Shown here: positions 1 through 38,300 of the stretch, piece after piece
Position numbering within the stretch: position 1 is the stretch's first letter
Layout of the letters: each line of letters opens with the position of its first letter
Virus genome (UHGV): UHGV-0186551
Length of the DNA: 38,300 nucleotides
Reading direction: 5' to 3' (one strand)
Origin: a virus
Notes under the pieces: generated by a model
What the model was told of the DNA's origin: nothing
What the model saw: only the letters and a program-made list of their open reading frames with translations
Database searches by the model: none
Made by a program: the position numbers and the translations under genes

Positions 1-14
1 TAGTATAAAAAAGC
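1..14. repeat. att core (attR copy), tagtataaaaaagc; window begins inside the core
   Basis: Identical to 37207..37220; is the reverse complement of the lambda core GCTTTTTTATACTAA (first base presumably just left of position 1). Confidence 0.85.
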
Positions 15-160
15 TGAACGTGAAACACTAAAAACCATTAATATCAATGCATTACAATAAATTTAGCTTAAAAAATAGACTATATAATACTGCAAAACGC
101 AACATATGCAGTCACTATGAATCAACTACTTAGATAGTATTAGTGACCTGTAACAGAGCA
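15..160. other. attR P-arm (Int arm-site/IHF/Xis binding region, phage side of attR)
   Basis: Sequence following the core recalls the lambda attP P-arm in reverse complement (recollection, not aligned); individual protein sites not mapped. Confidence 0.55.
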
Positions 161-201
161 TTAGCGCAAGGTGATTTTTGTCTTCTTGCGCTAATTTTTT
201 G
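161..201 (+). terminator. sib/tI-like hairpin with T-run (int retroregulation element in the free phage)
   Basis: ttagcgcaag ... cttgcgctaa inverted repeat followed by tttttt. Confidence 0.5.
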
Positions 202-290
202 TCAACATACTGGGTTATCTGAATTTACAGCCATGCTCAGTATCTCGATAAGCGCAGAGAAATGATGCAGTGGTGGGCGGACTGGCTTGA

Positions 291-314
291 TGAAAAGGTG
301 GAGTGAACCACCTT
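291..314 (-). terminator. Possible terminator hairpin downstream of the 218-aa gene
   Basis: aaggtgg/ccacctt stem with adjacent A-run on + (U-run on - transcript). Confidence 0.3.
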
Positions 315-422
315 AACCACTATCGAAGAGCACAAAACCTTGCAATCAAGTGCAAAGCTTTGTGTGTTATTTTTTATGGCTATATAAATTATATACTGCC
401 AGTGCTATCTAACATTTAAATA

Positions 423-1079
423 TTATGAACTATAATAAGTCCTAATCTTTACAGATGAAAGCATAATCTTCCAAGCTTGATCGCTACCCAACCACTCATC
501 GTTGGTTGGTTCATTATCACCAGATACTACATAAGTATCTGGCATATCAAAGTCTATATTGCAAAGGTCTTCTCCTTTGCGCTCCTTAAAAATAAGAAGA
601 TCTATTTTTGTTGTTGGGAATTTTTTATCCAAAACACTTCTCAGTTTATACACAGCATCTCGTTCTGCATTCAATCTAACGAGTAAAACACGTTCCGACT
701 CATTGATTTTCTCTATAAATCTTTTTCTTCTCGCCTTTATTTTTTTCATCATATTAAACAAGCAGACTTCAATACCTTGTTTTTCATAGTCATCAATAAG
801 AATATCGTGAATACTTCGAAATCCAGTCGCTGTATCTGTGATATCAATACAATTTTTAAATCTGCCATTAATTTTTATATTTTCAGGCAAGAAAAGGTGG
901 TCGCACCCCTTATTAATTATTTTTGTAACTTGAGGTAGTTTTTGAGAGGCAAACCAATCAAATGGTCCACTAAATGTCCTCAACCCAAATCGCTTTAACC
1001 TTCCTGCTGGTTGACATTTTTTACCAAGGCTTGCTATAAAATCATACTCTCCACAAGGAAGAAAAAGGCCTTTATTCAT
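423..1079 (-). CDS. Hypothetical protein, 218 aa; N-terminal motif SLGxxC...PFDW reminiscent of DUF1796 (putative papain-like fold); AT-rich accessory gene
   Basis: ORF track 423..1115; start moved to ATG at 1079 (MNKGLF...) which has an AGGAAA ribosome-binding site; AT-rich composition unlike the rest of the prophage. Confidence 0.7.
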   Translation of the reverse strand: MNKGLFLPCGEYDFIASLGKKCQPAGRLKRFGLRTFSGPFDWFASQKLPQVTKIINKGCDHLFLPENIKINGRFKNCIDITDTATGFRSIHDILIDDYEKQGIEVCLFNMMKKIKARRKRFIEKINESERVLLVRLNAERDAVYKLRSVLDKKFPTTKIDLLIFKERKGEDLCNIDFDMPDTYVVSGDNEPTNDEWLGSDQAWKIMLSSVKIRTYYSS

Positions 1080-1196
1080 ATGATTTTCCTTACATTTTAT
1101 GACGACAAAAATCATAACATTGCCTTATTAATCAGTCAAACAGTTAACAAATGCAAACAAACAAGTAAGCACATTGTTGATAATTTGTTTATTTTT

Positions 1197-1811
1197 ATGT
1201 TTTTGTTATCTATACCATTTTTTTCATTTGCTTCTGATACAAACAAAACGCCACCATATCGCATGAGGGAGTCGATGTTTGAGTTATTAAAGGAGCAAAG
1301 GGATATTGTTATGCTTGGCGATAGCATAACCGCGCGAGGAGAGTGGAATGAGCTTCTTCCTAGTTTATCTGTAGCAAATAGGGGCATTGGGGGAGATGAA
1401 GTTAAATTTATGAAAAGAAGGATTGATTCTATATTTTTATTAAAGCCCAAATATGTATTCATTATGGGCGGAACAAATGATTTCAGAAGAAAAAGAAGTG
1501 TTGATGATGTGGTTCGTGACTATAAGCATATAATAAAAAAACTACACAAACACAGAATTAATGTATTCATTCAGTCCACCCTTTACGTGTCAAGAGAAAG
1601 CAGGTTAAATGACAACATAAAAATATTAAAATTAAACAATGCAATAAATAACTATTGCTCTGTATCTAATTATTGTCGTTTCGTAGATCTTAACGTGCAC
1701 ATGGCAAAAGATAGAAAAATACTAGCTAAGTATAGCGATGATGGAGTCCATCTAAATGGTAATGGGTATTTAATGTGGGCGTCAATCATATACCCTTTAA
1801 TTAAAAAATAA
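1197..1811 (+). CDS. SGNH/GDSL-family hydrolase (esterase/lipase-like) with hydrophobic N-terminus, probably exported or membrane-anchored
   Basis: Motifs GDSIT, GIGGD, GGTNDF, DGVHLN in SGNH block order; N-terminal MFLLSIPFFSFA; start uncertain (ATG 1080, TTG 1185 or ATG 1197; track start 1011). Confidence 0.75.
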   Translation: MFLLSIPFFSFASDTNKTPPYRMRESMFELLKEQRDIVMLGDSITARGEWNELLPSLSVANRGIGGDEVKFMKRRIDSIFLLKPKYVFIMGGTNDFRRKRSVDDVVRDYKHIIKKLHKHRINVFIQSTLYVSRESRLNDNIKILKLNNAINNYCSVSNYCRFVDLNVHMAKDRKILAKYSDDGVHLNGNGYLMWASIIYPLIKK

Positions 1812-1817
1812 GAATAG

Positions 1818-1849
1818 TAAAAAACCATCTCATTATGAGGTGGTTTTTT
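1818..1849. terminator. Bidirectional rho-independent terminator between convergent hydrolase and tailspike genes
   Basis: Hairpin aaaaaccatctca / tgaggtggttttttt with A-run before and T-run after. Confidence 0.6.
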
Positions 1850-1930
1850 ATATAGAATAAAGCAATAGAGGTTTATTTTATTTGTTTATCATGGCTTAAT
1901 GCACTAGCACTTTAATTGAAAAAACTATAT

Positions 1931-4330
1931 TTATTTTAGTATCCATCCGGTATTTCCTGTTCCTGTTTTTTTTTGATACCAATCACCATTATAATCAATG
2001 TACATTGACCCCTTAGGTGCGGTCACAACACCCTCAGGTGAACCGGAGCCTCTATAAATTCCAAAGAGAGTTGTACCTCTTACTTTCTCGTATGCAAACA
2101 ACAAACCATCTGAAGCCCTTCTGATACGCAACGGTTCGTGCTCTGAGTCCGATGCAAATGTAGTGGTGCCGTTTGAATCTGTTTCCCTGGAAAAACTTCC
2201 ATCTGTTCTTGTTCCTTCAATGATCGAATTTGGGTAGTTTGGATCATCAGATGAATGTAACCTAATATAGGAACTATTTGATGCTGATACCCCCCTACCC
2301 CTTAAAATCAATCCCTTAAATGATGACGTAAATAGTGCCTGGATTGAGCCATAAACAGTGTTATCACTACCGTTTTGCTGATCGTATATTCTTAGTCTTG
2401 AGCTATTATCATACATAATAGCGTTGAAGTACTCACCAAGACGTTCGCTAAATGCAACAATATTAAAAGCATTGCGCCATCTAAATGATATATTTCGCCC
2501 GCTTTCTCCGGCATCTACACCTGCATTACTTGAAGCATTGGTTATGCCAGAATTAAGGTTCTGCTCATCGTTGTTACCAGTCGCTGGTCGTATAGAGTAA
2601 ATTGTCTTTTTCTCAAGAGAATAGCTACTTCCCCATCCATAATCTGTATCAGGACTCCAGTCTCCAGAATTTGCATCCTTGGTTGTTTCCACCCAATAAG
2701 AGCCATTTGATGGAGGAACACCAATTATTCCAGAAGTCTCAATAGATGATGCAGCCCATCTTCTTCCACGCCAGTTTACAATATTAGCTCCTGCCCTCCA
2801 TGTTTCTATGCAGCTTATAATTATTTCTTCGCCACGAATAGTTAAACCTTCCGGCTCGAATCTGGCTGGATTCCCAAGAGTTGGATGGTTAAGCAACCCA
2901 TCGCGCCCATATTGCGACCTTGCATCATCGATATCTAATTTTCTTAGTAAATTACCTGTTAAATCATATGTAAAGATATGATGCTTTCCAAAAGCATTAG
3001 TGCCTCCCTTAAGTATATGTATATATCTTCCATCAGACGCAATACCTTGTACAGAGTAAGCGCCTTCAGAAGGTGAGTCGCTCATTTCCCAAACAAACAT
3101 GGGGTTTGCTAATGTTTTATCTTCAAGTTTATCAATTGATATTTTATCGTATATAAATACAGTTCGTTTAGCGGCATCACTCTTTGGTGTATTAACCATT
3201 ATTAAAAGACGACCGTCAGAAGAAATGGCAATTCCTGCACGATTGTAATCTTGAAATGGGTGACCGCTACCAGTAATCCCCCATACATTATAACTTTTTA
3301 CGTCAGACTGAGTTGTTCCTGCCCCTCGCCAAGTTATTTTACTAAACCCTTTGCCTGCAGACTCCCCATCTTCACCTGAATTGGTTACACTTGATGTATA
3401 TAAATATACTTGACCATTCTCCACCATGGCAGAAAGATCAAATCCGTGCCCAAGGTTTAATTCTGGAGAATACGCAACATGGTTTACTACCCTTCCATCA
3501 TCATAAAGATTAAACTCAACAATACGAACTCTTTCTTTATCCGACCAGGTTGGCCCAACAGGCCGTTGTGTGACAAATAGTTTTTCAATGCCATTAACAC
3601 GGCAATATGCGATCCCCTGTAACGCATTTCTGGCATTAGGATAAATTTCTGTGTTTGTTTCTCCCTGAAAACCAAAAAAAGGTTCCATCATTTTTCTCTG
3701 CGCAAGTTTGTCAGTTTCAAGTAGACGAGAAACGGAAATAAGAGAGCCATTATCTGCAACAATCCTCCCAATACCTCGAGCAGAAGATACATCAACTTCG
3801 AGAGTATTTACTGCAAAATCGCCATCAGGAACAAACATTCTATAGCCTGCGTTAGAGAATGCCTCAGTAGCGTCAGTTATTCCATCACTGATAGCCCCCC
3901 AACCGCGAACATCTTTGTCATCACGCCATCGTGCAATCTGCAATTCGGGATATTTTTTAGCACCATCCGGGTCTTCTAACTGCTGCCGTAGCTGATCCGG
4001 GTCATACTTCAGCACATTAGGGAAATAGAACTGCTGAGTGCCATATGCATCATATACAGCCATAGAATGGCCTTGAACAGTTACGAATTTGGCAATCTGC
4101 CCGTTATATACCGGATATCCAGCAGCGTTAATGATGATTGGCTGCGAAACAGGAACATGAGAGCCGTCTTCGTTCTCTACATAAACCTGAATCTGGTTTT
4201 CTGGACTTACCGGGTCAGTGTCAATTTTTCCGATATAAATTTTGCCGTTGGCTACTGCTTTAAAAGAACGCGCCATAGTGAAGAGTTGCGAAGGCATACT
4301 CACTACAACATTGGCTGTAATGTCTGTCAT
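1931..4330 (-). CDS. Tailspike, 799 aa: P22-type N-terminal head-binding domain joined to a divergent receptor-binding domain
   Basis: First ~115 aa ([11 protein letters not shown]...[11 protein letters not shown]...LKYDPDQ) match P22 tailspike N-terminus from memory; remainder unrecognised. Confidence 0.9.
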
Positions 4331-4494
4331 TTAATTTTCTCCAGACGTAGCAATGCGGAACAAGATGCAACTTGCCCGGCATTGCATTAATGTAAGTTAT
4401 GATTTGTTAACTATGAGATGAGTCTATGCAAAAAGATCTGTTGAATATTGCGTTCTATATATTTGGTTTTTGCACATTTCTGGTGTTTGCAAAG

Positions 4495-6492
4495 CTATTC
4501 TGACAACGAATCAGACTTAGCCCCCTGCGTCAGAGCGTTAATTGCCTTTTGTGCCTGCTGCATTGCTTTCTCAAAGGCTGTTGATCCGCGTGGGGTGTTT
4601 GCCATTCTGAGCATTGCATTTCTGAATGGTTCGCTCTCATAGGCGCGAGTAAGAAGTCCGTAGCTTACTGCTGCGCCAGTTGTCGCCGGGTTCATTGCCG
4701 TCCCATACCCGATAATGAACGGGATGGTTTGCTGCCCTGTGGGTGTTGTTACTGCCGCTTTTGCTGCCTGCTGAGTGGACTGAAGGTAATTTTTCAATCC
4801 TTTCAGATAAGCAGCATCCTGCCCCTTAAATGTGATGCCAGTCTGGTTTTGCAGGATGTTAAGCTGCCGAAGGAACTGGTCAGGGGATCCGCCAGATTTC
4901 TCCATCGCCTTTCCAATGATGCCATTGCGCATTTGCGCCCTGCCAACACGACCAACTGAGTTATACAGCGTCTTAATTTCCGATTTGTTCTTGCTGAATA
5001 GCATGTTGTTGACAATTTCCGGTGTCAGGTCGCCTTTCATGAGAACATTCTTCAGCCTGGTATTCTTTAGTTTCGCCGCTTCGTCAGCGTAGACGGCATT
5101 GGCCTGCTGATATTTACGGAGAGTATCGTTGCCAAGATTATGACCAATGGCACCATTGATATCGTCGGTCATCGCCTTGTAAACGCGCTGAATGGCAGCA
5201 TCGGAACGGTTTGGTAACACTGGTCGCTCACCCTTCACGTCCATTCTGAACTGACTGCGCAGGTCGCTTAATTGCTTCAAATCCAGATTTACCGGACCAT
5301 CAGGGCCAGCATTGCGAACAAGCTCATCACGATATGACTGAAGTTTTGAAATTGTCTCGTTATCAGCCACCTTACCAAGCTTCTTCAGATTAGATATCTC
5401 AGTATCAATCTGCTGAATTGCTCGCGCAGGCTGGATATTGACTCCCGCCATTGCATTCTGAACCTGCTCAAGACGGTTCCCTGCAGCACGACGAATTCCT
5501 GATGTTTTCGCTTTAAGGCTGTCAATAACAACAGCTGGATCATACTCACCGAATTTATCAGCAAATCTCTGCACCAACTGGCTTCTCGCTTCCTGTTGCG
5601 TTGCTCTCATTCCGCTTGTGCCAGCCAGGGGGATATTTTCTGCTGTCGTTTGCGCCATTTTTCCGACGCGGGAAGTAGGCTGTAACAGGTCTGTGGTGTG
5701 CAGAGGCACTCCTTCACGCTCTGCAAATCTGATAGCTTGCTGCGCTTCTGGCGCAATAGCACCACGAACTCCACGATAAGCAGCACCTAATCCACGTCCG
5801 GCAGCGTTAATAGCACCGCCAGCCAGCACACCAACGCCCAAATCGGTGGCGAGTGCTTCCGCATCATCTTTCGCACTATTTGCAGCAAGTGATCCAACTG
5901 CGTTTTCTGCTAGAAGGCGAGTTGCCCCATGAGCAATTCGACCAGCAAGTGTTGGTGCCTGTGCTGCCGCTCTCTCAACGCCAGCAGGAGTGAGGTAAGG
6001 CAATGCTTCAGCAAATACCCTTCCCTCTGTCGTTTGTGGAGTCAGCGCGCCTTGCTGAAGGCCAAAGTCCTGCTCTAATCCCTGCGTTGTTACACGTGGC
6101 GCTGGTTGATATGTACCATCGCCAATGCCGAGTTTACCGCCAGCCCAAGCCGCCGCGCTTGTTACAGCATCGGCAACTGATGCAGGTATGTTTGCCACGT
6201 TCACGCCAGCCTGCACCAGTCCGCGACCAGTCTCTTTTACTGCTTCGCCAAGATCAGACATAAATCCACTTTGCTGTGGTTGTTGCTGTGCTACTGGTTG
6301 CTGTGTCTCCACTTGCTGCACATATGGCAATGGATAGGAAGCATAGAAAGCTTGCTTAGCCTGCTCTGCATTTTCTCCGGCTTGCGGGGCAACGACTTCA
6401 TTGAAGTATTGCTCCTGAGCCTGCGCTTTTTGTTCTGGTGCTAACGCCTGATACTGTGGAGAGGCGATAACATCTTTCCATGCTTTAGCCAT
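4495..6492 (-). CDS. Ejection/internal virion protein, P22 gp16-like
   Basis: 665-aa ORF in the gp16 position after gp20; Q/A-rich. Confidence 0.8.
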   Translation of the reverse strand: MAKAWKDVIASPQYQALAPEQKAQAQEQYFNEVVAPQAGENAEQAKQAFYASYPLPYVQQVETQQPVAQQQPQQSGFMSDLGEAVKETGRGLVQAGVNVANIPASVADAVTSAAAWAGGKLGIGDGTYQPAPRVTTQGLEQDFGLQQGALTPQTTEGRVFAEALPYLTPAGVERAAAQAPTLAGRIAHGATRLLAENAVGSLAANSAKDDAEALATDLGVGVLAGGAINAAGRGLGAAYRGVRGAIAPEAQQAIRFAEREGVPLHTTDLLQPTSRVGKMAQTTAENIPLAGTSGMRATQQEARSQLVQRFADKFGEYDPAVVIDSLKAKTSGIRRAAGNRLEQVQNAMAGVNIQPARAIQQIDTEISNLKKLGKVADNETISKLQSYRDELVRNAGPDGPVNLDLKQLSDLRSQFRMDVKGERPVLPNRSDAAIQRVYKAMTDDINGAIGHNLGNDTLRKYQQANAVYADEAAKLKNTRLKNVLMKGDLTPEIVNNMLFSKNKSEIKTLYNSVGRVGRAQMRNGIIGKAMEKSGGSPDQFLRQLNILQNQTGITFKGQDAAYLKGLKNYLQSTQQAAKAAVTTPTGQQTIPFIIGYGTAMNPATTGAAVSYGLLTRAYESEPFRNAMLRMANTPRGSTAFEKAMQQAQKAINALTQGAKSDSLSE

Positions 6493-7787
6493 TAATCACC
6501 CCATAGTGAAGAAAAGTTACTGCCAGCAGGAGATTGTTGTCCTGGCGTATTCTGTACTGGCTCCTGATAATCAAACTGTTTTTTAACAGTGCTCAACTTG
6601 CTTTCAAGCTGATTTCTAATCTTTCCGATAGAGTCACGAAAAGCCTTTTCACTCATTTTGGGGCTTAGGGCACCAACCGCATCGGATAATTTTTTACCCT
6701 CAGCATCTGAAAGAGCGCCCATACCCTTCAGGGACTGCACCATAGGGAGGAAAGTTTGAGCTTTAAAGGTGTCGAGTCTTGCTTCAAAGTTAGCCGCATC
6801 AGATCCAGGAACTGTCGGAAACGCTGAGCGAATGCCTACTGCTTTTGAAAGGCCGGGGCTTTGCTCTATCTCGTTGAGAGAATCAAGCGCAGTGCTGAAC
6901 GTATCAACAGCGCCCTGAGCGGCGGCCTGTCTGTCAGCACGAGCTATTTCAGCCTTTTGCCGAACATCTGCCTGTTTCTGCTTTAGCTCTTCAAGCTTTA
7001 ACTGATTGTTTTCTCTGGCTATCTGTCTGTCCAGAGCCTTTTCTTGTAATTCTGCTCTTTGTATTTCGCGGGAAAGAGCAGCATTCTGTGCGCTGATGTT
7101 CTGACCACGTATCTGGATATCCTGACCTCGCGCTGTTAGTGCCTCGCCAGCCTGATTGCTGCGGATTGTCTCTGCCAGCCTGCCTCGGTCAATCTCACGA
7201 CCAGCCATCTTGTCCTGAACATTGAAGTAATCAATCGGACCAAGCGCGGCCATTCCAAGGTGATCAACAAACTCACCAAATCCTGATGGATTCTGCTGAT
7301 ACATCTGAGCAACGTTATTAGGATCAACACCGACGCGCGCCAGTTCCTTGGCGTTATTTTGCAGCCATGATTGCATTGCTTCTGGAGACGATGCCGCAAG
7401 GCGAGCGCCAGCAGCTAATGTGCCGATAGAATTGCGCTGGTCTTCATCAATGAATCCCATGCCTTTACGAACAGATTCAATCTGGTCTGGATATTGAGTA
7501 GCCAACTGACGCAAAGCACCGCGATCACCAGACGCATAAGCATTAGCGTATGCCTGCTGAAATTCTTTCTGCCGCTGAGCCTGCTTTTCCTGCTGAAACA
7601 CCCCCGCAATACCTGAAAGGCCTTGCAAAGCAGTCAGCCCAACATTGTTAGCGCCTGAACGCTCAATATCATTGTTCTGCCTGATAAGCTGAAGCGTATT
7701 GCCGATGTCATTTACGCTCGGAGCGTTTGAGTTGACGCCGCCGATACCAGCCAACAATCCGCCATTTGATCCTTGCCAAGTAGCCAT
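6492..7787 (-). CDS. Ejection protein, P22 gp20-like
   Basis: 431-aa ORF, position and composition; start overlaps gp16-like stop. Confidence 0.8.
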   Translation of the reverse strand: MATWQGSNGGLLAGIGGVNSNAPSVNDIGNTLQLIRQNNDIERSGANNVGLTALQGLSGIAGVFQQEKQAQRQKEFQQAYANAYASGDRGALRQLATQYPDQIESVRKGMGFIDEDQRNSIGTLAAGARLAASSPEAMQSWLQNNAKELARVGVDPNNVAQMYQQNPSGFGEFVDHLGMAALGPIDYFNVQDKMAGREIDRGRLAETIRSNQAGEALTARGQDIQIRGQNISAQNAALSREIQRAELQEKALDRQIARENNQLKLEELKQKQADVRQKAEIARADRQAAAQGAVDTFSTALDSLNEIEQSPGLSKAVGIRSAFPTVPGSDAANFEARLDTFKAQTFLPMVQSLKGMGALSDAEGKKLSDAVGALSPKMSEKAFRDSIGKIRNQLESKLSTVKKQFDYQEPVQNTPGQQSPAGSNFSSLWGD

Positions 7788-7796
7788 GATTACCCC

Positions 7797-8492
7797 TTAA
7801 AACAACGAGCCAAGCAGGCCAAGTCCGCCGCCAATTGCCGCACCTAATCCAGTGCCAAGTCCGGGAACAATAGAGCCAAGAGCAGCGCCAGTCATAGCCC
7901 CTGAAGCTCCGCCGCTAATTGCTGTCTGAAGGCCTGATGGTTTATTGGCGTTAGCAGCGGCAAGTGCTGCGCTTTGCTGCGCAATGCTGCTCATGTTGTT
8001 GGCGTATGTCTGCCCGGCGTTCGCCTGACCTTGCAGCGCACCAAGGCCAATGTTTGCCAGATTGTTGTAGTTGCTCATCTGGTTCGACAACCACGACTGA
8101 CCGAGAGTCGGGGCAATCGTGGCCAGTTGATTGCTTGTGGCTGTCGAGCCAAGTCCCCCCGTCGCCTCCGCAGCAGCAAGACTCTGGTAACGAGCCTGGC
8201 CTGCAAGGTCTTTATACTGCTGAGAGTTATAATACTGATTAAGTGCCTGCCCTTGGCCTTCTAAACTGGAAAGATTCTGAAGCTGGTTAACATACTGCTC
8301 CGCAAGCGGCGTGAACGGAGCAAGGTTTTTCATGATCGTCTGCCACTGCTGATTTTGCAGGTCTGCGGCATACTTCTGAGCTTCTGCTGCATACTTTGCG
8401 CTTTTATCAGAACTGCCACCTTTCCCGCCTTTTTCAGGGCAATAAGGTTCCTCGCCGCGCAGTTTTCTGCCCAGCTTAAATGCATATAACAT
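7797..8492 (-). CDS. Ejection protein, P22 gp7-like (Gly/Ala/Gln-rich)
   Basis: 231 aa, low-complexity G/A-rich C-terminus, position. Confidence 0.8.
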   Translation of the reverse strand: MLYAFKLGRKLRGEEPYCPEKGGKGGSSDKSAKYAAEAQKYAADLQNQQWQTIMKNLAPFTPLAEQYVNQLQNLSSLEGQGQALNQYYNSQQYKDLAGQARYQSLAAAEATGGLGSTATSNQLATIAPTLGQSWLSNQMSNYNNLANIGLGALQGQANAGQTYANNMSSIAQQSAALAAANANKPSGLQTAISGGASGAMTGAALGSIVPGLGTGLGAAIGGGLGLLGSLF

Positions 8493-8494
8493 GG

Positions 8495-8950
8495 CTATCT
8501 CCCGTGATTCAGGAAGTCGATTAGTTCTTCGCGTGTGACGCTGTAAAACGTCACGTCATCAACGCCTTTGAAGTATTTCTTGATGGTTCCTACACGCTTA
8601 AGGCCAATCATTGCGCAGTACATCTGACCGTGGCGGAATTTGCGTGCAGCGAACGATGTGACGCACTGAACAGTGGTGTTAGTCAGAATGTATCGCCAGA
8701 ACGCCAGCCCGATTTCCTTGCTGAAGCCACGAACCTCTGGCAGGTACATGGCGTGGCAATCGAATGTCAGCGGCTGAATCTCCTGATAGTAAACAATGCC
8801 GCCAAACTGACCGTGCACGTTAACCTCAAAGTAACGGCATTCAGGCTTGTAGTCGTATCCATCACCGTTGTTGCTCCCGGCGATAATGTCGGGGTGATTT
8901 CCGACTGCTTCGATCAGGTCGATGTTTCGCGTTGGTTTGAATGTAATCAT
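8495..8950 (-). CDS. P22 gp14-like virion assembly/ejection accessory protein
   Basis: 151-aa ORF between needle and gp7 genes; assignment by position. Confidence 0.6.
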   Translation of the reverse strand: MITFKPTRNIDLIEAVGNHPDIIAGSNNGDGYDYKPECRYFEVNVHGQFGGIVYYQEIQPLTFDCHAMYLPEVRGFSKEIGLAFWRYILTNTTVQCVTSFAARKFRHGQMYCAMIGLKRVGTIKKYFKGVDDVTFYSVTREELIDFLNHGR

Positions 8951-9651
8951 CAGTCAATCAGCCCATGTAATCTAAGTGCTGTTTCAAGCGCCAGAATACG
9001 CTGCCGCGCCTGCTGCAAACCTGTAGCGAGAGCTGCGACTTCGGATTGCGTGTACGTAGTGCCGACAGTGTATGACTGGTTAGCGTTGAATGAGCCAAGA
9101 AGTGGCGTACCTGTGGCTGCAGTCCATCCGGTATTTCTTGCTCCAACAACCTGAATTCCATCAACTGAATATGATGTTTTTACATCCAGCGGTGACGCAA
9201 GAGACTGCGATTCGGTTACGGTTTTCGATACGTAATCACTCTTAATGTCAGATACATCGCTTTCTACGCCATCCAGTCTTTGGTCAACAGTGACCAGATG
9301 CGCCTGAATATCGATAACCTCATCCAGCAAGTAATCAACATCGCTACGCAGTACGACTATCTTCCCTTCGGCAGTTGTTAACCTGACCTCAAGGAGATTT
9401 ATCGCTTTTGTGTTTGCGGTGATTCTTGCATCGTGATCTGCCAGTTCGACGTCCTGTTCATCGTTTTTCACTTGAGCATCATAAGCGCCCTGACCAGCCT
9501 GATTTGCCTTCCCAGCAATCGCACCGACATCAGCACCCTGATTTATGACATACAGCAGGTAAGACTGGCTGAATATATTGCGTGGCAAAATTGAAGCATC
9601 AAGGCGCGTAGCCTGAACCACGACAGGATCATTCAGTGATGAATCAACCAT
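8950..9651 (-). CDS. Tail needle, P22 gp26-like
   Basis: 233 aa; N-terminus ...[15 protein letters not shown]...YLLYVI... and C-terminus ...ALRLHGLID recalled from P22 gp26. Confidence 0.85.
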
Positions 9652-11069
9652 TACTCAATCCTTATCTGGCAGCCTGACAGAGTGACAGGTGACTTCGTGA
9701 TAACGCGCAATTTGAAACCAATGTTTTTCCTGATGCGCCCTACTTTCTTCCACAAAACGCGTTTGTCGTAAACGAACGGTTCATTCTGCTCAATCATCTG
9801 CTCACGACCGTAATTGATGCCGTCAGTGGTTGCAGAGAGAAAAAGGCGGTCGGCGTACTGCGCAACACCCGTCGATGATTCCACCTCCAGATCGAAGCAT
9901 CTGGCGTTATCCGCTTTGAACAACGGAGTAAACAGCAGGTGTTCCTGCTGCTTGTCGTACTGGCTGCTGATATCGAACTGCAATTTCCCGGTCACGGACT
10001 CCAGCTTATCGCCGCACGTTATCTGATTGCCTTCGTAAATGAAGTCGATAGCGCGGTACACATCGTTATACAGGCCTGTTTTCAGCACACACCATTGCGG
10101 ACCATTGGCGCTTGAAGATGCGTCGTACACGAGGACATGGCGCGGAAGGTGGATAATCAGCAACTCATGCGCATCAAATCGCAGAGACTCCATCACGCCA
10201 TCAGCCAGTTCATCAGCAGTGTAGGAGCGTAGTATTTTCTCAATGCTCGCGCTGGCGATTGGTGATACCTGACCGGAACCGATGATGTACACAGACGGCG
10301 CACCTGTTGCCGGATTGCTGATGAACGCATACGAATCAGCAAACGGCGTTTTGCAGTAGGTTCCGGCAATACCTTTCTGCACCATCAGCGATGGCTGTGC
10401 GACATACAAAGCGGCACCAACGGTGGTTGCACCAGTCAGGGAGAAATATTCAATCGTCGATGAACCAAAGCAGACGATGAAGTCTCGCCATGTGCCGATA
10501 CCGATGATGCCGTCCGGCTGCGATTCTGCGCGATATTGTGCGCTGTAGCGGTCAGGATGCGATTCGTCTTCAGGGTCAGTGATAAACCATGAATCAGTGC
10601 CGTCTTTTGACCACGCATAACGCCCGCGTAAGCGCGTAATGTCACGAACAGAACCTAACTCATACTGCGTGAATCCGCTGTCTGTAGGCCAGTTTGAGAC
10701 TGTTTTAACCGTGCCATCATAACGATACTCGACCAGTTGGCCATTAACGCCTACAGCCTGAGATGTCCGACCATGCGCCATTGATACACGACCACTTCCG
10801 GCGACGTCACCGACTTCACTTTCGCCCTTATACAGCTTGCCACCACATACGCGATAAACAGCATTCTGCGCCATGTTGTACTCGACGCCGCGAGATACAC
10901 CGTTCACATCAGAACGTTTGGCAATGCCCGGGAATGAGCGAAGATATCCGCTGCTGTTGAGTATTTCTTTGGGTGTAGCCAGCATATTCACTGGCAGATA
11001 GTCGATGTAGTCGGCGTTTCGAAAGTCTTTGCCGACACCTTTCATAAGCGGAAGTTGCTGAATCGGCAT
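9651..11069 (-). CDS. Head completion/tail adaptor, P22 gp10-like
   Basis: 472 aa, position after gp4. Confidence 0.85.
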
Positions 11070-11078
11070 TTATTCACC

Positions 11079-11540
11079 TCACGTACTCGGATCATCTTTC
11101 TCGATGTAAAACCGATTCCACGTAAACGCGCTTTTGTTACCACTACCGCGAGGCATGTCATTTCGCCGCTCAAGTGGTGGTATTTTGGTTAAAGCGATGC
11201 AAATTGTCTGATATGCGCTGTCAGCAGCGGTCAGGAGAGCATCCGACGGCTGAATGACGTTATCCATGCACACTTGCACAGCGAGTTTCAAAGCGACGCC
11301 ATCATTTGCCCATGCAGGGATACCTGAATCATCGTCAGGTAACGGCATGATGCCGTTTTCTGTATCAGCAAACTGATACCCAAGCTCGATACCTTTCGCC
11401 TGCCATGCTGCCATCATGTCTTCGAGGTCATTAATGGCATCTTCAATTGCCTGAGGGTCAGCATCTGTCAACGTGGCATTGGAATACAGCCCGGCTTTTC
11501 GTAAAGCCTTAAGAACGAGATCACCCTTCGTTTTCGCCAT
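11079..11540 (-). CDS. Head completion protein, P22 gp4-like
   Basis: 153 aa, position downstream of coat. Confidence 0.8.
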   Translation of the reverse strand: MAKTKGDLVLKALRKAGLYSNATLTDADPQAIEDAINDLEDMMAAWQAKGIELGYQFADTENGIMPLPDDDSGIPAWANDGVALKLAVQVCMDNVIQPSDALLTAADSAYQTICIALTKIPPLERRNDMPRGSGNKSAFTWNRFYIEKDDPST

Positions 11541-11709
11541 CTTCTTCCGCCTTAGCCACTTTATGCTTCGTTGCGGTTTCTTCAGGAGTTTTTACCCAGC
11601 CTTTTTTCAGGTGAGATTTAACTTCTTCGTCATCAACAATGATGTAATCGACAGCAAACTGACCACAGGTGATCATGTTGCCCGGCTTATAGAGCATTGT
11701 TCGTGCCAT
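11521..11709 (-). CDS. Small hypothetical protein, 62 aa
   Basis: ATG at 11709 preceded by GGGAGAAG ribosome-binding site; track ORF 11521..11748. Confidence 0.55.
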   Translation of the reverse strand: MARTMLYKPGNMITCGQFAVDYIIVDDEEVKSHLKKGWVKTPEETATKHKVAKAEEDGENEG

Positions 11710-11720
11710 TGTCTTCTCCC

Positions 11721-11745
11721 AATAAAAATGGGGCCGAAGCCCCAC
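11721..11745 (-). terminator. Rho-independent terminator/attenuator immediately after coat gene
   Basis: Hairpin tggggccgaagcccca (perfect 6-bp stem, cgaa loop) followed by U-run on the - transcript. Confidence 0.6.
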
Positions 11746-11750
11746 CAAAA

Positions 11751-13004
11751 TTACTGCCCGGCAATAACGATGCCCGTATATTCAGGAACAAGTACAGAGC
11801 AACCGTACAGAGTGGTGAAACGAGCAGTGGTTACGCCTTTGATGTGGTCGAAGGCATAAGACATGATCAGCGTAGCGCCCTGCTCGGTGGTTGCTGTCAT
11901 TACCTGTGGACCCTGACCAGTCGGGAACGCCAGTTTGCCGTACATCAGTTCAACAGAACCATCAGCCCAGAACAGGTTAGCCGGTGCGGCATTCTTGTTG
12001 AGAATGGTGATTGCTGCGCTACTTGCCGCGTTAGCATCAACGTTTGCATATGGTCGGCTGGCGACATCCGCGTTGTCAGGCGGCAGAATTTTCGGGGAGA
12101 TAGTTACTGTCGTTCCGCTTACTGCCAGAACGCGGAATACCTGCGGCTGCCCGGTGGTATCTTTGGTGATCTGGTGTACGGAATTCACCCCTGCGATGGT
12201 AAACGCATCGCCAACCTGCAAACCTTCAGCAGATACCGTAATGGTCCCCTGTCGGTTATCCACTGGCATATCGTTAGCATCTTTCGCTTCAACCTTGTGC
12301 GCAGGTTCTGCTGCCAGCGTAATGGAAGTTGCTGTACCCTTCGGAACACGACCAGAAATATCGGTCTTGTAGCTATCGAAGGACGCAACCGGAGGGATTT
12401 GCGCTTTTTCGTATGCTGTCAGGGTTGCGCCCTGAGCATAGGCACGGTGACCAAGCTCGCCAGCAAGGTCTTTGTAGTTGAAGGGGTTCCAGAAAGAGCG
12501 ACGGTTGATACCCTGAGGTACACCAATCGCCGTCATGGTGGCATCAATACCTGCCGCACAGTTCCACAAATCACGGCCCTGTGAACCAGTGGTTGAGTCA
12601 GCCATTGTGATCACGTTAGTAGCACGCTGCGTGACCATGGAAATCAGGTCAGAGTCAATCTGTGCAGCAAGGCGCATACCTGCGGCGCGACCAGCTTCAG
12701 TTTTATGTTCCGGGTCACGCATTTCACGCGCATCCAGAGTGTACAGAATGTTTTTCGGCTCCTTGAACACAGAAGGAACAAGGCGCTGAACCAGTGCTGT
12801 TGGCGTTTTGCCGCTGAGATCTAGGCCTTCCTCAATGTTCATGTGGTAATGCTGCGGACGATACAGAACATCACCTGCTCGCTGCATTGCGGTATCACCG
12901 GGACGGAATTTTTTAGCGTTCCGGGAAACTACGCAGGCGGCCTCAAAGCCTTCAACGTAGTTTTCGAACATGATTTCAAGGTCTTTTGCTAATTGGTTAG
13001 CCAT
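11751..13004 (-). CDS. Major capsid (coat) protein, P22 gp5-like
   Basis: 417 aa, position between scaffold and gp4; LFWADGSVEL region resembles P22 coat. Confidence 0.85.
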   Translation of the reverse strand: MANQLAKDLEIMFENYVEGFEAACVVSRNAKKFRPGDTAMQRAGDVLYRPQHYHMNIEEGLDLSGKTPTALVQRLVPSVFKEPKNILYTLDAREMRDPEHKTEAGRAAGMRLAAQIDSDLISMVTQRATNVITMADSTTGSQGRDLWNCAAGIDATMTAIGVPQGINRRSFWNPFNYKDLAGELGHRAYAQGATLTAYEKAQIPPVASFDSYKTDISGRVPKGTATSITLAAEPAHKVEAKDANDMPVDNRQGTITVSAEGLQVGDAFTIAGVNSVHQITKDTTGQPQVFRVLAVSGTTVTISPKILPPDNADVASRPYANVDANAASSAAITILNKNAAPANLFWADGSVELMYGKLAFPTGQGPQVMTATTEQGATLIMSYAFDHIKGVTTARFTTLYGCSVLVPEYTGIVIAGQ

Positions 13005-13022
13005 GCTTAATGCTCCGATAGG

Positions 13023-13916
13023 TTATTTTTTTGCCTTTTTAGCGGCGAAATACGGCGTCCAGTCACCAGTTTCCAGCGCCCTGGCTTTCAGTTTGTCGAG
13101 GTTGTTGATTACTGCGCCGTTGCTCCCCTTAACTGTTGGGGTTGTGGCTGCCGTGGTTTTTGCTTTTGGCATGATTCTGGCCTTCGATTCGATACGTTCC
13201 AGCAGACGACCAATTGCTACGGGGTTGGTAGCTTCTGCCAGTTGCTTGCGCAGTTCAGCGTTGCGACCGAGTGCCAGAACAACGATTTCCGGCTTCTCTG
13301 ACTCAAACAGGATCGCGTTTTGTGTCTCGATGGGGATTTCCTCGAGTACGGCCTGTTCTGCTTCCTGATAGCCAGGAACCTTGAGAGCCTTAACACGTTG
13401 CTGATATTTGGATAATCGCTCTTGATAAGCAGCCTGAAGCTCCTGCTCCTTCTGCTTGCGAGCCATCTCCTGTTGCTGGTACTTTCCGTTATCCTCTGCC
13501 CACTTAGCCATGCGTTGCTGATAGATTTCTTCATCGAAACCGATGTCCTCATCATCCAGTTTTGGCATTCGCGGTGGTTGAGTGATTACCGGCTGCTGCT
13601 CGACGGGTTTCTGAGACTGACGCATCAGCTCTTTCAGCTCGCGGTCTTTCTCTTTAATCGTCTTGCGCAGGTGTTTTACCAGTCCATGCTCTGCGCTATC
13701 TTCGCTGGTTGGCGAATCCAGCTTTTCATCACCAAAGTAGAATTCCTGCTCTGATTCGTCGTCATCAGTTTCAGTAGCTTCCTCTGCATCATTGCCGGAG
13801 GACTCACTGCCATCTTCTGTTTCGACTTCTTCAGCCAGTTCGACATCATCAGGAATCTGCTCTGACGCGTCGGTTTCGATTTCAACTTCTGGTGTGTTTT
13901 CTGCCATCTGGTCCAT
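13023..13916 (-). CDS. Scaffolding protein
   Basis: 297 aa, acidic N-terminus, charged helical composition, position between portal and coat. Confidence 0.75.
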   Translation of the reverse strand: MDQMAENTPEVEIETDASEQIPDDVELAEEVETEDGSESSGNDAEEATETDDDESEQEFYFGDEKLDSPTSEDSAEHGLVKHLRKTIKEKDRELKELMRQSQKPVEQQPVITQPPRMPKLDDEDIGFDEEIYQQRMAKWAEDNGKYQQQEMARKQKEQELQAAYQERLSKYQQRVKALKVPGYQEAEQAVLEEIPIETQNAILFESEKPEIVVLALGRNAELRKQLAEATNPVAIGRLLERIESKARIMPKAKTTAATTPTVKGSNGAVINNLDKLKARALETGDWTPYFAAKKAKK

Positions 13917-14006
13917 TTGTTACCCCTGTTTACTCGATGTTCAGCCCATCGGAAGGCAATAGGGTGCCAGGCCTCATAAAGACAGCCATTGCACGTTATG
14001 GGTTAA

Positions 14007-16205
14007 TTACTGCTGTGGTTGTTGCTGAGTTGATTTTTGCAGGATGCTGCTGATGTCCATGCGCTGCGCATGGCCCTGTGCCTGACTTTTCAGGACAAGC
14101 TCTGCATCAGCACGGGCATTATCTCCTTGCTGTTGCTGGAACTGTCCGAGCAGTTTCAGAGCCTCGCGGATATCAGATTTCTGCTGACTATCGGCAGATG
14201 CGAGTATTTTCACAACATTTGCCGCTGCAACCTGAGCATCAGTCTGTGCCTGGAATGCTTTAACCTGAATGGCTGCCTGTTCGTTCTGCGCTTTCTGCAA
14301 TTCAGCCTGACCAGCAAGAAGCTGACCTTGCGCTGCAACCATAGCCGGATCTGGCTGACTGGCCTGTTGTTGTTTCGCCTGCTCAACCATCTGCTGTTCT
14401 TCTGGTGTTCTCGGCTTGATAACTCCAGACAGAAGCAACTGATTGCGGTTGTATTCTTTAAGGTCGTCCATCCCTTCGCCGTCCATATTGTCGAGAATCA
14501 TCGACGATACAAGGTCGTGCTTCGGCGTTCCTGGTGGGATAAGTGCCAGCATGGAAAGTAACGACTTAACCGTTGCATCACGGCGAGTAGCGAACGACTG
14601 ACCGACATCGACAGTCACTTCATAGTTACCCTGCGAAAGGTCGTTAAGCGCGATAACCTGTCCTGTCTGACGGTCAACCACTTCACCAGTCATCAGCGCC
14701 ACGTCATCGCTGCCATCCTCATTAACGATGCGCATTGGCGTATCGCTGCCATAGACTTCACGAGCCATAGAAAGCCACACGACGCCAGCACGGCGCATGG
14801 ATTTAGCCATGTTGTCCATGTAGATATAGGACTGCGTGTCCATCCGGTTAAAGATGCTATCAACGGTATCGGTAGCGACGTTGCTCGGCATATTCTCAAG
14901 CTGCGACGCACCTGTAATTTGCTGAATAGCCGTTCCGGTGTACTGCAATAGCCCGGCAAGAGCTGGAGGCATTTGTGTCGGAGGTGTCCAGCCAGCAACC
15001 TGAGCCTCTGAAATGACCGTTCCGTTTTTGTCCTTCTTGCTGGTCATGGGAAGAACTGCAGGTCTTTTCTTATTCCTCTCTGCCCAGTGATTCATTAATG
15101 GACCGGGAATGAAATCAACATCCACGATAGGAATGCCATCACCGCCAGCCTGAGTAGCGTTATCTGCAATCATGGAAACCATCAGGTTCTCAAGACGCTG
15201 TGCATCCATCGCTTTTGCTGCGTGGCCTTCGATTCGCTCCTGATTATCAACAAATGAGCGACGCCCATATACCGGGATGAGAGGAATATGTTCACCCGGA
15301 ATACGCTTCGGTTCTTCCAGCCATTCAGCGCCAGACAGAAGACCGCAATAAACGCGGCGCTTCTTCACCGTTCGCTCGCCAATCAGTTCGAATGCACCAT
15401 CGGTCAGCTCGTCGACAATATCTTTGATTTGCTCTTCATCATAGATTGCCGTTTCTCCGCTAACAGGGTTGCGCCACGCCGTGAGCTTCACCTTCTCTAT
15501 GCGAACTTCGTAGTAGCGTCCAACATAGATGGCATCAGGCGTTGACCAGTCATACTGAGTACCAGTGCCATCACGAGAAAGGCTTGCTGCGATGGAATCA
15601 GGGTATTCAGCCTCGAACGCTTTGGGCGTCATGGAGAACATTTCCATAGCCCACATAGCATCAGAGCGGTCATATTGCTTGCTGTCCTGATCGAAGAAGA
15701 CGCATGTCGCCGGGTCGTAAACAGGAAGAAGGCTGATGCGCCGCTGCTCATTACTCGGATCCATTTCATCTTCGTAATCGGCACACATGCGGAAACAACC
15801 GAATCCGCCCGTTACAGCATCATCAAATGCGTTATCACACGCTTCGCCACCGGATGTTTCCTGATAGTCAGCGCGGAATTTGCCGTTCATCTTTTCGGCT
15901 AACGCTTCCGATGCCTTGTCATCCTTCGGCCTGAATTTAACGCTGATGCGATTCTGTCGATACTCGCCAATGATGCGATCACATTCACGGGCAATCTTAT
16001 TCAGTTCAAAACGCGGATAATGCTCAAACCTGCCTTCATCAAATGAGTAACCAGCGTTTGTGCTGCCTTCCCACTGTGCGCCGGATACCCGGACGAAACG
16101 TTGAGCCTCAATAATCTGCTCACGCATATCCTGCGTTGCTGACCAGGCATTATCAAAGTTGCACAGCACCTTGCGATGCCAGTCAGTCATCTTTTTTTCT
16201 GCCAT
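14007..16205 (-). CDS. Portal protein, P22 gp1-like
   Basis: 732 aa; GEHIPLIPVYG and C-terminal PAMVAAQGQLLAGQAELQKAQNEQ / ADAELVLK motifs recalled from P22 portal. Confidence 0.9.
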   Translation of the reverse strand: MAEKKMTDWHRKVLCNFDNAWSATQDMREQIIEAQRFVRVSGAQWEGSTNAGYSFDEGRFEHYPRFELNKIARECDRIIGEYRQNRISVKFRPKDDKASEALAEKMNGKFRADYQETSGGEACDNAFDDAVTGGFGCFRMCADYEDEMDPSNEQRRISLLPVYDPATCVFFDQDSKQYDRSDAMWAMEMFSMTPKAFEAEYPDSIAASLSRDGTGTQYDWSTPDAIYVGRYYEVRIEKVKLTAWRNPVSGETAIYDEEQIKDIVDELTDGAFELIGERTVKKRRVYCGLLSGAEWLEEPKRIPGEHIPLIPVYGRRSFVDNQERIEGHAAKAMDAQRLENLMVSMIADNATQAGGDGIPIVDVDFIPGPLMNHWAERNKKRPAVLPMTSKKDKNGTVISEAQVAGWTPPTQMPPALAGLLQYTGTAIQQITGASQLENMPSNVATDTVDSIFNRMDTQSYIYMDNMAKSMRRAGVVWLSMAREVYGSDTPMRIVNEDGSDDVALMTGEVVDRQTGQVIALNDLSQGNYEVTVDVGQSFATRRDATVKSLLSMLALIPPGTPKHDLVSSMILDNMDGEGMDDLKEYNRNQLLLSGVIKPRTPEEQQMVEQAKQQQASQPDPAMVAAQGQLLAGQAELQKAQNEQAAIQVKAFQAQTDAQVAAANVVKILASADSQQKSDIREALKLLGQFQQQQGDNARADAELVLKSQAQGHAQRMDISSILQKSTQQQPQQ

Positions 16206-16206
16206 A

Positions 16207-17622
16207 TCAACCTACACCACAAGGAATTGAGTAACTGGAATAGTCGGGTTGCGCAGCCGACTCCGGGCAATGCATGCACATCATCAGCGCATCAGCCAGG
16301 TTAGGAGATGGAATGCCGAGCTTCTGCTTCATTTCGACCTTAGTCATAAGCTCCAGCTTCCCGTTGTTATTGAATTTGCGCTGAATCTGCGTCAGTTCTG
16401 CAAACAGCTTCTCCAGCATATTCTCGCCTATTGCTTCTTTGTCGAAGCTCAGCATGTCGTCGGGGTCTGCATACTCACCGTGGACAACCGCCCGATATGT
16501 CAGATACAGCCTGTCAGCCAGCGCGTAATAGAATTGCGCTCGCTTATTGCGGAACACATCACCAATAGTGCGAACGTTGTCGCCCTGTACGACTTCATCA
16601 GACCATGCTCCGGCCTGATACGGCGCATCTTCATCGAATGGCGATTCGCTGCCCTTGAACATCGTGGCGGTGATTTTCTTGCCGGAGAACGCTTCCGTTG
16701 TCTGTCTGCGTAGCCCTGCACCGACACCATCACCATCCCACAGGTAATGGTCAGCGCCGTCTTCAATCGCCAGCGAAGTAGCCCAGTCAGCGCCCTCGTT
16801 GATGTCCATCAGCAGACCTTCGGCAATGCGCTTAACTACCGAACCGTGGCGCGATGCGTAACCTTTAGCATCTGGACCTGTATCTGACGGGTCATGCGCA
16901 GAGACAACAGCGCCTTTCGCTTTCCATCCGAGTTTCTTGTGCGCATCGGTTGCGGCTTCAAGCCATTCACGTTTGATGATTGCCATATCACTTGCGCTTA
17001 CCGGCTCACCAAGCCAGATGTGACGATACAGTGTCGGATTTCTGCGTTTACACTCTTCCATCTCCAGACGGAGAACTTCAGGAAAATGCGGGTTGTCGGT
17101 GTAGTTCACCGTCAGCAGACAAATATCATCGGGAGGATTTACGACGAATCGCTGATAGGTATCGTCGAGGATGTTTTTCGGGTTGAAACTTACCCATATT
17201 TCAGAGAACGGCTTACGGATGGTTGGAATCAGGATATCCCACGATTCCTTCGTTACCGCTTCCGCTTCTTCCACCCAGCAGATATCAATGCCTTCGAGCG
17301 ATTTAATCTTCGTCGGGTTGTTTTTGATGCCGTAGAACATGAACTCAGCATTCGTTCCGAGATGACGAATCATTGAACGCTGAATTTCAAACTCAGCCGA
17401 ATATCCTTCACGCTCGATGGTATCTTCAAGTAACCTGATTACCGAATCGCTGATACTGTTTTGCAGTTCACGAGCGCAGAGAATACGCACTGGCTGCCGA
17501 CGCGCCGCTTCAACAAGCAGCCTCGCAATTGCCCATGACTTACCGCTACCTCGACCGCCTTTGGCGACTTTGTAGCGATGCGCCTCAATGAACGGTTCAA
17601 AGATAGGATTAATCGTGGTCAT
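16207..17622 (-). CDS. Terminase large subunit
   Basis: 471 aa; Walker A-like GGRGSGKS near N-terminus; position after TerS. Confidence 0.9.
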   Translation of the reverse strand: MTTINPIFEPFIEAHRYKVAKGGRGSGKSWAIARLLVEAARRQPVRILCARELQNSISDSVIRLLEDTIEREGYSAEFEIQRSMIRHLGTNAEFMFYGIKNNPTKIKSLEGIDICWVEEAEAVTKESWDILIPTIRKPFSEIWVSFNPKNILDDTYQRFVVNPPDDICLLTVNYTDNPHFPEVLRLEMEECKRRNPTLYRHIWLGEPVSASDMAIIKREWLEAATDAHKKLGWKAKGAVVSAHDPSDTGPDAKGYASRHGSVVKRIAEGLLMDINEGADWATSLAIEDGADHYLWDGDGVGAGLRRQTTEAFSGKKITATMFKGSESPFDEDAPYQAGAWSDEVVQGDNVRTIGDVFRNKRAQFYYALADRLYLTYRAVVHGEYADPDDMLSFDKEAIGENMLEKLFAELTQIQRKFNNNGKLELMTKVEMKQKLGIPSPNLADALMMCMHCPESAAQPDYSSYSIPCGVG

Positions 17623-18059
17623 TTTCCGAATAGAGTGCTCATCGGTGATGTTTCAATCTGAATTGCGCCGCCGTCTTTGCCTGTTAGCTCGTGATCAACC
17701 TTGTCGCGCCATTTATCCTTCTGTCGGTTCTTAAGCCAGAAGATGGCAGCGGTTGTATCAGGCGGGTAATACTTCTCAAGCGAAGTTTCGACAATTCTGT
17801 TTTCAATAACACGAATATCGATATCTGGAGCCACGAAGCCCATAGCGCGTTGATAAAGACGATCACTAACTTCTGCATCAGCGACGGCCTTACCCTTTTT
17901 TATGGACTCTAAAAACTCCGGATATTCCGATTTCCAATTGTTGATTGTTGCCTCGCTAACTTCAAAGAAGTCCGCGAGTTCGGCGTCTGTATAGCCCAGC
18001 AAGCACAGTTTGCGTGCCTGTTCGGCATACGCCTCTTGATACTTCGTTGGGCGCGCCAT
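17619..18059 (-). CDS. Terminase small subunit (headful type)
   Basis: 146 aa, helix-turn-helix-like N-terminus, immediately upstream of and overlapping TerL. Confidence 0.75.
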   Translation of the reverse strand: MARPTKYQEAYAEQARKLCLLGYTDAELADFFEVSEATINNWKSEYPEFLESIKKGKAVADAEVSDRLYQRAMGFVAPDIDIRVIENRIVETSLEKYYPPDTTAAIFWLKNRQKDKWRDKVDHELTGKDGGAIQIETSPMSTLFGK

Positions 18060-18061
18060 GT

Positions 18062-18304
18062 TTATGCTCCGGTAGTGAACAGGTCTAACGCTTCCTTCGA
18101 TTTACGCACCGCTTCGATAGTGCGGGTCGTGATATCTGAATTAGCGCCGCCTGACTGGAAGTGAATTTTGAATAGCTCAAGCTTCAGTTCGTCAGTGCCA
18201 ATGAACTGAAATGCTTCCTCTGCGGCTGCGTTCTGGTTCATGACCAGCTTGTAAATCTCTAACTGGAATTTCTGTTCTTCAGTCATGGGAATAATCTCTG
18301 CCAT
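18062..18304 (-). CDS. Hypothetical protein, 80 aa
   Basis: ATG-initiated ORF directly upstream of TerS. Confidence 0.6.
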   Translation of the reverse strand: MAEIIPMTEEQKFQLEIYKLVMNQNAAAEEAFQFIGTDELKLELFKIHFQSGGANSDITTRTIEAVRKSKEALDLFTTGA

Positions 18305-18656
18305 TGTTGGCTCCGTTTATCCGTTAAAAGGGATATCAGTTAAGTTATCCCGTGTAGGGTATAAGCCATTGTCGAGACCACTCATTGAATGGTCTCTGCA
18401 ATAACCGATGTCTTTCCATCAGTCCGCCACCACAAAGAATCTTTTTTGCCATCAGGCAAGAGGTTCATCTTTCAGTGGCTGCCAGTGTTATTTCCCCACT
18501 TTCTGGCTTGGTTTGCTTCGTGGTACTGCCGCAACTGGTGGTGCACAGACTTAGTTAAATCTGTTCTCGCCTGAACTATCTTTTACATACCCGGATTGTG
18601 GGGATGTAAATCACGGTTTCATTATCAAGCCCACCCGTAGATGGGCTTTGTAATGG

Positions 18657-18914
18657 CTACTTCGCTTTTGCTTCCGCTCGCTTACGCCGGCGCTCTTCTT
18701 TCCTCTCGGCTTTTGCCATGTCCACGAATGCCTGCATGATCGAGTTCCGCATCATGTAGCTAACAAAGTGATGATTGACACAGCCGTTGAGGCGCAGCTG
18801 CTCGCCAAACTCATCCACCGAGGCCAATGCTTCCATCATGCCCTTCTCGCCTTTCATGAACTCTGAGAAGTCGCGCCCCGCTCTGGAGGCGCATTCAATG
18901 ACACGATCACTCAT
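18657..18914 (-). CDS. Hypothetical protein, 85 aa, basic C-terminal tail; translationally coupled to the KilA-N gene
   Basis: Start overlaps the KilA-N stop by 4 nt. Confidence 0.65.
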   Translation of the reverse strand: MSDRVIECASRAGRDFSEFMKGEKGMMEALASVDEFGEQLRLNGCVNHHFVSYMMRNSIMQAFVDMAKAERKEERRRKRAEAKAK

Positions 18915-19408
18915 CCCGGAAGCCCGGGGATCGTTATCTGCAGCTGGTTAGCCAGGGAGTTAATCTCAGCGACCAACACTGGCTTCGTATAGCGCCATGC
19001 CGCCAGCCCTTGTCCACAGAAGCTCGCCATATCTTTTTTCTGATCAAACTCATGACACTTCATATTGAGCTGCGCACTTAAGCTGTTGCGATGCTGAAGT
19101 TCTCCGGTGAAGTAGTCATCCAGGACTTTATAGGCTGCATATTTAAATCCGGGGTTTAGCCATGCTGCATAATCATAAGCAACAAACTTCCCGCCATATG
19201 TTCCACCGTGTACACCGCGCTCAGTAAAAACCACAGATTCGTGGTTTTTCTCCAGCTCGGCTAAGAACTCTTTGGTCTGCTTGTTTCGCAGGTAGTGGTA
19301 CGGAGATTCAGATTCACTTTTACCACTGGCTTTCCACATATCAGTGAGGCAGATCATGCCATCTTCACCGATACGAATTGGTTGATTGAAGAGGGTTAAT
19401 GATTTCAT
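18911..19408 (-). CDS. KilA-N domain protein, 165 aa
   Basis: IRIGEDGMICLTDMWKASGK...LRNKQTKEFLAELEK...AYDYAAWLNPGFKYAAYKVLDDY matches the KilA-N pattern. Confidence 0.7.
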   Translation of the reverse strand: MKSLTLFNQPIRIGEDGMICLTDMWKASGKSESESPYHYLRNKQTKEFLAELEKNHESVVFTERGVHGGTYGGKFVAYDYAAWLNPGFKYAAYKVLDDYFTGELQHRNSLSAQLNMKCHEFDQKKDMASFCGQGLAAWRYTKPVLVAEINSLANQLQITIPGLPG

Positions 19409-19521
19409 AGCGTGTACCTACTCTTTGAAATGAACCTTTGCCGCACAGGAAACCAGCCCACCGAGGCTCGCCAGCACTAACTGGTATCCTCAAAGGCCCA
19501 TTCCAAAGGGGCAGGTTCGGT

Positions 19522-19578
19522 ATAAAAAACATGCGTTGCGGTACGCATTTATTGCAAAAAGCCCCGCATCGCGAGGCT
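19522..19578 (-). terminator. Tandem rho-independent terminators downstream of Rz
   Basis: Two hairpins (gcctcgcgatgcggggc and atgcgtaccgcaacgcat on the - transcript), each followed by a U-run. Confidence 0.55.
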
Positions 19579-19609
19579 CATTAAATTGACTTTGTGATTT
19601 GCAAAAAAA

Positions 19610-20047
19610 TTATTTCAGGCATTGCGTCCTGATGTACTCCTGCAGGTAGTTAACCTGCGCGGTTATCCTGTCGATTCCGCTTCGTAGACGGTAATAATTG
19701 AGTTCAGCATCTGCTGTAAGTCTTGGGCTTTCTCCATCGCCCATGCTGCTGGCTCCGGTCGTTGACTTTGCACAGGTGGCGGCGACTTGCAGGCGCTTAC
19801 GCCCAGCAGAAACATCAGCACGGAGGCTTTCGATAGTCGCGTTAGCATCAGCAAGCTCCTTTGTGTATCTGGCGTCAAGTTCTGCTACATCACGTTGACG
19901 CTTCTGCATGTCAGCGATTGTGGATGTGGCCTTATCGCGCTGCTCTTTGTAGGCGATTGCATTATCACGGTAATGATTAACAGCCCATGACAGGCAGACG
20001 ATGATGCAGATAATCAGAGCGGAGATAATCGCGGTTAATCTGCTCAT
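19610..20047 (-). CDS. Rz: Spanin inner-membrane subunit Rz
   Basis: N-terminus [28 protein letters not shown] recalled from lambda Rz; overlaps R stop. Confidence 0.9.
19663..19848 (-). CDS. Rz1: Spanin outer-membrane lipoprotein Rz1, embedded in Rz in the +1 frame
   Basis: Lipobox LLGVSAC and Pro-rich region; start uncertain (ATG at 19848 or 19815). Confidence 0.6.
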
Positions 20048-20520
20048 ACCTCAATCTCTCTGACCGTTCCGCCCACTTCTTTGAATTTTGCAATCAGGCT
20101 GTCAGCCTTATGCTCGAACTGACCATAACCAGCGCCCGGCAGTGAAGCCCAGATATTGCTGCAACGGTCGATAGCCTGACGGATATCACCGCGATCAATC
20201 ATCGGCAAAGCGCCACGCTCCTTAATCTGCTGCAGTGCCACAGCGTCCTGACTTTTGGGAGAGAAGTCTTTCAGGCCAAGTTGCTTGCGGTAGGCATCCC
20301 ACCAACGGGAAAGAAGCTGGTAACGTCCGGCTGCTGTTGATTTGAGTTTTGGGTTTAGCGTGACAAGTTTGCGAGGGTGATCTGAGTAATCAGTGAATAG
20401 CTCTCCGCCAACAATGACGTCATAACCATGATTTCTGGTTTTCTGTCGTCCGTTATCAGTTCCCTCTGACCACGCCAGCATATCGAGGAACGCCTTACGT
20501 TGATTATTGATTTCCACCAT
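20044..20520 (-). CDS. R: Endolysin R (lambda-type lytic transglycosylase)
   Basis: 158 aa, [26 protein letters not shown]... recalled as lambda R. Confidence 0.95.
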
Positions 20521-20827
20521 CTTCTACTCCGGCTTTTTTAGCAGCGAAGCGTTTGATAAGCGAACCAATCGAGTCAGTACCGATGTAGCCGATGAACACG
20601 CTCGTTATATAAGCGAGATTGCTACTTAGTCCGGCGAAGTCGAGAAGGTCACGAATGAACCAGGCGATAATGGCGCACATCGTTGCGTCGATTACTGTTT
20701 TTGTAAACGCACCGCCATTATATCTGCCGCGAAGGTACGCCATTGCAAACGCAAGGATTGCCCCGATGCCTTGTTCCTTTGCCGCGAGAATGGCGGCTAA
20801 CAGGTCATGTTTTTCTGGCATCTTCAT
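20504..20827 (-). CDS. S: Holin S
   Basis: 107 aa, [20 protein letters not shown]... with dual-start Met1/Met3, recalled as lambda S. Confidence 0.95.
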
Positions 20828-21230
20828 GTCTTACCCCCAATAAGGGGATTTGCTCTATTTAATTAGGAATAAGGTCGATTACTGATAGAACAAATCCAGG
20901 CTACTGTGTTTAGTAATCAGATTTGTTCGTGACCGATATGCACGGGCAAAACGGCAGGAGGTTGTTAGCGCAACCTCTTGCCACCCGCTTTCACGAAGGT
21001 CATGTGTAGAAGGCCGCAGCGTAACTATTACTAATGAATTCAGGACAGACAGTGGCTACGGCTCAGTTTGGGTTGTGCTGTTGCTGGGCGGCGATGACGC
21101 CTGTACGCATTTGGTGATCCGGTTCTGCTTCCGGTATTCGCTTAATTCAGCACAACGGAAAGAGCACTGGCTAACCAGGCTCGCCGACTCTTCACGATTA
21201 TCGACTCAATGCTCTTACCTGTTTTGCAGA

Positions 21231-21290
21231 TATAAAAAATCCCGAAACCGTTATGCAGGCTCTAACTATTACCTGCGAACTGTTTCGGGA
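21231..21290 (-). terminator. tR' terminator (end of 6S late leader RNA)
   Basis: Extended hairpin cccgaaac...gtttcggg followed by U-run on the - transcript. Confidence 0.7.
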
Positions 21291-21426
21291 TTGCATTTTG
21301 CAGACCTCTCTGCCTGCGATGGTTGGAGTTCCAGACGATACGTCGAAGTGACCAACTAGGCGGAATCGGTAGTAAGCGCCGCCTCTTTTCATCTCACTAC
21401 CACAACGAGCGAATTAACCCATCGTT
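21231..21426 (-). ncRNA. 6S-like late leader RNA from pR' to tR' (qut region at its 5' end)
   Basis: About 195 nt between the predicted pR' start and tR', as in lambda. Confidence 0.5.
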
Positions 21427-21432
21427 GAGTCA

Positions 21433-21461
21433 AATTTACCCAATTTTATTCAATAAGTCAA
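21433..21461 (-). promoter_or_regulatory. Late promoter pR'
   Basis: -35 TTGACT (21456..21461) and -10 TAAATT (21433..21438) on the - strand, 17-bp spacer, just downstream of Q. Confidence 0.7.
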
Positions 21462-21503
21462 TATTATGCCGTTAATATGTTGCCATCCGTGGCAATCATG
21501 CTG

Positions 21504-22127
21504 CTAACGTGTGACCGCATTCAAAATGTTGTCTGCAATTGACTCTTCCTTGTGGCATTGCACCACCAGAGCGTCATACAGCGGCTTAACAGTGCGTGAC
21601 CAGGTGGGTTGAGTAAGGTTTGGGATTAGCATCGTCACAGCGCGATATGCTGCGCTTGCTGGCATCCTTGAATAGCCGACGCCTTTGCATCTTCCGCACT
21701 CTTTCTCGACAACTCTCCCCCACTGCTCTGTTTTTGCTATATCAACCGCACGGCCTGTACCGTGGCAATCTCTGCATCTTGCGCCCGGCGTCGCGGCACT
21801 ACGGCAATAATCCGCATAAGCGAATGTTGCGAGAACTTGCAGTACCTTTGCCTTAGTATTTCCTTCAAGCTTTGCCACACCACGGTATTTCCCCGATACC
21901 TTGTGTGCAAATTGCATCAGATAGTTGATAGCCTTTTGTTTGTCGTTCTGGCTGAGTTCGTGCTTACCGCAGAATGCAGCCATACCGAATCCGGCTTGTG
22001 ATTGCGCCATCCCCATAGCAGCCATCACATCAGTACCGGAAAGAGAGTCAGAAGCCGTAGTCCGTGGTGAGTCGCTCATCATCGGGCTTTTTGGCGAATG
22101 AAATTTAGCTACGCTTTCGAGTCTCAT
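21504..22127 (-). CDS. Q: Late-gene antiterminator Q
   Basis: 207 aa, MRLESVAKFHSPKSPMMSDSPR... with Cys-rich zinc-binding region, recalled as lambda Q. Confidence 0.95.
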   Translation of the reverse strand: MRLESVAKFHSPKSPMMSDSPRTTASDSLSGTDVMAAMGMAQSQAGFGMAAFCGKHELSQNDKQKAINYLMQFAHKVSGKYRGVAKLEGNTKAKVLQVLATFAYADYCRSAATPGARCRDCHGTGRAVDIAKTEQWGRVVEKECGRCKGVGYSRMPASAAYRAVTMLIPNLTQPTWSRTVKPLYDALVVQCHKEESIADNILNAVTR

Positions 22128-22312
22128 CGTCTTCCCCTCTTGCCCTGTTTGACCATCAGGACGCCGTTAACTATTACGTGACGCTCGCCTTTGCTGTCTC
22201 GGTTGTACTTGAGCACTGTTCCTCTTGCGCAGGAAAGCATCCTCGCCACTTCGGTCTGATTGCCTCGTGTCTGGATAAGAAGCTCTGGTATCGTTTGAAT
22301 TGTGGCGTTCAT
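22124..22312 (-). CDS. ninH: NinH-like protein
   Basis: 62 aa; GNQTEVAR...RGTV.KY...IVN.VLMV resembles lambda NinH. Confidence 0.75.
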   Translation of the reverse strand: MNATIQTIPELLIQTRGNQTEVARMLSCARGTVLKYNRDSKGERHVIVNGVLMVKQGKRGRR

Positions 22313-22671
22313 ACGTTCTCCAGTTCGGTGATTTTTATTCCAAGCCTTCCGCCTGGTACTTTCACGCCACGAATTACGCGAATGTCATCGAATTGCTCGT
22401 CGTCTTCCGCAAATCCGGCGTGGATAAGAGAGTCGAGTAAACCTTTCAGGATGTTGTCGAGGTCGCGGCGGCGGGAGTCTGGAACGTCTGCGATGACTTT
22501 GATGCGGAGTCGTGATTTGGTGAAAATATCTAACTTGAGTTGGCGGATGATTTGCTGAACTTCTTTTCGGTATTTCTGGCCTTTATCGCTGATGTAGTAT
22601 TGGCTTCCCCGTCTTCGCCAGTAGGTGTTCACCGACGGCGGGTATGGAAGCACAAACTGATATTCGTTCAT
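22309..22671 (-). CDS. rusA: Holliday-junction resolvase RusA
   Basis: 120 aa; PDSRRRDLDN catalytic motif and overall pattern of RusA. Confidence 0.85.
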   Translation of the reverse strand: MNEYQFVLPYPPSVNTYWRRRGSQYYISDKGQKYRKEVQQIIRQLKLDIFTKSRLRIKVIADVPDSRRRDLDNILKGLLDSLIHAGFAEDDEQFDDIRVIRGVKVPGGRLGIKITELENV

Positions 22672-22958
22672 GGCTTAATCTTCCCCTCCTTCAGCAGTAT
22701 CGCCTGCGTCCTGATCACGCCTTCGAGGTGGTAAAGTCTGGCGTCTTTGTTGTCGAGGTTATGGGTGCGTCGGTCGATTTCATCGTGACACGCGCTACAA
22801 GCCCACGCACCGATCAGGTCGTCAGGCTTCATCCCCGTTCCGCAAATTCCAGCCATCCGGTAATGTGCCAGAACTGTAGTTTCAGGATTGCCATTGCATA
22901 CGCCGTAAATACGTACCTGGCATTCTCTGCCGCGCGCTTCTTTGCGTAGGTTAGCCAT
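22668..22958 (-). CDS. YbcO-like Cys-rich putative nuclease (DUF1364-like)
   Basis: 96 aa with multiple Cys/His; resembles DLP12 YbcO from memory. Confidence 0.6.
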   Translation of the reverse strand: MANLRKEARGRECQVRIYGVCNGNPETTVLAHYRMAGICGTGMKPDDLIGAWACSACHDEIDRRTHNLDNKDARLYHLEGVIRTQAILLKEGKIKP

Positions 22959-23227
22959 TATGGTTCACTCCAGTAATTCTCAATTGCAGCAGCCATTCTC
23001 TGCATCCACTCAGCCAGCTTTAACGCGGCTTCTCTTTCAGAACCACATTTAGGGAAATCCTTCATTTCCATGCTGGCCTTATATGTTCTGAATGCCAGGT
23101 CTCCGGTAATAATCAGCTCCTGATCAAGCACCGAGCGTTTATTCCGGTGCTGAACGTAATAGACAGATTCAGTCCGCATTTCTTCTCTGTCTTTTTTGTA
23201 GGAAATAAGCTCAGAGAAATCACTCAT
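22958..23227 (-). CDS. Hypothetical nin-region protein, 89 aa
   Basis: ATG-initiated ORF, tightly packed with neighbours. Confidence 0.6.
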   Translation of the reverse strand: MSDFSELISYKKDREEMRTESVYYVQHRNKRSVLDQELIITGDLAFRTYKASMEMKDFPKCGSEREAALKLAEWMQRMAAAIENYWSEP

Positions 23228-23396
23228 CGTCTTCTTCCTCGTACATTGAGCTATTCGGATCGCTCATCAGTTCTGCGCAGCAGTGCTCACACACGTGAAC
23301 TTCCAGCACATGCAGCTTCTGACCGCAGTTAGCGCACGTTAAAGCCCGCTCGACGCTTTCTTTCTGGTATTGAATGGATTGGGATGGGCTAAGCAT
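23220..23396 (-). CDS. ninF: NinF
   Basis: 58 aa, [58 protein letters not shown]; not in ORF track (under 60 aa), translated by hand. Confidence 0.8.
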   Translation of the reverse strand: MLSPSQSIQYQKESVERALTCANCGQKLHVLEVHVCEHCCAELMSDPNSSMYEEEDDE

Positions 23397-23754
23397 TATT
23401 GGCGTCCTGCATCATGAGAAAGACAATCATGGCAGCGCGGAGTGGGTTTTCATCTTGAGTCATATGATATGGGGTACTATCACTGCCAACTTTTCTATGC
23501 GCTGCCTTCCATAATCCATTTTCTGGCGCTGGAATAATGCCAATTCTGTTCTCTACGATAATCGGCTCTGCGTCTGATGGGCTTTTACAGTAATCAACCG
23601 TTTTTATTGCATAACCAGTTTCGTCATCCCACTCAACACCAACGATTGATGTTCCCAACTTTGCGATTTCGCAATCTTCGGGAGCAAATCCACAGCAAAT
23701 TGCCACTCGCTTGTTAATTTCAAAATCACTTAACTGTGAATAATCCATTGTCAT
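23389..23754 (-). CDS. Nin-region protein (NinX/DUF2591-like, tentative)
   Basis: ATG at 23754 ([18 protein letters not shown]...); start overlaps ninE stop by 4 nt. Confidence 0.7.
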
Positions 23755-23927
23755 TTCCTCGCACGATGTCTTAGCCACCGGATATCCCACAGGTGAGCTG
23801 TGTAATTGAAGGTTTTTACGTCAGATTCTTTTGGGATTGGCTTGCGTTTATTTCTGGAGCGTTTCGTTGGAAGGTATTTGCAGTTTTCGCAGATGATGTC
23901 GGTGAAACTTCGTCGCTGTCGCCTCAT
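23751..23927 (-). CDS. ninE: NinE
   Basis: 58 aa, [58 protein letters not shown]; start overlaps methyltransferase stop. Confidence 0.8.
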
Positions 23928-24451
23928 GCCGCCCTCCTGACGCCCTGCCCGAACGCCATCAATGCCGCTTTGGATACGGTAGTAAACATCCGTCGAGGAC
24001 TGATGAACGGTCGCCAAATCAGCAGCATGGAGCCTTTGCTGTTTCCATTCTTCTCCAGCCCTGTCGATGGTTCGATAAAATTAATCCGTCCATCAGTGAT
24101 AATGCGAACTTCGTCGACACTCTCCAGAGCCTTGCTGAACCATCCGACTGACATATCCTCTGGCACAAGCATAACTACCGTCTGTCGCTGTTGTATGCAC
24201 TGCTCAGCGGCTTTTTCCACCCACGGCCTGATATTGCTGTACGGTGGGTTATTCCAGATTGCACCGTGGCTTACCCACTCAGAATTGAGCGCGTCGTCGG
24301 CCTCAGTTAGCCAGTGAGCACACAGAGCATTTTTGTCGCTCGCTGCCGAATCCAGCCAGAATCCAAACTCAATATCCAGTGCATCAAAAAGCCAAAGCGG
24401 CGTTTGCCAGCAGTCCTTGTCGTGTGCTGGCGTATTTGATTTGATAGTCAT
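23924..24451 (-). CDS. Phage DNA N6-adenine methyltransferase
   Basis: NPPY catalytic motif (IWNNPPYSN); start ATG 24451 overlaps ninB stop by 4 nt. Confidence 0.8.
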
Positions 24452-24888
24452 GCAGCCCGATCTCCCCATCTCGCTTTCCACTCCAGAGCCAGTCTCGCTT
24501 CGTCTGACCACTTAACGCCACGCTCTGTACCGAATGCCTGTATAAGCTCTAATAGCTCCGCAAATTCGTTTACACGCATCCTGCTGGTTGACTGGCCTAT
24601 TACCACAAAGCCATTCCCGGCAAGGTTAGGAACAACATCCTGCTGCTTTAATGCTGCGGTAAACACACACTTCCAGCTTTCTGCATCCAGCCAGCGACCA
24701 TGCCATTCAACCTGACGAGAGACGTCACCTAAGCAGGCCCATAGCTTCCTGTTTTGGTCTAAGCTGCGGTTGCGTTCCTGAATGGTTACTACGATTGGTT
24801 TGGTTGGGTCTGGAAGGATTTGCTGGATAGCTTGAATGGCGTTCTGCTGATGAATGGGGCTTCTTAGTTCAAACGTTAGTTTCCTCAT
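24448..24888 (-). CDS. ninB: NinB (Orf) recombination mediator
   Basis: 146 aa, near-identical to lambda NinB as recalled (PDPTKPIVVTIQERNRSLDQNRKLWACLGDVSRQVEWHGRWLDAESWKCVF...). Confidence 0.9.
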   Translation of the reverse strand: MRKLTFELRSPIHQQNAIQAIQQILPDPTKPIVVTIQERNRSLDQNRKLWACLGDVSRQVEWHGRWLDAESWKCVFTAALKQQDVVPNLAGNGFVVIGQSTSRMRVNEFAELLELIQAFGTERGVKWSDEARLALEWKARWGDRAA

Positions 24889-25123
24889 GGCTCACCTTCT
24901 GCACGCATGGATTAATTAACGCCAAAATAGCTTCTGGTTTCTCAATAACATCGAACCGCTCACCACTTGCCATTCTTACAATCGTAAATCCGGCATCAAA
25001 TAGGGTTTCGATGTTGTCAGAGTTAACGTACAAGGGCTCATATGCACTTCTGGTGCTTTCTATCACGCCTGTGCTTGGTGGCTGATAGATGCTGCATTGC
25101 ATGGTTAATTTTATAAATGGCAT
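24869..25123 (-). CDS. Hypothetical protein, 84 aa
   Basis: ORF in nin region. Confidence 0.55.
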   Translation of the reverse strand: MPFIKLTMQCSIYQPPSTGVIESTRSAYEPLYVNSDNIETLFDAGFTIVRMASGERFDVIEKPEAILALINPCVQKVSHEETNV

Positions 25124-25127
25124 ATAC

Positions 25128-25445
25128 TCACTCCTTCACTTTGACTCCAGCAGCGCGAATCCGTCCTTCGCATTCACTAATTGCGCTGTTATAACCAAAT
25201 GTGACCCCATCCTCGAAATCGGTAGAAAATGCCTCACGCTCTCTTTCTCCAGGACACTCAATCTCGATAGCTGCTCGCGATGCCTGCCACGTTTGCCAGT
25301 GGCCTTGAACATCGTCCATCACGTATTGACCACCAATATCACCACTGCCAATTTCATGGTGATTTTCAGGGTAACGGATAAGGTCTGATGATTCGCCTCC
25401 ACGTCGCAACCAACTTTCTTCAAACTGCTTTCTTGATTCGTCCAT
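25128..25445 (-). CDS. Hypothetical acidic protein, 105 aa
   Basis: ORF in nin region. Confidence 0.55.
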   Translation of the reverse strand: MDESRKQFEESWLRRGGESSDLIRYPENHHEIGSGDIGGQYVMDDVQGHWQTWQASRAAIEIECPGEREREAFSTDFEDGVTFGYNSAISECEGRIRAAGVKVKE

Positions 25446-25462
25446 CGATACTTACCCTCAGT

Positions 25463-25669
25463 TCAACTCACAAAACGCCACGCCATTTTTGTTACGACAA
25501 CAGGCATAACACCGATAATCACCCAGACAAATGCAGCGCCAAACAACGTATACCATGGGTCTTTACCGTCATTCACAAGACGAATGTAGCTATGCAGAAC
25601 AATAAAAAACGTCAGAAGAATCCATCCAACGCCAACGCATTTGAATGCGACGAGCATAAACTCAGCCAC
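25463..25669 (-). CDS. Small membrane protein, two predicted transmembrane helices
   Basis: Hydrophobic 68-aa ORF; track start is GTG at 25669, alternative ATG at 25657. Confidence 0.5.
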   Translation of the reverse strand: MAEFMLVAFKCVGVGWILLTFFIVLHSYIRLVNDGKDPWYTLFGAAFVWVIIGVMPVVVTKMAWRFVS

Positions 25670-25745
25670 GATTTACTCTCCCCCAAATAAAAAGGCCTGC
25701 GATTACCAGCAGGACTTTTATTAGCTCAGTGATGTAGATGGTCAT
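25662..25745 (-). CDS. Small hydrophobic ORF, 27 aa ([27 protein letters not shown])
   Basis: ATG overlaps helicase stop; a near-identical small ORF is recalled upstream of ninB in lambda. Confidence 0.35.
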
Positions 25746-27118
25746 ACGTCAGCCCCTTGTGCATATCGTCTGCCACGCGCAGCAGGTGCATTTGATGCTG
25801 TGCAAATCTGTCTGGCTTCATCCTGGTCACATGCAACAAAGTGTCCGTTACAGAACCGCTGGTAAACCGTACCAAGCGAGCCAAAACGGTTTTTCGTCAC
25901 GATGATTTCAGCAAATGGCGCGGCGCTACTGTTCTCGTCATATACAGCTTCCCGATAGAGCATGATGATTGAGTCTGCGTCCTGTTCAATGCTTCCTGAA
26001 TCACGCAAATCTGCGTTTGTCGGGCGTTTGTTTGGTCGCTTCTCAACATCGCGCGAAAGCTGACTCAGGGAGATAACAGGCGTTTTCAGGTCTTTCGCCA
26101 TCGCCTTAAGGCTTCCGGAGATGTGAGCAATTGCGAGGTCGTTGCGATCTGCTTTCGGCTTCTCAATCAGGCCAAGATAATCCGCCATGATGAGTGACAG
26201 GTTTGGATTTTCCTGTTTGTGCCGTTCTGCGATTGAGCGTATTTCTTCGACCGATAACCGCGAGGCATCGACTACCCATACATCCAAATCTGCAAGCTGA
26301 CTCATGCCGTTAGCAACACGCGCCCAGCCTTCGTCATCCATCGATGCAGGATTTCGCAGTACGCTAACCGACATCCTCCCGGCGTTGGCAATGCTCCGCT
26401 CTGCAATCTGCAATGCGCTCATTTCCATTGAGAAAATCAATACCCCGCGCCGGACGTCAGAACCAGGAATAACGCGGCTTGCAACGCCTTCGGCAATCTT
26501 CAGCGCCAGTTCGGTTTTCCCCATACCAGGACGAGCAGCGATTATCACCAGGTCTTCTGCGTTCATCCCTCCGGTGATGGCATCAAGTTCTTCGATTCCG
26601 GTCTTCAGGGTATCGGACTCTTCTCCGTTCCTCAGACGCCTGTCAAGCGTGTCAGTGTAGTCAGTAATGATTTCCCCTAACCGTACAGGTTTAACCTCGT
26701 CACGGGGCTTTCTGATGGCTGAAAGACGCTTTACAAGCTCATCCATCGCCTGACTCGATGCGTCGATGGTTCCGCTCTGAATTGGTTCACGCATTTCATC
26801 CATGATTTCCAGCACCAGACGGCGGTGATAGTTATCCGCGACCATTCCGGCATATCCCTTCAGGTTTGCGGCACTCGGGCAGTTTTTGCTGGTCATCAGG
26901 ATTGACGTGAAATGCTCCTCTCCGCACGCCTCGGCAACCATCAGCGCGTCGATTAGGTTTCTGTTTCGCGCCTGCTTGCGGATAACCTCGAAGGCTTTCC
27001 TGTAGAGCGGAATTGAAAACGCTTCCGGCTCCAGCGTTGCCAGAACGTCGCTGGCGGTTGGTGTTAATCCACCAATCAGCAGTCCACCGATAACGCTCGC
27101 TTCGATATCCTGTTTCAT
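25742..27118 (-). CDS. Replicative DNA helicase, DnaB family
   Basis: 458 aa; Walker A ARPGMGKT and DnaB-family motifs; start overlaps O stop by 4 nt. Confidence 0.9.
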
Positions 27119-27936
27119 GCAATCCCCCTGTCTGCAAACTTCCCTTCACGAACTCCCGTTAACGAATCTTCCCTCAGCAGGTAATCAAAATCTGCCGTCC
27201 AGCCAGTGTCGTTGTCTCCGAAGTAAAACGGCTTGGCCTGATGCACAAACGCCCTGACATACGCCCTGAAACCGTCCACGTTTGGCGTTTTCAGTTGCGG
27301 GATGATTTTCTTCAGGCGGCGTTTGCGTTTCTCGTTGACCGCAACAGCGTGTGGAAGTCTGTCACCGACTTCGGCGTTGTAGGCGTTCAGGAAGGATTCG
27401 TAGTCGATTCGTTCTGCCTTGCGACGTTCAGGTTTAACCTGCCCATCGCCGCCCCCGTTAGGGGGTAAGGGGGTATTTGTATTTATTGTCTTTTGTATAT
27501 TGTCTTTTGTGTTTAGCTGACTTGGCTTATACCCATTAGCCGACTCGGCTAATGTTTTATTAGCTGTTTTAGCTAATGTTAAGCTGTCCTGGCTAATCCA
27601 CTGCGAAACCACCTTGTTCACTCCGATTTTCACGCCATCAGCAATGAGGAATTTACGCTCGATAAGCTGGCGCTTGGCAGCGCAAACATGAGTGTGATGA
27701 ATACCTGTCATGGCTGCTATCTGCGTGTTTGTGAGTCGATCCATCGGCTTATTGAATCCGTATGTCTTGCGCATGATAGCGAGCATCACCTTCAGCTGCC
27801 GGACGGTTAAATCAGCCATCAGCAGACTGTCGGTAATCTCGTTAGCAACGCGCATGAAACCATCTTCGGTATCTGCCACGCGATGCTCCACGACCTCCAG
27901 TTGAGGCCTGTAATCAGCTAACTTAACGACGCCCAT
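27115..27936 (-). CDS. O: Replication initiator O (iteron-binding, lambda O-like)
   Basis: 273 aa; N-terminus DLT.RQ.KV.LAI.RKTYG.NKPMDR recalled from lambda O; iterons inside the gene. Confidence 0.85.
27470..27596. repeat. Replication origin: four about 17-bp palindromic iterons (consensus near TTAGCnnnnnnnGCTAA) plus adjacent AT-rich element containing a duplicated ttgtcttttgt
   Basis: Iterons at 27513..27529, 27536..27552, 27560..27576, 27579..27596; AT-rich 27470..27512; inside the O gene as in lambda. Confidence 0.75.
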
Positions 27937-28084
27937 GTTTCACTCCTGCTTTGGCTAGTCTGTAAACACCAACAAGGCGCTCTGCGAACGCCCTGTTATT
28001 TGCTGCGGCTACCACTAATCCCTCAGGTGAATCAGGGTGTCGAATCTCTTCTTTTTCCTGGTATTTCTTACGACGTTTTGTCAT
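27923..28084 (-). CDS. Possible small basic protein, 53 aa (MTKRRKKYQEKEE...)
   Basis: ATG at 28084 with AGGAG ribosome-binding site; overlaps O start by 14 nt; hand-translated. Confidence 0.3.
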   Translation of the reverse strand: MTKRRKKYQEKEEIRHPDSPEGLVVAAANNRAFAERLVGVYRLAKAGVKHGRR

Positions 28085-28119
28085 AATTACTCCTGTGGAT
28101 TGATACAGTCTTTCTACAA

Positions 28120-28398
28120 TCAGGCCTCAAAACTGTTGCCGCAGTCTTGAGGCTTTTCTTTTGTCAGCACCATGGCTACTTTCTTTGCCAGCTCCGCTAA
28201 TTCCTCGTCTTCAACACCCCACTCCAGCACAGCCAGAAGCATGGCCATCTTTGGGATAAAGCTGTCTTTCCATCGCGAAATTTGCGATTCATTGATCCCT
28301 AATGCATCAGCAACCTTTCGCTGACCACGTACAGCAATTCGATTTAGGATGTTGCTTGTAATTGCATTCGCTTTCTTGCGAGTACTTGTAAGTTGCAT
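28120..28398 (-). CDS. cII: Lysogeny establishment activator CII
   Basis: SQISRWK...MLLAVLEWGV motif as in lambda CII; start moved to ATG at 28398 (track start 28485). Confidence 0.85.
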   Translation of the reverse strand: MQLTSTRKKANAITSNILNRIAVRGQRKVADALGINESQISRWKDSFIPKMAMLLAVLEWGVEDEELAELAKKVAMVLTKEKPQDCGNSFEA

Positions 28399-28457
28399 AT
28401 GTAAGTATTTACTTAACAAATAAGAAGTTATGCGCATCAACTTATGCGCGTTGTATT

Positions 28458-28500
28458 CCCGCATTTCGGCGGGAATGAGGACCATGACTGTTAAAGAGCG
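28458..28500 (-). promoter_or_regulatory. nutR (boxA cgctctttaa, boxB hairpin cccgccgaaatgcggg)
   Basis: boxA/boxB read on the - strand between cro and cII; boxB identical to the nutL copy. Confidence 0.75.
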
Positions 28501-28506
28501 GTGTTA

Positions 28507-28701
28507 CTATTTGTTTTTCTTGTTGCTTGGGAAAGGACGAACTTCCTCTCCAATCACACTGCCATCAGGCTTTACCGTAACCATGATGTTACGGCCTGCC
28601 AGAATGGCCTTGCTGATAGCGCACTGGATTACACCAAAGTCACTGGCTGCTTTAGCCTGTCCATGGATTTTGGCGTAATCGGCAAGTGTCATTCGAATCA
28701 T
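28507..28701 (-). CDS. cro: Cro repressor
   Basis: TL.DYA...GQ.K.A.D.GV.Q.AI.KA...GR.I......DGSV..EEV.PFPSNKK as in lambda Cro; ATG at 28701 (track start 28707 is GTG). Confidence 0.9.
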
Positions 28702-28730
28702 ATGCACTCTCCGTTATTAACCATGAACAA

Positions 28731-28799
28731 AGAATACTACAGGTATTCAAAGCAATCAATACTCAGGGTATTTTTAGTTTAAGTACCTTAGCTATTAGA
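28731..28799. promoter_or_regulatory. oR/pR/pRM region: operators near gaatactacaggtattc (28732..28748), aatactcagggtatt (28758..28772), degenerate third (28783..28799); pR -10 28731..28736 and -35 28754..28759 on - strand
   Basis: Inverted-repeat operators sharing consensus with oL sites; pR -35 TTGATT, 17-bp spacer, -10 TATTCT; probable leaderless cI transcript. Confidence 0.65.
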
Positions 28800-28807
28800 A
28801 TTAAGCT

Positions 28808-29524
28808 ATGGAAAATAAAAAATCACTGACGACAGAACAGCTCGAAGACGCTAAGCGGCTTAAGGCTTTGTATGAGTCAAAAAAGAAAGAATTGGGAATA
28901 ACCCAATACTCAATCGCTGATGAACTGGGTATCACCCAAGGAGCGGTAGGGCATTATCTTAATGGCAGAAACGCGCTAAACGTTGAGGTTGCATCTGGTT
29001 TTGCACGATTGTTGCAAGTCTCAATTGCTGATTTTAGCCAGTCAATTGCTGCCAAGGTTGCAGAACAGGCAGAAAGCCTTAAGAGCGATGCCAACGTAAG
29101 GTATGCAGGGGAATACAGAGCAGGAAAGAGGTATCCGGTGTTAAGCAGTATCCAGGCTGGCTCGTGGTGTGAAGCATGCGAACCATACACCATTAAAGAC
29201 ATAGATGTTTGGCTTGAGTCTGACGCGCATATTCAAGGTAATGCGTTCTGGCTTAAAGTGGAAGGTGATTCAATGACGGCACCGGTTGGGTTAAGCATTC
29301 CAGAGGGAACATTCGTTCTTTTCGATACCGGAAGGGAGGCGATCAACGGCAGCTTGGTCATAGCAAAACTTTCTGACTCTAACGAAGCAACATTCAAGAA
29401 GCTGATAATCGACGGCGGAAATAAATACCTCAAGGGACTTAATCCTGCATGGCCTCTCGTGCCAATCAATGGAAACTGCAAGATTATAGGCGTTGCAATT
29501 GAGACAAAACTAAGGCTGGTTTGA
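28808..29524 (+). CDS. cI: CI repressor (N-terminal helix-turn-helix, C-terminal S24 LexA-like autocleavage domain)
   Basis: 238 aa; LTTEQLEDAKRLKALYESKKKELG... and AFWL.VEGDSMTAP as in lambda CI. Confidence 0.9.
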   Translation: MENKKSLTTEQLEDAKRLKALYESKKKELGITQYSIADELGITQGAVGHYLNGRNALNVEVASGFARLLQVSIADFSQSIAAKVAEQAESLKSDANVRYAGEYRAGKRYPVLSSIQAGSWCEACEPYTIKDIDVWLESDAHIQGNAFWLKVEGDSMTAPVGLSIPEGTFVLFDTGREAINGSLVIAKLSDSNEATFKKLIIDGGNKYLKGLNPAWPLVPINGNCKIIGVAIETKLRLV

Positions 29525-29541
29525 TCACGCAAGGGGCGATT

Positions 29542-29910
29542 ATGGTTGGAACCGCTATAGCAAGCTTTTTGGGGATGTTGGCAATCTCAACAATTTACGG
29601 CTTAGCGCATGCTTTTATTGCGAAATCTCTATCAGAAAAAATAAGCCAGGCTTGGGCGCATAGATCTGCTCGTTTCATGATTCTAGTGGTCATAGCAATA
29701 CAAGGGATATCTGCATTTATCCTCTATGGATCAAGCTTATACCTGTTGTATCAAGGCGCGACATTTACGCCTTACACCAGTGATTACGGAACTCTATACG
29801 ATGGTAGTGAAGACATCTCTATGGCTTGGATCGTCTTTGGTTTATCTATGGCCGTGTCTGTTGTAGCAGACATCATTAAGGTAATTCTCGTCTTAACCTT
29901 CGCTGACTAA
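29542..29910 (+). CDS. Multi-pass membrane protein co-transcribed with cI (rex-position cargo)
   Basis: ATG at 29542 with AAGGGG ribosome-binding site, 18 nt after cI stop; about four hydrophobic segments; track start 29521. Confidence 0.7.
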   Translation: MVGTAIASFLGMLAISTIYGLAHAFIAKSLSEKISQAWAHRSARFMILVVIAIQGISAFILYGSSLYLLYQGATFTPYTSDYGTLYDGSEDISMAWIVFGLSMAVSVVADIIKVILVLTFAD

Positions 29911-29999
29911 CCCATAATCCCGGCAGCAATAGCTATCGGGATCCACTTCACATATCCCGCATAAAAAGCACTGAACAAGCAGACACCGAAAAAAAATAA

Positions 30000-30085
30000 A
30001 TATCCTTTGTATTCATTTGCTTATCATTATTTCACCAAAAATAAATACCTTGGGTATTTACACAATAAAATACCTACAGTATTCT
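30000..30085 (+). promoter_or_regulatory. oL/pL: operators atatcctttgtattc (30000..30014), aataccttgggtatt (30044..30058), aatacctacagtatt (30069..30083); pL -35 TTTACA 30057..30062, -10 TATTCT 30080..30085
   Basis: Same operator consensus as oR; promoter geometry mirrors pR. Confidence 0.65.
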
Positions 30086-30130
30086 TTAGCCATCAGCAGG
30101 ACGCTGATAGCCAAACGGAACAGATTGGCA

Positions 30131-30171
30131 GGCTCTTTAACATTGATGGGATTGTCCCGCCGAAATGCGGG
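30131..30171 (+). promoter_or_regulatory. nutL (boxA ggctctttaa, boxB cccgccgaaatgcggg)
   Basis: boxA followed after a 16-nt spacer by the same boxB hairpin as nutR, upstream of N. Confidence 0.75.
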
Positions 30172-30279
30172 AACCAAAGAGTAGTTGGCTTTGGGGTGAC
30201 GTGAAGTTCAGCTGCACGACGGCAACCGGAAGATAAGCACCCGGCGCGTCACCGCCAAAGTCAATCATCGGAGGTCAAC

Positions 30280-30552
30280 ATGGCAGTAGTCATTACATTT
30301 CTGGCTGACGATAACGCCAGAAATCGCCGCAGAGCACGCAGACAGGCTCAACGTGAGCAGGCAATGCAAGAACAGCGACTGGCGCGAAAAATTGCGCTAA
30401 AGCTCTCTGGTTGCGTCAGAGCAGACAAAGCAGCATCACTCGGAAGCCTTCGCTTCAAGAAGGCAGATGAATGGAGTGGAAGTATTTGCCTGCCAAACGT
30501 AGCCATTTACGCGGCAGGCTACCGGAAATCAAAACAACTGACGGCGAGGTAA
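30280..30552 (+). CDS. N: Antiterminator N (arginine-rich-motif type)
   Basis: 90 aa; ARNRRRARRQAQREQ motif; first gene after pL/nutL; GGAGG ribosome-binding site. Confidence 0.8.
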   Translation: MAVVITFLADDNARNRRRARRQAQREQAMQEQRLARKIALKLSGCVRADKAASLGSLRFKKADEWSGSICLPNVAIYAAGYRKSKQLTAR

Positions 30553-30554
30553 TT

Positions 30555-30917
30555 ATGGGTCAGGAAGAAAAATATGAGCTTAAAAAGCTAATTGGAGAAG
30601 ACGCCATAGAAGAAATTGCAGCATTAACAACAGCTATAAAGAATATTAGGTATGCGCTAAATACGCTTATCTCCTCATGCGACAAAAATAGCAGGGAATT
30701 TTTGATACTTGGCGCAGCTCTAGGAATAGTTGATGCGGCAACGCTTCACCTAATTACTCATGACGATATTCTTATTGAGCCGTATGAAACATTACTGCTT
30801 GTCAGGCAAAAAATGGCTGATGCCGCAGCAAATGGAGACCTTCAACTTTACATCGACTTAAGGAAAGTATTAAGGCGAATGGTCAGAACTGAAGGAGATA
30901 TCCCCCTGACAAAATAA
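30555..30917 (+). CDS. Hypothetical protein, 120 aa (Ral-position accessory gene)
   Basis: ATG 3 nt after N stop with GAGG ribosome-binding site; track ORF 30471..30917 trimmed. Confidence 0.65.
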   Translation: MGQEEKYELKKLIGEDAIEEIAALTTAIKNIRYALNTLISSCDKNSREFLILGAALGIVDAATLHLITHDDILIEPYETLLLVRQKMADAAANGDLQLYIDLRKVLRRMVRTEGDIPLTK

Positions 30918-31100
30918 GGGGGTGAGAGGATTTTACTATTTTTCTCGCTGTAGGGGTACACGAGAACCACCGAGCCTGATGTGGTTAAAAGACAGGCACA
31001 ATCTTTACTACCGCAAGCCACGCAGTGAAATGGGCGTGACATGCTCAGGCCGCCAGAAGCAACGCGGAAAATCAATTCCAGCTTATTACGATTGAGGTTA

Positions 31101-31370
31101 ATGATGAAGTTCAAATTGAACGATGAAGTTAAATGGTCAAGCTCATCAAACGGTGTAACGAAGGTAAAAATCGGGTTTATCGTCGAGGTGATTCCTCCTG
31201 GTGTCAACGTAAAAAAATTCGAACTAGGCCGTCTGCTAGATGCACCTGGCCTTCCGAGGAAAGAAGAGAGCTATATAGTTTGTGTAGGTCCAAGACCCGG
31301 ATCTCGAGCCAAGCCAAAATATTACTGGCCGCGAGTTAATAACCTGCGTCACTTACACGATGACAAATAG
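31101..31370 (+). CDS. Hypothetical protein, 89 aa
   Basis: ATG at 31101 preceded by GAGGT; track ORF 31041..31370 trimmed. Confidence 0.55.
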   Translation: MMKFKLNDEVKWSSSSNGVTKVKIGFIVEVIPPGVNVKKFELGRLLDAPGLPRKEESYIVCVGPRPGSRAKPKYYWPRVNNLRHLHDDK

Positions 31371-31425
31371 AAGTGGATGTCATTGTTTTACTTTTTCGCA
31401 GCAAACCACTTATTTGAGGTGAGAT

Positions 31426-31896
31426 ATGACAAAATCATGGAGCGTACCTTTTCCTGAATCAGAAACTGAACATGATGGAATGCCTGTTTTCTGGAGATTC
31501 CAAGCAACAGTTGAAGAAGATGGAATCAAAATATTCGCACTTCAATATATAGCTTTTCATCAGACAGAGCATTATGCATGGTTGGTTCCTGCGCATTGGA
31601 TTGTTAATTTTAAACCAGCACCAAATCAGTGGTTACAGGAATGGAAACAAAATAGAAATAGATATGCAATTAAGAAAGTAGCAAAAAATGCAGAAAGATC
31701 TTTTGCGTTCCCGACGAAGAAACTTGCCATTGAAAGTTTATTGCGCCGGAAGAAATACCATTTGATGAGAATCAAACAAGATTTGGCTGTTGTATCAACT
31801 CTTGTTGATGGGATGAAGAATATTGATACATCAACACCAGATATTGAATATAACTTTGGACACAACCAAGAAACAGAAAATTGGGTGTTTTATTAG
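31426..31896 (+). CDS. Hypothetical protein, 156 aa, AT-rich accessory gene
   Basis: GAGGTGAG ribosome-binding site; AT-rich composition; followed by a 9-bp-stem hairpin at 31911..31938. Confidence 0.7.
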   Translation: MTKSWSVPFPESETEHDGMPVFWRFQATVEEDGIKIFALQYIAFHQTEHYAWLVPAHWIVNFKPAPNQWLQEWKQNRNRYAIKKVAKNAERSFAFPTKKLAIESLLRRKKYHLMRIKQDLAVVSTLVDGMKNIDTSTPDIEYNFGHNQETENWVFY

Positions 31897-32000
31897 TATG
31901 AATAAGCACTGTGTATTCATTCCAACGAGTGAATACACGGAGCAATGTCGCTCGTAACTAAACAGGAGCCGACTTGTTCTGATTATTGGAAGTCTTCTTT

Positions 32001-32026
32001 GCCCTCCAGTGTGAGGGCCTTTTTAT
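32001..32026 (+). terminator. Rho-independent terminator in the pL operon
   Basis: gccctc cagtgt gagggc hairpin followed by ctttttat. Confidence 0.6.
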
Positions 32027-32090
32027 ATGCATACCAATAACGCTTCACTCGAGGCGTTTTCGTTATGCAATCAAATATAAGGAGTTACCC

Positions 32091-32225
32091 ATGATGCACT
32101 TTCAGCTCGCGGGTAGCGGCGTCATGTCCGCTTTCTACCCGCACGAATCTGAATTATCACGCCGAGTTAAACAATTAATTAGAGCAGCAAAGAAACAACT
32201 GGAGGCGTTATGCGCAATGAAATAG
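32091..32225 (+). CDS. CIII-like small protein (putative FtsH inhibitor)
   Basis: 44 aa; AAGGAG ribosome-binding site; pattern ...AG...ES.LSRR..QL resembles lambda CIII. Confidence 0.5.
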   Translation: MMHFQLAGSGVMSAFYPHESELSRRVKQLIRAAKKQLEALCAMK

Positions 32226-32362
32226 CCATTAATCACCAGATGCTTCGTGCGGCACAAAACAAAGCAGTAATAGCCAGATTTATTGGTGATTCAAAAATGT
32301 GGATTGAAGCAAATAAAGCGATGAAATCAGCTATCAACCTTCCGTGGTATCGCAGGAAATGA
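32210..32362 (+). CDS. Kil-like small protein, 50 aa
   Basis: Hand-translated; GGAGG ribosome-binding site; position after the cIII-like gene; resemblance to lambda Kil only vaguely recalled. Confidence 0.4.
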   Translation: MRNEIAINHQMLRAAQNKAVIARFIGDSKMWIEANKAMKSAINLPWYRRK

Positions 32363-32443
32363 GTTTTACAGATAACTGGTCAGACGAAGAATTCATTCGT
32401 CAGATGAACAAAATGCTCAATCAGCACAAAAAACAGGAGAAAG

Positions 32444-32755
32444 ATGATGATTCTGACTCTGAATGATAAGCGTGAAATATCGCAAATCATCGCAAGTTTT
32501 ACTGATGAAGATTACGAACGAATCAACAGTGAAGTTGATCGCCTCTGCAAACGTTGCGACCCAATAAGCGAAATGCTTCGCTCATATAAACCAGATGAAC
32601 ACACTAAGGACGCTATCGACTGGCTGGAAGATGATGACTGTGACTATCAGGAAAAAGCCGCTGAATGGTTCTGGGATGCAATAACCGAAAGAGTTAAGGC
32701 TGAATATGCCTTCTCAATATTCAAACGCAGACACATTTTTGGAGAAGCTGCATGA
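32444..32755 (+). CDS. Hypothetical acidic protein, 103 aa, directly upstream of recT
   Basis: Strong AGGAG ribosome-binding site; stop overlaps recT start. Confidence 0.7.
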   Translation: MMILTLNDKREISQIIASFTDEDYERINSEVDRLCKRCDPISEMLRSYKPDEHTKDAIDWLEDDDCDYQEKAAEWFWDAITERVKAEYAFSIFKRRHIFGEAA

Positions 32756-33663
32756 GCAATATCGTTGAATTCGTTAAACAGCAGGAGCAGTTATTCTGCG
32801 GAGCATTGACTGAACAGACGGTGACATGGGCTAAGGAAAGCCAGTTTGCAATTCAGTATTTCCAGAAAAATGATTACCTGGCTAAAACAGCACTGGCAAA
32901 TCCAACCAGCGCACAGAACGCCATCATCAATGTTGCGGCGATCGGCATCACCTTAAACCCGGCTAGCAAACTGGCTTATCTGGTTCCGCGCGACGGCATG
33001 GTGTGCCTTGATATCAGTTATATGGGATTGCTCCATATTGCAATGGAGTCTGGTGTTATCTCATGGGGTCAGGCAAAACTTGTTCATGCTAACGATACCT
33101 ATGAGTCAAACGGGCTTGATAAAGCACCAACCCATAAATACAACGCCTTCGGTGATCGTGGTGATATCGTTGGCGTTTACTGCACAGTTAAGACGCCAGC
33201 AGGTGATTATCTAACGGAAGAGATGAGTCTTGCTGAAATTGAGGCTGTAAGGAAAACAAGCAAGGCGGCATTCAGCGATAAAGGACCATGGGTAAATCAC
33301 TGGAATGAGATGGCGCGAAAGACGGTCGTAAAGCGTGCAAGCAAGTATTGGCCTAAGGCATCACGTCTTGATAGTGCTATTCACGTACTAAACGAAGAAG
33401 AAGGTGTGTGGACTGAACCAGTTATGCCGCACAAATCAGAGGAAGATATCCGCGAAGATGAACGGAAACGCCAGCAGGAAAGAACGGATAAAGCACAACT
33501 TCTTTGTGATGAAATGGCTCAGGCTGAAAACATGGATGATTTGAAGCGATATTTTGCAGAAGCATATCGCCTGACATCTGGAATGAAATTGCAGCAGAAC
33601 GTACAAGCCATTTACGCAGAATGCAAAGCGAAACTGGAGGTTGCCAGTGAGCAAACTGTATGA
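32752..33663 (+). CDS. recT: RecT-family single-strand annealing recombinase
   Basis: 303 aa; GPWVNHWNEMARKTVVKRASKYWP matches the RecT signature GPWVTHWEEMAKKTAIRRLFKYLP. Confidence 0.85.
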   Translation: MSNIVEFVKQQEQLFCGALTEQTVTWAKESQFAIQYFQKNDYLAKTALANPTSAQNAIINVAAIGITLNPASKLAYLVPRDGMVCLDISYMGLLHIAMESGVISWGQAKLVHANDTYESNGLDKAPTHKYNAFGDRGDIVGVYCTVKTPAGDYLTEEMSLAEIEAVRKTSKAAFSDKGPWVNHWNEMARKTVVKRASKYWPKASRLDSAIHVLNEEEGVWTEPVMPHKSEEDIREDERKRQQERTDKAQLLCDEMAQAENMDDLKRYFAEAYRLTSGMKLQQNVQAIYAECKAKLEVASEQTV

Positions 33664-34129
33664 AATTGCCAATGAATACGCAAAATTGATGGATTCAGAT
33701 TTAGAACCAGAGATGATTGCTGACACAATAGAAGGCATGGAAGGAGAATTTACCGATAAAATAGAGCAACTTCTTTCCGTCATTAAAAATGAATCTGGTT
33801 ATGCCGAACGCCTCAAGGAAGAGGCAAAGTCACTGAATGAGCGAGCCGCAGTAATTCAAAATAAGATTGACAGCATCAAATCATATATAGCGTCATCGCT
33901 TGAAATGGTTGGCAAGAAAAAGATTCGAGCAGGTATTCACCAGGTAACAATCCGCAAACCGTCAGAAACTGTAGAAATCATCGACTCAAGCGCCCTTCCT
34001 CCTGAATACGTTGAGTTTGAAACGACAATTAAAGCCGACAAGTTGGCAATCAAGCACCAACTAAAAGCAGGAATAAATATCCCAGGCGCTCAACTCAAGG
34101 TTGGGAAACCTTCACTTCTTATCAAATAA
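33647..34129 (+). CDS. Gp157-like recombination accessory protein
   Basis: GTG start with GGAGG ribosome-binding site; resembles the Sipho_Gp157 family that commonly accompanies phage recombinases. Confidence 0.6.
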   Translation: MSKLYEIANEYAKLMDSDLEPEMIADTIEGMEGEFTDKIEQLLSVIKNESGYAERLKEEAKSLNERAAVIQNKIDSIKSYIASSLEMVGKKKIRAGIHQVTIRKPSETVEIIDSSALPPEYVEFETTIKADKLAIKHQLKAGINIPGAQLKVGKPSLLIK

Positions 34130-34140
34130 CGGTATCGACT

Positions 34141-34455
34141 ATGAAAAAGACTCCATGGGAGAAATGGGAAGTCGATTTCTTGCGCGAGGTAGCGGCGACA
34201 ATGCCAGTTGAAGTTATCGCAGAAAAACTGGAAAGGACTGAAAAAGCAGTAATGGCGAAAGCAACAAGGATTGGAGCTGACATTGTTAGCCGACTTCGTG
34301 GAAGACGCTGGACAAGAGCCGAAGTATCACTTTTCGGTAAGTTCTCCGCAGAAGAAATAGCAATTGCAACCTGCCGCTCAATTTATTCAGTAAGAGCTAT
34401 GCGATACAAGCTAAAAAAACTCGATGAAGAAAGAGCAGGCATACAAATAAATTAA
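34141..34455 (+). CDS. Hypothetical protein, 104 aa, two internal Trp-containing repeats (possible DNA-binding)
   Basis: ORF track; repeat pattern seen in translation. Confidence 0.6.
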   Translation: MKKTPWEKWEVDFLREVAATMPVEVIAEKLERTEKAVMAKATRIGADIVSRLRGRRWTRAEVSLFGKFSAEEIAIATCRSIYSVRAMRYKLKKLDEERAGIQIN

Positions 34456-34471
34456 CATGGAGTAATTAACA

Positions 34472-34753
34472 ATGAAGCTAAACATCGACCTAGGAAAATA
34501 CGTTATTACCGGAACCAAACACGATCTGATTCTTAGCGAAAGAGGAATTATCAAAGAAGGCGAGAATGCAGGGAAAGAAACACTAAGTCGTATCGGTTAT
34601 TACAGCAAGTTTGAGCATCTGGTTAAAGAGTTATGCAACCGTGAAATCCTGTTATCTCAGGCGCAGACGCTACAGGATATTCAGCAGCATATCGAGACTT
34701 TAGGTATGTCACTTAGCATGGCTATTGACCAGTTCGTGGAGAGTAAATCATGA
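34472..34753 (+). CDS. Hypothetical protein, 93 aa
   Basis: ORF track. Confidence 0.55.
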
Positions 34754-34917
34754 GAGGACTTACATACAATCCCGGCATTCTTCCGGCAGAAATGATTATT
34801 CGTCAACGCGTAAAGCCAATGCCATCGAGAGAGGAATTGCTTAAGCGAAATTCTTTTCTGTCAGTGAATCAAAACAAATATCTGAATGCGATGTGGCGCA
34901 AAGGAGGCAACCAGTGA
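34750..34917 (+). CDS. Hypothetical protein, 55 aa
   Basis: Hand-translated; ATG overlaps upstream stop by 4 nt. Confidence 0.4.
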
Positions 34918-35018
34918 GAAAGATTGGCTATCAGGCACTACGTGAGGCGGCAGAGCAGGCAATGCATGACGACTGGTGATTTGATGCGGACCTTTTCCAT
35001 GAGCTGGCAACACCATCG

Positions 35019-35471
35019 ATGGTGCTGGCACTACTGGATGAACGGGAAAGAAACCAGCAATACGTCAAACGCCGCGACCAGGAGAACGAGGAAATTGCGC
35101 TAACGGTAGGGAAGCTGCGCGTTGAGCTTGAAGCAGTAAAATCAAAACTCAACGAGCAGCGTGAATATTACGAGGGAGTAATCGCGTATGGGGGTAAGCG
35201 CATAGCAGAACTGGTAGCCGAACTCGTAAGCCAGACTTACAAGTTGAATGAGATGTCGGGCAACTCTCCGGTAACTCCGTCTGTCTGGATGAGCTGTAGT
35301 GAGCGAATGCCGGACGACGCGCAGTGGTGCGTAGTTGAAGCCGCAGACGGGTATTACGTGCAATGCTGGTCTGAAGGTCAAGGATGGCTTGGAGATGACA
35401 TCAGCCTACGTAATTGCGATGTAATCAGATGGATGACGATTCCTGAACCGCCGGAGCAGGATGGTGAATAA
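35019..35471 (+). CDS. DUF551-domain protein (coiled-coil N-terminus, DUF551-like C-terminus)
   Basis: C-terminal pattern W..V.A.DGYY..C..........VIRWMTIPEPP typical of DUF551. Confidence 0.7.
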   Translation: MVLALLDERERNQQYVKRRDQENEEIALTVGKLRVELEAVKSKLNEQREYYEGVIAYGGKRIAELVAELVSQTYKLNEMSGNSPVTPSVWMSCSERMPDDAQWCVVEAADGYYVQCWSEGQGWLGDDISLRNCDVIRWMTIPEPPEQDGE

Positions 35472-35557
35472 TGCCGCCAGTTAAAGTTGTGATTATCACT
35501 TTGGTGATGATAGTGATTGCGAGAATCATGTCTGGTGAAGTTTGGTGGATATGGTAA
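35471..35557 (+). CDS. Possible 28-aa hydrophobic peptide (MPPVKVVIITLVMIVIARIMSGEVWWIW)
   Basis: ATG overlaps DUF551 stop (TAATG); single predicted transmembrane helix; hand-translated. Confidence 0.3.
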   Translation: MPPVKVVIITLVMIVIARIMSGEVWWIW

Positions 35558-35590
35558 TGGCTAAGGCAGCAGCAGAGCGCAACTAACAAT

Positions 35591-35646
35591 CCTCGCACTC
35601 GCGGGGATTTCTTTTATCTGAACTCGCTACGGCGAGTTTTGTTTTA
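35591..35646 (+). terminator. Tandem hairpins with T-runs upstream of orf55/xis
   Basis: cctcgcactcgcgggg + atttctttt and aactcgctacggcgagtt + ttgtttt. Confidence 0.5.
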
Positions 35647-35658
35647 TGGAGATGATAA

Positions 35659-35826
35659 ATGCACTTCCGAGTCACAGGTGAATGGAATGGAGAACCATTC
35701 AACAGAGTTATCGAAGCAGAGAACATCAACGACTGCTATGACCACTGGATGATATGGGCGCAGATAGCACATGCAGACGTAACCAATATTTGTATTGAAG
35801 AACTGAAAGAACACCAAGCCGCCTGA
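35659..35826 (+). CDS. Lambda orf55-like hypothetical protein
   Basis: 55 aa hand-translated (MHFRVTGEWNGEPF...); lies upstream of xis as in lambda. Confidence 0.55.
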   Translation: MHFRVTGEWNGEPFNRVIEAENINDCYDHWMIWAQIAHADVTNICIEELKEHQAA

Positions 35827-35865
35827 TGGCGGTTTTTTCTTGCGTGTAATTGCGGAGACTTTGCG

Positions 35866-36084
35866 ATGTACTTGACACTTCAGGAGTGGAACGCACGCCA
35901 GCGACGCCCAAGAAGCCTTGAAACAGTTCGTCGATGGGTACGCGAGTGCAGGATATTCCCTCCTCCTGTTAAGGACGGAAGAGAGTATTTGTTCCACGAA
36001 TCAGCGGTAAAGGTTGACTTAAATCGACCAGTAACAGGTAGCCTTTTGAAGAGGATCAGAAATGGGAAGAAGGCGAAGTCATGA
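35866..36084 (+). CDS. xis: Excisionase Xis
   Basis: 72 aa, MYLTLQEWNARQRRPRSLETVRRWVRECRIFPPPVKDGREYLFHESAVKVDLNRPVTG.LLKRIRNGKKAKS as in lambda Xis. Confidence 0.95.
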   Translation: MYLTLQEWNARQRRPRSLETVRRWVRECRIFPPPVKDGREYLFHESAVKVDLNRPVTGSLLKRIRNGKKAKS

Positions 36085-37132
36085 GCGCCGGGATTTACCC
36101 CCTAATCTTTATATAAGAAACAATGGATATTACTGCTACAGGGACCCAAGAACGGGTAAAGAGTTTGGATTAGGCCGAGACAGGAGGATAGCAATCACTG
36201 AAGCAATACAGGCCAACATTGAGTTATTTTCAGGACACAAACACAAGCCTCTGACAGCGAGAATCAACAGTGATAATTCTGTTACGTTACATTCATGGCT
36301 TGATCGCTACGAAAAAATCCTCGCCAGCAGAGGAATCAAGCAGAAGACACTTATAAATTACATGAGCAAAATTAAAGCAATAAGGAGGGGTCTGCCTGAT
36401 GCTCCACTTGAAGACATCACCACAAAAGAAATTGCGGCAATGCTCAATGGATACATAGACGAGGGCAAGGCGGCATCAGCCAAGTTAATCAGATCAACAC
36501 TGAGCGATGCATTCCGAGAGGCAATAGCTGAAGGCCATATAACAACAAACCCGGTCGCTGCCACTCGCGCAGCAAAATCAGAGGTAAGGAGATCAAGGCT
36601 TACGGCTGACGAATACCTGAAAATTTATCAAGCAGCAGAATCATCACCATGTTGGTTAAGACTTGCAATGGAACTGGCTGTTGTTACCGGGCAGCGAGTT
36701 GGTGATTTATGCGAAATGAAGTGGTCTGATATCGTAGATGGATATCTTTATGTCGAGCAAAGCAAAACAGGCGTAAAAATTGCCATCCCTACAACATTGC
36801 ATGTTGATGCTCTCGGGATATCAATGAAGGAAACACTTGATAAATGCAAAGAGATTCTTGGCGGAGAAACCATAATTGCATCTACTCGTCGTGAACCGCT
36901 TTCATCCGGCACAGTATCAAGGTATTTTATGCGCGCACGAAAAGCATCAGGTCTTTCCTTCGAAGGGGATCCGCCTACCTTTCACGAGTTGCGCAGTTTG
37001 TCTGCAAGACTCTATGAGAAGCAGATAAGCGATAAATTTGCTCAACATCTTCTCGGGCATAAGTCGGACACCATGGCATCACAGTATCGTGATGACAGAG
37101 GCAGGGAGTGGGACAAAATTGAAATCAAATAA
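36062..37132 (+). CDS. int: Tyrosine integrase Int
   Basis: 356 aa matching lambda Int as recalled; overlaps xis 3' end as in lambda. Confidence 0.95.
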   Translation: MGRRRSHERRDLPPNLYIRNNGYYCYRDPRTGKEFGLGRDRRIAITEAIQANIELFSGHKHKPLTARINSDNSVTLHSWLDRYEKILASRGIKQKTLINYMSKIKAIRRGLPDAPLEDITTKEIAAMLNGYIDEGKAASAKLIRSTLSDAFREAIAEGHITTNPVAATRAAKSEVRRSRLTADEYLKIYQAAESSPCWLRLAMELAVVTGQRVGDLCEMKWSDIVDGYLYVEQSKTGVKIAIPTTLHVDALGISMKETLDKCKEILGGETIIASTRREPLSSGTVSRYFMRARKASGLSFEGDPPTFHELRSLSARLYEKQISDKFAQHLLGHKSDTMASQYRDDRGREWDKIEIK

Positions 37133-37205
37133 TGATTTTATTTTGACTGATAGTGACCTGTTCGTTGCAACAAATTGATAAGCAATGCTTTTTTATAATG
37201 CCAAC
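37133..37205. other. attL P'-arm
   Basis: Sequence between int stop and core recalls the lambda P' arm in reverse complement (not aligned). Confidence 0.7.
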
Positions 37206-37220
37206 TTAGTATAAAAAAGC
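37206..37220. repeat. att core (attL copy), ttagtataaaaaagc
   Basis: Reverse complement of the lambda 15-bp core; 37207..37220 repeats positions 1..14. Confidence 0.9.
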
Positions 37221-37266
37221 AGGCTTCAACGGATTCATTTTTCTATTTCATAGCCCGGAGCAACCT

Positions 37267-38300
37267 GTGAACACATTTTCAGTTTCCCGTCTGGCGCTGG
37301 CATTGGCTTTTGGCGTGACGCTGACCGCCTGTAGCTCAACACCGCCCGATCAACGTCCTTCTGATCAAACCGCGCCTGGTACCTCTTCTCGCCCGATTCT
37401 GTCGGCAAAAGAAGCGCAGAATTTCGATGCTCAACACTATTTTGCATCCCTGACACCAGGTGCTGCAGCGTGGAATCCTTCCCCGATTACCCTGCCTGCA
37501 CAACCTGACTTTGTTGTCGGCCCGGCGGGTACTCAAGGTGTAACGCATACCACGATTCAGGCGGCGGTAGATGCGGCAATTATCAAGCGTACCAACAAGC
37601 GCCAGTATATTGCCGTGATGCCTGGTGAGTATCAGGGAACGGTGTATGTCCCTGCCGCTCCGGGTGGAATTACTCTGTACGGTACAGGTGAAAAACCGAT
37701 TGATGTGAAAATTGGGCTTTCCCTTGATGGGGGCATGAGCCCAGCCGACTGGCGTCACGACGTCAACCCACGCGGCAAATATATGCCGGGTAAACCAGCG
37801 TGGTATATGTACGATAGCTGCCAGAGCAAACGCAGCGACAGCATTGGCGTGCTCTGTTCTGCGGTCTTCTGGTCACAAAACAATGGCCTGCAACTGCAAA
37901 ACCTGACCATCGAAAACACACTGGGCGATAGCGTAGATGCGGGTAACCATCCGGCGGTGGCACTGCGTACTGATGGCGACAAAGTGCAGATCAATAACGT
38001 CAATATTCTCGGTCGCCAGAATACCTTCTTTGTCACCAACAGCGGTGTGCAAAACCGTCTGGAAAGCAACCGTCAGCCGCGTACCCTGGTGACTAACAGC
38101 TACATTGAAGGGGATGTGGATATCGTTTCTGGTCGCGGCGCAGTGGTGTTCGATAACACCGAATTCCGCGTGGTGAACTCCCGTACCCAGCAAGAAGCGT
38201 ATGTGTTTGCACCGGCTACGCTGTCCAACATTTACTACGGTTTCCTCGCCGTAAACAGCCGTTTCAATGCTTCCGGGGATGGCGTGGCGCAACTGGGCCG
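37267..38300 (+). CDS. ybhC: Host gene ybhC (putative pectinesterase-family outer-membrane lipoprotein), 3'-truncated by window end
   Basis: GTG start with GGAG ribosome-binding site; lipoprotein signal ...LTACSS; open frame to window end; not in ORF track because it lacks a stop. Confidence 0.8.
   Translation, partial: MNTFSVSRLALALAFGVTLTACSSTPPDQRPSDQTAPGTSSRPILSAKEAQNFDAQHYFASLTPGAAAWNPSPITLPAQPDFVVGPAGTQGVTHTTIQAAVDAAIIKRTNKRQYIAVMPGEYQGTVYVPAAPGGITLYGTGEKPIDVKIGLSLDGGMSPADWRHDVNPRGKYMPGKPAWYMYDSCQSKRSDSIGVLCSAVFWSQNNGLQLQNLTIENTLGDSVDAGNHPAVALRTDGDKVQINNVNILGRQNTFFVTNSGVQNRLESNRQPRTLVTNSYIEGDVDIVSGRGAVVFDNTEFRVVNSRTQQEAYVFAPATLSNIYYGFLAVNSRFNASGDGVAQLG

Follow-up and report, generated by a model that had tools for sequence, protein, structure and literature searches.

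Mosaic structure of an apparently intact P22-like prophage at the lambda attachment site of Escherichia coli

Closest described phages

P22-like phages are mosaically related lambdoid phages (PMC2629481); headful packaging is stated for them, and P22, CUS-3 and Sf6 coat types are distinguished (PMC10345575). The element described here occupies positions 1-37220 of a 38,300-bp stretch of DNA (UHGV-0186551; the window), and we estimate the probability at about 0.9 that it is a single, apparently intact temperate prophage of the P22-like lambdoid branch (genus Lederbergvirus), located at the E. coli lambda attB and assembled by horizontal exchange of modules. Identities were determined per gene and per 200 bp against 11 reference phages, Pfam and NCBIfam models confirmed the protein families, and phage records were searched with two window segments, 1-25000 and 20000-38300.

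Among the phages, the lederbergviruses vB_EcoP-683R2 (683R2, ON470594) and vB_EcoP-611R6 (611R6, ON470589) match best overall, with coverage of 61-63% of the window segment searched. The former has a tailspike, a GDSL protein and a DUF1796 protein 99.9% identical to those of the window and also has the RecT block in common with it; in the latter TerS and the nin, replication, immunity and RecT regions are 97-100% identical to the window. Both, however, have an HK620/CPS-53-type integrase and excisionase with another site, and Sf6-type coat, scaffold and portal proteins with a 21-type Q, whereas in the window the capsid is of CUS-3 type and Q is that of lambda. CUS-3 (CP000711), vB_EcoP-720R6 (720R6, ON470605) and JEP4 (MT740315) agree with the window in the subtype of coat, scaffold, portal and gp4, at 95-100% identity. 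In 720R6 and JEP4, which are deposited examples of P22-like phages with lambda int/xis, the lambda-type int is 100% identical, and 720R6 lies at the window's attB, adjoining ybhB/bio. These three phages differ from the window in their tailspikes (an endosialidase in CUS-3) and their immunity, and carry Erf or Sak4 where the window has RecT; their Q is of 21 type, and an ant/mnt region separates gene 16 and the tailspike.

HK620 (NC_002730) matches the window in its KilA-N, hkbL, needle, RusA and NinH genes as well as in immunity, but differs in its IntS-type integrase, Sf6-type capsid, helicase (31%), Sak4-type recombinase and beta-helix tailspike. Sf6 (NC_005344) resembles the window in TerL, gp7/gp20/gp16, Rz/Rz1, NinB and Dam and in lacking an ant region, but not in capsid subtype, the DNA-binding part of TerS, its 434-like immunity, Erf, a 21-type Q with tRNAs, the oac conversion gene or its IntS integrase. 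With lambda (NC_001416) the window has att, int, xis, Q, the pR' leader, S, R and NinB in common, and with HK97 (NC_002167) int, xis, O, the DnaB helicase, gp45, cIII and kil; lambda and HK97 are cos-packaging siphoviruses, and the window contains none of their virion genes. P22 (NC_002371) has the same gene order (3-2-1-8-5-4-10-26-14-7-20-16-9), protein families and head-binding domain, together with a DnaB-type helicase and a Q that are 90% and 97% identical to those of the window, but its coat, portal and gp4 are only 29%, 35% and 41% identical, tblastn gave no match of TerS or TerL to P22, and the P22 immI region, gtrABC, erf/abc and thrW integrase are absent from the window. Only 1,568 bases align to P22 at >=90%.

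Boundaries, integration genes and displaced remnants

The lambda 15-bp att core (TTAGTATAAAAAAGC) is found at 37206-37220, with a second copy at window 0-14, so that the window begins at core base 2. In attR (P-O-B', 1-210, unstranded) core bases 2-15 at 1-14 are followed by a lambda-type P arm with the Int arm sites P1 and P2 as well as the sib/tI hairpin; alignment with HK97 and lambda 27528-27737 shows a single mismatch in P1 and full identity of P2 and the sib hairpin. The P arm is ~89-90% identical to lambda and 92% to HK97, following the HK97 variant. In attL (B-O-P', 37133-37220, unstranded), which is 100% identical to lambda, the P' arm adjoins int and ends in the full core; ybhC host DNA begins at 37221, and the host genes flanking the prophage are ybhB/bioA on one side and ybhC on the other. 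Excision would yield a genome of 37,206 bp, slightly smaller than the 38.3-40.2 kb genomes of Sf6, HK620 and CUS-3. The prophage (1-37220) is 99.96% identical to strain SB0258h1.

The lambda-type integration genes (35659-37132, plus strand) comprise a lambdap35 homologue, xis (35866-36084) and int (36062-37132), with matches to PF07825 and to PF09003 plus PF00589; Int and Xis are 100% identical to those of HK97. At the other end of the prophage, an integrase gene of HK620/Sf6 (IntS) type has left its final ~28 codons at 223-306 (plus strand), annotated in RefSeq as a partial CDS. The stretch 223-354 matches HK620 133-1 at 93%, the HK620 int lying at 50-1207, and in 683R2 an intact integrase occupies the position. 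The remnant is a relic of an earlier integration cassette, which the lambda att-int-xis cassette displaced. Two further remnants lie on the plus strand. The 3' end of an N gene of Sf6/lambda type (31004-31096; 95.6% to Sf6 25272-25361, within Sf6 N; annotated as a partial 'regulator' CDS) is located downstream of the functional HK620-type N. A 5' fragment of ea22 (34913-35214; 88% to lambda 30396-30095; annotated as a partial ead/Ea22 CDS) lacks the remainder of ea22 and the ea8.5 that are present in lambda.

Virion, late and early modules

The virion genes, from TerS (17619-18059) to the tailspike (1931-4330), match P22 families in coat, portal, gp4, gp10, gp7, gp20 and the head-binding domain. 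The preliminary description of a P22-like virion module therefore holds for gene order and families, but the proteins themselves are of CUS-3 (capsid, portal, TerS) and Sf6 (TerL, ejection) subtypes, and the virion block is a mosaic in its own right. All are encoded on the minus strand. The gp16-, gp20- and gp7-like ejection proteins (4495-8492; PF16928, PF25688) are Sf6-type, being 96-98% identical to Sf6 versus 34-84% to P22; the gap between gene 16 and the tailspike is only 164 bp, and there is thus no immI/ant region. The tail machine and head-completion genes follow at 8495-11540 (gp14 (DUF2824), an HK620/CUS-3-type gp26 needle, gp10 and a CUS-3-type gp4), and then the procapsid genes of CUS-3 subtype (11521-16205; PF11651, PF16510), which include a small ORF, coat (11751-13004), scaffold (13023-13916) and portal (14007-16205). 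The procapsid genes are 95-99% identical to CUS-3, with the coat at 95% to CUS-3 versus 29% to P22 and the portal at 35% to P22. In the terminase genes (16207-18059), TerL belongs to the PBSX/Terminase_3 family (TIGR01547, E 1e-122) and is 99% identical to Sf6 gp2, and TerS is of CUS-3/611R6 type, with only its last ~23 aa in common with Sf6 gp1. No Nu1/A homologue was found in the window, in agreement with the earlier proposal that cos-type terminase genes are lacking, and neither was lambda cosN nor any similarity to the lambda cos region; a search of the window for the P22 pac site likewise found none.

Between the packaging and lysis modules lie accessory genes (18062-19408, minus strand) for a DUF2560 protein, an hkbL-like protein and an HK620-type KilA-N/ORF11CD3 protein. 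The lysis cassette (19610-20827, minus strand) has lambda-type S, with the lambda dual start MKM, and R (99% and 98% to lambda), and Rz (19610-20047) with embedded Rz1 (19666-19848). The lambda assignment of this cassette stands for S and R and for the initial third of Rz; the rest of Rz, which overall is 57% identical to lambda versus 97% to Sf6, and Rz1 are of Sf6/P22/HK97 type, with a breakpoint inside Rz near 19799, where lambda homology ends. The late control region (20828-22127, minus strand) consists of lambda Q (21504-22127) and a pR'/qut/tR'/orf-64 leader (20905-21403) that is 100% identical to lambda. The leader is a swappable cassette, being replaced by a NUMOD4 gene in a sibling prophage. 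The finely mosaic nin region (22124-25669, minus strand; TIGR01712) contains genes for NinH, RusA, DUF1364, hyp89, NinF, NinX, NinE, a Dam methyltransferase and NinB, and three small ORFs.

The replication genes (25742-27936, minus strand) encode a DnaB-type helicase (25742-27118; PF03796/PF00772) and O (27115-27936; PF04492), with iteron-like repeats at 27512-27580 within the O gene. Both proteins are 99% identical to HK97, whereas CUS-3 and JEP4 match only the C-terminal half of O, plus the helicase; lambda P was not found in the window, as had been proposed. The immunity and early control region (28120-30917, both strands) comprises cII and cro (minus), the OR region, and cI, an hkaS-like gene, N and an hkaQ-like gene (plus). 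The lambda-type immunity described earlier is retained in layout only, the genes being of HK620 type: identity to HK620 is 100% for cI, which has HTH_3 and Peptidase_S24 domains, and for cro (versus 43% and 63%, respectively, for lambda) and 93% for N, from which it follows that the window and HK620 share immunity specificity. Nucleotide identity to HK620 over 28075-30929 is 98%. A gp45-like gene, cIII and kil, all of HK97 type, follow at 31426-32362 (plus strand). The recombination module (32447-34917, plus strand) comprises a 102-aa ORF, RecT (PF03837), a Gp157 protein (Sipho_Gp157; PHROG 253, 'Mu Gam-like end protection'), a 104-aa ORF, DUF5405 and DUF2737. It is 97-99% identical to 611R6, 683R2 and HK140 and absent from lambda, P22, Sf6, HK620 and HK97. 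The expected RecT and Gp157-like pair is thus present, with no exo/bet/gam and no recognisable exonuclease partner for RecT in the window.

The tailspike (799 aa, minus strand) is 99.9% identical to that of 683R2 and has a P22-type head-binding domain at aa 1-113 (PF09008, E 1e-66), to which region its sequence matches in the PDB are confined. Its receptor domain is based on a five-bladed beta-propeller, as indicated by matches of the predicted model to the receptor-binding proteins of phi11 (Gp45), 80alpha and P68 (E about 1e-11). Next to it lie a GDSL/SGNH esterase-family gene (1185-1811, plus strand; PF13472, E 1e-21) and a low-GC cargo gene for a 218-aa DUF1796 protein (423-1079, minus strand; PF08795, E 8e-16; regional GC 0.31-0.34). 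The RefSeq start of the GDSL gene is 1275; homology, together with a segment resembling a signal peptide, reaches farther upstream to TTG 1185 or ATG 1197, and the protein is probably secreted. In the DUF1796 protein, which is present in 1 of 50,697 phage records, Cys22, His91 and Asp92 are invariant (model pLDDT 93). Tailspike, GDSL esterase and DUF1796 protein travel together, the trio recurring in other phages as well as in capsule loci of Pseudomonas.

Breakpoints, alternative readings and predicted life cycle

Per-gene and 200-bp identities bear out the mosaic lambdoid genome and the modules named in the preliminary description. Similarity is not uniform to any one phage: coverage by a single phage record does not exceed 63% of either segment searched, and lambda aligns to only 5,551 of 38,300 bases. 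The blocks with the lambda-like genes lie at 19799-22137 (95.6%), 24448-24892 (94.6%) and 35584-37220 (97.6%). The genes thought near-identical to lambda are so, with 3 (Int), 1 (Xis), 2 (Q), 1 (S), 3 (R) and 6 (NinB) amino acid differences and an identical att core. In the 200-bp map identity changes abruptly from 95-100% to no similarity, and tiling with the 11 references requires at least ~20 major donor switches, with intragenic junctions in TerS, O, Rz and the tailspike. Sequence evidence supports the interpretation of the junctions as recombination breakpoints, i.e. the gene remnants, short conserved islands matching 'boundary sequences' annotated in Sf6 (bsq4 and bsq6, the island at 31906-32024 being the counterpart of bsq4 (tL2A)), and the sibling prophage, in which exactly two cassettes are swapped with sharp edges; the breakpoints are far more numerous than about five, and than the preliminary description implied. 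The modules are also found in lambda, HK97, HK620, Sf6 and CUS-3, a mosaic pattern well known for lambdoid phages.

A real mosaic may nonetheless be a decaying relic, a cryptic prophage that has lost excision, replication and virion assembly. The three gene remnants, the P arm 10% diverged from lambda, the short 37.2 kb length and RecT without an exonuclease partner all count in that direction and against an intact prophage. We consider such decay unlikely, however, as the P22-essential homologues are all intact, full-length ORFs, 93-100% identical to genes of propagated phages, the remnants come from displaced genes rather than inactivated essential ones, the att cores are perfect and Int is 100% identical to HK97. 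In addition, two complete E. coli genomes from different continents (New Zealand and Japan, n=2) retain the prophage at 99.8-100% identity, the two copies differing only in the two swapped cassettes. The recurrence of the structure in these independently assembled genomes also makes it highly improbable that an assembly artefact, or a lambda-like remnant adjacent to or nested with a P22-like phage, was read as one element; this is the default alternative when best matches vary side by side, but we found no point in its support, and there is a single att core pair, no duplicated function and one set of lambdoid genes in one canonical order, with lambda-like pieces spread over five or more places rather than in one block.

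The direction of exchange might also be reversed, a lambda/HK97 early-region backbone having captured a P22-type virion module rather than a P22-like phage having captured lambda cassettes. The region 19000-37220 matches the siphoviruses HK97, HK140 and HK630 as well as podoviruses, and Int, Xis, O, helicase, cIII and kil are 98-100% identical to HK97. The intS remnant, however, adjoins the tailspike/cargo block, its position showing that the recipient of lambda att-int-xis was a P22-like phage with the HK620/683R2 layout, and immunity, the RecT block and most of nin are 97-100% identical to the P22-like 611R6 and 683R2. Capture by a lambda/HK97 backbone is thus improbable, although in so mosaic a pool the question is largely semantic.

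Taken as a P22-like temperate prophage, which we infer to be inducible, the element would use lambda/HK97-type Int and Xis on lambda attP for integration and excision, and lysogeny would be governed by an HK620-type LexA-like cI repressor with cro, cII and cIII. Early transcription would proceed by antitermination through HK620-type N, and lambda Q would act at lambda's own pR'/qut in late transcription. HK97/P22-type O would bind iterons in its own gene and recruit the phage DnaB-type helicase, which would make a lambda P-type loader unnecessary, with RecT and the Gp157 protein serving recombination. CUS-3-type TerS and Sf6-type TerL would package headful from a pac site, the 37.2-kb genome giving larger terminal redundancy, into a virion that would combine a CUS-3-type capsid, Sf6-type ejection proteins and a P22-type tail machine; lysis would employ lambda-type S holin and R endolysin with Sf6/P22-type Rz/Rz1 spanins. 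Adsorption would occur via the five-bladed propeller receptor domain of the tailspike. The low-GC GDSL and DUF1796 genes occupy the usual lysogenic-conversion slot, from tailspike to att, and we infer that this cargo pair probably modifies the surface polysaccharide recognised by the tailspike.

Integration site and mosaic structure

The closest public record to the window is the genome of Escherichia coli SB0258h1 (NZ_CP071954), with 99.96% identity; 15 scattered substitutions and an indel of 1 bp at 34967 show the two to be very close relatives but not the same sequence. In NZ_CP071954 the element is sited between bioA-ybhB and ybhC, and the same element is present in a second complete genome, that of the Tokyo strain WP3-W18-ESBL-08 (NZ_AP022003). 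Among complete E. coli genomes, of which 5,426 were covered, these two alone contain at least 80% of both window halves, whereas thousands contain pieces.

The 15-bp lambda att core, here TTAGTATAAAAAAGC, has copies at 37206-37220 and at window 0-14; the latter position implies that the window begins at core base 2, and the two together give a core-to-core element of 37,206 bp, with host DNA (ybhC) from 37221 onwards. The region comprising the P' arm, int and xis (35584-37220) is 97.6% identical to lambda, the final 200 bp being 100% identical, and the P arm (1-210) is 89% identical to lambda and 92% to HK97, with the P1 and P2 arm sites and the sib/tI hairpin kept. The core and arm evidence thus gives the window order as attR ... 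attL, with the prophage in lambda's own attB. Int, which matches both PF09003 (the lambda arm-binding domain) and PF00589, differs from its lambda homologue at 3 residues and is 100% identical to that of HK97; the lambda-type Xis (PF07825) differs at 1 residue. With identical 15-bp cores at the bio-gal attB and arm-type sites retained, int, xis and att are near-lambda, as the preliminary description proposed.

The prophage is lambdoid in its gene order, i.e. the canonical att-int-xis-(recombination)-cIII-N-cI-cro-cII-O-helicase/P-nin-Q-S-R-Rz-virion genes, and in having segments 95-100% identical to lambda, HK97, P22, HK620 and Sf6. Uniform similarity to one reference phage, the alternative to a mosaic genome, was looked for and not observed; of either segment searched (1-25000 and 20000-38300), no phage record accounts for more than 63%, and aligned bases number 5,551 for lambda, 8,603 for HK620, 11,897 for Sf6, 10,042 for HK97 and, at 90% identity or more, 1,568 for P22. 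In a 200-bp map, blocks of 95-100% identity border segments without similarity, and the best donor switches repeatedly. Tiling with 11 references covers 351 of 373 100-bp bins at 93% or more, with dozens of switches, roughly 20 of which are major. That the junctions are recombination breakpoints, as proposed in the preliminary description, is supported by remnants, boundary sequences and a sibling prophage, and there are many more of them than that description implied.

Flanked by the cargo genes on one side and the lambda P arm on the other, the last ~28 codons of an integrase of the HK620/Sf6 (IntS) type remain at 223-306. The P22-like phage 683R2 has an intact integrase at this position, which implies that the recipient was P22-like and that its IntS-attP-xis cassette was displaced by a lambda attP-int-xis cassette. 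A second remnant (31004-31096), the 3' end of an N gene of the Sf6/lambda type, lies downstream of an intact HK620-type N and an hkaQ-like gene, and the following 300 bp (31100-31400) matched none of the references used. Only a 5' fragment of ea22 (34913-35214) is present, with the rest of ea22 and ea8.5 absent. Two isolated conserved islands, 31906-32024 and 25662-25745, correspond in position to bsq4 and bsq6, which the Sf6 annotation terms 'boundary sequences'.

The sibling prophage in the Tokyo strain (L021, NZ_AP022003) is 99.85-99.99% identical to the window outside two sharp-edged replacements. A NUMOD4 gene replaces 20905-21403 (the lambda-identical leader, from qut to S), and a hypothetical gene plus a NUMOD4-HNH gene replace 22672-23218 (DUF1364 and an 89-residue ORF); homology with P22, HK620 and HK97 also starts at 21404. 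These two cassette swaps are recent, and homing endonucleases possibly drove them.

The literature treats P22-like phages as lambdoid phages with mosaic relationships, their early and nin regions included (PMC2629481). Among those already deposited, 720R6 and JEP4 have a lambda-type int, with 720R6 located at the same ybhB/bio site. The prophage combines known modules in a new way and does not constitute a new kind of element. Three alternatives (a chimeric assembly, prophages in tandem, and derivation from lambda) were considered and rejected. The core of the preliminary interpretation is correct; corrections apply to immunity, to Rz, to the subtypes of the virion proteins and to how many junctions there are.

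Regulation, lysis, replication and recombination

Nine references served for tblastn comparison of the proteins, which were also compared directly with lambda. The layout of the immunity region is lambda-like, but its specificity is not of the lambda type previously assigned to it; cI and cro are 100% identical to those of HK620 and only 43% (cI) and 63% (cro) identical to those of lambda. N is 93% identical to that of HK620, cII is 91% identical to those of HK620 and P22, and 28075-30929 is 98% identical to HK620 at the nucleotide level. On the basis of the cI, cro and 28075-30929 identities, the element is classed under imm-HK620 and not imm-lambda.

Late control and much of the lysis module are close to lambda, with 2 residue differences in Q, 1 in S (the MKM dual start being retained), 3 in R and 6 in NinB, which is slightly nearer to that of Sf6; the earlier assignment of these four genes as near-lambda therefore stands. 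Pfam gave no match for R, so its assignment rests on 98% identity to lambda R. The description of lysis as lambda-type holds for S and R but not for Rz, which is 57% identical to that of lambda versus 97% to those of Sf6, HK97 and CUS-3; homology with lambda ends within Rz at 19799, and Rz1 (19666-19848) is 92% identical to that of Sf6. The nin region encodes a phage N6-adenine (Dam-type) methyltransferase (23924-24451, TIGR01712), which is present in Sf6, HK97 and HK140, but not in lambda or P22. A KilA-N/ORF11CD3 protein resembling HK620 hkbK (18911-19408) weakly matched the PADLOC family PDC-S22, a defence candidate (30 residues, E 1e-8); apart from this match, PADLOC identified no defence system among the cargo and accessory genes. 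Scans of the whole window for tRNAs and with Rfam gave no matches, and NCBIfam gave none for the cargo proteins, tailspike, TerS, N or R.

The replication proteins are an O initiator (PF04492) and a DnaB-family helicase (PF03796 and PF00772), both 99% identical to those of HK97; their P22 counterparts are 50% (gene 18) and 90% (gene 12) identical, respectively. As with P22 gene 12 and HK97 gp55, the partner of O is a DnaB-family protein instead of lambda P, no homologue of which (the helicase loader) was detected in the window by tblastn. Three 22-nt iteron-like repeats with a spacing of 23-24 nt lie inside O (27512-27580). The N-terminal half of O, which contains these repeats, is of the HK97/611R6 type, whereas CUS-3 and JEP4 match O in its C-terminal half only, which travels with an identical helicase, implying a junction within O (27115-27600), beside the iterons. 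The N-terminal part of O reads the origin and its C-terminal part contacts the helicase or loader, and the position of the junction is consistent with this established domain logic.

Recombination functions are represented by RecT (PF03837, E 2e-32) and a Sipho_Gp157 protein (PF05565; PHROG 253, labelled 'Mu Gam-like end protection'), which are 97-99% identical to those of 611R6, 683R2 and HK140, and of which no homologues were found in lambda, P22, Sf6, HK620 or HK97. These assignments, like those of the replication pair, agree with what had been read from the sequence at the outset. Pfam and PHROGs revealed no 5'-3' exonuclease domain of the RecE or lambda Exo type in the ORFs flanking RecT. 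The neighbours of RecT within 32447-34455 are a 102-residue ORF, Gp157 and a 104-residue ORF with weak winged-helix and D5-like regulator matches.

Virion module and packaging

The virion genes follow the P22 order, have best record matches in Lederbergvirus, and their products match PF11651, PF16510, PF11650, PF11134, PF25688, PF16928 and PF09008, all far above cut-offs. The coat, scaffold, portal and gp4 proteins are 95-100% identical to those of CUS-3, 720R6 and JEP4; coat, portal and gp4 are 29-41% identical to their P22 counterparts, and scaffold is without a P22 match. The division of coats into P22, CUS-3 and Sf6 types was already established (PMC10345575). TerL is 99% identical to Sf6 gp2 and to that of CUS-3, gp7, gp20 and gp16 are 96-98% identical to those of Sf6, and the needle is 93-96% identical to those of HK620 and CUS-3. 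The earlier assignment of a P22-like virion is thus right as to order and families, but the subtypes are those of CUS-3 and Sf6, the coat being 29% identical to that of P22. The gap between gene 16 and the tailspike (4331-4494) is just 164 bp, without mnt, arc, ant or sieA (immI). In lacking the ant/immI region the prophage is like Sf6, and unlike P22, CUS-3, 611R6, 720R6 and JEP4.

TerS (17619-18059) is of the CUS-3/611R6 type, with only its last ~23 residues in common with Sf6 gp1. Against Sf6 and HK620 the protein is a chimera: a C-terminal tail of ~23 residues is identical, in keeping with the 99% identical TerL, and identity over the remainder is about 35%. Since most of TerS is only ~35% identical to that of Sf6, pac specificity should differ from that of Sf6. 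TerL is a Terminase_3 protein (PF04466) of the PBSX family (TIGR01547), i.e. of a headful clade, and neither cosN, similarity to the lambda cos region nor a Nu1/A homologue was found in the window, from which we infer that packaging is likely by headful. The comparison of pac and cos packaging suggested with the preliminary description therefore favours the former. The P22 pac sequence, as taken from the P22 record, is absent from the window.

The tailspike and its neighbouring cargo genes

The leftmost 4.3 kb are the least ordinary part of the prophage. The tailspike (1931-4330, minus strand, 799 residues) carries the P22 head-binding domain (PF09008). No receptor domain of known structure matched its receptor part in sequence; outside the head-binding domain, PDB matches were confined to residues 113-175 and an N-terminal stretch. 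The Pfam match to PF21311, taken alone, scores 16.5 bits, below the 23.7 cut-off. An AlphaFold (AF2) model has a pLDDT of about 90 across roughly residues 140-740, and Foldseek matched it to 5efv, 6v8i and 6iab (E 2e-11 to 2e-9, probability 1.0), i.e. it resembles the five-bladed propeller receptor-binding proteins of the Staphylococcus aureus phages phi11 (Gp45), 80alpha and P68, as well as GH43 propellers. The receptor part (residues ~120-799, 1931-3973) is thus predicted to be a five-bladed beta-propeller. P22-like spikes usually have a beta-helix, from which the predicted fold sets this tailspike apart. In other phages, homologous receptor domains follow N-terminal adaptors of at least four kinds.

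Between the spike and att, the usual slot for lysogenic conversion genes, are two low-GC (31-34%) cargo genes encoding a DUF1796 protein (423-1079, minus strand) and a probably secreted GDSL/SGNH protein (1185-1811, plus strand), homologues of which bear signal peptides. The GDSL gene probably begins upstream of its RefSeq start (1275), as homology to relatives runs from about 1236; upstream of that homology is a signal peptide-like segment (LFIFMFLLSIPFFSFA/SD), with candidate starts at TTG 1185 and ATG 1197. For DUF1796, a start at 1079 is compatible with a strong promoter-like site at 1139-1111 on the minus strand. In the DUF1796 protein, Cys22, His91 and Asp92 are invariant. Of 50,697 phage records, a single one contains DUF1796, and only 13 homologues are present in a large protein database; a scan of species-representative genomes found no relatives, and a literature search no paper naming it.

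These genes recur in other neighbourhoods. In two Pseudomonas kps-type capsule loci (L013 and L016), a DUF1796 homologue (57%) is divergently paired with a GDSL gene (46%), and the pair adjoins a gene whose product, a propeller protein and probable lipoprotein, is homologous (23%, E 4e-9) to the domain of the spike. The three genes are arranged likewise in an unrelated temperate siphovirus contig (L018; fibre 62%, GDSL 48%, DUF1796 54%), such that the trio, in the same order and orientation, is shared by this podovirus, 683R2, a siphovirus and the two Pseudomonas loci. In another siphovirus contig (L015), DUF1796 directly adjoins a homologous tail fibre (29%, E 3e-60), and the cargo pair is missing from two contigs that have the same receptor domain and are without a recognisable lysogeny module. 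The loci listed for the recurring pair are L013, L014, L016, L015 and L018. The Pseudomonas propeller proteins (L013 5847-6842, L016 6076-7122) are related to phage receptor-binding domains, that of L013 being a probable lipoprotein with Cys27 after an N-terminal leader.

These relationships suggest that capsule loci and phage tail genes have exchanged material, in either direction. By gene neighbourhood, the cargo pair probably modifies the polysaccharide recognised by the spike, a logic that can be likened to that of Sf6 oac or CUS-3 neuO. We tentatively propose, at odds somewhat below even, that the spike receptor domain and the two cargo genes constitute one mobile cassette that recognises and modifies a surface polysaccharide.

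The overall results make this prophage a clean textbook case of lambdoid mosaicism with unusually legible scars, i.e. the integrase stub, the N stub and the two-cassette sibling, and reveal that the lambda attB is also used by P22-like podoviruses carrying lambda's own Int and Xis. A lysogen, in which that site is occupied, should, judging from its repressor region, be immune to phages of HK620 immunity rather than to lambda, and transduction by headful packaging may occur. The main finding is of limited importance, and only the cargo-tailspike cassette, which pairs the uncharacterised DUF1796 with an SGNH enzyme, both linked to capsule loci, could open new biology. If the proposal is correct, the GDSL-DUF1796 pair would be an undescribed lysogenic conversion system, acting for example in capsule or O-antigen (de)acetylation; the lysogen would be shielded from phages using the cognate propeller spike, and such cassettes would move between bacterial capsule loci and phages.

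Follow-up and report, generated by a model that had tools for sequence, protein, structure and literature searches.

In the standard nomenclature of the phage lambda integration system, the prophage end attL is written C'OB, and excision, which Fis stimulates, also requires the excisionase Xis on the attR P arm (PMC4880445). The sib element of lambda lies distal to int and lowers the synthesis of Int from transcripts that start at pL (PMC5300877, PMC2951348). In the phages KplE1, HK620, Sf6, and CUS-3, the att site is located upstream of the integrase gene intS and overlaps the int promoter (PMC2951348). Lysogeny upstream of ybhC, as well as induction, has been shown experimentally for phiHS3, a P22-like temperate phage of E. 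coli HS (bioRxiv 10.64898/2026.05.19.726188).

Here we compare with these systems the two ends of a prophage contained in the viral genome UHGV-0186551, one strand of which, with its full length of 38,300 nucleotides, is referred to as the window. The original prediction, made from the sequence alone, held that a 14-bp direct repeat bounds a prophage next to the host gene ybhC, the left copy lying at the very start of the window. Lambda arms at both ends, a host flank on the right and, in related sequences, on the left, and an attB that is restored when these flanks are joined uphold this reading. We are highly confident that the two copies are the common cores of attR and attL, left behind when a circular P22-like phage integrated by lambda-type recombination at attB between ybhC and ybhB/bioA. 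At its ends this ordinary prophage, which is already present in public genomes, has the classic lambda attachment site, a matter of textbook knowledge. What is gained is mainly correct annotation, with the exact prophage boundaries now fixed, together with a clean example of modular exchange. The features of the two ends are collected in Table 1.

Table 1. Attachment-site, integration, and flanking features of the window (positions in nucleotides from the first base of the window).
Feature	Position	Strand	Sequence	Basis and remarks
attR common core	1-14	none		Bases 2-15 of the 15-bp core; first T just beyond the window edge
C, core-type Int site	8-16	-	CAGCTTTTT	Motif scan; identical to lambda
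H2, IHF site	42-54	+	TATCAATGCATTA	Motif scan; fits WATCAANNNNTTR; lambda counterpart TATCAATATATTA
Fis site with A-tract	66-86	-		Homology to lambda; G...C ends and T6/A6 tract kept; overlaps X2
X2, Xis site	74-86	-	TATATAGTCTATT	2 changes vs lambda; putative, by homology
X1, Xis site	94-106	-	TATGTTGCGTTTT	1 change vs lambda
P2, arm-type Int site	109-118	+	CAGTCACTAT	Identical to lambda; inside the lambda "int 2" binding feature
H1, IHF site	120-132	+	AATCAACTACTTA	Identical to lambda; invariant across 7 attP alleles
P1, arm-type Int site	140-149	-	AGGTCACTAA	Identical to lambda; inside the lambda "int 1" binding feature
sib/tI hairpin and U run	159-201	+		Lambda identity and fold; stem-loop 159-195, U run to 201
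IntS (CPS-53/KplE1-type, argW) integrase remnant	223-306	+		Last 28 codons and stop, no start; annotated as partial pseudogene
Terminator-like hairpin and T run	329-366	+		Follows the IntS remnant; 92% identity with lambda 27510-27473
Upstream part of lambda-homologous integration module, including pI promoter region	35584-35865	+		blastn to lambda
cII box	35840-35853	+	TTGC-N6-TTGC	Located in the pI region; presumably that of pI, as in lambda
xis, excisionase, 72 aa	35866-36084	+		1 substitution vs lambda Xis (G59S); annotated excisionase
int, lambda-type tyrosine integrase, 356 aa	36062-37132	+		3 substitutions vs lambda Int (H164P, A245T, I248V)
P'3, P'2, P'1, arm-type Int sites	37129-37138, 37140-37149, 37150-37159	-		Motif scan; P' arm as in lambda
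H', IHF site	37168-37180	-	TATCAATTTGTTG	Motif scan and lambda identity
C', core-type Int site	37202-37210	+	CAACTTAGT	Motif scan
attL common core, complete 15 bp	37206-37220	none	TTAGTATAAAAAAGC	Exact repeat and lambda identity
B, host core-type Int site	37214-37222	-	CTGCTTTTT	Read from the sequence; counterpart of C at 8-16
Host ybhC, 5' part, running off the window	37267-38300	+		Annotated ybhC in collinear genomes

The repeat had been described as exact, and a scan of the whole window confirms this, since TAGTATAAAAAAGC occurs exactly twice on the + strand, at 1-14 and 37207-37220, even when one mismatch is tolerated; two matches were reached in 0 of 100 dinucleotide-preserving shuffles. 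Its length has to be corrected from 14 to 15 bp (TTAGTATAAAAAAGC), as a T precedes both copies: this T is the base in front of 37207, so that the right copy spans 37206-37220, and it also stands in front of position 1 in DNA identical to the window (contigs L011 and L012, with 0 mismatches over 14,330 bases, and L001). A direct repeat is therefore found at both prophage ends, the right copy being complete and the left having 14 of its 15 bases inside the window. Read as its reverse complement, the 15-bp sequence matches the lambda common core GCTTTTTTATACTAA (lambda 27724-27738) exactly, and the 7-bp overlap region GTATAAA, placed from what is established for lambda, presumably occupies positions 3-9. 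No third core-like sequence was met inside the prophage in the same scan with one mismatch tolerated, and the element is therefore one prophage and not a tandem pair.

The window begins one base inside the 15-bp core, and the chance that a random start would fall there is about 4e-4. No public contig among those examined ends at window position 1, and the sole IMG/VR contig with the same first 50 bases belongs to a different prophage and carries 568 bases of host flank. This starting point probably results from the way in which the window was extracted and is not a matter of biology.

Inward from the left core, window 15-204 aligns with lambda 27723-27534 collinearly and without indels, and the site motifs stand at homologous positions, so the sequence that had been called P-arm-like is indeed the counterpart of the lambda P arm. 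Identity to lambda is 55/57 in the outer P arm and 64/83 (77%) in the inner P arm (15-97), where the first mismatch appears 7 bases past the core. By motif scan, the five arm-type sites (P1, P2, P'1-3) and the core-type sites C and C' were located at lambda-homologous positions, as was B, which was read directly, and the IHF sites H1, H2, and H' are three exact matches to WATCAANNNNTTR; the core-type site B' falls outside the window and is present in the identical contigs. Among lambda-type phages the inner arm allele is nearest to that of HK106 (75/83), followed by JEP4 (72/83). Across seven lambda-type attP alleles P1, P2, H1, the H2 core AATATCAAT, the common core with C, and nearly all of the sib stem are invariant. 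Within the diverged inner arm of the present prophage the protein-contact motifs are mostly kept (H2, Fis, X2, X1.5, and X1), the X1.5 homologue having 1 change relative to lambda. Given the single change in X1 and the two in X2, the strength with which Xis and Fis would bind this P arm is not guaranteed.

Next to the P arm, window 155-204 is identical to lambda 27583-27534 at 50/50 positions and includes the sib/tI hairpin, whose RNA folds at -27.7 kcal/mol (z = -4.6) and whose homologue is annotated as a terminator in phage 434. A hairpin resembling sib/tI had been proposed at 161-201, which is essentially right, the stem-loop now being refined to 159-195 with the U run reaching 201. A simple terminator scan of 1-1500 passed over this structure on account of an internal stem mismatch and a nested loop, and reported a weak site at 488-509 alone. 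At gathering thresholds Rfam gave 0 matches over the whole window, so that sib/tI lies outside every Rfam family.

At the other end of the prophage, window 35584-37220 matches lambda 29360-27724 with 97.6% identity and no gaps (blastn). All six catalytic residues of Int are kept (R212, K235, H308, R311, H333, and Y342), and the P' arm (37133-37205) together with the core is 100% identical to lambda. The alignment of both att regions with lambda that the original prediction had proposed thus gives full identity in the P' arm, core, and sib/tI, and collinearity in the P arm. Since int, the P' arm, the core, the B site, and ybhC follow each other in an order that fits C'OB, the right end is attL, and its B site is part of the intact attB in genomes with an empty site. 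The host gene at this end was correctly named as ybhC, although it had been said to follow the right copy immediately; its GTG start at 37267 is 46 bp past the core.

The left host flank, missing from the window, was to be sought by extending the sequence leftwards toward the bio side of the lambda site, where further phage DNA would have spoken against a prophage boundary. Two complete E. coli genomes, NZ_AP022003.1 and NZ_CP071954.1, contain window 1-3000 at 100% and 14001-38300 at 99.9% identity, and in both of them the sequence to the left of position 1 reads ...TTCGCTCAAG followed by T, with ybhB, bioA, and bioBFCD further outward. The two contigs without a mismatch to the window over 14,330 bases read ...CGCTCAAGT before position 1, and the host B' arm CGCTCAAG with the T precedes the core both in these identical contigs and in the two complete genomes. 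From 105 blocks of public assemblies that hold the identical tailspike protein, 24 contigs were read, and all 24 share the neighborhood of DUF1796, ybhB, bioA, bioBFCD, and uvrB. Host DNA is accordingly found on the bio side in the two complete genomes and in 24/24 contigs, upstream phage DNA is absent from every related sequence recovered, and the insertion lies between ybhC on the gal side and ybhB/bioA on the bio side, the left flank being known through related genomes. For the window's own left junction, we infer the same arrangement from this identical or near-identical DNA.

A synthetic empty site of 814 nt was assembled from 399 bases of ybhB flank, one core, and 400 bases of ybhC flank taken from the window. 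Of 5,426 complete E. coli genomes, 3,492 contain it in one contiguous stretch, several of them at 100% identity. Because the host flanks and a single core rejoin in this way into an intact attB, the insertion is precise and accompanied by duplication of the 15-bp core, as is characteristic of recombination by Int at the lambda attB. In the other 1,934 of the 5,426 genomes a contiguous attB is missing, the site being interrupted or altered, a result suggesting very frequent occupancy of the lambda site among natural isolates.

Could two copies of such a short sequence simply match by chance in AT-rich DNA, unrelated to any recombination? The window contains nine exact direct repeats of 14-17 bp, the att core pair included, where about 2.7 pairs are expected from first-order Markov simulations, and the eight others reach 17 bp (6272/14011, for example), so repeat length alone is not diagnostic. 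The att pair is set apart from them by its identity to the lambda core, by P and P' arms that adjoin it at the correct distance and in the correct orientation with lambda-like int and xis next to them, and by flanks that rebuild attB in thousands of genomes; these observations already refute a coincidence, to which we attach practically no weight. It is also highly improbable that the left core in the source of the window is a junction between two phages (P'OP), with more phage DNA leftward of it as in tandem prophages. The window edge lies one base inside the core, so that the window alone cannot decide this point, and occupancy of the site is probably common, judging from the genomes without a contiguous attB. 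Against such a junction, a host B' arm and ybhB are found in every related sequence, that is, in the 2 complete genomes and in 24/24 contigs, and the two contigs identical over 14.3 kb likewise have the host flank.

Another view would be that the prophage is grounded, its att sites being relics and its repeat a scar, with excision and particle formation lost. Two genes inside the element are flagged as partial by the annotation pipeline (a "regulator" and an ead/Ea22-like gene), and the altered bases in X1 and X2 together with the divergence of the inner P arm point in the same direction. However, the flagged fragments sit in the dispensable early-left region, while Int, Xis, all arm, core, and IHF motifs, sib, and the cII box of pI are intact; the morphogenesis, lysis, replication, and immunity modules are all there with none of their genes flagged as partial, and the same type of inner-arm allele occurs in the sequenced phages HK106, JEP4, and ev099. 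We therefore consider a grounded prophage unlikely, and with the integration machinery intact, the prophage is probably excisable.

For the favored reading, integration at the lambda attB, the steps of the mechanism are taken over from lambda, and the parts they need are seen in this sequence. Int would bridge the arm-type sites (P1, P2, P'1-3) and the core-type sites (C, C', B, B') on DNA that IHF has bent at H1, H2, and H', and strand exchange across the 7-bp overlap within the 15-bp core would leave a duplicated core at both ends. For excision, Int together with Xis bound at X1, X1.5, and X2 and with Fis would act on the P arm of attR, and attL and attR would recombine into attP and attB. 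The arrangement may also bear on expression, as sib is located at the left prophage end and int at the right, so that the two would be uncoupled in the integrated state and coupled again once the phage has excised, as in lambda. In circular infecting DNA, sib would lie just downstream of int and cause RNase III-dependent decay, whereas in the integrated state N-antiterminated pL transcripts would lack sib and the int mRNA would be stable. The regulatory inputs for this scheme exist, because an N-type antiterminator and a lambda-family cII are present.

Homology to lambda ends at window 204, right past the U run of tI, and after a junction at 205-222 the sequence continues with a remnant of an IntS integrase. 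The translation of this remnant, IYSHAQYLDKRREMMQWWADWLDEKVE followed by the stop, matches the C-terminus of the integrase of vB_EcoP-683R2, and from 223 to at least 3000 the window agrees at 99.9% with P22-like prophages whose IntS-type (argW) integrase is complete. In these relatives the genes are ordered yfdC, tRNA-Arg, intS, DUF1796, GDSL esterase, and tailspike. A complete intS with an att site at tRNA-Arg, as an argW-type module would have, is not what the present prophage contains, since it retains 28 codons and resides at the lambda att; neither a tRNA nor a tRNA fragment was found in the window by ARAGORN, and an att site of the tRNA type is therefore absent. Complete genomes covering at least 80% of window 1-3000 number 32, and just 2 of them have the lambda att version of the cassette. 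An IntS remnant directly after sib is also present in 434, JEP4, ev099, and 720R6 (77-80 of 84 positions), while lambda and HK106 are without it. We considered and rejected an IntS att site in the stretch from the remnant to the cargo genes, as IntS-type phages have their att upstream of intS at argW.

Following the remnant, a terminator-like hairpin is predicted as a stem-loop in the centroid fold, a fold that is not significant against shuffles. Its lambda counterpart was obtained by blastn, a MAFFT global alignment having misplaced lambda beyond position 205. In lambda the homologous hairpin stands 23 nt after sib, and in the window, where the IntS remnant separates the two, it stands 124 nt after sib; here the hairpin probably served the former intS gene as terminator.

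From these comparisons, the IntS remnant marks a swap of integration modules, in which the lambda int-xis-attP-sib cassette took the place of an argW-type att-intS module; several lambdoid phages share the junction. The lambda module (35584-37220 and 1-204) is thus best read as a cassette grafted onto a P22-like genome, with its boundary right after the tI terminator. What makes the case clean is that a lambda cassette stands in for the IntS module of the argW type, the P22-like backbone being otherwise 99.9% identical and the seam lying at the end of tI, and the remaining details, namely the diverged inner P arm allele and the 28-codon IntS remnant past sib, are of mild interest. Set against neutral mosaicism, it seems doubtful that the inner arm allele could alter the dependence on Xis and Fis and the threshold of excision, or limit recombination with co-resident lambda-type prophages, and, in a related vein, that the IntS remnant and the hairpin after sib may be a recurrent homology linker for swapping lambda att and argW specificity between P22-like and lambda-like phages.

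Compared over lambda 27473-29360, the prophage shares with lambda an identical core, P' arm, P1, P2, H1, C, and sib/tI, the same ybhC-ybhB/bioA site, Int and Xis proteins identical at 353/356 and 71/72 residues, and a conserved cII box of pI. It differs from lambda in the inner P arm and in about 100 extra bases, including the IntS remnant, between sib and the next conserved hairpin, and the rest of the phage is P22-like, that is, a podovirus. The attP alleles of HK106, JEP4, ev099, 434, and vB_EcoP-720R6 have the same core and architecture, and two of these phages, JEP4 and 720R6, are classified as Lederbergvirus (P22-like). Among the matches listed, however, no phage record has this exact allele or module combination, and the best of them covers 63% of window 1-25000. 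phiHS3 is likewise described as a P22-like phage at a ybhC-adjacent site. The IntS/KplE1 (CPS-53) phages at argW (vB_EcoP-683R2, CUS-3, HK620, and Sf6) have the same genome backbone, and in phages of this type the cargo genes, the tailspike, and the final 84 nt of intS show 99.9% identity to window 223-3000. In contrast to the present prophage, these phages carry a complete intS that is transcribed away from the att at tRNA-Arg (argW), whereas here intS is cut to 28 codons and a lambda cassette serves at another chromosomal site.

The element between the cores, attR at 0-14 (0 being the T before the window) and attL at 37206-37220, measures 37.2 kb. Its virion genes encode the small and large terminase, a P22 portal, scaffold, P22 coat, gp4, gp10, the ejection proteins gp7, gp20, and gp16, and the tailspike, that is, a P22-type virion module as in podoviruses of the Lederbergvirus type, and Pfam matches include P22_portal, P22_CoatProtein, P22_Tail-4, Phage_stabilise, P22_gp7, Inj_translocase, Phage_P22_gp16, and Head_binding. 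Its other genes include those for holin, endolysin, a further lysis protein, and a Q-type antiterminator; nin genes, a replication protein, and a DnaB-type helicase; a lambda-family cII, cro, a LexA-family repressor (cI), and an N-type antiterminator; and kil, RecT, xis, and int. The nearest sequenced phages, of the Lederbergvirus type, are vB_EcoP-720R6, vB_EcoP-683R2, CUS-3, JEP4, and Sf101. As far as gene content allows one to judge, the element appears to be an intact P22-like podovirus prophage with a lambda int-xis-att-sib module.

Several further observations concern its interior. About 680 bp between the Q-type antiterminator and the holin (20828-21503) are without an annotated gene; this gap is the late-promoter and terminator region, which in other lambdoid phages carries tRNAs or toxin genes, and it contains neither a tRNA nor an Rfam match. 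Downstream of the lysis genes, a KilA-N domain protein (18911-19408, -) matches PADLOC PDC-S22 weakly over a short stretch (E 1.2e-8). Cargo genes for a DUF1796 papain-like putative cysteine peptidase (423-1079, -) and a GDSL-family esterase/lipase (1275-1811, +) lie between attR and the tailspike, in a slot that in P22-like phages usually holds O-antigen or capsule modification genes, and the pair may serve lysogenic conversion or surface modification. PADLOC gave no credible defense match for these cargo genes, with only a marginal match to a Type I specificity subunit (E 0.0088), and Pfam and PADLOC together revealed nothing unusual in the cargo genes and the unannotated ORFs. The tailspike itself (1931-4330, -; 799 aa) has a P22 head-binding domain at residues 1-113, whereas for its receptor-binding part Pfam gave no confident match and only weakly indicated a beta-propeller RBD (E 0.007). 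To judge from the 105 assembly blocks that hold the exact tailspike protein, this prophage or its tailspike cassette is widespread.

What the first reader, a model, noticed from the sequence alone, without database searches (positions are those of the whole stretch)
423..1930. AT-rich divergent gene pair between tailspike and attR: exported SGNH/GDSL hydrolase plus DUF1796-like protein
This segment is clearly more AT-rich than the rest of the prophage, which marks it as acquired cargo. It holds two divergently transcribed genes around a short AT-rich intergenic region, closed off on the tailspike side by a bidirectional terminator (1818..1849). One gene is an SGNH/GDSL hydrolase with a hydrophobic N-terminus. 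The other is an unknown 218-aa protein with an SLGxxC...PFDW motif. In P22-like and lambdoid phages the region next to the tailspike and att often carries lysogenic-conversion or exclusion genes that remodel the cell surface. This pair could be an undescribed surface-modification or defence module.
Basis: partly seen in the sequence, partly recalled or inferred. Interest (0 to 1): 0.8.

Follow-up and report, generated by a model that had tools for sequence, protein, structure and literature searches.

The report
Capsule-tailoring gene pair beside tailspike
Two intact prophage genes, an exported SGNH esterase and a cytoplasmic enzyme of the unstudied DUF1796 family, travel with a matching tailspike and also sit inside K24-type capsule gene clusters, so they most likely re-decorate the host's K24 capsule, the probable phage receptor.

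Summary
Window 423-1930 is AT-rich (GC 0.32; rest of the window 0.485). It carries a divergent pair: a DUF1796 gene (423-1079, minus strand) and a GDSL/SGNH gene (about 1197-1811, plus strand). A strong hairpin at 1818-1850 closes it.

The window is a P22-like E. coli prophage at the lambda att site beside bioA/ybhB.

Comparative genomics gives the pair a context:
- The same divergent pair, at 45-60% protein identity, lies inside K24-like (Kdo plus glycerol-phosphate) group-2 capsule loci of Pseudomonas, next to an exported beta-propeller protein.
- It also lies next to homologous propeller-type tailspikes in at least three other temperate phage backgrounds.
- The E. coli carriers checked have a K24 kps locus that lacks the pair. 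The pair occurs in 34 of 5,426 complete genomes, and in 14 of 30 K24 genomes inspected.

The SGNH protein has all its catalytic blocks. Its closest solved relative is a sialate 9-O-acetylesterase. DUF1796 has an invariant Cys and His and is repeatedly fused to glycosyltransferases. Its confident model is an alpha/beta sandwich, not papain-like.

Best reading: a capsule-decoration (O-acyl editing) lysogenic-conversion cassette, analogous in role to neuO of phage CUS-3 but built from different enzymes. The chemistry is inferred, not shown.

The parts
1..222 (.). attR: lambda attP-like arm, including a sib/tI-like inverted repeat at 153-202
   Evidence: 87-93% identical to the attP regions of lambda, 434 and HK106. 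ybhB and bioA lie just outside in the host record. Inverted repeat I2.
223..306 (+). Remnant of the 3' end of an intS-type integrase gene, left by an integration-module swap
   Evidence: Annotated as a partial CDS in NZ_AP022003. In 30 other genomes a complete intS at tRNA-Arg (argW) abuts the same block from position 223 on.
423..1079 (-). DUF1796 gene, 218 aa, cytoplasmic. Invariant Cys22 (nt 1014-1016) and His91 (nt 807-809); Asp92 nearly invariant.
   Evidence: Pfam PF08795 E 7e-16. Invariant residues across 63 diverse relatives. No hydrophobic segment, maximum KD15 0.95. AF2 model pLDDT 95.8.
1111..1139 (-). Promoter-like site for the DUF1796 gene: TTGACT, 17 nt, TG-n-TATGAT
   Evidence: 10 of 12 consensus match with an extended -10. 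AAGGA lies 7 nt before ATG 1079. This is a prediction only.
1080..1196 (.). AT-rich divergent intergenic region (GC 0.256)
   Evidence: The divergent arrangement with a short spacer is kept in every related locus.
1197..1811 (+). Exported SGNH/GDSL esterase gene, 204 aa from ATG 1197. Alternative starts: TTG 1185, ATG 1080, and PGAP's 1275. Ser nt 1323-1325, Asn 1476-1478, Asp 1740-1742, His 1749-1751.
   Evidence: PF13472 E 2e-21. Invariant SGNH blocks and signal peptides in homologues. E 1e-24 to P. vulgatus sialate 9-O-acetylesterase 7pzg/6njc; profile E 1e-46.
1182..1232 (+). Hydrophobic signal-peptide-like segment NLFIFMFLLSIPFFSFA, with Ser at -3 and Ala at -1 before Ser-Asp
   Evidence: KD15 2.39. 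It aligns with Sec-type signal peptides of homologues. The solved homologue PvSAE also has a signal peptide (PMC9063846).
1818..1850 (.). Hairpin flanked by an A-run and a T-run; a likely bidirectional intrinsic terminator between the esterase and tailspike genes
1931..4330 (-). Tailspike, 799 aa. Head-binding domain at nt 3992-4330. The beta-propeller region at nt 2837-3541 is homologous to the exported propeller proteins of K24-type capsule loci.
   Evidence: PF09008 E 1e-66 and a weak PF21311 match. 23-34% identity to Pseudomonas and E. coli K24_8-type proteins, E 4e-9 to 7e-9. 54-59% identity to the tailspikes that accompany the pair in other phages.
900..3855 (.). Diverged cassette that co-varies between prophage lineages: the first ~55 codons of DUF1796, the intergenic region, the esterase gene, the terminator and the tailspike receptor-binding part
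   Evidence: Compared with the prophage of strain PK5, DNA is 100% identical at 380-860. It falls to 70-78% at 920-1040 and to about 50-60% through the esterase gene. It is undetectable in the tailspike body and resumes at 3856-4345. The proteins are 53-54% identical.

Best explanation
The pair is a capsule-tailoring lysogenic-conversion cassette that belongs with the tailspike next to it.

The prophage infects E. coli with the K24 group-2 capsule, a polymer of Kdo and glycerol phosphate. Its tailspike carries a beta-propeller related to an exported protein of K24-type capsule loci and probably binds or cleaves that capsule.

From their own divergent promoters, the prophage makes two enzymes that the E. 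coli K24 locus lacks:
- a cytoplasmic DUF1796 enzyme that acts on the polymer or its precursor through a Cys-His centre, most simply by adding an O-acyl (acetyl) group via a thioester intermediate;
- an exported SGNH esterase that removes or edits O-acyl groups on the polymer in the periplasm or at the surface.

Together they would change the decoration of the capsule. That would alter recognition by the linked tailspike (superinfection exclusion, or a receptor-destroying effect) and change K antigenicity.

Shown: gene identities, intact catalytic motifs, the conserved pairing, the link to K24-like loci and to homologous tailspikes, and the K24 genotype of carriers.

Inferred: expression in the lysogen, export, the substrate, the acyl chemistry and the effect on phage adsorption.
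For: 1. Conserved module. The divergent DUF1796/GDSL pair recurs at 49-62% and 43-53% identity in:
- Pseudomonas taetrolens, P. guariconensis and metagenome contigs;
- a second E. coli P22-like lineage;
- a high-GC temperate siphovirus with an integrase.

2. Capsule context. In Pseudomonas the pair sits inside kps-type loci, directly beside an exported PF21311 propeller protein and in the same order and orientation as tailspike-esterase-DUF1796 in the window. These loci encode KpsC/S, KpsD, KpsE, KpsF, KdsA, a KdsB-phosphatase fusion, TagD-like, TagF-like and GT29-like proteins.

3. Host capsule.
- The Pseudomonas region 2 matches E. coli region 2 at 65% DNA identity.
- That E. coli locus is present in the window's own host, in strain 7/2 and in pig strain PK5, which carries the diverged cassette.
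- It matches K24_8 to K24_12 of the kTYPr catalogue (PMC13171606 supplement).
- It is 96% identical, over its full length, to region 2 of strain A0 34/86, serotype O83:K24:H31 (PMC5063008).
- The E. coli K24 locus has no esterase or DUF1796 gene.

4. Association. The pair is in 34 of 5,426 complete genomes and the full K24 region 2 in 61. Of 30 K24 genomes listed, 14 carry the pair (hypergeometric p about 1e-24).

5. Co-variation. The tailspike receptor part (54% identity), the esterase (53%) and the DUF1796 N-terminus diverge together.

6. Enzymology.
- The esterase has invariant SGNH blocks. Its closest solved relative is an exported sialate 9-O-acetylesterase, and Kdo is the 8-carbon analogue of sialic acid.
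- A related esterase sits in another Kdo-type capsule locus together with a hexapeptide acetyltransferase.
- DUF1796 has invariant Cys22 and His91.
- It is fused to RgpF, GT2, GT8/GT4 and pyruvyl-transferase domains.
- It neighbours glycosyltransferase and sugar-nucleotide genes in Bacillales.

7. Position and precedent.
- The pair occupies the slot at the integrase/att end next to the tailspike.
- CUS-3-like phages, which carry the capsule O-acetyltransferase gene neuO, use the same two insertion sites, argW and pgl-bioA. NeuO protects against K1 phage (PMC9659370).
Against: - No expression, export, enzymatic or phenotypic data exist.
- I could not confirm that K24 polysaccharide carries any O-acyl group. 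The E. coli K24 locus has no recognised acetyltransferase, so the esterase has a substrate only if DUF1796 (chemistry unproven) or another enzyme writes one.
- This esterase allele has no Shine-Dalgarno sequence and no basic n-region before its hydrophobic core. PGAP calls a shorter, cytoplasmic form.
- The Pseudomonas loci have both a NeuD-like hexapeptide transferase and DUF1796, so DUF1796 need not be the acyl 'writer'.
- One siphovirus contig has DUF1796 next to a homologous tail fibre with no esterase gene in the 240 nt before the contig end.
- Two carriers (WCHEC4533, WCHEC000837) retain only a fragment of K24 region 2. Two others have IS1 inside the pair region.
- Most carriers are 99.9-100% identical, so the association statistic is inflated by clonality.
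Confidence: 0.5

Rival explanations
1. The esterase works for the phage rather than for the lysogen. It strips O-acyl groups that would block the tailspike depolymerase, or acts as a receptor-destroying enzyme that frees progeny. This would parallel sialate esterases that unmask sialic acid for sialidases, and the viral HE/HEF esterases. DUF1796 would be an accessory of unknown role.
For: - The closest characterised relative, PvSAE/EstA, exists to make acetylated sialic acid accessible to sialidases. Viral SGNH esterases are receptor-destroying enzymes (PMC9063846).
- The esterase co-varies with the tailspike receptor part.
- In capsule loci it sits beside the exported propeller homologue.
Against: - It has a signal peptide and its own divergent transcription unit, separated from the tail operon by a hairpin.
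- Where an integrase is present, it lies at the integrase/att end of the temperate phage.
- It is not fused to a virion protein.
- This reading does not explain the conserved cytoplasmic partner.
Confidence: 0.2
2. The two genes are passengers. They were captured from a capsule locus together with the propeller domain that became the tailspike receptor-binding part, and they have no role in E. coli lysogens.
For: - The three-gene order matches the Pseudomonas capsule loci.
- The segment is AT-rich and mosaic.
- Two strains have IS1 insertions in the pair region.
- The translation signals of the esterase gene are weak.
Against: - Both reading frames are intact, with every catalytic or invariant residue kept, at about 50% divergence in at least three phage backgrounds and two E. 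coli alleles.
- 32 genomes keep them 99.7-100% identical.
Confidence: 0.1
3. DUF1796 is, as its Pfam name says, a papain-like cysteine peptidase, and the pair is a defence, exclusion or toxin-like system unrelated to polysaccharide.
For: - Cys and His are invariant.
- The Pfam and NCBI names say so.
- Moron slots often hold defence genes.
Against: - There is no significant PADLOC match.
- Context and domain fusions across the family all involve glycan synthesis.
Confidence: 0.05
4. The exported SGNH enzyme is a lysophospholipase-type lipase. It would cut the lyso-phosphatidylglycerol anchor of the group-2 capsule, or transfer acyl chains from phospholipid, and so release or re-anchor the capsule.
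For: Sources annotate it as 'lysophospholipase L1-like esterase'. Group-2 capsules are lipid-anchored (general knowledge).
Against: It is far closer to sialate O-acetylesterases (E 1e-24) than to TesA (the NCBIfam TesA model scores 16.8 bits against a cut-off of 270).
Confidence: 0.05

Closest known systems
neuO of the P22-like prophage CUS-3 (capsule O-acetylation of E. coli K1)
   Same: Both are P22-like temperate phages of a group-2-capsulated E. coli. The cargo lies at the integrase/att end next to a capsule-specific tailspike. The two insertion sites, argW and the pgl-bioA region, are the same (PMC9659370). The presumed role is also the same: changing the capsule that serves as receptor.
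   Different: NeuO is a single hexapeptide-repeat acetyltransferase with phase-variable repeats. Here there are two unrelated enzymes (SGNH esterase plus DUF1796), no tandem repeats, a different capsule (K24), and no experimental proof.
Phocaeicola vulgatus / Bacteroides fragilis sialate 9-O-acetylesterase (PvSAE/EstA; PDB 7pzg, 6njc)
   Same: It is the closest solved relative (E 1e-24 for the single sequence, 1e-46 for the profile). Shared features are the SGNH blocks, the Ser-His-Asp triad, the N-terminal helix and a signal peptide.
   Different: Identity is only roughly 30%. PvSAE serves glycan foraging, whereas here the context is capsule loci and phage tails. The substrate is untested and is probably an acylated Kdo/glycerol-phosphate polymer rather than sialic acid.
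Acetyltransferase/esterase pairs that set O-acetyl levels (NeuD with the NeuA esterase domain in K1/GBS; PatA/PatB with Ape1 in peptidoglycan; CASD1 with SIAE)
   Same: A 'writer' and an SGNH-type 'eraser' are encoded together and act on one glycan. (General knowledge; CASD1/SIAE is cited in PMC9063846.)
   Different: The putative writer here is DUF1796, which belongs to none of the known acetyltransferase families (LbH, MBOAT, AT3, alpha/beta-hydrolase). It has no membrane segment, so it cannot feed a periplasmic transferase.
gtrABC of P22 and oac of Sf6 (O-antigen conversion genes next to the tailspike)
   Same: Same genomic slot and same logic: the prophage alters the polysaccharide its own tailspike recognises (general knowledge).
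   Different: Those act on O antigen through membrane glycosyl- or acetyltransferases. Here the target is an ABC-transporter-dependent capsule, and the enzymes are soluble.
K24 kps region 2 (K24_8 to K24_12) of E. coli, and K24-like loci of Pseudomonas
   Same: The Pseudomonas loci hold the same esterase/DUF1796 pair next to the K24_8-type propeller. The tailspike propeller is homologous to K24_8.
   Different: The E. coli K24 locus itself lacks the pair. In E. coli it is supplied only by prophages.

Membership tests
SGNH/GDSL hydrolases (Pfam PF13472/PF00657) | Profile match above the curated threshold | tested here: met
   PF13472 77.7 bits (cut-off 32.9); PF00657 44.3 bits (cut-off 23.6).
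SGNH/GDSL hydrolases (Pfam PF13472/PF00657) | Block I GDS Ser, block II Gly, block III Asn, block V Asp-x-x-His | tested here: met
   In the 243-aa frame, S82, G102/G105, N133, D221 and H224 are invariant or nearly invariant in 18 homologues and present in the window protein.
Sialate 9-O-acetylesterases of the PvSAE/EstA type | Close sequence relationship to the solved, assayed enzymes, including the N-terminal helix and signal peptide | tested here: met
   phmmer E 1.2e-24 over residues 17-202. The profile gives E 6.5e-46. Signal peptide and helix are described in PMC9063846.
Sialate 9-O-acetylesterases of the PvSAE/EstA type | Hydrolysis of 9-O-acetyl sialic acid | not testable with these tools
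   An enzyme assay is needed. The context, Kdo-type capsule loci with no sialic-acid genes, suggests a different ulosonic-acid or glycerol ester.
DUF1796 (Pfam PF08795) | Profile match above the curated threshold, with the conserved SLGxxC and PxDW motifs | tested here: met
   58.9 bits against a cut-off of 23. G19, C22, H91 and W203 are invariant in 63 diverse members.
Papain-like cysteine peptidases (the function implied by the DUF1796 name) | Papain-like fold | tested here: not met
Papain-like cysteine peptidases (the function implied by the DUF1796 name) | Conserved Cys and His that could form a catalytic dyad | tested here: met
   C22 and H91 are invariant.
Prophage lysogenic-conversion morons acting on the phage's polysaccharide receptor (neuO, oac, gtr type) | Location at the integrase/att end next to the tailspike of a temperate phage, as a separate transcription unit | tested here: met
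   A promoter-like site and a hairpin are predicted.
Prophage lysogenic-conversion morons acting on the phage's polysaccharide receptor (neuO, oac, gtr type) | Expression in the lysogen and an altered receptor or serotype | not testable with these tools
   RNA-seq, capsule chemistry and adsorption assays are needed.
Extracytoplasmic O-acetylation systems (MBOAT or AT3 partner plus SGNH transferase: PatA/B, OafA/B, AlgI/J/X, DltB/D) | A membrane-embedded acyl-translocating partner | tested here: not met
   DUF1796 has no hydrophobic segment (maximum KD15 0.95). No MBOAT or AT3 gene lies in the cassette. hhalign of DUF1796 against the SGNH family gives probability 0.3%.
Known anti-phage defence systems (PADLOC-DB) | Match to a defence-system protein model | tested here: not met
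   DUF1796 has no hit. The esterase has only a 12.5-bit chance match.
K24-type (Kdo/glycerol-phosphate) group-2 capsule loci | The pair is encoded within, or found together with, TagD-like, GT29-like, TagF-like, TPR and propeller genes flanked by kps export genes | tested here: met
   Within the locus in Pseudomonas and in metagenome contigs. In E. coli the locus is present in the same genomes but lacks the pair.

The most novel reading that the evidence does not exclude
DUF1796 is an unrecognised family of cytoplasmic glycan O-acyl (acetyl) transferases that use a Cys-His thioester mechanism on an SGNH-like scaffold. With its exported SGNH esterase partner and a matching propeller receptor-binding domain, it forms a portable three-gene 'recognise, write and erase' capsule module. 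This module moves between capsule loci and the tail modules of podoviruses and siphoviruses. In E. coli it would create prophage-encoded variants of the K24 antigen that kps-based typing cannot see.
Probability: 0.25. Interest if true: 0.8.

Novelty: new variant of a known kind. Interest (0 to 1): 0.64.

Why it matters
- Capsule modification encoded outside the kps locus is an acknowledged gap. The 2026 kTYPr study states that such modifying genes remain to be identified and that some K types cannot be told apart genetically for that reason (PMC13171606). This cassette is a concrete, testable candidate for K24.
- Most of the carriers are human clinical or wastewater isolates. The one matching phage record comes from a study of carbapenemase-producing E. 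coli that names ST405 among the high-risk clones. Altered capsule decoration would affect phage therapy, serotyping and possibly immune recognition.
- It would give a first functional handle on DUF1796. The family has about 2,000 sequence clusters, including members in Bacillales glycan loci (some next to endospore-appendage genes) and in giant viruses. I found no literature on it.
- It documents a receptor-binding domain and its cognate glycan-editing enzymes moving as one unit between capsule loci and phages.

Tried and rejected
- Full-text searches for DUF1796 and PF08795 found no paper. Searches for the PDB codes 2G6T and 6MTZ gave nothing useful.
- Sequence searches of DUF1796 profiles against PDB gave only chance hits.
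- Foldseek against PDB gave no match at E <= 0.001.
- The AFDB fold libraries were not available.
- PADLOC gave no defence match. NCBIfam had no specific model. PHROGs had none for DUF1796.
- tRNA and Rfam scans of the region were empty.
- The simple terminator scan missed the 1818-1850 hairpin and flagged a weak one inside the DUF1796 gene, which I disregard.
- I first took the tailspike of the second E. coli lineage for an unrelated beta-helix protein, from a faint Pfam tag. Direct comparison showed it is a 54% identical homologue, so I withdrew that reading.
- I first read 635 of 5,426 genomes as K24-like from a distant blastn search. A stricter search gave 61 with the full region 2.
- I considered a C-x4-R phosphatase-like loop (C22...R27). 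I dropped it because R27 is not conserved in the wider family.
- The K24 TPR protein was checked as a possible alpha/beta-hydrolase acetyltransferase. Only a faint UPF0227 hit appeared, which is inconclusive.
Full report
**Observation**

The segment is as described.
- ORF listing and Pfam place a 218-aa DUF1796 protein on the minus strand at 423-1079 (E 7e-16) and a GDSL/SGNH hydrolase on the plus strand ending at 1811 (E 2e-21).
- GC is 0.324 for 423-1930. Windows of the same size across the rest of the window have mean 0.485, sd 0.030 and minimum 0.401.
- A 16-nt-arm hairpin at 1818-1850 folds at -18.9 kcal/mol (z -6.6) on the plus strand and -13.0 (z -4.3) on the minus strand. It is flanked by A and T runs.
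- The neighbouring gene, 1931-4330 on the minus strand, is a tailspike with the P22 head-binding domain.
- Positions 1-222 match the lambda attP arm.

**Source**

The window is identical to a P22-like (Lederbergvirus-type) prophage of E. coli WP3-W18-ESBL-08, integrated beside ybhB and bioA. In 30 other complete genomes, and in phage vB_EcoP-683R2, the same block from position 223 onward abuts an intS integrase at tRNA-Arg argW. Window 223-306 is the leftover 3' end of that integrase gene.

**Gene models**

The DUF1796 gene has a promoter-like site (TTGACT, 17 nt, TG-n-TATGAT at 1139-1111) and an AAGGA ribosome-binding site. The start of the esterase gene is uncertain.
- PGAP uses ATG 1275, which has a good Shine-Dalgarno sequence and gives 178 aa.
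- Every close homologue carries a Sec-type signal peptide followed by a conserved PPYxMRxSLF stretch that lies upstream of that start.
- This stretch aligns with the N-terminal helix of the solved sialate esterase. The structure paper describes that helix as gating the active site, in an enzyme that itself has a signal peptide (PMC9063846).
- I therefore prefer ATG 1197 or TTG 1185, which gives an exported protein. This allele has no Shine-Dalgarno sequence and no basic n-region, so export is inferred, not shown.

**The pair is a conserved unit**

Relatives of the two proteins share contigs. Wherever enough DNA is available they are adjacent and divergent.
- In Pseudomonas taetrolens, P. guariconensis and several metagenome contigs they lie inside ABC-transporter (kps-type) capsule loci. 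These encode KpsC/S, KpsD, KpsE, KpsF, KdsA, a KdsB-phosphatase fusion, a TagD-like cytidylyltransferase, a TagF-like glycerophosphotransferase, a GT29-like transferase and a hexapeptide transferase.
- Directly next to the esterase gene there is an exported protein of about 330-350 aa with a five-bladed propeller domain (PF21311). The order and orientation are the same as tailspike-esterase-DUF1796 in the window.
- The window tailspike is homologous to these propeller proteins over residues 264-498 (E 4e-9).

**The K24 link**
- The Pseudomonas region 2 matches, at 65% DNA identity, the capsule region 2 of the E. coli strains that carry the prophage.
- That region has five genes: a 131-aa cytidylyltransferase, a GT29-like protein, a TagF-like protein, a 385-aa TPR protein and an exported propeller annotated as 'phage baseplate protein'. 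It is flanked by kpsFEDUCS and kpsTM.
- It is present in strain 7/2, in the window's own host, and in pig strain PK5, which carries a diverged allele of the cassette.
- Gene order and sizes match K24_8 to K24_12 in the kTYPr catalogue. That catalogue cites the K24 structure paper of Lenter, Jann and Jann 1990. That the polymer consists of alpha-Kdo and glycerol phosphate is from my recollection of that paper's title.
- The region is 96% identical, over its full length, to that of strain A0 34/86, whose serotype is O83:K24:H31 (PMC5063008).
- The E. coli K24 locus lacks both the esterase and DUF1796 genes, so in E. coli only the prophage supplies them.
- The pair occurs in 34 of 5,426 complete genomes and the full K24 region 2 in 61. 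Of 30 K24 genomes listed, 14 carry the pair (hypergeometric p about 1e-24). This figure is inflated by clonality, but carriers differ in genome size and insertion site.
- Exceptions exist: two carriers keep only a fragment of region 2, and two have IS1 in the pair region.

**Linkage to the tailspike**
- The second E. coli lineage (PK5, EC19 and draft genomes) has DNA 100% identical to the window over 380-860. Identity falls to 70-78% at 920-1040 and to about 50-60% through the intergenic region and the esterase gene. It is undetectable in the tailspike body and returns at 3856-4345, the head-binding domain.
- At the protein level the two tailspikes are 54.5% identical and the esterases 53%.
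- A temperate siphovirus with GC near 0.6 has the order integrase, lysis genes, DUF1796, esterase, a 74-aa ORF, tailspike. Its tailspike is 59% identical to the window's.
- Another siphovirus contig has DUF1796 beside a tail fibre whose receptor part is 29% identical (E 2e-59) and which ends in a Peptidase_S74 chaperone domain.
- The receptor-binding domain and the two enzymes therefore travel and diverge together across phage morphotypes.
- DUF1796 is otherwise almost absent from phages: 1 of 50,697 records, which is this same prophage.

**What the proteins are**

Esterase
- It has all SGNH blocks.
- Its nearest solved relatives are the exported sialate 9-O-acetylesterases of Phocaeicola vulgatus (E 1e-24 for the single sequence, 1e-46 for the profile).
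- A related esterase sits in another Kdo-type capsule locus together with a hexapeptide acetyltransferase.

DUF1796
- The family has about 2,000 clusters, with G19, C22, H91 and W203 invariant.
- It is fused in various proteins to RgpF, GT2, GT8/GT4 and polysaccharide pyruvyl-transferase domains.
- In Bacillales it sits among GT4 and sugar-nucleotide epimerase/dehydratase genes.
- It occurs in giant viruses, once fused to a glycosyltransferase.
- Its AF2 model is very confident (pLDDT 95.8). It is a three-layer alpha/beta sandwich with Cys22 in the loop after strand 1, at the start of helix 1.
- Profile comparison with SGNH is negative.
- The 'papain-like peptidase' label is therefore unsupported. 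A Cys-His acyl-enzyme chemistry on a glycan substrate is the most economical guess, but it is a guess.

**Mechanism proposed**

The prophage of a K24-capsulated host expresses, from a divergent promoter region insulated from the tail operon, a cytoplasmic DUF1796 enzyme and an exported SGNH esterase. The first would modify the nascent Kdo/glycerol-phosphate polymer or a precursor. The second would edit ester groups on the exported polymer.

The resulting change in decoration would alter recognition by the co-inherited tailspike and the K antigen.

The precedent is neuO of CUS-3-like P22-like phages. Those phages use the same two insertion sites, and neuO protects K1 strains from K1 phage (PMC9659370).

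Shown here: anatomy, conservation, context and host genotype. Inferred: expression, export, substrate, chemistry and phenotype.

**Rivals**
- A phage-side helper or receptor-destroying esterase (0.2).
- Hitch-hiking passengers of the captured receptor domain (0.1).
- A peptidase or defence system (0.05).
- A lipid-anchor lipase (0.05).

**Novelty**

Lysogenic conversion of a receptor polysaccharide is a known kind. A soluble SGNH/DUF1796 pair, its tie to K24-type capsules, and its co-transfer with a propeller receptor-binding domain between capsule loci and phages do not appear in the literature I could search. I therefore file it as a new variant of a known kind. It offers a route to the function of an unstudied enzyme family and to the 'modifying genes outside kps' problem raised in PMC13171606.

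Noticed in passing
window 1275 versus 1197/1185 (and L001 7275-7811): RefSeq/PGAP annotates the esterase as 178 aa starting at ATG 1275. This removes the signal peptide and part of the conserved N-terminal helix. Other pipelines aa from ATG 1080, which abuts the DUF1796 start codon (CAT|ATG). The true start is unresolved.
   Followed up: partly
window 143-205: An inverted repeat (153-170 / 185-202) followed by a T-run lies in the lambda-like att arm. It resembles the sib/tI retroregulation terminator of lambda.
   Followed up: no
window 223-306; far end of the window 36062-37132: A remnant of an intS-type integrase gene sits next to a lambda-type att arm, and a 356-aa ORF of lambda Int size lies at the other end of the window. 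The integration module has been swapped while the cargo and tailspike were kept. The two sites, argW and pgl-bioA, are the same two reported for CUS-3-like neuO phages.
   Followed up: partly
L022 22339-23307 (E. coli K24 kps region 2); rows H122-H147: The K24 locus encodes an exported five-bladed propeller protein that PGAP names 'phage baseplate protein'. A 537-nt fragment of this gene, at 98.9% identity, is all that matches in E. coli B/BL21/REL606 and in some other strains.
   Followed up: no
L022 20769-21926 and L004 10732-11949: The TPR protein of K24-type loci has an N-terminal domain with a GxSxGG motif and a faint UPF0227 (esterase-like) hit. It could be an alpha/beta-hydrolase-type enzyme, but its role is unknown.
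   Followed up: partly
L023 10615-10827; L027 4813-5037; L029 4221-4445: A small 70-74-aa ORF overlaps the end of the tailspike gene in the second E. coli lineage and in the siphovirus. It has no Pfam match and no counterpart in the window, where a 119-nt terminator spacer takes its place.
   Followed up: no
NZ_CP196266.1 and NZ_CP180393.1 (H152, H153): An IS1B element is inserted within the pair region in two carrier strains.
   Followed up: no
NZ_CP028589.2 and NZ_CP032879.1: Two strains carry the intact pair but match only a 537-nt fragment of K24 region 2. This suggests a capsule-locus change or decay after lysogeny.
   Followed up: no
L019/L020 6817-7712 and 8001-8624: In Psychrobacillus the DUF1796 gene lies next to two F-ENA (endospore appendage) genes, GT4 and sugar-nucleotide enzyme genes. 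This hints at a role in spore-surface glycans.
   Followed up: no
BFVD hits: The DUF1796 fold occurs in several Mimiviridae (moumouvirus, Catovirus, Megavirus, Bodo saltans virus). In Pyramimonas orientalis virus it is part of a 615-aa protein annotated as a glycosyltransferase.
   Followed up: no
L031 4439-5536 and 10001-10525: A different Kdo-type capsule locus pairs a related esterase (44% identity) with a beta-helix (NosD-like) protein and a hexapeptide acetyltransferase, but has no DUF1796 gene.
   Followed up: no
L026 1-240: In one siphovirus contig, DUF1796 sits beside the homologous tail fibre. The 240 nt before the contig end hold no esterase gene, only the start of an unrelated minus-strand ORF. 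DUF1796 may therefore also occur with the receptor domain on its own.
   Followed up: partly

Follow-up and report, generated by a model that had tools for sequence, protein, structure and literature searches.

The window, by which we mean the whole 38,300-nt stretch of virus genome UHGV-0186551 that was analysed, carries on its minus strand two overlapping genes flanked by holin, endolysin and Rz/Rz1 genes on one side and by a DUF2560 gene and the terminase genes on the other (Table 1), the position between lysis and packaging functions that a preliminary description of this DNA had given them. The pair is hkbK/hkbL of HK620-like phages, to which it shows ~95% nucleotide identity. It is already annotated, common and unstudied: at ~95-100% identity it occurs in ~10% of complete E. 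coli genomes, and a literature search returned annotations of both genes and no experimental study of either. The stop codon of hkbK and the start codon of hkbL share the sequence ATGA, an overlap present in 81 of 94 loci, so that the claimed geometry of translational coupling is indeed there; read by eye, the bases 5' of the hkbL start hold no strong SD-like sequence (AGGAG).

Table 1. Features of the hkbK-hkbL locus, in window coordinates.
Feature	Position	Strand	Description
Holin, endolysin, Rz/Rz1 genes	19610..20827		upstream of hkbK
Terminator 1	19556..19579	-	directly after Rz; 9-bp GC-rich stem, GAU loop, U5
Short hairpin with U6	19523..19548	-	stem-loop 19548..19531, ATGCGT-ACCGCA-ACGCAT; from terminator scan
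Leader RNA, long hairpin	19409..19519	-	~110 nt, ends at hkbK start codon; P22F homologue
hkbK	18911..19408	-	165-aa ORF; KilA-N (~9-101) and ORF11CD3 (~109-161), Bro network
hkbL	18657..18914	-	85-aa ORF; three helices, the C-terminal one basic; phrog_875
Two-tier stem-loop	18620..18655	-	directly after hkbL stop; z = -3.5 fold, no U-run
Conserved non-coding stretch	18346..18531	-	3' edge of swappable cargo; from blastn against P22
DUF2560 gene, small and large terminase genes	16207..18304		downstream of hkbL

HkbK and HkbL

A Pfam profile search confirmed that HkbK is a KilA-N protein, residues 9-101 scoring 57.6 bits against PF04383 (cutoff 23.8), and HkbK has the APSES-like DNA-binding fold of KilA-N domain proteins. 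C-terminal to this Bro-network N-domain, residues 109-161 score 50.5 bits against PF10549 (ORF11CD3; cutoff 25), a domain that takes its name from orf11 of Pseudomonas phage D3, whose product aligns with HkbK residues 9-160 at 27% identity. Profile searches detected no pRha domain (PF09669) in HkbK and no ANT/KilAC or P22_AR domain in either protein, and a sequence search of the PDB returned no relatives of HkbK.

The downstream ORF, hkbL, is a real gene: its dN/dS of 0.05-0.28 against diverged homologues indicates strong purifying selection, and its AF2 model reaches a pLDDT of 93. The modelled protein consists of three helices and ends in KEERRRKRAEAKAK, which agrees with its earlier portrayal as a basic-tailed partner. 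A profile search, which had been proposed as a way of identifying it, placed HkbL in phrog_875 but in no Pfam family, and fold searches against PDB and BFVD gave nothing at E < 0.1, generic helical bundles being the only kind of structure returned. The family is narrow and limited to Enterobacterales prophages, comprising 138 clusters when grouped at 90% identity and 21 representatives when grouped at 50%. Residues C8, C45, H48 and H49 are kept in close family members, C8 being missing in distant homologues; we speculate that these residues may form a Zn site. A single natural HkbK-HkbL fusion came to light (P0001), which arose by frameshift and contains ~25 HkbK residues, and distant relatives of HkbL are fused to T5orf172.

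A conserved terminator and short hairpin follow Rz

Both of the hairpins with U-runs that had been noted upstream of the pair were recovered (Table 1). The first is kept after Rz in HK620, HK97, a Stx2 phage (Stx2-1717), Dewey, P22, ES18 and phi80; the ES18 and phi80 records annotate its counterpart as a terminator, and where the cassette sits in tail genes its leader is likewise preceded by a terminator with this layout. The second is a local variant of a conserved GCGC(A)-N6-7-(T)GCGC hairpin lying between the terminator and the long hairpin of the leader. Among the 21 variants compared, this short hairpin is kept with an altered stem (AGCGCA/TGCGCT in RothD, GCGCTT/AAGCGT in L052), and the U-run behind it is missing in most relatives. 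The region contains 8 terminator-like sites as compared with 3.4 +/- 2.1 in shuffled sequences, and conservation is a stronger argument for the terminators than this raw count.

Two other readings of this stretch were set aside. One took GCGCA-N5-6-GCGCA for a protein-binding direct repeat or a Q-binding element, a motif that is common to phages with different Q types; a hairpin is favoured because GCGC is self-complementary and because the window, RothD and L052 keep the pairing despite sequence change. The other was an IHF site: several variants have ATCAA motifs behind the short hairpin, none of which fits the full WATCAANNNNTTR consensus.

A structured RNA leader includes the hkbK ribosome-binding site

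The space that had been presumed to hold a promoter is occupied by a conserved, structured RNA leader which hkbK has in common with rha and nuclease genes. The leader folds into a long hairpin (MFE -48.7 kcal/mol, z = -3.35), and the purine-rich ribosome-binding tract of hkbK lies within its basal helix. A covariance model, R1, which we built for the leader with the window sequence among its seed, scores 92.5 bits at 19406..19519, its sole match in the window; on independent members (ST64B, L015, L052, L064 and L070) it scores 55-71 bits, and it matches in every locus examined bar Rouxiella. Over 31 distinct sequences 93.1% of the cells are paired, with compensatory change in 11 of 21 pairs, and pairing falls to 55% when the partner is shifted by one column, all of these counts coming from an alignment that is fitted to the model and made up of related sequences, which biases them towards the structure. 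The compensatory changes keep the structure of the leader and thus imply a function as RNA, not solely as a DNA recombination site. Folded individually, all 13 of 13 diverse leader variants form a long hairpin, which is the consensus hairpin in 11 (the minimum-energy folds of HK97 and RAH1 differ), and in most of them the purine tract preceding the ATG takes part in pairing. Rfam, C4 and isrK included, holds no family that matches the leader, every match falling far under the gathering score; the sub-threshold matches to STnc470, isrJ and rimP lie on the Rz end and terminator and none on the leader.

The leader in the window shares 94.9% identity with that of P22 rha, and the leader of HK620 hkbK matches that of phi80 rha at 100% identity; in both its leader and its second hairpin the window is of the Stx/P22 type and not of the HK620/phi80 type. 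The leader sequence is also the sequence of P22F, which a single small-RNA study reported as a discrete small RNA in P22-infected cells. The 5' end of P22F maps inside the 5' arm, ~20 nt past any -10-like motif, a position that fits processing rather than initiation.

Promoter scans, composition and the 3' boundary

A consensus scan found no sigma-70 promoter on the minus strand upstream of hkbK, and when 21 distinct terminator-to-leader regions were scanned with a PWM, the highest-scoring site of every one of the 21 lay under the mean for shuffled sequence, it being understood that sigma-70 scans miss weak, activator-dependent or alternative-sigma promoters. A candidate promoter picked out by eye, with TTTCAC/GTAAAC and TATnAA-like motifs on either side of the short hairpin and spaced as in a promoter, was rejected on the same PWM result, the top sites also being inconsistently placed. 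The unit shows no GC anomaly, its GC fraction of 0.46-0.55 agreeing with the range of the genes on either side.

Directly behind hkbL, the hairpin that the preliminary description had noted is real and conserved, but since it lacks a U-run it is not a canonical intrinsic terminator. It is found behind hkbL at nearly all loci, accompanying the gene from one locus to another, and L017, L052 and L006 carry compensatory variants of it. Taken together with the absence of a sigma-70 promoter in the scans and the presence of U-run terminators on the upstream side, this is at odds with the promoter-gene-terminator layout that had been proposed. Further downstream, the conserved non-coding stretch matches the region behind P22 rha at 89% identity and continues into an orf25-like start; in P22 this region gives rise to the small RNA P22G (PMC13397905).

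Exchange of cargo behind a common leader

The hkbK-hkbL pair, with its upstream terminator and leader, follows Rz in 81 of the 96 places examined. Elsewhere the cassette lies in tail clusters, between the major tail and tape-measure genes in Klebsiella phage RAH1 and between the tape measure and Dit in an Enterobacter asburiae prophage. The view of the pair as an accessory, portable unit is therefore well founded, and equivalent units do occupy the same slot in related prophages, but not throughout: in P22, phi80 and Stx2a phages the slot holds rha instead, the Rha-type gene of the Stx2a phages standing behind the same leader. Across related phages the slot contains hkbK-hkbL, rha, gp73-type or HNH genes, and in ST64B the leader precedes a KilA-N-ORF11CD3 gene. 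The cargo found behind the shared terminator and leader comprises KilA-N+ORF11CD3, KilA-N+P63C, pRha+ORF11CD3, P22_AR_N+ORF11CD3, HNH_3(+AP2) and GIY-YIG proteins, all of which are, by their predicted domains, DNA-binding or DNA-cutting proteins.

The edges of the cargo coincide exactly with conserved non-coding flanks, one at the start codon and one at the P22G-like region, and in Dewey and L017 an inserted HNH gene is accompanied by a second copy of the leader's 3' end. The cassette is on the late-gene strand in all loci examined, at the Rouxiella immI-like locus as part of the whole operon. In that Rouxiella prophage the HkbL homologue ends an Arc-controlled operon of Bro-N/P22_AR_C and pRha+ANT genes with a P22 immI-like layout. 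Co-occurrence of hkbK and hkbL is strong, and the partners of HkbL (KilA-N+ORF11CD3, KilA-N+P63C and pRha+ANT) have no domain in common, which speaks against a simple domain-specific partner model.

Comparison with known systems

The HK620 genes correspond to gp49/gp50 of Stx2 phage 1717 and to kilA of phage 2851, and in all three phages they resemble the window pair in nucleotide sequence (94.9-97% identity), in the ATGA overlap and in lying between Rz and the packaging genes; the HK620 and window pairs show no essential difference, apart from the types of leader and second hairpin. The rha genes of phi80 and P22 share with hkbK the slot after Rz, the upstream terminator, the leader (94.9-100% identity) and a C-terminal ORF11CD3 domain, in which HkbK and P22 Rha are 35% identical, and both rha and hkbK are dispensable late-region genes. 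In contrast to HkbK, Rha has an N-terminal pRha domain in place of KilA-N, and no HkbL follows rha. Record notes and literature on phi80, P22 and ES18 describe Rha as deregulated in IHF-deficient hosts, where it blocks DNA synthesis and phage growth, and this IHF-dependent inhibition is documented for Rha only. More distant counterparts are HK97 gp73 and mEp234 gp58, which occupy the same slot behind a leader that belongs to this family (85 bits against the covariance model) and have an HkbL homologue directly 3', but whose KilA-N domain is only 23% identical, whose C-terminus is P63C, and which are separated from the HkbL gene by a 2-nt gap rather than overlapping it.

A structured leader that is processed to a stable small RNA and restrains a potentially toxic Bro-network or anti-regulator gene just downstream is found in P1/P7 c4-icd-ant, in P4 CI-eta(kil) and in Gifsy-1 IsrK-AntQ, and the likeness of leaders such as ours to c4/IsrK-type control was pointed out by the P22F authors and in PMC10111431. 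Unlike C4 and isrK, with whose Rfam models it has no match, the hkbK leader pairs the ribosome-binding site in cis, within the same hairpin.

Discussion

The reading that we prefer, and put forward tentatively, is that of a late-operon 'rha slot' cassette of enterobacterial lambdoid phages, in which hkbK-hkbL is the cargo and a Rha-like, potentially harmful DNA-binding protein is held silent. It builds on the observed anatomy, conservation, RNA structure, cargo swapping and lack of promoter-like sequence. The parts of the cassette would be the terminator, a two-hairpin leader hiding the ribosome-binding site, a Bro-network protein, the coupled HkbL and the 3' stem-loop. Because there is no recognisable sigma-70 promoter, the sequence points to expression of hkbK-hkbL within the Q-antiterminated late operon: the cassette would lack a promoter of its own, and its transcription would depend entirely on Q-modified RNA polymerase that comes from the late promoter and passes the terminator. 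The leader hairpin would then hold translation of hkbK low, or processing of the leader may free it, and terminator and leader together would act as a double safety catch, so that a DNA-binding protein which could do harm would stay silent in lysogens and be made sparingly in lytic growth. From its position, its leader and its ORF11CD3 domain, all common to both, HkbK would be the functional counterpart of Rha, although its different N-terminal domain means that the Rha phenotype may not carry over. HkbL would be made together with HkbK through coupling and could serve as its cofactor or moderator.

The preliminary description had instead suggested an autonomous moron, which would be transcribed in the lysogen from a weak or regulated promoter of its own after the terminator and would act in exclusion or abortive-infection defence. 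Morons carry their own promoter and a downstream terminator and often deviate in composition. The cassette is like classical ones (HK97 gp15, lambda bor and lom) in being accessory DNA amid the late genes that is variably present or replaced, but a promoter, a downstream factor-independent terminator and a deviant composition were all not found in it. The cassette is portable and its terminator travels with it, even into tail clusters, which would fit the beginning of an autonomous unit just as well, and some variants do carry TATnAA-like and TTTCAC-like motifs beside the short hairpin; against this stand the failure of both the consensus and the PWM scans, the latter in all 21 variants, the ordinary GC content, the orientation with the late genes in every examined locus, and the occurrence of the same leader on homing-type nucleases, which are unlikely to be expressed in lysogens. 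An indirect argument is that, in the accessible part of a prophage transcriptome study covering ST64B, the locus is not among the lysogen-expressed accessory loci. As for a defence function, Rha aborts phage growth under some host conditions, and the prophage abortive-infection protein BstA has a KilA-N-like domain. BstA is prophage-borne with an N-terminal domain of the KilA-N class, as is HkbK; unlike HkbK it is ~307 aa long, has a distinct C-terminal domain, adjoins the repressor gene and is co-transcribed with it in lysogens, and no similarity between the two was found beyond the domain class. PADLOC matched HkbK weakly to the candidate system PDC-S22 (32 bits over ~30 KilA-N residues) and gave no match for HkbL, neither protein matching BstA or defence models beyond the domain. 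We consider an autonomous moron unlikely.

We see a rather small chance that HkbK, with HkbL, works as an antirepressor in cross-talk, inactivating the repressors of other prophages or satellites on induction, or that it regulates late transcription. Its Bro-network architecture would suit such a role, as would the reported tendency of Bro-network proteins to be gene regulators, CapR being an example; the Rouxiella homologue of HkbL does lie in an Arc-controlled, immI-like operon, and relatives are annotated as antirepressors. Those labels are annotations, however, and not experiments, HkbK lacks an ANT/KilAC or P22_AR domain, no LexA or Arc/Mnt-type control was found at hkbK-hkbL, and late lytic expression would come too late for the induction of the phage itself.

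Very unlikely, in our judgement, is a toxin-moderator pair in which HkbL neutralises or doses a toxic HkbK, in the manner of a reversed type II toxin-antitoxin or an abortive-infection module. The overlap of the two genes, their strong co-occurrence, the several layers restraining expression and reports of lethality for relatives (the P1 kilA record and a note on phi80 rha) would accord with it, but distant KilA-N-ORF11CD3 proteins (ST64B sb54, D3 orf11) and Rha proteins do without HkbL, the partners of HkbL have no common domain, and neither a promoter/operator typical of autoregulated toxin-antitoxin loci nor a toxin-antitoxin or defence profile match was found. We give as little credence to largely selfish cargo, with the terminator-leader as a recombination or homing hotspot and the nucleases and nuclease-related Bro-network genes behind it persisting by their own mobility to little benefit of the phage, since the exact edges of the cargo at the start codon and the P22G-like region, the HNH/GIY-YIG genes behind the same leader, the HNH insertions with duplicated leader ends in Dewey and L017 and the ties drawn in the literature between the Bro network and homing endonucleases are countered by the strong purifying selection on hkbL, the ~95-100% identity of the pair in ~10% of E. 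coli genomes and the compensatory changes that keep the leader structure.

The rha-slot cassette may have a wider counterpart. It is possible, though we hold this with less confidence than the cassette itself, that the P22F-type terminator and two-hairpin leader represent a cis-regulatory RNA, as yet undescribed, that is widespread in the temperate phages of Enterobacterales and would serve both as a portable safety catch and as a recombination landing pad for harmful cargo that binds or cuts DNA, namely Rha, KilA-N and P22_AR_N proteins and HNH/GIY-YIG nucleases. Such cargo would then be expressed from Q-antiterminated late transcripts only, processing of the hairpin would free its translation, and HkbL would be a new Bro-network module that doses or directs its partners.

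Set against the original observation, the value of these results is mainly corrective: the pair is common and annotated, and the idea of an autonomous defence moron is not borne out by the evidence. The slot between lysis and packaging genes of lambdoid phages, including Shiga-toxin phages, has long been known as a site of accessory genes, and very different cargo genes turn out to have one conserved structured leader and terminator in common, by which scattered 'hypothetical proteins' become one testable regulatory unit. By way of leader mutants, Q dependence and RNA processing, this unit offers a handle on how phages silence harmful DNA-binding proteins and nucleases in lysogens. HkbL is defined as a small, strongly conserved family that follows Bro-network proteins whatever their domains, a pattern that offers a way into the Bro/KilA/Rha network, which is poorly understood.

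The hkbK/hkbL pair and its genomic setting

The window is a mosaic P22-like E. coli phage genome (Lederbergvirus; HK620/CUS-3/Kapi1-like) whose late genes lie on the minus strand (see table). The preliminary description had reported here a 165-aa ORF overlapping an 85-aa ORF, with hairpins on either side, and this observation was right in every particular; its interpretation as an autonomous module held in part only. GC content across the unit is unremarkable. The two genes correspond to hkbK (KilA-N+ORF11CD3) and hkbL of phage HK620, with 94.9% nucleotide identity. The pair has been annotated before and is common, occurring in 525 of 5426 complete E. coli genomes and, after Rz, in the Stx-converting phages 1717 and 2851, ECP1, Dewey and Salmonella phages; a literature search found no paper studying it.

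In 81 of the 96 places examined the pair directly follows an Rz homologue, while its downstream neighbours differ (DUF2560 and P22-type terminase, HNH and HK97-type packaging genes, and others). In Klebsiella phage RAH1 it is flanked by the major tail and tape-measure genes, and in an Enterobacter asburiae prophage by those for the tape measure and Dit. Both tail-cluster sites keep the same upstream terminator and leader, so that the portability of the unit extends to its upstream region. E. coli-type hkbK/hkbL regions of 96-98% identity also occur in a 'Candidatus Nanosynbacter' MAG contig (L014) and in Actinobacillus phage pPE4 (PP818812.1), records assigned to unrelated hosts; these copies are likely contamination or mis-binning.

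Table. Positions of the features discussed, in the window and in related loci
Feature	Locus	Position	Strand	Remark
Holin	window	20504..20827	-	
Endolysin	window	20044..20520	-	
Rz	window	19610..20047	-	201 nt to hkbK
Sub-threshold Rfam matches	window	19485..19625	-	STnc470, 17 bits; isrJ, 18.5 bits
Terminator-to-leader region	window	19520..19600		
Leader (R1)	window	19406..19519		92.5 bits
hkbK (165 aa)	window	18911..19408	-	
hkbL (85 aa)	window	18657..18914	-	ATG overlaps TGA of hkbK (ATGA); 352 nt to DUF2560 gene
P22-like non-coding stretch	window	18346..18531	-	
DUF2560 gene	window	18062..18304	-	
Small terminase	window	17619..18059	-	
Large terminase	window	16207..17622	-	
Second terminator + leader	L052	1560..1672		
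Second terminator + leader	L061	478..592		
Second terminator + leader	L064	1119..1226		
Second terminator + leader	L090	1021..1128		
Second terminator + leader	L070	5130..5223		
HNH endonuclease gene	L001 (Dewey)	2056..2870		
HNH endonuclease gene	L017	2572..3243		
rha start region	L008 (P22)	1845..1914		
Arc-headed operons	L012 (Rouxiella sp.)	1..5300		two, in tandem

A conserved structured leader precedes hkbK

The region upstream of hkbK is a conserved structured leader rather than a promoter. The 122 nt 5' of the start codon are predicted to form a long hairpin (-48.7 kcal/mol, z = -3.35), and by BLAST this leader shares 94.9% identity with the P22 rha leader and is also related to the one before ES18 gp79; the HK620 leader is 100% identical to the phi80 rha leader. 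All 13 diverged versions were predicted to form a long hairpin, and 11 of them share one consensus hairpin in which an asymmetric internal loop (CUGUGNG...) is conserved; the lowest-energy folds for HK97 and RAH1 are different, although the consensus helices can still form there. In most of the 13, the basal helix takes up the purine-rich tract that precedes the ATG. A covariance model built from these versions (R1) detected one copy in the window and 102 copies in 99 related loci, plus ST64B. Across 31 distinct sequences 93.1% of cells were paired and 11 of 21 pairs showed compensatory change, figures that are generous, since related sequences were aligned by fitting them to the model; with the partner shifted one column, pairing fell to 55%. 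Compensatory changes are also seen in the raw sequence (CCTTTG/CAAAGG, CCGTTG/CAACGG, GCCTG/CAGGC).

The leader corresponds to no Rfam family. A survey of small RNAs in P22-infected cells (2026; PMC13397905) lists an 89-nt RNA, P22F, and its sequence is exactly the leader hairpin, ending 6 nt before the rha ATG. The RefSeq P22 rha CDS (201 aa) starts at a GTG within this hairpin; a start at the ATG, the position shared with every other cargo gene, would yield 178 aa, and thus the annotated N-terminal 23 residues of Rha are probably not translated.

A promoter upstream of the unit, as the preliminary description supposed, was not found on the minus strand between Rz and hkbK by consensus scan. 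A weak promoter around the short hairpin described below was rejected, as the best PWM site fell below the shuffle mean in 21/21 distinct variants. Such sigma-70-like scores in all 21 terminator-to-leader regions, the window's included, suggest avoidance of promoter-like sequence in the spacer. The supposed second terminator is a hairpin that in the window happens to be followed by U6; it represents the local version of a short hairpin that is kept between the terminator and the long hairpin with changed stem sequences. The sub-threshold STnc470 and isrJ matches, on the Rz 3' end and terminator, are most likely due to chance; a small RNA derived from the 3' UTR and ending at this terminator is possible.

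Terminator and leader carry interchangeable cargo

This shared, covariation-supported leader and terminator constitute a portable unit with interchangeable cargo. Behind them stand pRha+ORF11CD3 proteins (P22, phi80, ES18, a Hafnia phage and Stx2a phages), KilA-N+ORF11CD3 (the window, ST64B sb54), KilA-N+P63C, P22_AR_N+ORF11CD3, HNH_3 (+AP2) endonucleases, a GIY-YIG protein (epsilon34) or a 54-aa ORF. Some phages carry two leader copies with different cargo behind each. In five loci the second copy is either ~2 kb upstream of the one at hkbK or 1 kb downstream of it, and precedes P22_AR_N+ORF11CD3 proteins, HNH_3+AP2 endonucleases or the 54-aa ORF. In Dewey and L017, a related locus, an HNH endonuclease gene separates the leader from the KilA-N gene, and ~35 nt of the leader 3' end (CAGGCTCACTTTCTAAAAGGTAAA...ATG) are duplicated before the latter, as if by homing or recombination into the leader.

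Cargo is swapped between fixed non-coding flanks, with the start codon as 5' boundary. The 3' boundary lies ~125 nt past the hkbL stop; the stem-loop directly after hkbL, which covaries, belongs to the cargo. Beyond this boundary, the non-coding stretch leading to the DUF2560 gene matches, at 89% identity, the P22 sequence downstream of rha that gives rise to the 204-nt small RNA P22G (PMC13397905), and it runs into an orf25-like start (ATGAGTGGTCTCGACAATGG...). This stretch is deleted in many related loci, seemingly by recombination between GATAATG repeats.

HkbL follows Bro-network proteins

HkbL matched no Pfam or NCBIfam family and belongs to phrog_875. It is under purifying selection (dN/dS 0.05-0.28) and its predicted fold (pLDDT 93) comprises three helices, the last long and basic, for which a fold search returned no structural analogue. 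The family is narrow: it forms 138 clusters at 90% identity, and a set of 1.84 billion proteins contains only 21 of its representatives at 50% identity; named sources among the matches listed were all Enterobacterales, mainly Enterobacteriaceae. Within the close family, C8, C45 and N47 never vary and H48 and H49 hardly do; located at the ends of helices 1, 2 and 3, these residues could form a putative metal site, though C8 is absent from distant homologues.

At 94 loci the gene immediately 5' of hkbL mostly encodes KilA-N+ORF11CD3, in the 165-aa form with ATGA overlap in 81. HK97, HK022, mEp234 and some other enterobacterial genomes have instead a KilA-N+P63C protein, whose KilA-N domain is only 23% identical to that of the former type, and a Rouxiella prophage has a pRha+ANT protein, in an Arc/antirepressor (immI-like) operon. 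The tandem Arc-headed operons of this chromosome also encode Bro-N and Bro-N+P22_AR_C proteins, with the HkbL homologue at the end; it is the sole HkbL locus without the R1 leader. As no domain is common to all three partner types, HkbL is a follower of Bro-network proteins whatever their domains. Two distant homologues (P0133, P0135) carry an HkbL-like domain of ~60 residues (hhalign probability 96%) N-terminal to a T5orf172/MUG113 (GIY-YIG superfamily) domain, a type that itself belongs to the Bro network; PHROG 4284, with a profile length of 171, possibly represents this fusion family too.

Discussion

Transcription within the Q-antiterminated late operon would best fit the cassette. The best-known occupant of the slot, Rha, is a dispensable late protein and inhibits both phage growth and DNA synthesis when the host is IHF-deficient (record notes; PMC4936722). 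Since HkbK shares with Rha the slot, the leader and the C-terminal domain (35% identity), the most economical guess is that its activity resembles that of Rha. The pair may instead serve as antirepressor, toxin-moderator or selfish cargo, or in defence, for which PADLOC gave no match with HkbL and one weak match, to a candidate system's KilA-N domain.

Leader RNAs of P1 (c4), P4 (CI) and Gifsy-1 (IsrK), which restrain Bro-network or antirepressor genes, offer related precedents, although the window leader is not a detectable member of these families. Together, terminator and leader would limit how much of a potentially harmful DNA-binding protein is made, which would explain why homing-type nucleases also have this leader.

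Follow-up and report, generated by a model that had tools for sequence, protein, structure and literature searches.

The gene lying between ninB and ninE in this 38,300-nucleotide stretch of viral DNA (the window, by which we mean the whole stretch that was analysed) encodes an orphan phage DNA N6-adenine methyltransferase, here called dam. The explanation that best accounts for the evidence as a whole, and that we regard as very probably correct, is a lambdoid Dam of the M.EcoVT2Dam type: an enzyme that would place N6-methyladenine in GATC, would be expressed as a delayed-early gene of the PR-driven nin chain and would top up the GATC methylation of phage DNA. The window is a complete P22-like prophage integrated next to ybhC, encoding a P22-type portal, scaffold, coat, gp4, gp10, gp7 and head-binding tailspike. 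At 99.9% identity, the window corresponds to positions 3359323–3397622 of E. coli SB0258h1 (NZ_CP071954.1). The gene itself is ordinary, being known, published, studied by experiment and annotated by existing pipelines.

All four genes of the locus, ninB, dam, ninE and a ninX-family gene, are coded on the minus strand when read from the window sequence (Table 1). An earlier note on this DNA had described a 175-residue methyltransferase with an NPPY motif between ninB and ninE; the gene is there, on a strand that the note left unstated, and the interval that it assigned to the arrangement, 23751–24888, takes in ninB, dam and ninE and leaves ninX outside. We see no frameshift in dam: the open reading frame is intact, has no internal stops and is seven nucleotides away from the copy in the Stx2 phage VT2-Sakai. 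A longer form of the gene with a GTG start (23924–24511, 195 residues) was rejected, as the Pfam model aligns from residue 4 of the protein that starts at the ATG, which is the start chosen by the VT2-Sakai annotation and by PGAP. The 174-residue open reading frame on the plus strand (23793–24317) is an antisense shadow of the locus, with no family above threshold and a best match that is sub-threshold (Tat, E = 0.023). Directly upstream of ninB, and overlapping it by 20 nt, is an 84-residue open reading frame (24869–25123, minus strand) with a sub-threshold match to FlbD (PF06289; 23.9 bits against a cutoff of 24.7). Its Sf6 homologue carries the annotation 'flagellar protein', and the flagellar family name is probably spurious.

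Table 1. Features of the dam locus and of the early region of the prophage (window coordinates).
Feature	Position	Strand	Evidence or description
ninB, 146 aa, Orf-family recombination mediator, upstream neighbour of dam	24448..24888	-	PF05772, E 2.5e-54; phrog_72
ninB stop / dam start overlap, ATGA	24448..24451	-	junction sequence CTGCATGACTATC
dam, 175 aa, ATG start	23924..24451	-	orphan phage DNA N6-adenine methyltransferase, VT2-Sakai orf32 / M.EcoVT2Dam type
NPPY codons, catalytic motif IV, residues 68-71	24239..24250	-	direct sequence reading
dam stop / ninE start overlap, ATGA	23924..23927	-	junction sequence GCGGCATGAGGCG; identical in VT2-Sakai
ninE, 58 aa, downstream neighbour of dam	23751..23927	-	PF05322, E 4.2e-43
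ninE stop / first possible ninX start overlap, ATGA	23751..23754	-	junction sequence GGAAATGACAATGG
ninX-family gene, 121 aa, alternative start 23748	23389..23754	-	PF10765, E 4.6e-22
Terminator-like hairpin and T run, helicase/nin gap, tR2-like position	25696..25713	-	consensus scan; putative role
N-type antiterminator gene	30280..30552	+	PF25694 N_peptide, E 2.7e-15

Membership of the protein in the PF05869 family of SAM-dependent N6-adenine DNA methylases is strongly supported. The match to Pfam PF05869, 'DNA N-6-adenine-methyltransferase (Dam)', has an E value of 7.7e-65 and 218.1 bits (cutoff 28.1), with residues 4–169 aligned on model positions 1–167 of 169. The NCBIfam equivalog TIGR01712, 'phage N-6-adenine-methyltransferase', scores 263.8 bits against a cutoff of 97.05 (E 4.3e-79). 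The protein also matches phrog_111, and PGAP gives the gene the same name as the equivalog in the 99.9%-identical genome. NPPY is invariant in all seven distant phage homologues that we aligned (from T1 and from Vibrio-group, Aeromonas, Paenibacillus and Acinetobacter phages) as well as in 41 of 41 enterobacterial homologues, and W15, T17, P18, D34, A37, N68, P69, P70 and Y71 are invariant in both alignments. The motifs DxWxTP, LDxAA and NPPY are kept in phage homologues down to 33–39% identity, one of them the T1 gene whose annotation reads 'Dam methylase'.

The target assignment comes from orf32 of VT2-Sakai (AP000363), a protein of equal length that is identical to the window dam at 173 of 175 residues. 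Homologues vary at both substituted positions (K135N and I167F), and the seven nucleotide differences between the genes comprise five synonymous and two replacement codons. We infer that orf32 is M.EcoVT2Dam on the strength of the name of the phage, the annotation of orf32 as 'similar to DNA methylase' and the family to which it belongs; M.EcoVT2Dam is the enzyme of prophage VT2-Sa that targets GATC according to a passage of PMC6602927 citing Radlinska & Bujnicki 2001. Because the two proteins are 99% identical, the window enzyme would be expected to methylate the adenine N6 in GATC, an assignment that rests on a near-identical enzyme, cloned and expressed from a plasmid, and not on the window protein itself. 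PMC10810198 cautions that enzymes of the Dam-like kind can act at other sites when over-expressed.

No solved structure of a relative was found in the PDB, either by sequence search or with a profile of seven diverse homologues. A single-sequence AlphaFold model was poor (pLDDT 43.5); an AF2 model built with 41 homologues reached a pLDDT of 87.3 and a pTM of 0.86, and the predicted chain has a class I SAM-dependent methyltransferase fold. PCIF1, an RNA cap adenosine methylase, ranks first among its structural matches, and METTL3/14 match only weakly. Between 133 and 145 of the 175 residues align structurally to proteins of 380–750 residues, and because the core takes up nearly all of the chain, the confident model depicts dam as a bare, gamma-class-like N6-adenine methyltransferase catalytic domain with no separate target-recognition domain. 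The predicted fold, PF05869, TIGR01712 and the near-identity to orf32 together bear out the identification as an N6-adenine methyltransferase that the earlier note had made. They also raise a question for the whole family, namely how GATC specificity arises in an enzyme that consists of a catalytic domain only.

Three ATGA overlaps, at ninB/dam, dam/ninE and ninE/ninX, had been put forward as a notable feature of the arrangement. Each of the three junctions reads ATGA, and the overlap at the third is ambiguous, since ninX has two possible ATG starts. PGAP, annotating the 99.9%-identical genome, takes the second (23748), two codons on, which leaves a 2-nt gap and no overlap. Purine-rich motifs resembling Shine–Dalgarno sequences lie inside each preceding gene (GGGGAG for dam, AGGAGG for ninE and GAGGAA for ninX), with AGGAGG placed 5 nt upstream of the dam/ninE ATGA. 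Such overlaps are typical of all lambdoid nin regions, where translational coupling is the accepted reading (PMC8022706), and by the same reading dam is likely to be translationally coupled to the gene upstream, as had been proposed.

The overlaps are generic, and there is nothing in them that is special to dam. From the helicase gene to Q, ATGA occurs at 6 of 13 junctions, with an 8-nt overlap at two more and a 1-nt overlap at one, and throughout the prophage it joins genes at 11 of 53 same-strand junctions. Lambda, our reference for junctions in a nin region without dam, has ATGA at ninB/ninC, ninC/ninD, ninG/ninH and ninI/Q, and VT2-Sakai has it at ninB/dam, dam/ninE, orf34/ant and ninG/ninH. 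Overlapping stop and start codons in nin regions have reportedly been known since 1982, when Kroger & Hobom are said to have described lambda ninR as a 'chain of interlinked genes'. What remains of the arrangement is the standard ninB–dam–ninE layout of VT2-Sakai, HK544, Sf101, 434 and hundreds more phages and prophages, and we do not regard it as notable.

The rightward early operon of the prophage runs in the order cro, cII, an O-like gene, a DnaB-like helicase gene, three small open reading frames, ninB, dam, ninE, ninX, ninF, orf89, YbcO, rusA, ninH and Q. A terminator-like site separates the helicase gene from the nin genes, and the N-type antiterminator would be needed for read-through into the nin operon. 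No sigma-70-like promoter was found near dam in a scan of 20500–29000. In lambda, the ninR genes are expressed under PR and in the lytic cycle only (PMC7166090). By analogy, dam should be a delayed-early lytic gene, made mainly after induction and not in the lysogen. It is also an orphan, since PGAP annotates no restriction–modification-type endonuclease in the 99.9%-identical prophage and the best PADLOC matches of dam are orphan-methyltransferase (oMTase) models; the absence of a paired restriction enzyme had been claimed before. The small hypothetical early genes gave no PADLOC defence match, and an Rfam scan of the whole window gave no match.

Other parts of the prophage carry features of separate interest. 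The region beyond the tailspike, which in P22-like phages is the usual site of lysogenic-conversion or O-antigen-modifying accessory genes, here forms the left end of the window and encodes a DUF1796 papain-like peptidase homologue (423–1079, minus strand) and a GDSL esterase/lipase (1275–1811, plus strand). Between Q and the holin gene, about 680 bp (20828–21503) are without an annotated gene. The sole sigma-70-like promoter match in the scan described above lies within this interval (21461–21433, minus strand), in the place expected for the late promoter PR′. In a related, near-identical prophage of strain WP3-W18-ESBL-08 (L001), a NUMOD4 homing-endonuclease-like gene interrupts the equivalent stretch. 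The two prophages also differ between ninF and rusA, where the window (22668–23227) holds orf89 and a YbcO (DUF1364) nuclease gene and L001 (18527–19304) holds a NUMOD4/HNH endonuclease gene and a small hypothetical gene, a clean cassette exchange within the nin region. Finally, a hypothetical protein of 122 residues (29542–29910, plus strand) is encoded immediately 3′ of the CI-type repressor, where prophages typically encode exclusion or defence functions; PADLOC gives no match for it, and Pfam only a weak one of membrane-protein-like character.

In the mechanism that we favour, dam would be transcribed from PR after loss of the repressor and N-dependent antitermination, and translated as one link of the ATGA-overlapping nin chain from its own Shine–Dalgarno sequence inside the preceding gene. 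During lytic growth, replication of phage DNA would outpace the scarce host Dam, and the phage enzyme may then top up GATC methylation before packaging. The virion DNA thus completed would be protected from nucleases sensitive to GATC methylation, and MutH and SeqA would be kept off under-methylated phage DNA. According to PMC8022706, host Dam leaves the virion DNA of P22 and lambda under-methylated, and in phage L the majority of Dam sites are under-methylated too. The anti-restriction role proposed in the earlier note is conceivable solely against enzymes whose action GATC methylation prevents, as the expected specificity is that of the host Dam.

The composition of the prophage tempers the top-up role, because depletion of GATC leaves the enzyme fewer targets. 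Across the prophage (window 1–38300), GATC occurs 75 times, or 1.96 per kb, against 186 occurrences expected from trinucleotides (ratio 0.40), an under-representation second only to that of CTAG. GATC-poor regions in prophages are described in a passage of PMC6602927 that cites Henaut et al. 1996, and the physiological role of phage Dam enzymes is still poorly understood (PMC7556043). What a GATC-depleted phage gains from a GATC methylase when its hosts already have Dam is a question for the family as a whole.

An unlikely alternative is that dam is part of the nin recombination toolkit, together with NinB/Orf, RusA, YbcO and NinH, and is not mainly an anti-restriction gene. If this were true, fast and full GATC methylation would deny MutH its hemimethylated nicking sites, which would ease the mismatch-repair barrier between diverged phages and so promote lambdoid mosaicism.

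We consider it quite unlikely that dam acts as an epigenetic regulator in the lysogen, as the earlier note had suggested, with prophage-made Dam altering host or prophage expression or stabilising lysogeny. The observations in its favour come from Stx phages. The identical dam of Phi24B was picked up when an antibody screen of lysogen cultures yielded matching clones, and the authors of that screen suggested that it might supplement the host Dam (PMC3342100); stable lysogeny of 933W, as PMC3342100 cites from Murphy et al. 2008, requires host Dam. The gene may therefore be expressed to some extent without full induction, or in cells that induce spontaneously. Expression of Phi24B dam nevertheless changes significantly on induction (PMC3342100), and the window gene is an internal member of the PR operon, preceded by cro, cII, the replication genes and the terminator-like site, with no promoter of its own in the scan. 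This position and the analogy with the lytic-only lambda ninR argue against a standing role in the lysogen. Moreover, host Dam already leaves only some 0.1% of the GATC sites of E. coli chromosomes unmethylated, with about 99.9% modified (PMC6602927), so an additional GATC methylase would add little there.

The distribution of dam bears on whether it is of any use to its carriers. A DNA search finds the gene in 1566 of 5426 complete E. coli genomes, often in more than one copy, where PGAP names it 'phage N-6-adenine-methyltransferase' and places it between NinB and NinE. Matches to the region turn up in 435 phage records, among them those of HK544, Sf101, 434, HK140 and numerous Stx phages. 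A protein search extends to 1881 phage records, down to T1 Dam at 33% identity, and a wider one returns PF05869 proteins only, under the same naming, across Enterobacterales.

Decayed forms also occur. The Sf6 reference genome (NC_005344 ~31912–32439, minus strand; L004 567–1094) has the same gene, 5 nt from the window copy, in which codon 50 is changed from GAG to the amber codon TAG; RefSeq leaves it unannotated, and it represents either a pseudogene or an amber allele of this much-studied laboratory phage. This premature stop indicates that dam is dispensable. The databases also hold truncated and fused variants, among them an in-frame Dam–NinE fusion near the ATGA junction (233 residues, 41 member sequences), a frameshifted Dam that runs into the upstream frame of ninE (235 residues), and NinB–Dam and CII–Dam deletion fusions. 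These fused and frameshifted forms probably reflect prophage decay, although sequencing or gene-calling artefacts are possible.

The Sf6 amber codon and the common decayed fusions suggest that the selective value of dam is modest or conditional, and they temper the top-up role as the GATC depletion does. Together with the non-essential nature of nin genes (PMC8022706), they could be taken further, to mean that dam is a selectively neutral passenger, carried along in a region that is mosaic and non-essential and of no adaptive use to the prophage. We find this very unlikely. About 1540 complete E. coli genomes, along with hundreds of phages, maintain the intact 175-residue form at 95% DNA identity or more, homologues at 60–85% identity across Enterobacterales retain 44 invariant columns, and most of the differences from VT2-Sakai are synonymous.

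The least probable alternative, which we regard as highly improbable, is that dam has a different substrate or specificity: adenine methylation that is relaxed or directed at sites other than GATC, which would give broad anti-restriction, or methylation of RNA with a partner, as in the Stx phage phiPA8, whose gp5 was described in 2023 as a 16S rRNA methylase acting with PNB-2 (PMC10810198). The bare predicted domain and its structural match to PCIF1 would be compatible with this, non-specific phage adenine methylases exist (PMC3299994; PMC7556043), and phiPA8 itself shows that a phage 'DNA adenine MTase' can be re-assigned to 16S rRNA (PMC10810198). Against it, METTL3/14 match the model only weakly, the non-specific enzymes Hia5 and Hin1523 form a different group with DPPY and an FxGxG motif I (PMC3299994) whereas dam has no FxGxG motif I, and the 99%-identical counterpart, taken as M.EcoVT2Dam, is GATC-specific in the passage cited above.

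The equation of dam with phiPA8 gp5 was rejected. The phiPA8 protein is of the MT-A70 family (PF05063) and its gene lies near int, whereas dam belongs to PF05869 and lies in the nin region; BLASTP gives no similarity between the two (E 1.2), and tblastn finds no homologue of gp5 or gp6 (PNB-2) in the window (nothing below E 1.5). The hallmarks of the MT-A70 type (phiPA8 gp5/PNB-2, M.EcoGV), namely an MT-A70 domain with DPPW and an adjacent PNB-2 gene, are absent from the window dam.

As a discovery, the gene has little significance, because its family, reported GATC specificity, nin position and ATGA chain are all published; its place among known systems can be set out closely. The alpha-class enzymes E. 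coli Dam, T4 Dam and DpnM share with it the expected product, G-m6A-TC, and orphan status, and when tested, dam fell outside this host-type family. The gamma-class enzymes M.TaqI, MmeI, M.BseCI and type I HsdM are 380–750 residues or longer and have a separate target-recognition domain or subunit, and none has detectable sequence similarity to dam. Its family consists of the phage-borne orphans of PF05869/TIGR01712, the HP1 Dam type, among them T1 Dam. The latter shares DxWxTP, LDxAA, NPPY and GR..F with dam at 33% identity, but is encoded in a different genomic context and is longer (237 against 175 residues), with an N-terminal extension of about 45 residues and an internal insertion that the window protein lacks.

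The closest system is VT2-Sakai, where orf32 likewise lies between homologues of ninB (nin146) and ninE (nin60) with 4-nt ATGA overlaps on both sides. The elements that carry the two genes differ, VT2-Sakai being an Stx phage and the prophage at ybhC a P22-like one of podovirus type. Genes of the M.EcoVT2Dam type are also found in 933W-type phages, Phi24B, HK97, HK544, Sf101 and 434. Lambda ninR has the same organization as the prophage, with tightly packed, non-essential genes joined by ATGA from the replication genes to Q, but carries ninC and ninD in the place occupied by dam. The exchange point falls exactly at the ninB ATGA: GGGCTGCATGA, at the end of ninB, is common to VT2-Sakai and to lambda ninB/ninC, and beyond it the sequences of lambda and this prophage diverge.

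Follow-up and report, generated by a model that had tools for sequence, protein, structure and literature searches.

The analysed stretch, referred to as the window, comprises 38,300 nucleotides of UHGV virus genome UHGV-0186551 and carries, on its minus strand, an O-type replication initiator gene and a gene for a DnaB-like replicative helicase, the start of the helicase ORF overlapping the O stop codon by 4 nt. The O gene encodes 273 aa and shares ~98% nt identity with the HK97 O gene (product Gp54). Pfam Phage_rep_O (PF04492) covers aa 19-113 of the protein (E 6e-33), within an N-terminal DNA-binding domain of approximately aa 1-113, which is followed by a putative linker of approximately aa 114-170, encoded by the DNA of the candidate origin, and by a C-terminal domain of the HK97/P22 type. 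The 458-aa helicase is matched by Pfam DnaB_C (1e-77) and DnaB (4e-13) and is 90% aa identical to P22 gp12, in line with an earlier note on this DNA, which had proposed that a DnaB-type helicase stands here in place of P. This helicase is the presumed partner of the O C-terminal domain. Transcription before O runs in the order cI (plus strand), cro, cII and a 53-aa ORF, and the gene order around O is that of a lambdoid early-right operon. The genes and features are as follows, with CACAAAAGA denoting the box used as a reference point:

25742-27118, minus strand: DnaB-like replicative helicase gene (458 aa)
27115-27936, minus strand: O-type replication initiator gene (273-aa ORF)
27580-27596, minus strand: iteron 1 (counted along O), ttagccaggacagctta, differing from TTAGC-N7-GCTAA at one position, with its centre 77 bp upstream of the box
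27560-27576, minus strand: iteron 2, ttagctaaaacagctaa, 0 mismatches, centre 57 bp from the box
27536-27552, minus strand: iteron 3, ttagccgagtcggctaa, 0 mismatches, centre 33 bp from the box
27513-27529, minus strand: iteron 4, taagccaagtcagctaa, 1 mismatch, centre 10 bp from the box, abutting the AT-rich tract
27476-27512, minus strand: AT-rich tract of 37 bp, acacaaaagacaatatacaaaagacaataaatacaaa on the O-sense strand, with 25 A versus 4 T
27452-27475, minus strand: G/C-rich element, consisting of the palindrome CCCCC-GTTA-GGGGG (27452-27465) and a second G5 run (27469-27473)

Several neighbouring or related genes showed features of their own. The cII ORF (28120-28485, minus) counts 121 aa from its first ATG, with the Phage_CII match beginning at residue 30, and HK97 cII is 297 nt long; the true cII start is probably internal to the listed ORF. 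In the nin region, a 195-aa ORF (23924-24511, minus), located just downstream of a NinB-like ORF (24448-24888), contains in its translation WNNPPY, the motif of N6-adenine DNA methyltransferases. Finally, two long E. coli O homologues (P0006, 474 aa; P0007, 446 aa) continue beyond the O sequence into an additional Pfam domain, PF16532, which could reflect a gene fusion or a read-through call.

Followed in the O direction (minus strand), the element under study proceeds from the iterons through the AT-rich tract to the CCCCC-GTTA-GGGGG palindrome, and the whole of it lies inside the O coding sequence, as had been claimed for the iterons and the AT-rich stretch. The four iterons of ~17 bp and TTAGC...GCTAA type described in the earlier note are real: four matches to TTAGC-N7-GCTAA with at most one mismatch span 27513-27596, with a start-to-start spacing of 23, 24 and 20 bp in the order of plus-strand coordinates, i.e. 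20/24/23 in the O direction. The whole 38.3-kb window holds only six such matches, four of which are these iterons, and the pattern scan found no other iteron cluster in it. None of 300 dinucleotide shuffles of the whole window gave more than two matches per 100 bp and none of 5000 shuffles of the local 501 bp gave more than one, an effect that is very large, the statistic itself being post hoc because the pattern was derived from the same data. Within the spacer of iteron 3, position 27546 is polymorphic, being G on the O strand here and A in HK97 and most of 80 IMG/VR relatives, which corresponds to O residue E132 in the window versus K. With G, iteron 3 together with its flanking bases comprises two 10-nt arms that are fully complementary and pair around one central base.

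The adjacent A-rich tract contains the duplicated AT-rich element that had been pointed out before, with TTGTCTTTTGT on the plus strand at 27486-27496 and 27500-27510, 14 bp apart; on the O-sense strand of the tract, these are two copies of ACAAAAGACAA. GC content drops to 25% in the 40-bp interval 27480-27519, and the tract is the least stable duplex in 25742-27936, the region of both replication genes, its stability rank in the whole window being only 143-1113. As an A/T-rich, strand-asymmetric tract right after the last iteron, homologous to the AT-rich region of lambda, it is the presumed DNA-unwinding element. Duplex stability alone was rejected as an origin pointer, since a low-GC island at 1-3200 melts more readily, and so was the cumulative GC-skew minimum (~28-29 kb), which coincides with the divergent cI/cro transcription switch. 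The low-GC island (1-2000, up to ~3200) has 31-34% GC versus ~50% elsewhere and the least stable DNA in the window; it adjoins a 799-aa ORF (1931-4330, minus) in the tailspike/tail-fibre position and is likely a horizontally acquired accessory cassette.

The CCCCC-GTTA-GGGGG palindrome, absent from the earlier description, belongs to a G/C-rich element that sits where the lambda ori has its right-side inverted repeat. Its C5/G5 arms are kept in most relatives and the loops are variable. By homology, the element falls inside the annotated rep_origin of P22 (gene 18 nt 353-497), which maps onto 27452-27596 of the window. A rep_origin is annotated at the same place in ES18, over lambda-type iterons; both features carry the remark 'similar to lambda' and thus rest on homology themselves. 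Judged by the annotated P22 origin, the full element would comprise 27452-27596, refining the earlier 27470-27596.

We next compared the arrangement of the iterons among O genes, anchoring each gene on the CACAAAAGA box following the last iteron. In the window, the iteron centres lie 77/57/33/10 bp upstream of the box, equal to lambda to the base pair, so that the lambda-style architecture asserted earlier holds in detail. The same distances were found in HK97, ES18, Yersinia phage vB_YenM_21.09 and Erwinia phage vB_EhrS_49, and those of P22 (77/56/34/9), mEpX1 (78/58/34/10) and Klebsiella phage RCIP0098 (76/57/33/10, plus a fifth iteron) are within 1 bp. The iteron sequence does differ, again as noted before, the arms being TTAGC/GCTAA here versus TCCCT/AGGGA in lambda, with 10 of 40 arm positions shared. 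Comparison with other O-type initiators, a check that the earlier note had suggested, thus shows the lambda geometry retained and the arms differing by class. Relatives do not all have four iterons: in phiES15 (O gene nt 293-413) there are five of the TTAGC type, including a gap of 36 bp, and RCIP0098 (O gene nt 352-463), with an IstB/DnaC-like ATPase as partner, has five TTACC iterons. In all 17 O genes examined, which span five iteron classes and four kinds of helicase/loader partner, the last iteron is followed by an exact copy of the CACAAAAGA box, in an unchanged register; its invariance within alignments is partly by construction, because it served as the anchor, and its presence in all 17 is not. 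A co-segregation of the AT-tract sequence with helicase type was considered and rejected, the tract core being common to all partner types.

At the protein level, the iterons encode O aa 114-141 and the AT tract aa 142-154, placing the element between the N-terminal DNA-binding domain and the C-terminal domain of a Phage_rep_O-family gene. A sequence search of O against the PDB returned no match at E up to 1, and an AlphaFold2 model of O, built from a 17-sequence alignment, had a mean pLDDT of 47, too poor for a fold search. Its stretch of lowest confidence, aa 109-175, coincides with the segment encoded by the candidate origin, lending weak support to the prediction that this segment is a flexible inter-domain linker. 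Given the position in the linker-coding part of O, DNA constraints can dominate there. Still, the repeats are in frame, encode a repeated LAKxAN / LAxSAN and specify residues that are invariant in the protein alignment, as would be expected if they were a coding feature only, namely a repeated L-A-x-x-A-N peptide in a flexible O linker with the DNA repeats as a by-product.

To separate constraint on the DNA from constraint on the peptide, we turned to distant relatives, as the IMG/VR relatives of the DNA-binding domain are 99-100% identical and too similar for a conservation test. The set comprised ten O genes of the TTAGC iteron type that encode DNA-binding domains with 48-99% aa identity to that of the window. 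Invariant positions in these ten genes were distributed as follows:

Iteron arms: 34 of 40 positions
Spacers within iterons: 3 of 28
DNA between iterons: 2 of 17
38 nt downstream of the AT tract: 1 of 38
Third-codon positions of the arms: 12 of 12
Third-codon positions of the AT tract: 6 of 13
Third-codon positions of the DNA-binding domain: 11 of 112
Third-codon positions of the DNA-binding domain, codons of invariant residues only: 3 of 32

The arms therefore keep every third-codon position, with Leu always encoded by TTA and Ser always by AGC, whereas third positions vary in most of the DNA-binding-domain codons whose residues are just as conserved (Fisher p = 2e-8), and the AT tract likewise exceeds the DNA-binding domain as a whole (p = 0.0025); as the ten genes are phylogenetically related, these tests overstate independence, and the contrast between site classes within the same genes holds. 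These data show that the iteron DNA itself, beyond the protein, is under purifying selection. Moreover, every unit reads as a palindrome at the DNA level, a property that a repeated peptide has no need of, and the lambda iterons, which code for quite different peptides, have the same spacing and lie at the same distance from the AT box. A purely coding origin of the repeats is thus extremely improbable.

The distribution of iteron types among phages with different gene combinations indicated which part of O they accompany. In BTP1, the N-terminal domain and the iterons are those of P22, and the C-terminal domain is of the HK97 type. In phiES15, both the N-terminal domain and the iterons belong to the TTAGC class, and the partner is of the lambda P type. 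ES18 pairs a primase-helicase with the N-terminal domain and iterons of lambda, and mEpX1 has arms of its own, GTCTC/GAGAC, with a DnaC-like partner. In these comparisons, the iteron type goes with the O N-terminal domain and its putative recognition motif, not with the C-terminal domain or the helicase partner. The candidate motif, TGIHHTH(V/I)C (aa 77-85; TGIHHTHVC in the window), lies at the second helix of a predicted helix-turn-helix and is invariant in ten TTAGC-iteron O proteins. Ehr49, whose arms are slightly different, has IGKHLTHCS in its place, and the P22, RCIP0098, mEpX1 and lambda classes each have their own motif at this position. The natural domain swaps thereby support a division of labour in which O would bind the iterons through its N-terminal domain and the C-terminal domain would set helicase/loader specificity. 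In the chimeric O genes of BTP1 (L004 1501-2334) and JEP4 (L005 1501-2388), the parts are joined at the AT tract or at the C5/G5 element. The JEP4 protein has a quite different N-terminal domain (weak Phage_rep_O match, 7e-15), a His/Ala-rich repeat linker and an HK97-type C-terminal domain, and its repeat-rich linker may hold iterons of its own.

That the arm sequence changes as a block with the O DNA-binding domain also bears on a possible role at the RNA level, with the palindromes acting as O-mRNA hairpins in translation or stability control, or as pause or termination signals for rightward transcription. The palindromic units would fold in the transcript too, the hairpins described below having been computed for DNA. 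An RNA hairpin would not, however, require the arms to follow the DNA-binding domain, the arms show no compensatory change among the ten TTAGC-class O genes, and an Rfam scan of the whole window gave no matches, neither to an oop-like RNA nor to any other RNA family. We give such an RNA function next to no credence.

Turning to physical properties of the DNA, we carried out the curvature analysis that had been suggested for this locus. A wedge model, used as an approximate test, predicted a bend peak of 26 degrees at 27568, in iteron 2, corresponding to the 99.6th percentile of the window. In the controls, phased A-tracts gave 33 degrees and unphased ones 7 degrees, and the maximum of the lambda locus fell on iterons 1-2; an intrinsic bend at the iterons is thus predicted, within the accuracy of the model. 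When the region is folded as single-stranded DNA, iterons 2 and 3 and the C5/G5 element form hairpins, with z = -4.4 relative to shuffled sequence. This folding propensity would also suit iterons that are O-binding sites with a mainly regulatory role, be it in O autoregulation, in copy-number control and incompatibility, or as a structure sensed by host defence, with initiation needing another site. Plasmid-borne lambda iterons inhibit lambda-type phages in trans (PMC3349717), and during lambda replication, enrichment of Lamassu and OLD proteins occurs at the iterons (PMC12663957; bioRxiv 10.64898/2026.07.10.737580). In lambda, however, such roles are secondary consequences of the origin rather than alternatives to it. 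In addition, the AT tract abuts iteron 4 in the lambda register, as fits an unwinding element, and the scan described above left the window without a second iteron cluster. A mainly regulatory function therefore appears very unlikely.

Taken together, we are highly confident that 27452-27596 serves as the origin of bidirectional (theta) replication in a P22-like E. coli prophage with an HK97-type lambdoid replication module, a function that we infer from homology and from conservation at the DNA level. In the lambda model, O dimers on four palindromic iterons form an O-some on bent DNA and the adjacent A-rich tract is destabilised (PMC7466680, PMC12663957). By analogy, O binding, unwinding, helicase recruitment and origin firing would proceed as follows for the TTAGC iteron class. 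O dimers would bind the four TTAGC-N7-GCTAA iterons via the N-terminal winged-helix domain, with TGIHHTHVC as the putative recognition motif, and would build up an O-some on DNA with a pre-existing intrinsic bend. The strain of the O-some would open the adjacent A-rich tract at 27476-27512, upon which the O C-terminal domain could bring in the phage's own DnaB-like hexameric helicase, of the P22 gp12 type. After helicase loading, host primase and DNA polymerase III would be expected to take over.

The AT tract may do more than melt. The tract of P22 is identical to that of the window at 37 of 37 positions, and together with most of the C5/G5 element it forms a segment of ~55 nt without mismatch between P22 and the window or HK97-type modules, the flanks being ~73% identical or less. 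The presence of the CACAAAAGA box in 17 of 17 O genes, the third-codon conservation and this ~55-nt identity point toward sequence-specific reading of ACAAAAGACAA. We therefore put forward, as a tentative idea that we regard as possible rather than probable, that the doubled ACAAAAGACAA goes beyond a generic melting tract in being recognised sequence-specifically by something that all O-type origins have in common, either a conserved portion of O or a host factor, and that the ~55-nt segment also acts as the joint at which an N-terminal domain with its iterons is exchanged against a C-terminal domain with its helicase, as in BTP1 and JEP4.

The replication module is widespread. Among 5,426 complete E. 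coli genomes, 711 contain a match to the O/ori segment, and in 395 of these the match covers 80% or more of the segment; IMG/VR holds at least 440 relatives of the O DNA-binding domain. Outside the module, the window is similar to P22-like E. coli podoviruses and is hence a mosaic phage carrying an HK97-type replication module. The origin is of a textbook type and belongs to a replication module that is among the commonest in enterobacterial prophages; its architecture, its location in O and its combination with a DnaB-like helicase are already known from P22 and HK97. By-products of the analysis are an O-some geometry kept to the base pair across five iteron classes, a universal CACAAAAGA box, and the P22-shared AT tract/C5-G5 segment at the module-exchange joint. 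The coordinates can be transferred to HK97-type records that have no rep_origin, including many Stx-converting phages, in which replication drives toxin production. Given the fixed geometry, with only the five-base arms and a short putative recognition motif varying, these phages also offer a natural series for the study and engineering of initiator specificity. Furthermore, HK97 has been reported to be OLD-sensitive and Lamassu/OLD accumulate at the palindromic iterons of the lambda origin, making HK97-type iterons candidate triggers.

Among known systems, HK97 is the closest. The 2195-bp O and helicase segment shares 97.9% nt identity with genes O and P of HK97 (AF069529; products Gp54/Gp55), the P product Gp55 being recorded as 'similar to DnaB', and mEp213, HK544, HK446 and the Stx phages 1717, 2851 and YYZ-2008 are equally close. 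For O by itself, identity is ~99% with several Salmonella phages, and the HK97-type module is also present in Salmonella ST104. HK97 shares the four iterons, identical save for the one spacer base at 27546, as well as the AT tract and the C5/G5 palindrome, and differs by a few other substitutions; its module resides in a siphovirus, whereas the copy in the window lies in a P22-like podovirus genome. The HK97 GenBank record annotates the genes and has no rep_origin feature. One of the lambdoid DNA-replication specificities, which were predicted from sequence, is listed with HK97 as a prototype (PMC2629481, Table 1), and in open-access full text we found no description of HK97-type iterons.

P22 is similar in its gene pairing and different in its predicted origin specificity. 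Like the window, it couples an O-type initiator (gene 18) to a DnaB-like helicase (gene 12), a long-known arrangement (PMC8022706, PMC10307801); O-type initiators with a P22-like helicase have been described (PMC10307801), and P22 gp12 is described as a helicase of the DnaB type (PMC8022706, citing Wickner 1984). Four different ~20-bp repeats lie within gene 18 (PMC8022706, PMC7466680). The O C-terminal domains of P22 and the window are related and the helicase and AT tract are shared, whereas the DNA-binding domains are only about 40-43% identical and the P22 arms are TTACC/GGTAA-like.

Lambda resembles the window in having its origin in the O gene at the domain junction, with four palindromic 17-19-bp iterons at intervals of ~20-24 bp and an A-rich unwinding tract. 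The lambda O protein binds four iterons located centrally in its own gene (PMC8022706, PMC7466680), and in the lambda record these four units are annotated as O-binding iterons with a spacing of 20/24/23, as in the window. Outside the arms, the two share 14 of 17 inter-iteron, 19 of 28 spacer and 25 of 37 AT-tract positions. The O proteins, by contrast, are 41% identical only over the N-terminal 134 aa, their C-terminal domains are unrelated, and lambda uses the loader P to recruit host DnaB where the window has a phage DnaB-like helicase. The Stx phages 933W and P27 have an origin of the same family inside O, but with six iterons of lambda-type arms and a lambda P partner (PMC7466680) instead of four HK97-type iterons. 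The iteron origins of theta plasmids (Rep/RepA), as here, place an array of initiator-binding repeats beside an AT-rich unwinding element (PMC4980987). The window itself has iterons of the HK97 class. Plasmid iterons are usually non-palindromic direct repeats outside the rep gene that are bound by Rep monomers, with host DnaA and DnaB-DnaC taking part, whereas the origin of the window has palindromic iterons inside the initiator gene and is paired with a phage helicase.

Follow-up and report, generated by a model that had tools for sequence, protein, structure and literature searches.

The closest described relative of the locus considered here is the early region of coliphage HK620 (AF335538.1 / NC_002730), whose genome was published by Clark et al. 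2001, J Mol Biol 311:657 (ref. 51 in PMC2629481). The HK620 record contains the features 'nutL; putative N-utilization leftward' and 'nutR; putative N-utilization rightward', and it also annotates pL, pR, OL1-3, OR1-3 and, adjoining nutR, tR1. Its N gene is labelled 'antitermination protein N, similar to bacteriophages H19B and 21 N protein'. Both boxA elements are annotated in the record of mEpX2. The searchable literature, to which the HK620 genome paper did not belong, contained no binding or antitermination experiments on an N-boxB pair of the HK620 type. N proteins are described as interacting through three regions, one each for RNA, NusA and polymerase (PMC3526286). For phi21 it was reported that the CUAACC hexaloop of boxB adopts a GNRA-like fold of 4 nt, with a non-canonical C.C pair on its flanks (PMC12550061).

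N proteins and nut sites were pulled from the reference records with one script, and the N proteins were aligned. The reference phages have the same layout of boxA, spacer and hairpin, and each type of arginine-rich motif goes with a distinct boxB. The types compared in this study are the following:

lambda: motif QTRRRERRAEKQAQW; boxB GCCCU-GAA(G/A)A-AGGGC
P22: motif AKTRRHERRRKLAIE; boxB GCGCU-GACAA-AGCGC and CCGCC-GACAA-CGCGG
phi21 (lambda imm21, mEp235): motif AKSRYKARRAELIAE; boxB hexaloop CUAACC
HK97/H-19B type (mEp234): motif RSRRRER (H-19B, quoted in PMC3526286); boxB CGCU-GACAA-AGCG
VT1-Sakai type Stx1 phage (AP005153): motif AASRRRARRANLQ; boxB UGGCU-GAAA-AGCCA and UCGCU-GAAA-AGCGA
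The DNA analysed here, and HK620: motif NARNRRRARRQAQRE; boxB CCCGC-CGAAAU-GCGGG at both sites

The DNA analysed here, which we call the window, is a stretch of 38.3 kb from the virus genome UHGV-0186551. A 3-kb region of it is 98% identical to HK620 and to several other phages. Within this region the two nut sites agree with those of HK620 in 100% of the bases of boxA, spacer and boxB, N is 93% identical, and the genes cI, cro and cII belong to the HK620 type. The features nutL, nutR, pL, pR, the operators and N of the HK620 record stand at the positions that correspond to those in the window. The window phage is nevertheless a different P22-like mosaic and not HK620 itself; over the first 25 kb it is matched best by other Lederbergvirus phages, with a coverage of 46-63%.

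Immunity region and nut sites of the window

The genes are arranged as in a lambdoid immunity region, in the order cII, nutR, cro, OR/pR, cI, a gene similar to hkaS, OL/pL, nutL and N. On the minus strand the order of transcription is cro, nutR, cII, a small ORF, an O-like replication gene and a gene for a DnaB-like helicase, whereas the plus strand carries cI, a gene for a membrane protein of 122 aa, nutL and N. Pfam matches in the region are Cro, Peptidase_S24 with HTH, Phage_CII and N_peptide; NCBIfam gave no match for N or its neighbours. The relevant features are:

28120 to 28398, minus strand: cII (Pfam Phage_CII, 1.5e-44; first gene past nutR; HK620 cII has 279 nt)
28455 to 28476, minus strand: nutR boxB hairpin (stem AUUCCCGC/GCGGGAAU, loop CGAAAU; core 28458-28473; equal to HK620 nutR)
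28491 to 28499, minus strand: nutR boxA (GCTCTTTAA, in RNA CGCUCUUUAACA; exact match)
28507 to 28701, minus strand: cro (Pfam Cro, 3.6e-26; annotated as cro in HK620; between pR and nutR)
28808 to 29524, plus strand: cI repressor (HTH and S24 peptidase; annotated as cI in HK620; between both nut sites)
30057 to 30085, plus strand: pL-like promoter (TTTACA-17-TATTCT from the promoter scan; overlaps operator palindromes of the AATACCnnnnGGTATT type; corresponds to HK620 pL, OL1-OL2)
30132 to 30140, plus strand: nutL boxA (GCTCTTTAA, in RNA GGCUCUUUAACA; exact match; inside the nutL annotated in HK620; boxA of mEpX2)
30155 to 30172, plus strand: nutL boxB hairpin (stem UCCCGC/GCGGGA, loop CGAAAU; core 30156-30171; equal to HK620 nutL)
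30184 to 30265, plus strand: long-range stem of the N leader (30184-30203 with 30245-30265, 20 bp; fold -71.6 kcal/mol, z -3.1)
30280 to 30552, plus strand: N gene (90 aa; Pfam PF25694 N_peptide, 2.7e-15; PHROG 271, 1.1e-32)

The boxB 16-mer CCCGCCGAAATGCGGG occurs exactly twice in the 38.3-kb window, at 30156-30171 on the plus strand and at 28458-28473 on the minus strand, and a third copy was not found in the window even when up to 2 mismatches were allowed. By chance 0.03 matches are expected, and two copies were present in none of 100 shuffles. The identity between the two sites reaches 19 nt (TCCCGCCGAAATGCGGGAA, inverted repeat I2). The 9-mer boxA GCTCTTTAA is likewise restricted to two exact occurrences in the window, and the similarity around them extends over 18 nt at 89% (inverted repeat I3). 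In the transcribed sense the spacing from boxA to boxB is 15 nt at nutL and 17 nt at nutR. Thus the initial annotation, which was made from the sequence without database searches and had described an identical boxB at both places, in reverse complement at the second, with a boxA-like element ahead of each, proved exact in these points.

Both boxB copies form hairpins when folded, as the initial annotation had presumed. The stem of nutL consists of 6 bp (30155-30160 with 30167-30172, -10.5 kcal/mol, z -2.8), that of nutR of 8 bp (28476-28469 with 28462-28455, -12.5 kcal/mol, z -4.1), in each case with the hexaloop CGAAAU. Read as RNA, each along its own divergent operon, the hairpins are identical. 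The minimum-free-energy fold also paired the nutL boxA with AAAGAGU just past boxB. This pairing was rejected; it is absent at nutR and lost in those loci which have an insert behind boxB.

The position of the two sites is that of nut sites. nutL lies about 45 nt past the pL-like promoter, that is into the transcript, and 108 nt before the start of N, while nutR lies 8 nt past the cro stop and ahead of cII. Each of the two early transcripts, pL-N and cro-cII, contains one boxA and one boxB stem-loop in sense orientation, a layout which agrees with that of lambda, P22, phi21, HK97-type and Stx1 phages. The boxA GCTCTTTAAC of both sites is the boxA of P22 and phi21, and judged by its sequence it matches the consensus for binding of NusB/NusE. 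We take GCTCTTTAAC to be the core of rrn boxA as well. Rfam returned only noise, both for the whole window at gathering thresholds and for 28300-30400 at permissive E-values, and it apparently holds no model for nut. Gene order, Pfam and PHROG matches, the pL-like promoter and the annotation of HK620 all bear out the placement of nutL past pL and of nutR past cro. We therefore regard the two hairpins as nutL and nutR of an HK620-type lambdoid early-antitermination system, with a probability of roughly 0.9.

Stable, G+C-rich hairpins which open both early operons could also be N-independent transcription terminators or elements of RNA stability, and in HK620 tR1 is annotated directly beside nutR. 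Neither of them was called by the terminator scan, however, and the U-tract is absent past both (GCGGGAACCAAAG, GCGGGAAUACAAC). As, in addition, boxA stands at a fixed distance ahead of each hairpin and a single arginine-rich module of N co-occurs with them, such a role appears very improbable. A candidate terminator is the hairpin GCGCAU-AAGUUG-AUGCGC, which is located 5 nt past the nutR boxB, where tR1 is annotated in HK620. Terminator-like sites on the plus strand were found at 32001-32058 and 35588-35835.

The repeat might finally be a DNA palindrome for a dimeric protein, or an inverted duplication which arose by chance or recombination and has no function in RNA. In DNA the stem arms are indeed palindromic, and the two copies belong, as do the operators, to a larger region of mirror symmetry. 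These operators, however, have another motif, AATACC..GGTATT, whose palindromes are found at 28733-28774 and 30000-30083 and form a 45-nt mirror repeat; the operator-like repeats at 30044-30059 and 30068-30083 are mirrored at OR (28733-28774). The asymmetric CGAAAU loop keeps its orientation to transcription at both sites, which would be needless for a DNA palindrome. A chance duplication is opposed by the expectation given above, and chance as well as recombination by the conservation of the pair around at least six size classes of immunity cassettes. We consider this explanation hardly credible and retain the assignment as nut sites.

The N protein, its leader and the known boxB classes

The predicted protein scores 57.1 bits with PF25694, for which the cut-off is 27.9, and so belongs to the N_peptide family, and PHROG 271 is described as 'anti-termination protein N-like'. 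Its gene starts 195 nt past the pL-like promoter. The arginine-rich motif NARNRRRARRQAQRE comprises residues 11-25 (nt 30310-30354); an arginine-rich motif in N had been part of the initial annotation and is present as RNRRRARRQAQR at residues 13-24. The protein as a whole is a mosaic. The arginine-rich N-terminal module is its own, the middle part (residues 37-64) shares 93% identity with phi21 N, and the C-terminal part (residues 65-90) is of the P22/HK97/Stx type, with 85-95% identity to Stx/HK97-type N; both values indicate homology only. On the level of sequence this mosaic fits the organisation of N into three regions (PMC3526286). A relic of another N allele is found downstream of N in the window.

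The long-range stem of the N leader closes 5 nt before the Shine-Dalgarno sequence GGAGG (30270-30274). The same stem architecture is found in the leader of a Phytobacter prophage, with the compensatory changes GGGUGACG/CGUCACC to GGCAAGCG/CGCUUGC, and it matches that of the N leader of lambda. In lambda RNase III acts on the leader stem, and by way of this site N controls its own translation when bound to nutL. Because the lambda-like stem brings nutL beside the ribosome-binding site of N, a comparable control of N translation involving nutL probably exists here too, by analogy to lambda.

The boxB of the window differs from those of the lambda, P22, phi21, HK97/H-19B and VT1-Sakai types. The difference from lambda, which the initial annotation had noted, is confirmed by NC_001416, where boxB reads GCCCUGAA(G/A)AAGGGC. 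Lambda has a GAA(G/A)A pentaloop, the boxA CGCUCUUA and a spacer of 8-9 nt, compared to the hexaloop and the 15-17 nt of the window. Its N is only 18% identical to that of the window and has the motif QTRRRERRAEKQAQW and another C-terminal module. With a loop of 6 nt, another stem and an alanine at the position of N equivalent to Trp18, the window does not belong to the lambda class.

The phi21 system (PDB 1NYB) is more similar in that it also has a hexaloop, the boxA GCUCUUUAAC and a nearly identical middle part of N, LARKIALKLSGCVRADKAASLGSLR.KKA. The loop, however, is CUAACC instead of CGAAAU, the motif is AKSRYKARRAELIAE instead of NARNRRRARRQAQRE, and the C-terminal module differs. Thus the loop length is that of the phi21 class (CUAACC, SRYKARR motif) but neither the loop sequence nor the motif is. 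P22 and the window phage have P22-like virion genes and the C-terminal module of N in common, but P22 differs by the motif AKTRRHERRRKLAIE and by the GACAA pentaloop which characterizes its class. In the P22 nutR (CCGCC-GACAA-CGCGG) the loop is closed by a pyrimidine-pyrimidine C.C mismatch.

Closest in the core elements is the Stx1 phage AP005153, with which the window shares a GAAA loop core, an RRRARR motif core and the C-terminal module CLPNVA.YAAGYRKSKQLTAR. One could therefore argue that the hairpins are nut sites but that N and boxB cross-react with a known class, for example with the U-GAAA-A tetraloop of VT1-Sakai or the GNRA-like pentaloop of lambda. The GAAA and RRRARR cores are common to both, as can be seen from the two boxB sequences of AP005153, UGGCU-GAAA-AGCCA and UCGCU-GAAA-AGCGA, and from its motif AASRRRARRANLQ, which contains SRRRARR. 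AP005153, however, has a true tetraloop, which is closed by a U-A pair and not by C.U as it would be in the window, and the stem sequences (UGGCU/UCGCU) as well as the residues flanking the arginine-rich core differ. The spacer between boxA and boxB, unlike that of the window, contains an additional hairpin. Of the alternatives considered, cross-reaction with a known class is the only one of weight, in particular with that of VT1-Sakai; it appears unlikely to us, also in view of the distribution of the N module described below.

In contrast, the boxB CCCGC-CGAAAU-GCGGG at both sites and the motif DNARNRRRARRQAQRE are identical to those of HK620, so that the comparison with the known specificity groups assigns N and boxB to the HK620 type and separates them from the other classes examined. 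The nut sites as such are already known, as they have been annotated in HK620 since 2001.

Joint distribution of the arginine-rich motif and boxB

We scanned IMG/VR for exact copies of the HK620-type boxB. The motif LA[DS]DNARNRRRA[RK]R is present in all 84 complete N genes which adjoin this boxB, and in the same 84 genes the middle and C-terminal parts are shuffled, with at least four unrelated types. That a single arginine-rich module stands beside the exact boxB in 84/84 cases is a further point against cross-reaction with another class. Another 88 copies of the HK620-type boxB in IMG/VR are followed by cII. Contigs which contain both copies always have them in divergent orientation, at distances of 1152-2990 nt that fall into about six size classes. 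This variation of the distance between nutL and nutR indicates that different immunity cassettes are placed between one pair of nut sites.

A sample unbiased toward boxB was obtained from 80 loci picked by similarity of N. All 158 boxB copies in these loci are invariant, and boxA is invariant in 26 distinct nutL contexts and 25 distinct nutR contexts. Four positions of the nutR spacer are variable, and 5' of the nutR boxA the sequence switches among at least three types of cro. The HK620-type boxB stem offered no compensatory changes, all examined copies being identical, and therefore the hairpin rests on thermodynamics and on the analogy to other phages. The insert of 254 nt behind boxB in some relatives has no excess of structure (z -0.34) and no match in Rfam.

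A search of contigs with the N alignment gave at least two confirmed loci among the matches listed. One of them, the most informative relative, is a prophage of Phytobacter ursingii (L212), in which homology to the HK620 type covers the flanks of nutL with boxA, spacer and leader, and also the N-terminal framework MTVVITILASDN. The loops of its boxB hairpins are CUGACA at nutL and CUAACA at nutR, and the arginine-rich motif reads NSKNRYRARRAAKRE. Loops and motif alike are phi21-like, and the prophage fits the phi21 boxB class. Motif and boxB were thus switched together.

The linkage is not absolute, as three loci have an HK620-type N without intact nut sites. In one of them (L004) an insertion removed nutL and the HK620-type N was kept. 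In the other two (L065 and L071) the HK620-type N is a second N gene behind an N of the lambda type, and the HK620-type boxB is halved; L071, which matches mEp213, has retained a lambda-type nutL. These three arrangements look like scars of insertion or recombination.

Taken together, the pattern of linkage is what one would predict for an arginine-rich motif and a boxB that determine specificity, and it supports the claim of the initial annotation that boxB defines the specificity of N in this phage, as far as a comparison of sequences can do so. By the same comparison a separate specificity class, which consists of the HK620-type boxB and the motif NARNRRRA(R/K)R, is supported.

Early antitermination and recognition of boxB

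The rightward transcript from pL and the leftward transcript from pR both contain the sense boxA GCUCUUUAACA, which is followed 15-17 nt on by the boxB hairpin. By analogy to lambda, P22 and phi21 the arginine-rich motif would fold onto the boxB loop of the nascent RNA, and NusB/NusE of the host would occupy boxA. The phi21-like middle of N may then contact NusA and its P22/HK97-like C-terminus RNA polymerase, as suggested by the corresponding N proteins. The polymerase, to which the complex would be tethered by the RNA, is predicted to resist the terminators behind nutR and in the pL operon. Expression of cII, of the O-like gene and of the helicase gene would need such read-through past nutR.

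Since among the sequences of PDB chains no meaningful match to N was found, its mode of recognition is described by analogy. In the simplest reading, which we put forward as a hypothesis, the boxB loop is a GAAA (GNRA) tetraloop closed by a C.U mismatch. C-GAAA-U would then be a parallel to the C-UAAC-C of phi21 and to the C.C-closed GACAA of the P22 nutR. Whether the HK620-type pair has a structurally distinct and orthogonal mode of recognition, with GAAA on a C.U mismatch and a motif without tryptophan or another aromatic stacking residue, is a question on which we see slightly less than even odds for a yes. If it does, it would be a further independent natural peptide-RNA pair beside those of lambda, P22 and phi21, and together with the Phytobacter variant it would represent a natural change of the class of motif and boxB inside one conserved framework. 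The HK620-type N-boxB pair could also become an extra orthogonal tool for RNA tethering.

The finding itself is correct yet ordinary, as it re-discovers a feature of a reference phage which is common in prophages of E. coli; the module of nutL and the 5' part of N is present in 417-526 of 5,426 complete E. coli genomes (about 8-10%). For the window phage its value is confirmatory in that the anatomy of the early operons is fixed. For the phages of this type it shows that the motif stays with its boxB even as the remaining parts of N and the immunity cassette are exchanged.

Mosaic joints at the nut sites

The related loci compared (L003-L082) share the conserved stretch that runs from the nutR boxA through boxB to cII, and 5' of it at least three cro types alternate. 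The resulting joint lies exactly at the edge of boxA:

28500-28506: mosaic joint at the 5' edge of the nutR boxA, seen across loci L003-L082

The spacing between nutL and nutR varies from 1152 to 2990 nt among viral contigs, and therefore immunity cassettes are exchanged between a fixed pair of nut sites. Two loci, L065 (about 100-533) and L071 (2218-4001; this one matches phage mEp213), carry N genes in tandem, in which the HK620-type N is the second gene, 3' of a lambda-type N. A lambda-type nutL (GCCCTGAAGAAGGGC) is also found upstream in L071. In both loci the HK620-type nutL is devoid of boxA and of the 5' half of boxB, which places a recombination junction inside boxB.

Genes beside the nut sites

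Two reading frames of the immunity region concern its gene content:

28120-28485, minus strand: mechanically called ORF of 121 aa, cII extended upstream
29542-29910, plus strand: predicted membrane protein of 122 aa (HK620 hkaS, PHROG 6534)

The long form of cII spans the nutR boxB and is also annotated in the IME10 record; the HK620 annotation gives a cII of 279 nt (28120-28398 in the window). The extended version is probably an annotation error. The hkaS-like gene is located between cI and pL, the place which is occupied by rexAB in lambda, and may be a moron expressed from the prophage.

The N leader

Between nutL on its 5' side and the Shine-Dalgarno sequence of N on its 3' side, the window contains a predicted structure:

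30184-30265, plus strand: long-range stem of 20 bp in the N leader (predicted fold, z -3.1)

The lambda N leader has a long-range stem of like architecture, which there is the RNase III site, and so has the leader of a Phytobacter prophage, there with compensatory base changes. This architecture suggests a lambda-like autoregulation of N translation. In some relatives, namely mEp213, two Stx2c phages and, partially, a Providencia phage, boxB is separated from the stem by about 254 nt of inserted non-coding sequence (3642-3895 in L071), and AACTGAGTTTAA follows boxB. The insert has no annotation and no match in Rfam, and its predicted structure is not in excess (z -0.34).

Probable replacement within N

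About 450 nt 3' of the intact N gene, and preceded by an hkaQ-like ORF (30555-30917), a remnant of a second allele is found:

30999-31095, plus strand: 3'-terminal relic from another N allele, within the mechanically called ORF 30922-31095

It codes for YYRKPRSEMGVTCSGRQKQRGKSIPAYYD followed by a stop codon, and this peptide is identical (29/29) to the C-terminus of N alleles in IMG/VR. The relic looks like the scar of a module replacement inside N. The prophage of Phytobacter ursingii ATCC 27989 (L212, 4317-4794 and about 3038) shares homologous nutL flanks and the N framework with the HK620 type. Its arginine-rich motif, NSKNRYRARR, is phi21-like, and the loops of its two boxB copies read CUGACA and CUAACA. 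L212 is a natural case of a joint class change of arginine-rich motif and boxB.

Follow-up and report, generated by a model that had tools for sequence, protein, structure and literature searches.

The closest described relatives of the locus analyzed here are the immunity regions of coliphages lambda and HK620. The immunity region of HK620 is documented in GenBank AF335538 / NC_002730 (Clark, Inwood, Cloutier & Dhillon 2001, J Mol Biol 311:657), a record that annotates OR1, OR2, OR3, OL1, OL2, pR, pL, nutL and nutR at coordinates equivalent to those of the elements described below. We compared both systems with the immunity module of a 38.3-kb viral sequence, the whole of which is referred to as the window. 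Across 141 bp, the oR of the window is 100% identical to that of HK620; the two also share an identical OL1/OL2/pL core, a Cro with 100% identity and a CI N-terminal domain with 98.9%, placing the operator sequences and the DNA-binding domains of both regulators within the HK620 immunity type. The rest of the window is unlike HK620, with virion and replication genes that resemble those of CUS-3 and other P22-like phages. We read the module as a bistable switch that governs immunity in a lambdoid (P22-like) phage or prophage of the HK620 type and works in a lambda-like manner on a different operator sequence, a reading to which we assign a probability of about 0.9. The operators and early promoters of this lambda-like switch are real and well defined, but they are an ordinary finding, because the identical sequence was annotated in HK620 already in 2001; that record and the textbook lambda model cover the operators, the promoters and the logic, which leaves little discovery value. 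Some Stx2c phages carry the same immunity module, as do 146 of the 5,426 complete E. coli genomes, and a correct operator definition for so common a module helps to predict superinfection immunity between prophages.

The cI and cro genes diverge from oR, approximately 100 bp apart, with three spaced pseudo-palindromic operators between them, as in a lambdoid switch. OR1 (28732-28748, GAATACTACAGGTATTC) is a 17-bp site with a perfect AATAC-N5-GTATT core, centred at 28740 and overlapping the pR -10 element. OR2 (28757-28773, CAATACTCAGGGTATTT) is centred at 28765, -43 from the cI ATG, where it shares 3 bp with the pR -35 and directly adjoins the -35 of pRM. OR3 (28781-28797, AAGTACCTTAGCTATTA) is degenerate, with two core mismatches; its centre at 28789 corresponds to -19 relative to the cI start codon, and 2 bp of the site lie within the pRM -10. 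All three carry the same names in HK620. The centre-to-centre spacings are 25 bp for OR1-OR2 and 24 bp for OR2-OR3. The initial annotation had described oR as two strong sites plus a degenerate third, and this description holds, with OR1 and OR2 exact and OR3 positioned 24 bp beyond OR2.

The pR promoter (28731-28759, minus strand) is composed of a -35 TTGATT (28759->28754), a 17-bp spacer and a -10 TATTCT (28736->28731), and is directed toward cro, cII and the replication genes; the HK620 pR feature corresponds to window positions 28724-28759. It matches the sigma-70 consensus at 8 of 12 positions, which is below the threshold of the promoter scanner, and for this reason the scanner listed pL only; pR was confirmed by manual verification. 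A pRM promoter, which the HK620 record does not annotate, is predicted on the plus strand (28773-28808), with a weak -35 TTTAGT (28773-28778) and a -10 TAGAAT (28796-28801) followed by 6 nt and the cI ATG at 28808. By analogy, its transcript would start at the A of this codon, and the cI mRNA is probably leaderless, since no Shine-Dalgarno sequence precedes it. The same layout of -10 hexamer, 6 nt and ATG is observed before cI in lambda and in the phages Eho49, Pocitis76 and Fostie.

At oL, a second operator cluster overlaps pL upstream of N and a nut site. OL2 (30043-30059, AAATACCTTGGGTATTT) matches the motif better than any other site in the window and extends 3 bp into the pL -35, and OL1 (30068-30084, AAATACCTACAGTATTC) overlaps the pL -10, with 25 bp between their centres; both sites, and pL itself, bear these names in HK620. 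The pL promoter (30057-30085, plus strand) has a -35 TTTACA (30057-30062), a 17-bp spacer and a -10 TATTCT (30080-30085), and drives N (30280-30552, PF25694), which lies downstream of oL. Identical boxB 18-mers are positioned at 30155-30172 and 28457-28474. The shared 17-bp spacer and TATTCT hexamer that had been proposed for the two early promoters are thus present on the minus strand at pR and on the plus strand at pL, and the proposed mirror-image relationship is also borne out: an ungapped alignment of pL with the reverse complement of pR keeps O1 and O2 in step and has 36 identities in 53 positions.

The exact motif AATACNNNNNGTATT (AATAC-N5-GTATT) occurs four times in the 38.3 kb (28733-28747, 28758-28772, 30044-30058 and 30069-30083), compared with 0.03 copies expected from shuffled sequences, and none of 100 shuffles reached four. 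All four copies are on the two early promoters, and the scan of the whole window found none elsewhere, so the inverted repeat first described for both promoters is confined to them and not widely scattered. Allowing one mismatch adds a single site, 29999-30013, which adjoins oL. Allowing two mismatches yields 27 matches against 15.3 expected, and these are mostly background; one of them, 28782-28796, lies exactly 24 bp from OR2, while those elsewhere in the window, with the top coding-region sites at 17911 and 25548, were set aside as background. When 38,284 positions are scored with a half-site weight matrix, the four strong sites take ranks 1-4, 29998-30014 comes 5th and OR3 comes 8th. Of the 36,783 positions outside the immunity region, none scores as high as 29998-30014 and 2 score as high as OR3. 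All eight strong half-sites read xAATAC. Natural variants among E. coli prophages fall in the spacers or the central N5 only, never in the AATAC/GTATT arms; at oL this distribution outside the arms gives a hypergeometric p = 0.0075, for a set of closely related, non-independent relatives. The testable operator definition that had been offered for this immunity type rediscovers the HK620 annotation and is not new.

Both regulators belong to the lambda families. The cI gene (28808-29524, plus strand) encodes a 238-residue protein with an HTH N-terminal domain (helix 3 QGAVGHYLN) and an S24 autocleavage domain (Pfam HTH_3 and Peptidase_S24), which matches the lambda repressor structure 3bdn over its full length (E 3e-52). 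Its QAG, GDSMTAP and FKKL motifs align with lambda A111-G112, S149 and K192, the residues expected of a self-cleaving repressor. The cro gene (28507-28701, minus strand) encodes a 64-residue member of the lambda-type alpha+beta Cro family (PF09048, E 3.6e-26; PDB lambda Cro, E 4.7e-19). Its recognition helix includes IQCAISK, with Gln at H1, Ala at H3 and Lys at H6. The published Cro code, in which the half-site is read from its outer edge, assigns A+2 to Gln H1, A+5 to Ala H3 and C+6 to Lys H6 (Hall, Lefevre & Cordes 2005; PMC6649833). The Gln/Ala/Lys set of the window Cro agrees with A2, A5 and C6 of its half-site xAATAC. In lambda Cro, the contacts to base pairs 1, 3 and 4 come from Thr17, from the Asn beside Lys H6 and from Ser H2 (PMC6649833), and in the window Cro these three residues are all changed, to Ala, Ser and Cys.

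Lambda has the same layout of cro, oR with three 17-bp operators, cI, accessory gene(s), oL and N, and its spacings (OR1-OR2, 24 bp; OR2-OR3, 23 bp; OL1-OL2, 24 bp) are within 1 bp of the 25, 24 and 25 bp of the window. In both phages O1 also overlaps the -10 and O2 extends 3 bp into the -35, and OR3 and OR2 are centred at -19 and -42 from the lambda cI ATG compared with -19 and -43 here. The oL-oR distance, however, is 2.4 kb in lambda and 1.3 kb in the window. Identity to the lambda counterparts is 61% for Cro and, for CI, 44% along the whole protein and 52% within the N-terminal domain. The half-sites share positions 2, 5, 6 and 7 (A, A, C, C), whereas positions 1, 3 and 4 differ (TATCACC in lambda, AAATACC in the window). 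Neither element of imm-lambda specificity, the consensus TATCACCGCCAGTGGTA or the CI helix 3 QSGVGALFN, is found in the window, where helix 3 is QGAVGHYLN, and lambda Cro residues Thr17, Ser28 and Asn31 are replaced by Ala, Cys and Ser. Given these differences in half-site, CI helix 3 and Cro residues, the phage should be heteroimmune to lambda; by analogy, the switch would work as lambda's does while belonging to another immunity group.

Relatives in other genera carry the same motif together with the same helix. The CI N-terminal domains of Serratia phage vB_SspS_OS31, Hafnia phage Pocitis76 and Erwinia phage vB_EhrS_49 (Eho49) are 66-84% identical to that of the window, and their helix 3 is identical (QGAVGHYLNGRNALN), although the host genera are different and the CI C-terminal domains and flanking genes have diverged. 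Their records lack operator annotation, but each has three AATAC-N5-GTATT-type oR sites spaced 23-25 bp apart, including one at the OR3 position, and three oL sites; the Pocitis76 OR2 has AATAT arms. OS31 reproduces the window spacings at both oR (25/24) and oL (25/45). The Cro recognition helix of OS31 and Pocitis76 is the same as that of the window, and that of Eho49 differs at H0 and H2. Escherichia phage Fostie resembles the window in its lambda-type CI and Cro, its three oR sites (spaced 24/24 bp), and its OR3 at -19. Its CI helix 3, however, is QSAVGHYLN (Gly45 to Ser), its Cro has Ile at H2 where the window has Cys, and its operator consensus is TAGTAC-N5-GTACTA, with T at position 1 and G at position 3. 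The comparison of CI helices with other immunity groups that had been suggested thus finds that the motif accompanies the recognition helices of CI and Cro and changes where the helix changes, a covariation observed across five phage lineages. Two further comparators were uninformative for the motif: the operators of P13374 (a Stx2a phage) are of another kind, and mEp234 is of lambda immunity.

The analysis shows directly which sites are present, that their placement is not random, how the promoters are laid out, that the proteins are homologous to those of lambda and that motif and recognition helix covary. In the searchable literature we found no binding, footprinting or transcript-mapping data for HK620-type immunity, and the functional steps that follow are for this reason drawn by analogy with lambda; binding, occupancy order, activation and looping are inferred from the geometry and the covariation. 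CI dimers are predicted to bind the 17-bp pseudo-palindromes, with the consensus (A/G)AATAC(C/T)-N3-(G/A)GTATT(T/C). CI at OR1 and OR2 would cover both the -10 and the -35 of pR, and CI at OL1 and OL2 those of pL, and in this way would silence the early lytic genes. At OR2 (-43), next to the weak pRM -35, CI probably activates a putatively leaderless cI transcript, while OR3 (-19, over the pRM -10) is the likely target of Cro, or of CI in excess, in turning off cI. Cro, a predicted lambda-fold protein, is expected to read the same half-sites as CI. Induction would proceed through RecA-stimulated self-cleavage of CI, which retains the Ala-Gly site and the catalytic Ser and Lys. A third oL site, probably 29998-30014, may contribute to oL-oR interaction over a long range, the role played by OL3 in lambda. 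The lambdoid immunity reading as such is upheld by the gene context, by the CI and Cro homologies and by the HK620 annotation of the same bases.

The placement of the third oL site is uncertain. The sole candidate with support in the sequence is 29998-30014 (AAATATCCTTTGTATTC), which has one core mismatch and is annotated in the HK620 record as the terminator tIMM, OL3 being placed elsewhere. Three sites had been claimed at oL; OL1 and OL2 are strong, but the third is only partly secure, because its centre is 45 bp from that of OL2 and not approximately 20-25 bp away; the OL2-OL3 interval in lambda, Eho49 and Pocitis76 measures 20, 21 and 29 bp, respectively. This atypical spacing leaves an appreciable, though minority, chance that oL has two functional operators only and that 29998-30014 plays no part in regulation, being either a remnant in decay or a match by chance. 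Erosion would fit the pattern of half-sites, since the homologous OS31 site retains only its left half, the right half not being conserved, and the window copy carries its mismatch in the left half; two window sites in coding regions also score nearly as high (12.8-13.1). Against this two-operator reading, no background position reaches the score of 29998-30014 in the uniform-background matrix, a site survives at the homologous position and the same 45-bp offset from OL2 in a Serratia phage, and every other relative examined has three oL sites. The window's site is moreover invariant in 10 E. coli relatives, whereas five columns are polymorphic within the 28 bp toward OL2. A spacing of 45 bp would also preserve the helical phase of 24 bp with two added turns.

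It is less probable still that the HK620 record is right in both respects, with OL3 at 30021-30037 (TTATCATTATTTCACCA) as the third operator and the repeat at 29998-30014 as the tIMM terminator. The annotation says so, and its distance of 22 bp from OL2 resembles the 20 bp of lambda and the 21 bp of Eho49. However, 30021-30037 has a half-site matrix score of -17.7 (rank 23,938 of 38,284) and contains a polymorphic column, and every register across 30012-30035 was scored with none exceeding -7; we rejected it as an operator on sequence. The tIMM assignment does not hold up as an intrinsic terminator either: the hairpin stem is all A/T, the region folds as RNA at -0.8 kcal/mol (z +0.44), no better than shuffled sequence, and a terminator scan found nothing there, while as an operator the same repeat ranks 5th in the window with no background position equal to it. 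Recognition of 29998-30014 as the third site would correct a probable mis-annotation of both OL3 and tIMM in the reference record. A very remote alternative is that the inverted repeats bind another factor or reflect promoter-associated symmetry with no repressor role. Against it, the sites correspond to those of lambda in where they lie, how many there are, how they are spaced and how symmetrical they are, motif and recognition helices of both CI and Cro covary in five lineages, the half-site fits the Cro code, and the module holds no other DNA-binding gene.

A broader proposal combines two elements: that the HK620 record mislabels oL, the true OL3 being 29998-30014 with a 45-bp offset kept in E. 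coli and Serratia phages for long-range oL-oR repression of pRM, and that AATAC-N5-GTATT with QGAVGHYLN represents one specificity across Escherichia, Serratia, Hafnia and Erwinia phages. Taken jointly, these are tentative, with odds somewhat short of even. If both were true, cross-immunity would extend across genera, and the single Gly45-to-Ser change, as in Fostie, would retarget the repressor to TAGTAC. Lambda, the HK620-type phages and Fostie form a natural series of related CI/Cro pairs in which half-site positions 2, 5 and 6 are kept and positions 1, 3 and 4 differ, and this series would be well suited to tests of helix-turn-helix specificity rules.

A lambdoid immunity region is present in the window, in the reverse of the conventional lambda orientation. 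The replication genes and cII come before cro on the minus strand, followed by cro itself (28507–28701, minus strand; Pfam Cro family PF09048), the cro–cI intergenic region (28702–28807), cI (28808–29524, plus strand; Pfam HTH_3 and Peptidase_S24), a small membrane-protein gene named hkaS in coliphage HK620 (about 29521–29910), a non-coding region and N (30280–30552; Pfam N-peptide family). Window CI aligns with lambda repressor over its full length (3bdn, E 3e-52), with its Ala-Gly cleavage site and catalytic Ser and Lys kept, and window Cro matches lambda Cro (E 5e-19). The hkaS product is small and hydrophobic, and its gene lies between cI and oL, the position of lambda rexAB; a Pfam search with the product returned no significant match. 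In lysogens this gene is probably transcribed together with cI; it is a candidate for an exclusion or defence function. Window N is presumably like phage 21 N in its C-terminal half and unlike it in the arginine-rich N-terminus; the HK620 record calls its own N similar to those of H-19B and 21.

The initial annotation had proposed AATAC-N5-GTATT as the operator consensus, and a scan of the whole window confined it to the two early promoters: AATACNNNNNGTATT has exactly four copies in the 38,300 bp (28733, 28758, 30044 and 30069) against 0.03 expected from shuffles, with no exact copy scattered elsewhere. Allowing one mismatch added a single site (29999–30013), while two mismatches gave 27 sites versus 15.3 expected, mostly background, with 28782–28796 among them. 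When 38,284 window positions were scored with a weight matrix built from the four perfect sites, taken as eight half-sites, these four headed the list (19.7–22.2 bits), with 29998–30014 fifth and OR3 (28781–28797), the degenerate third site proposed at oR, eighth. Only two positions outside the immunity region score as high as OR3, and none as high as 29998–30014. Chance placement of OR3 is unlikely because it lies exactly 24 bp from OR2 (about 1.6e-4 at 3-bp tolerance, by our own arithmetic). In E. coli prophages, oR carries substitutions at 28703 (upstream of the cro start codon), at 28751 (between OR1 and OR2) and at 28764 (within the central N5 of OR2), with none inside the AATAC or GTATT arms.

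The promoters pL (TTTACA-17-TATTCT, 30057–30085) and pR (TTGATT-17-TATTCT, 28759–28731, minus strand) have in common the 17-bp spacer and −10 hexamer originally claimed for them; pR was missed by the promoter scanner because it has only 8/12 consensus matches. Their description as mirror images is apt, since pL and reverse-complemented pR align gap-free with 36 of 53 positions alike and with O1 and O2 in register. In lambda and the window alike, the −35 hexamer overlaps O2 by 3 bp, the −10 lies within the promoter-proximal half of O1, and OR3 is centred at −19 from the cI ATG. Centre spacings in the window are 25 bp for OR1–OR2, 24 bp for OR2–OR3 and 25 bp for OL1–OL2, compared with 24, 23 and 24 bp in lambda, and the OR2 centre is at −43 from the cI ATG rather than −42. 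Predicted pRM has a good −10, TAGAAT (28796–28801); the cI ATG follows after 6 nt, and no Shine-Dalgarno sequence precedes it. Lambda pRM has the same arrangement (TAGATT, 6 nt, ATG), and its transcript is leaderless. By this analogy the window cI transcript from pRM is predicted to be leaderless, and the arrangement recurs in the Erwinia phage Eho49 (TAGAAT), the Hafnia phage Pocitis76 (TACAAT) and the Escherichia phage Fostie (TAAAAT).

The mechanism we propose is lambda's own. CI on O1 and O2 would occlude pR and pL, and from OR2 it would activate pRM, giving the leaderless cI transcript; binding of Cro or surplus CI to the weak OR3 would turn pRM off, and RecA-stimulated CI autocleavage would lead to prophage induction. 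A literature search on this immunity type found no experimental proof of any binding step.

The 1.9-kb immunity segment is 98.8–99.1% identical to HK620, HF4s, mEpX2, HK630, HK140 and some Stx2c-converting phages; in HK620, oR is 100% identical over 141 bp and the OL1/OL2/pL core is also identical. The HK620 record (AF335538; Clark et al. 2001) has features OR1–3, OL1–3, pR, pL, pRE, tR1, nutL and nutR, with OR1, OR2, OR3, OL2 and OL1 at window 28732–28748, 28757–28773, 28781–28797, 30043–30059 and 30068–30084, respectively. That record annotates the same operator sites, so those in the initial annotation are, as an operator definition, a correct rediscovery rather than new. The observation is confirmed and its interpretation as a lambdoid immunity switch supported, though the switch was on record as an annotation before and its mechanism is conventional. 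The modest additions made here are the cross-genus reach of the operator/helix pairing, with Fostie as a one-residue neighbour specificity, the predicted leaderless pRM, the probable correction of two oL labels in the HK620 record (below) and the match to the Cro recognition code. Of 5,426 complete E. coli genomes, 146 hold both this oR (at 95% identity or more) and this oL. Identical 18-nt boxB-like hairpins, TCCCGCCGAAATGCGGGA, at 30155–30172 (plus strand) and 28457–28474 (minus strand) are the counterparts of nutL and nutR in the record.

The rest of the window is unlike HK620, and its virion genes resemble those of CUS-3 and other P22-like phages. For the virion/late half (1–25000) the best matches are CUS-3, phiv205-1, vB_EcoP-720R6 and similar P22-like phages, at about 95–97% identity over 46–63% of the query. 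As this half is not HK620-like, the window holds an HK620 immunity module in a mosaic genome, which is the usual lambdoid mosaicism.

Of the three operators claimed at oL, OL1 and OL2 are perfect and the third is only probable. The OL3 of the HK620 record (30021–30037, TTATCATTATTTCACCA) is rejected as an operator on its sequence, scoring −17.7 (rank 23,938 of 38,284), and the weight-matrix scan found no nearby register better than −7. The candidate site, 29998–30014 (AAATATCCTTTGTATTC), is the sole one-mismatch operator match in the window; it has one mismatch and a 45-bp offset from OL2, which is atypical. It is unvarying in ten relatives, with five polymorphic columns between it and OL2, a distance of 28 bp; over oL, variation affects 0 of 51 operator columns versus 6 of 43 columns outside the operators (hypergeometric p 0.0075), a test that is only suggestive because the relatives compared are themselves interrelated. 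A site with the same offset is present at the homologous position in the Serratia phage OS31, though only its left half-site is kept. We consider 29998–30014 to be the probable OL3, at slightly better than even odds. The HK620 record labels bases about 29994–30024, around this inverted repeat, as a terminator, tIMM, which we reject as an intrinsic terminator since its stem is all A/T and its RNA (−0.8 kcal/mol) is no better than shuffled (z +0.44). Both the OL3 and tIMM labels of this reference record are therefore probably to be corrected.

Directly after the hkaS stop codon is a GC-rich hairpin (29917–29942; −15.3 kcal/mol, z −3.1) that has no U tract and is unvarying in 10 relatives; it may mark where the cI–hkaS transcript really ends, or stabilise that transcript, in place of the annotated tIMM. 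Between candidate OL3 and OL2 lies a 28-bp AT-rich stretch (30015–30042), partly conserved with OS31, in which a weak IHF-like or UP-element-like sequence, TATCATTATTTCA, is seen by eye; it may be a pL upstream element.

The Cro 'evolutionary code' pairs Gln at recognition-helix position H1 with A+2, Ala at H3 with A+5 and Lys at H6 with C+6 (PMC6649833). In window Cro the helix, IQCAISK, places Q, A and K at these positions, and all eight strong half-sites read xAATAC, so that A2, A5 and C6 are present; at the sequence level, Cro and its half-sites agree with the code. The window half-site AAATACC differs from lambda TATCACC at positions 1, 3 and 4 only. Lambda Cro contacts bp 1–2 through Gln H1 and Thr17, bp 3 through the Asn adjacent to Lys H6, bp 4–5 through Ser H2, and bp 6–7 through Lys H6 (PMC6649833). 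Thr17, Asn31 and Ser28 are Ala, Ser and Cys in window Cro, whereas the Gln, Ala and Lys are kept. Window CI keeps lambda Gln33, Gln44, Asn52, Asn55 and Lys4, with Ser45, Gly46 and Ala49 replaced by Gly, Ala and His. In the lambda repressor–operator complex, bp 2 and 6 are contacted by Gln44, Asn55 and Lys4, all kept here, and bp 4 by Ser45; in the bp-4 part of the half-site, Gly46 and Ala49 pack against thymine methyl groups through van der Waals contacts. Carrying this contact map over to the changes in window CI would provide a candidate mapping, which we offer as a lead.

Searching phage genomes by tblastn with Cro and the CI N-terminal domain identified four further lineages. In OS31 the CI N-terminal domain is 84% identical and the recognition helices of both CI and Cro are identical to the window's; its oR sites GAATACTTTGGGTATTT, CAATATGGTGGGTATTT and TAATAGTGACGGTATTA are spaced 25 and 24 bp apart, and its three oL sites 25 and 45 bp. 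Pocitis76 has an OR1 equal to the window's, an OR2 with AATAT arms, TAATAGCGATAGTATTT as OR3, and three oL sites spaced 25 and 29 bp. Eho49 CI shares 66% identity and has the same helix 3; OR1 and OR2 match AATAC-N5-GTATT perfectly, OR3 (TAATACCTGTGCTATTA) carries a single arm mismatch (spacing 24 and 24 bp), and the three oL sites are all perfect (25 and 21 bp). In Fostie, CI helix 3 (QSAVGHYLN) is one residue off the window's (Gly45 to Ser), Cro has Ile for Cys at H2, and the operators are TAGTAC-N5-GTACTA. Since OS31, Pocitis76 and Eho49 keep the helix and AATAC-type sites while Fostie changes both, these sequences indicate that the operator motif tracks the recognition helix across genera, an altered helix going with an altered motif.

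The annotated OS31 cI begins 16 codons upstream (L015, 2453–2500) of MESKKSL, the start that lines up with those of the window and lambda; the annotated start is probably wrong because the extension crosses OR2 and OR3. In Fostie (L016), a lambda-type cro at about 2255–2420 on the minus strand (MNQITLGEYVKEHGQ..., by visual reading of the reverse complement) is apparently unannotated, and a spurious plus-strand ORF (2322–2504) is annotated across cro and oR.
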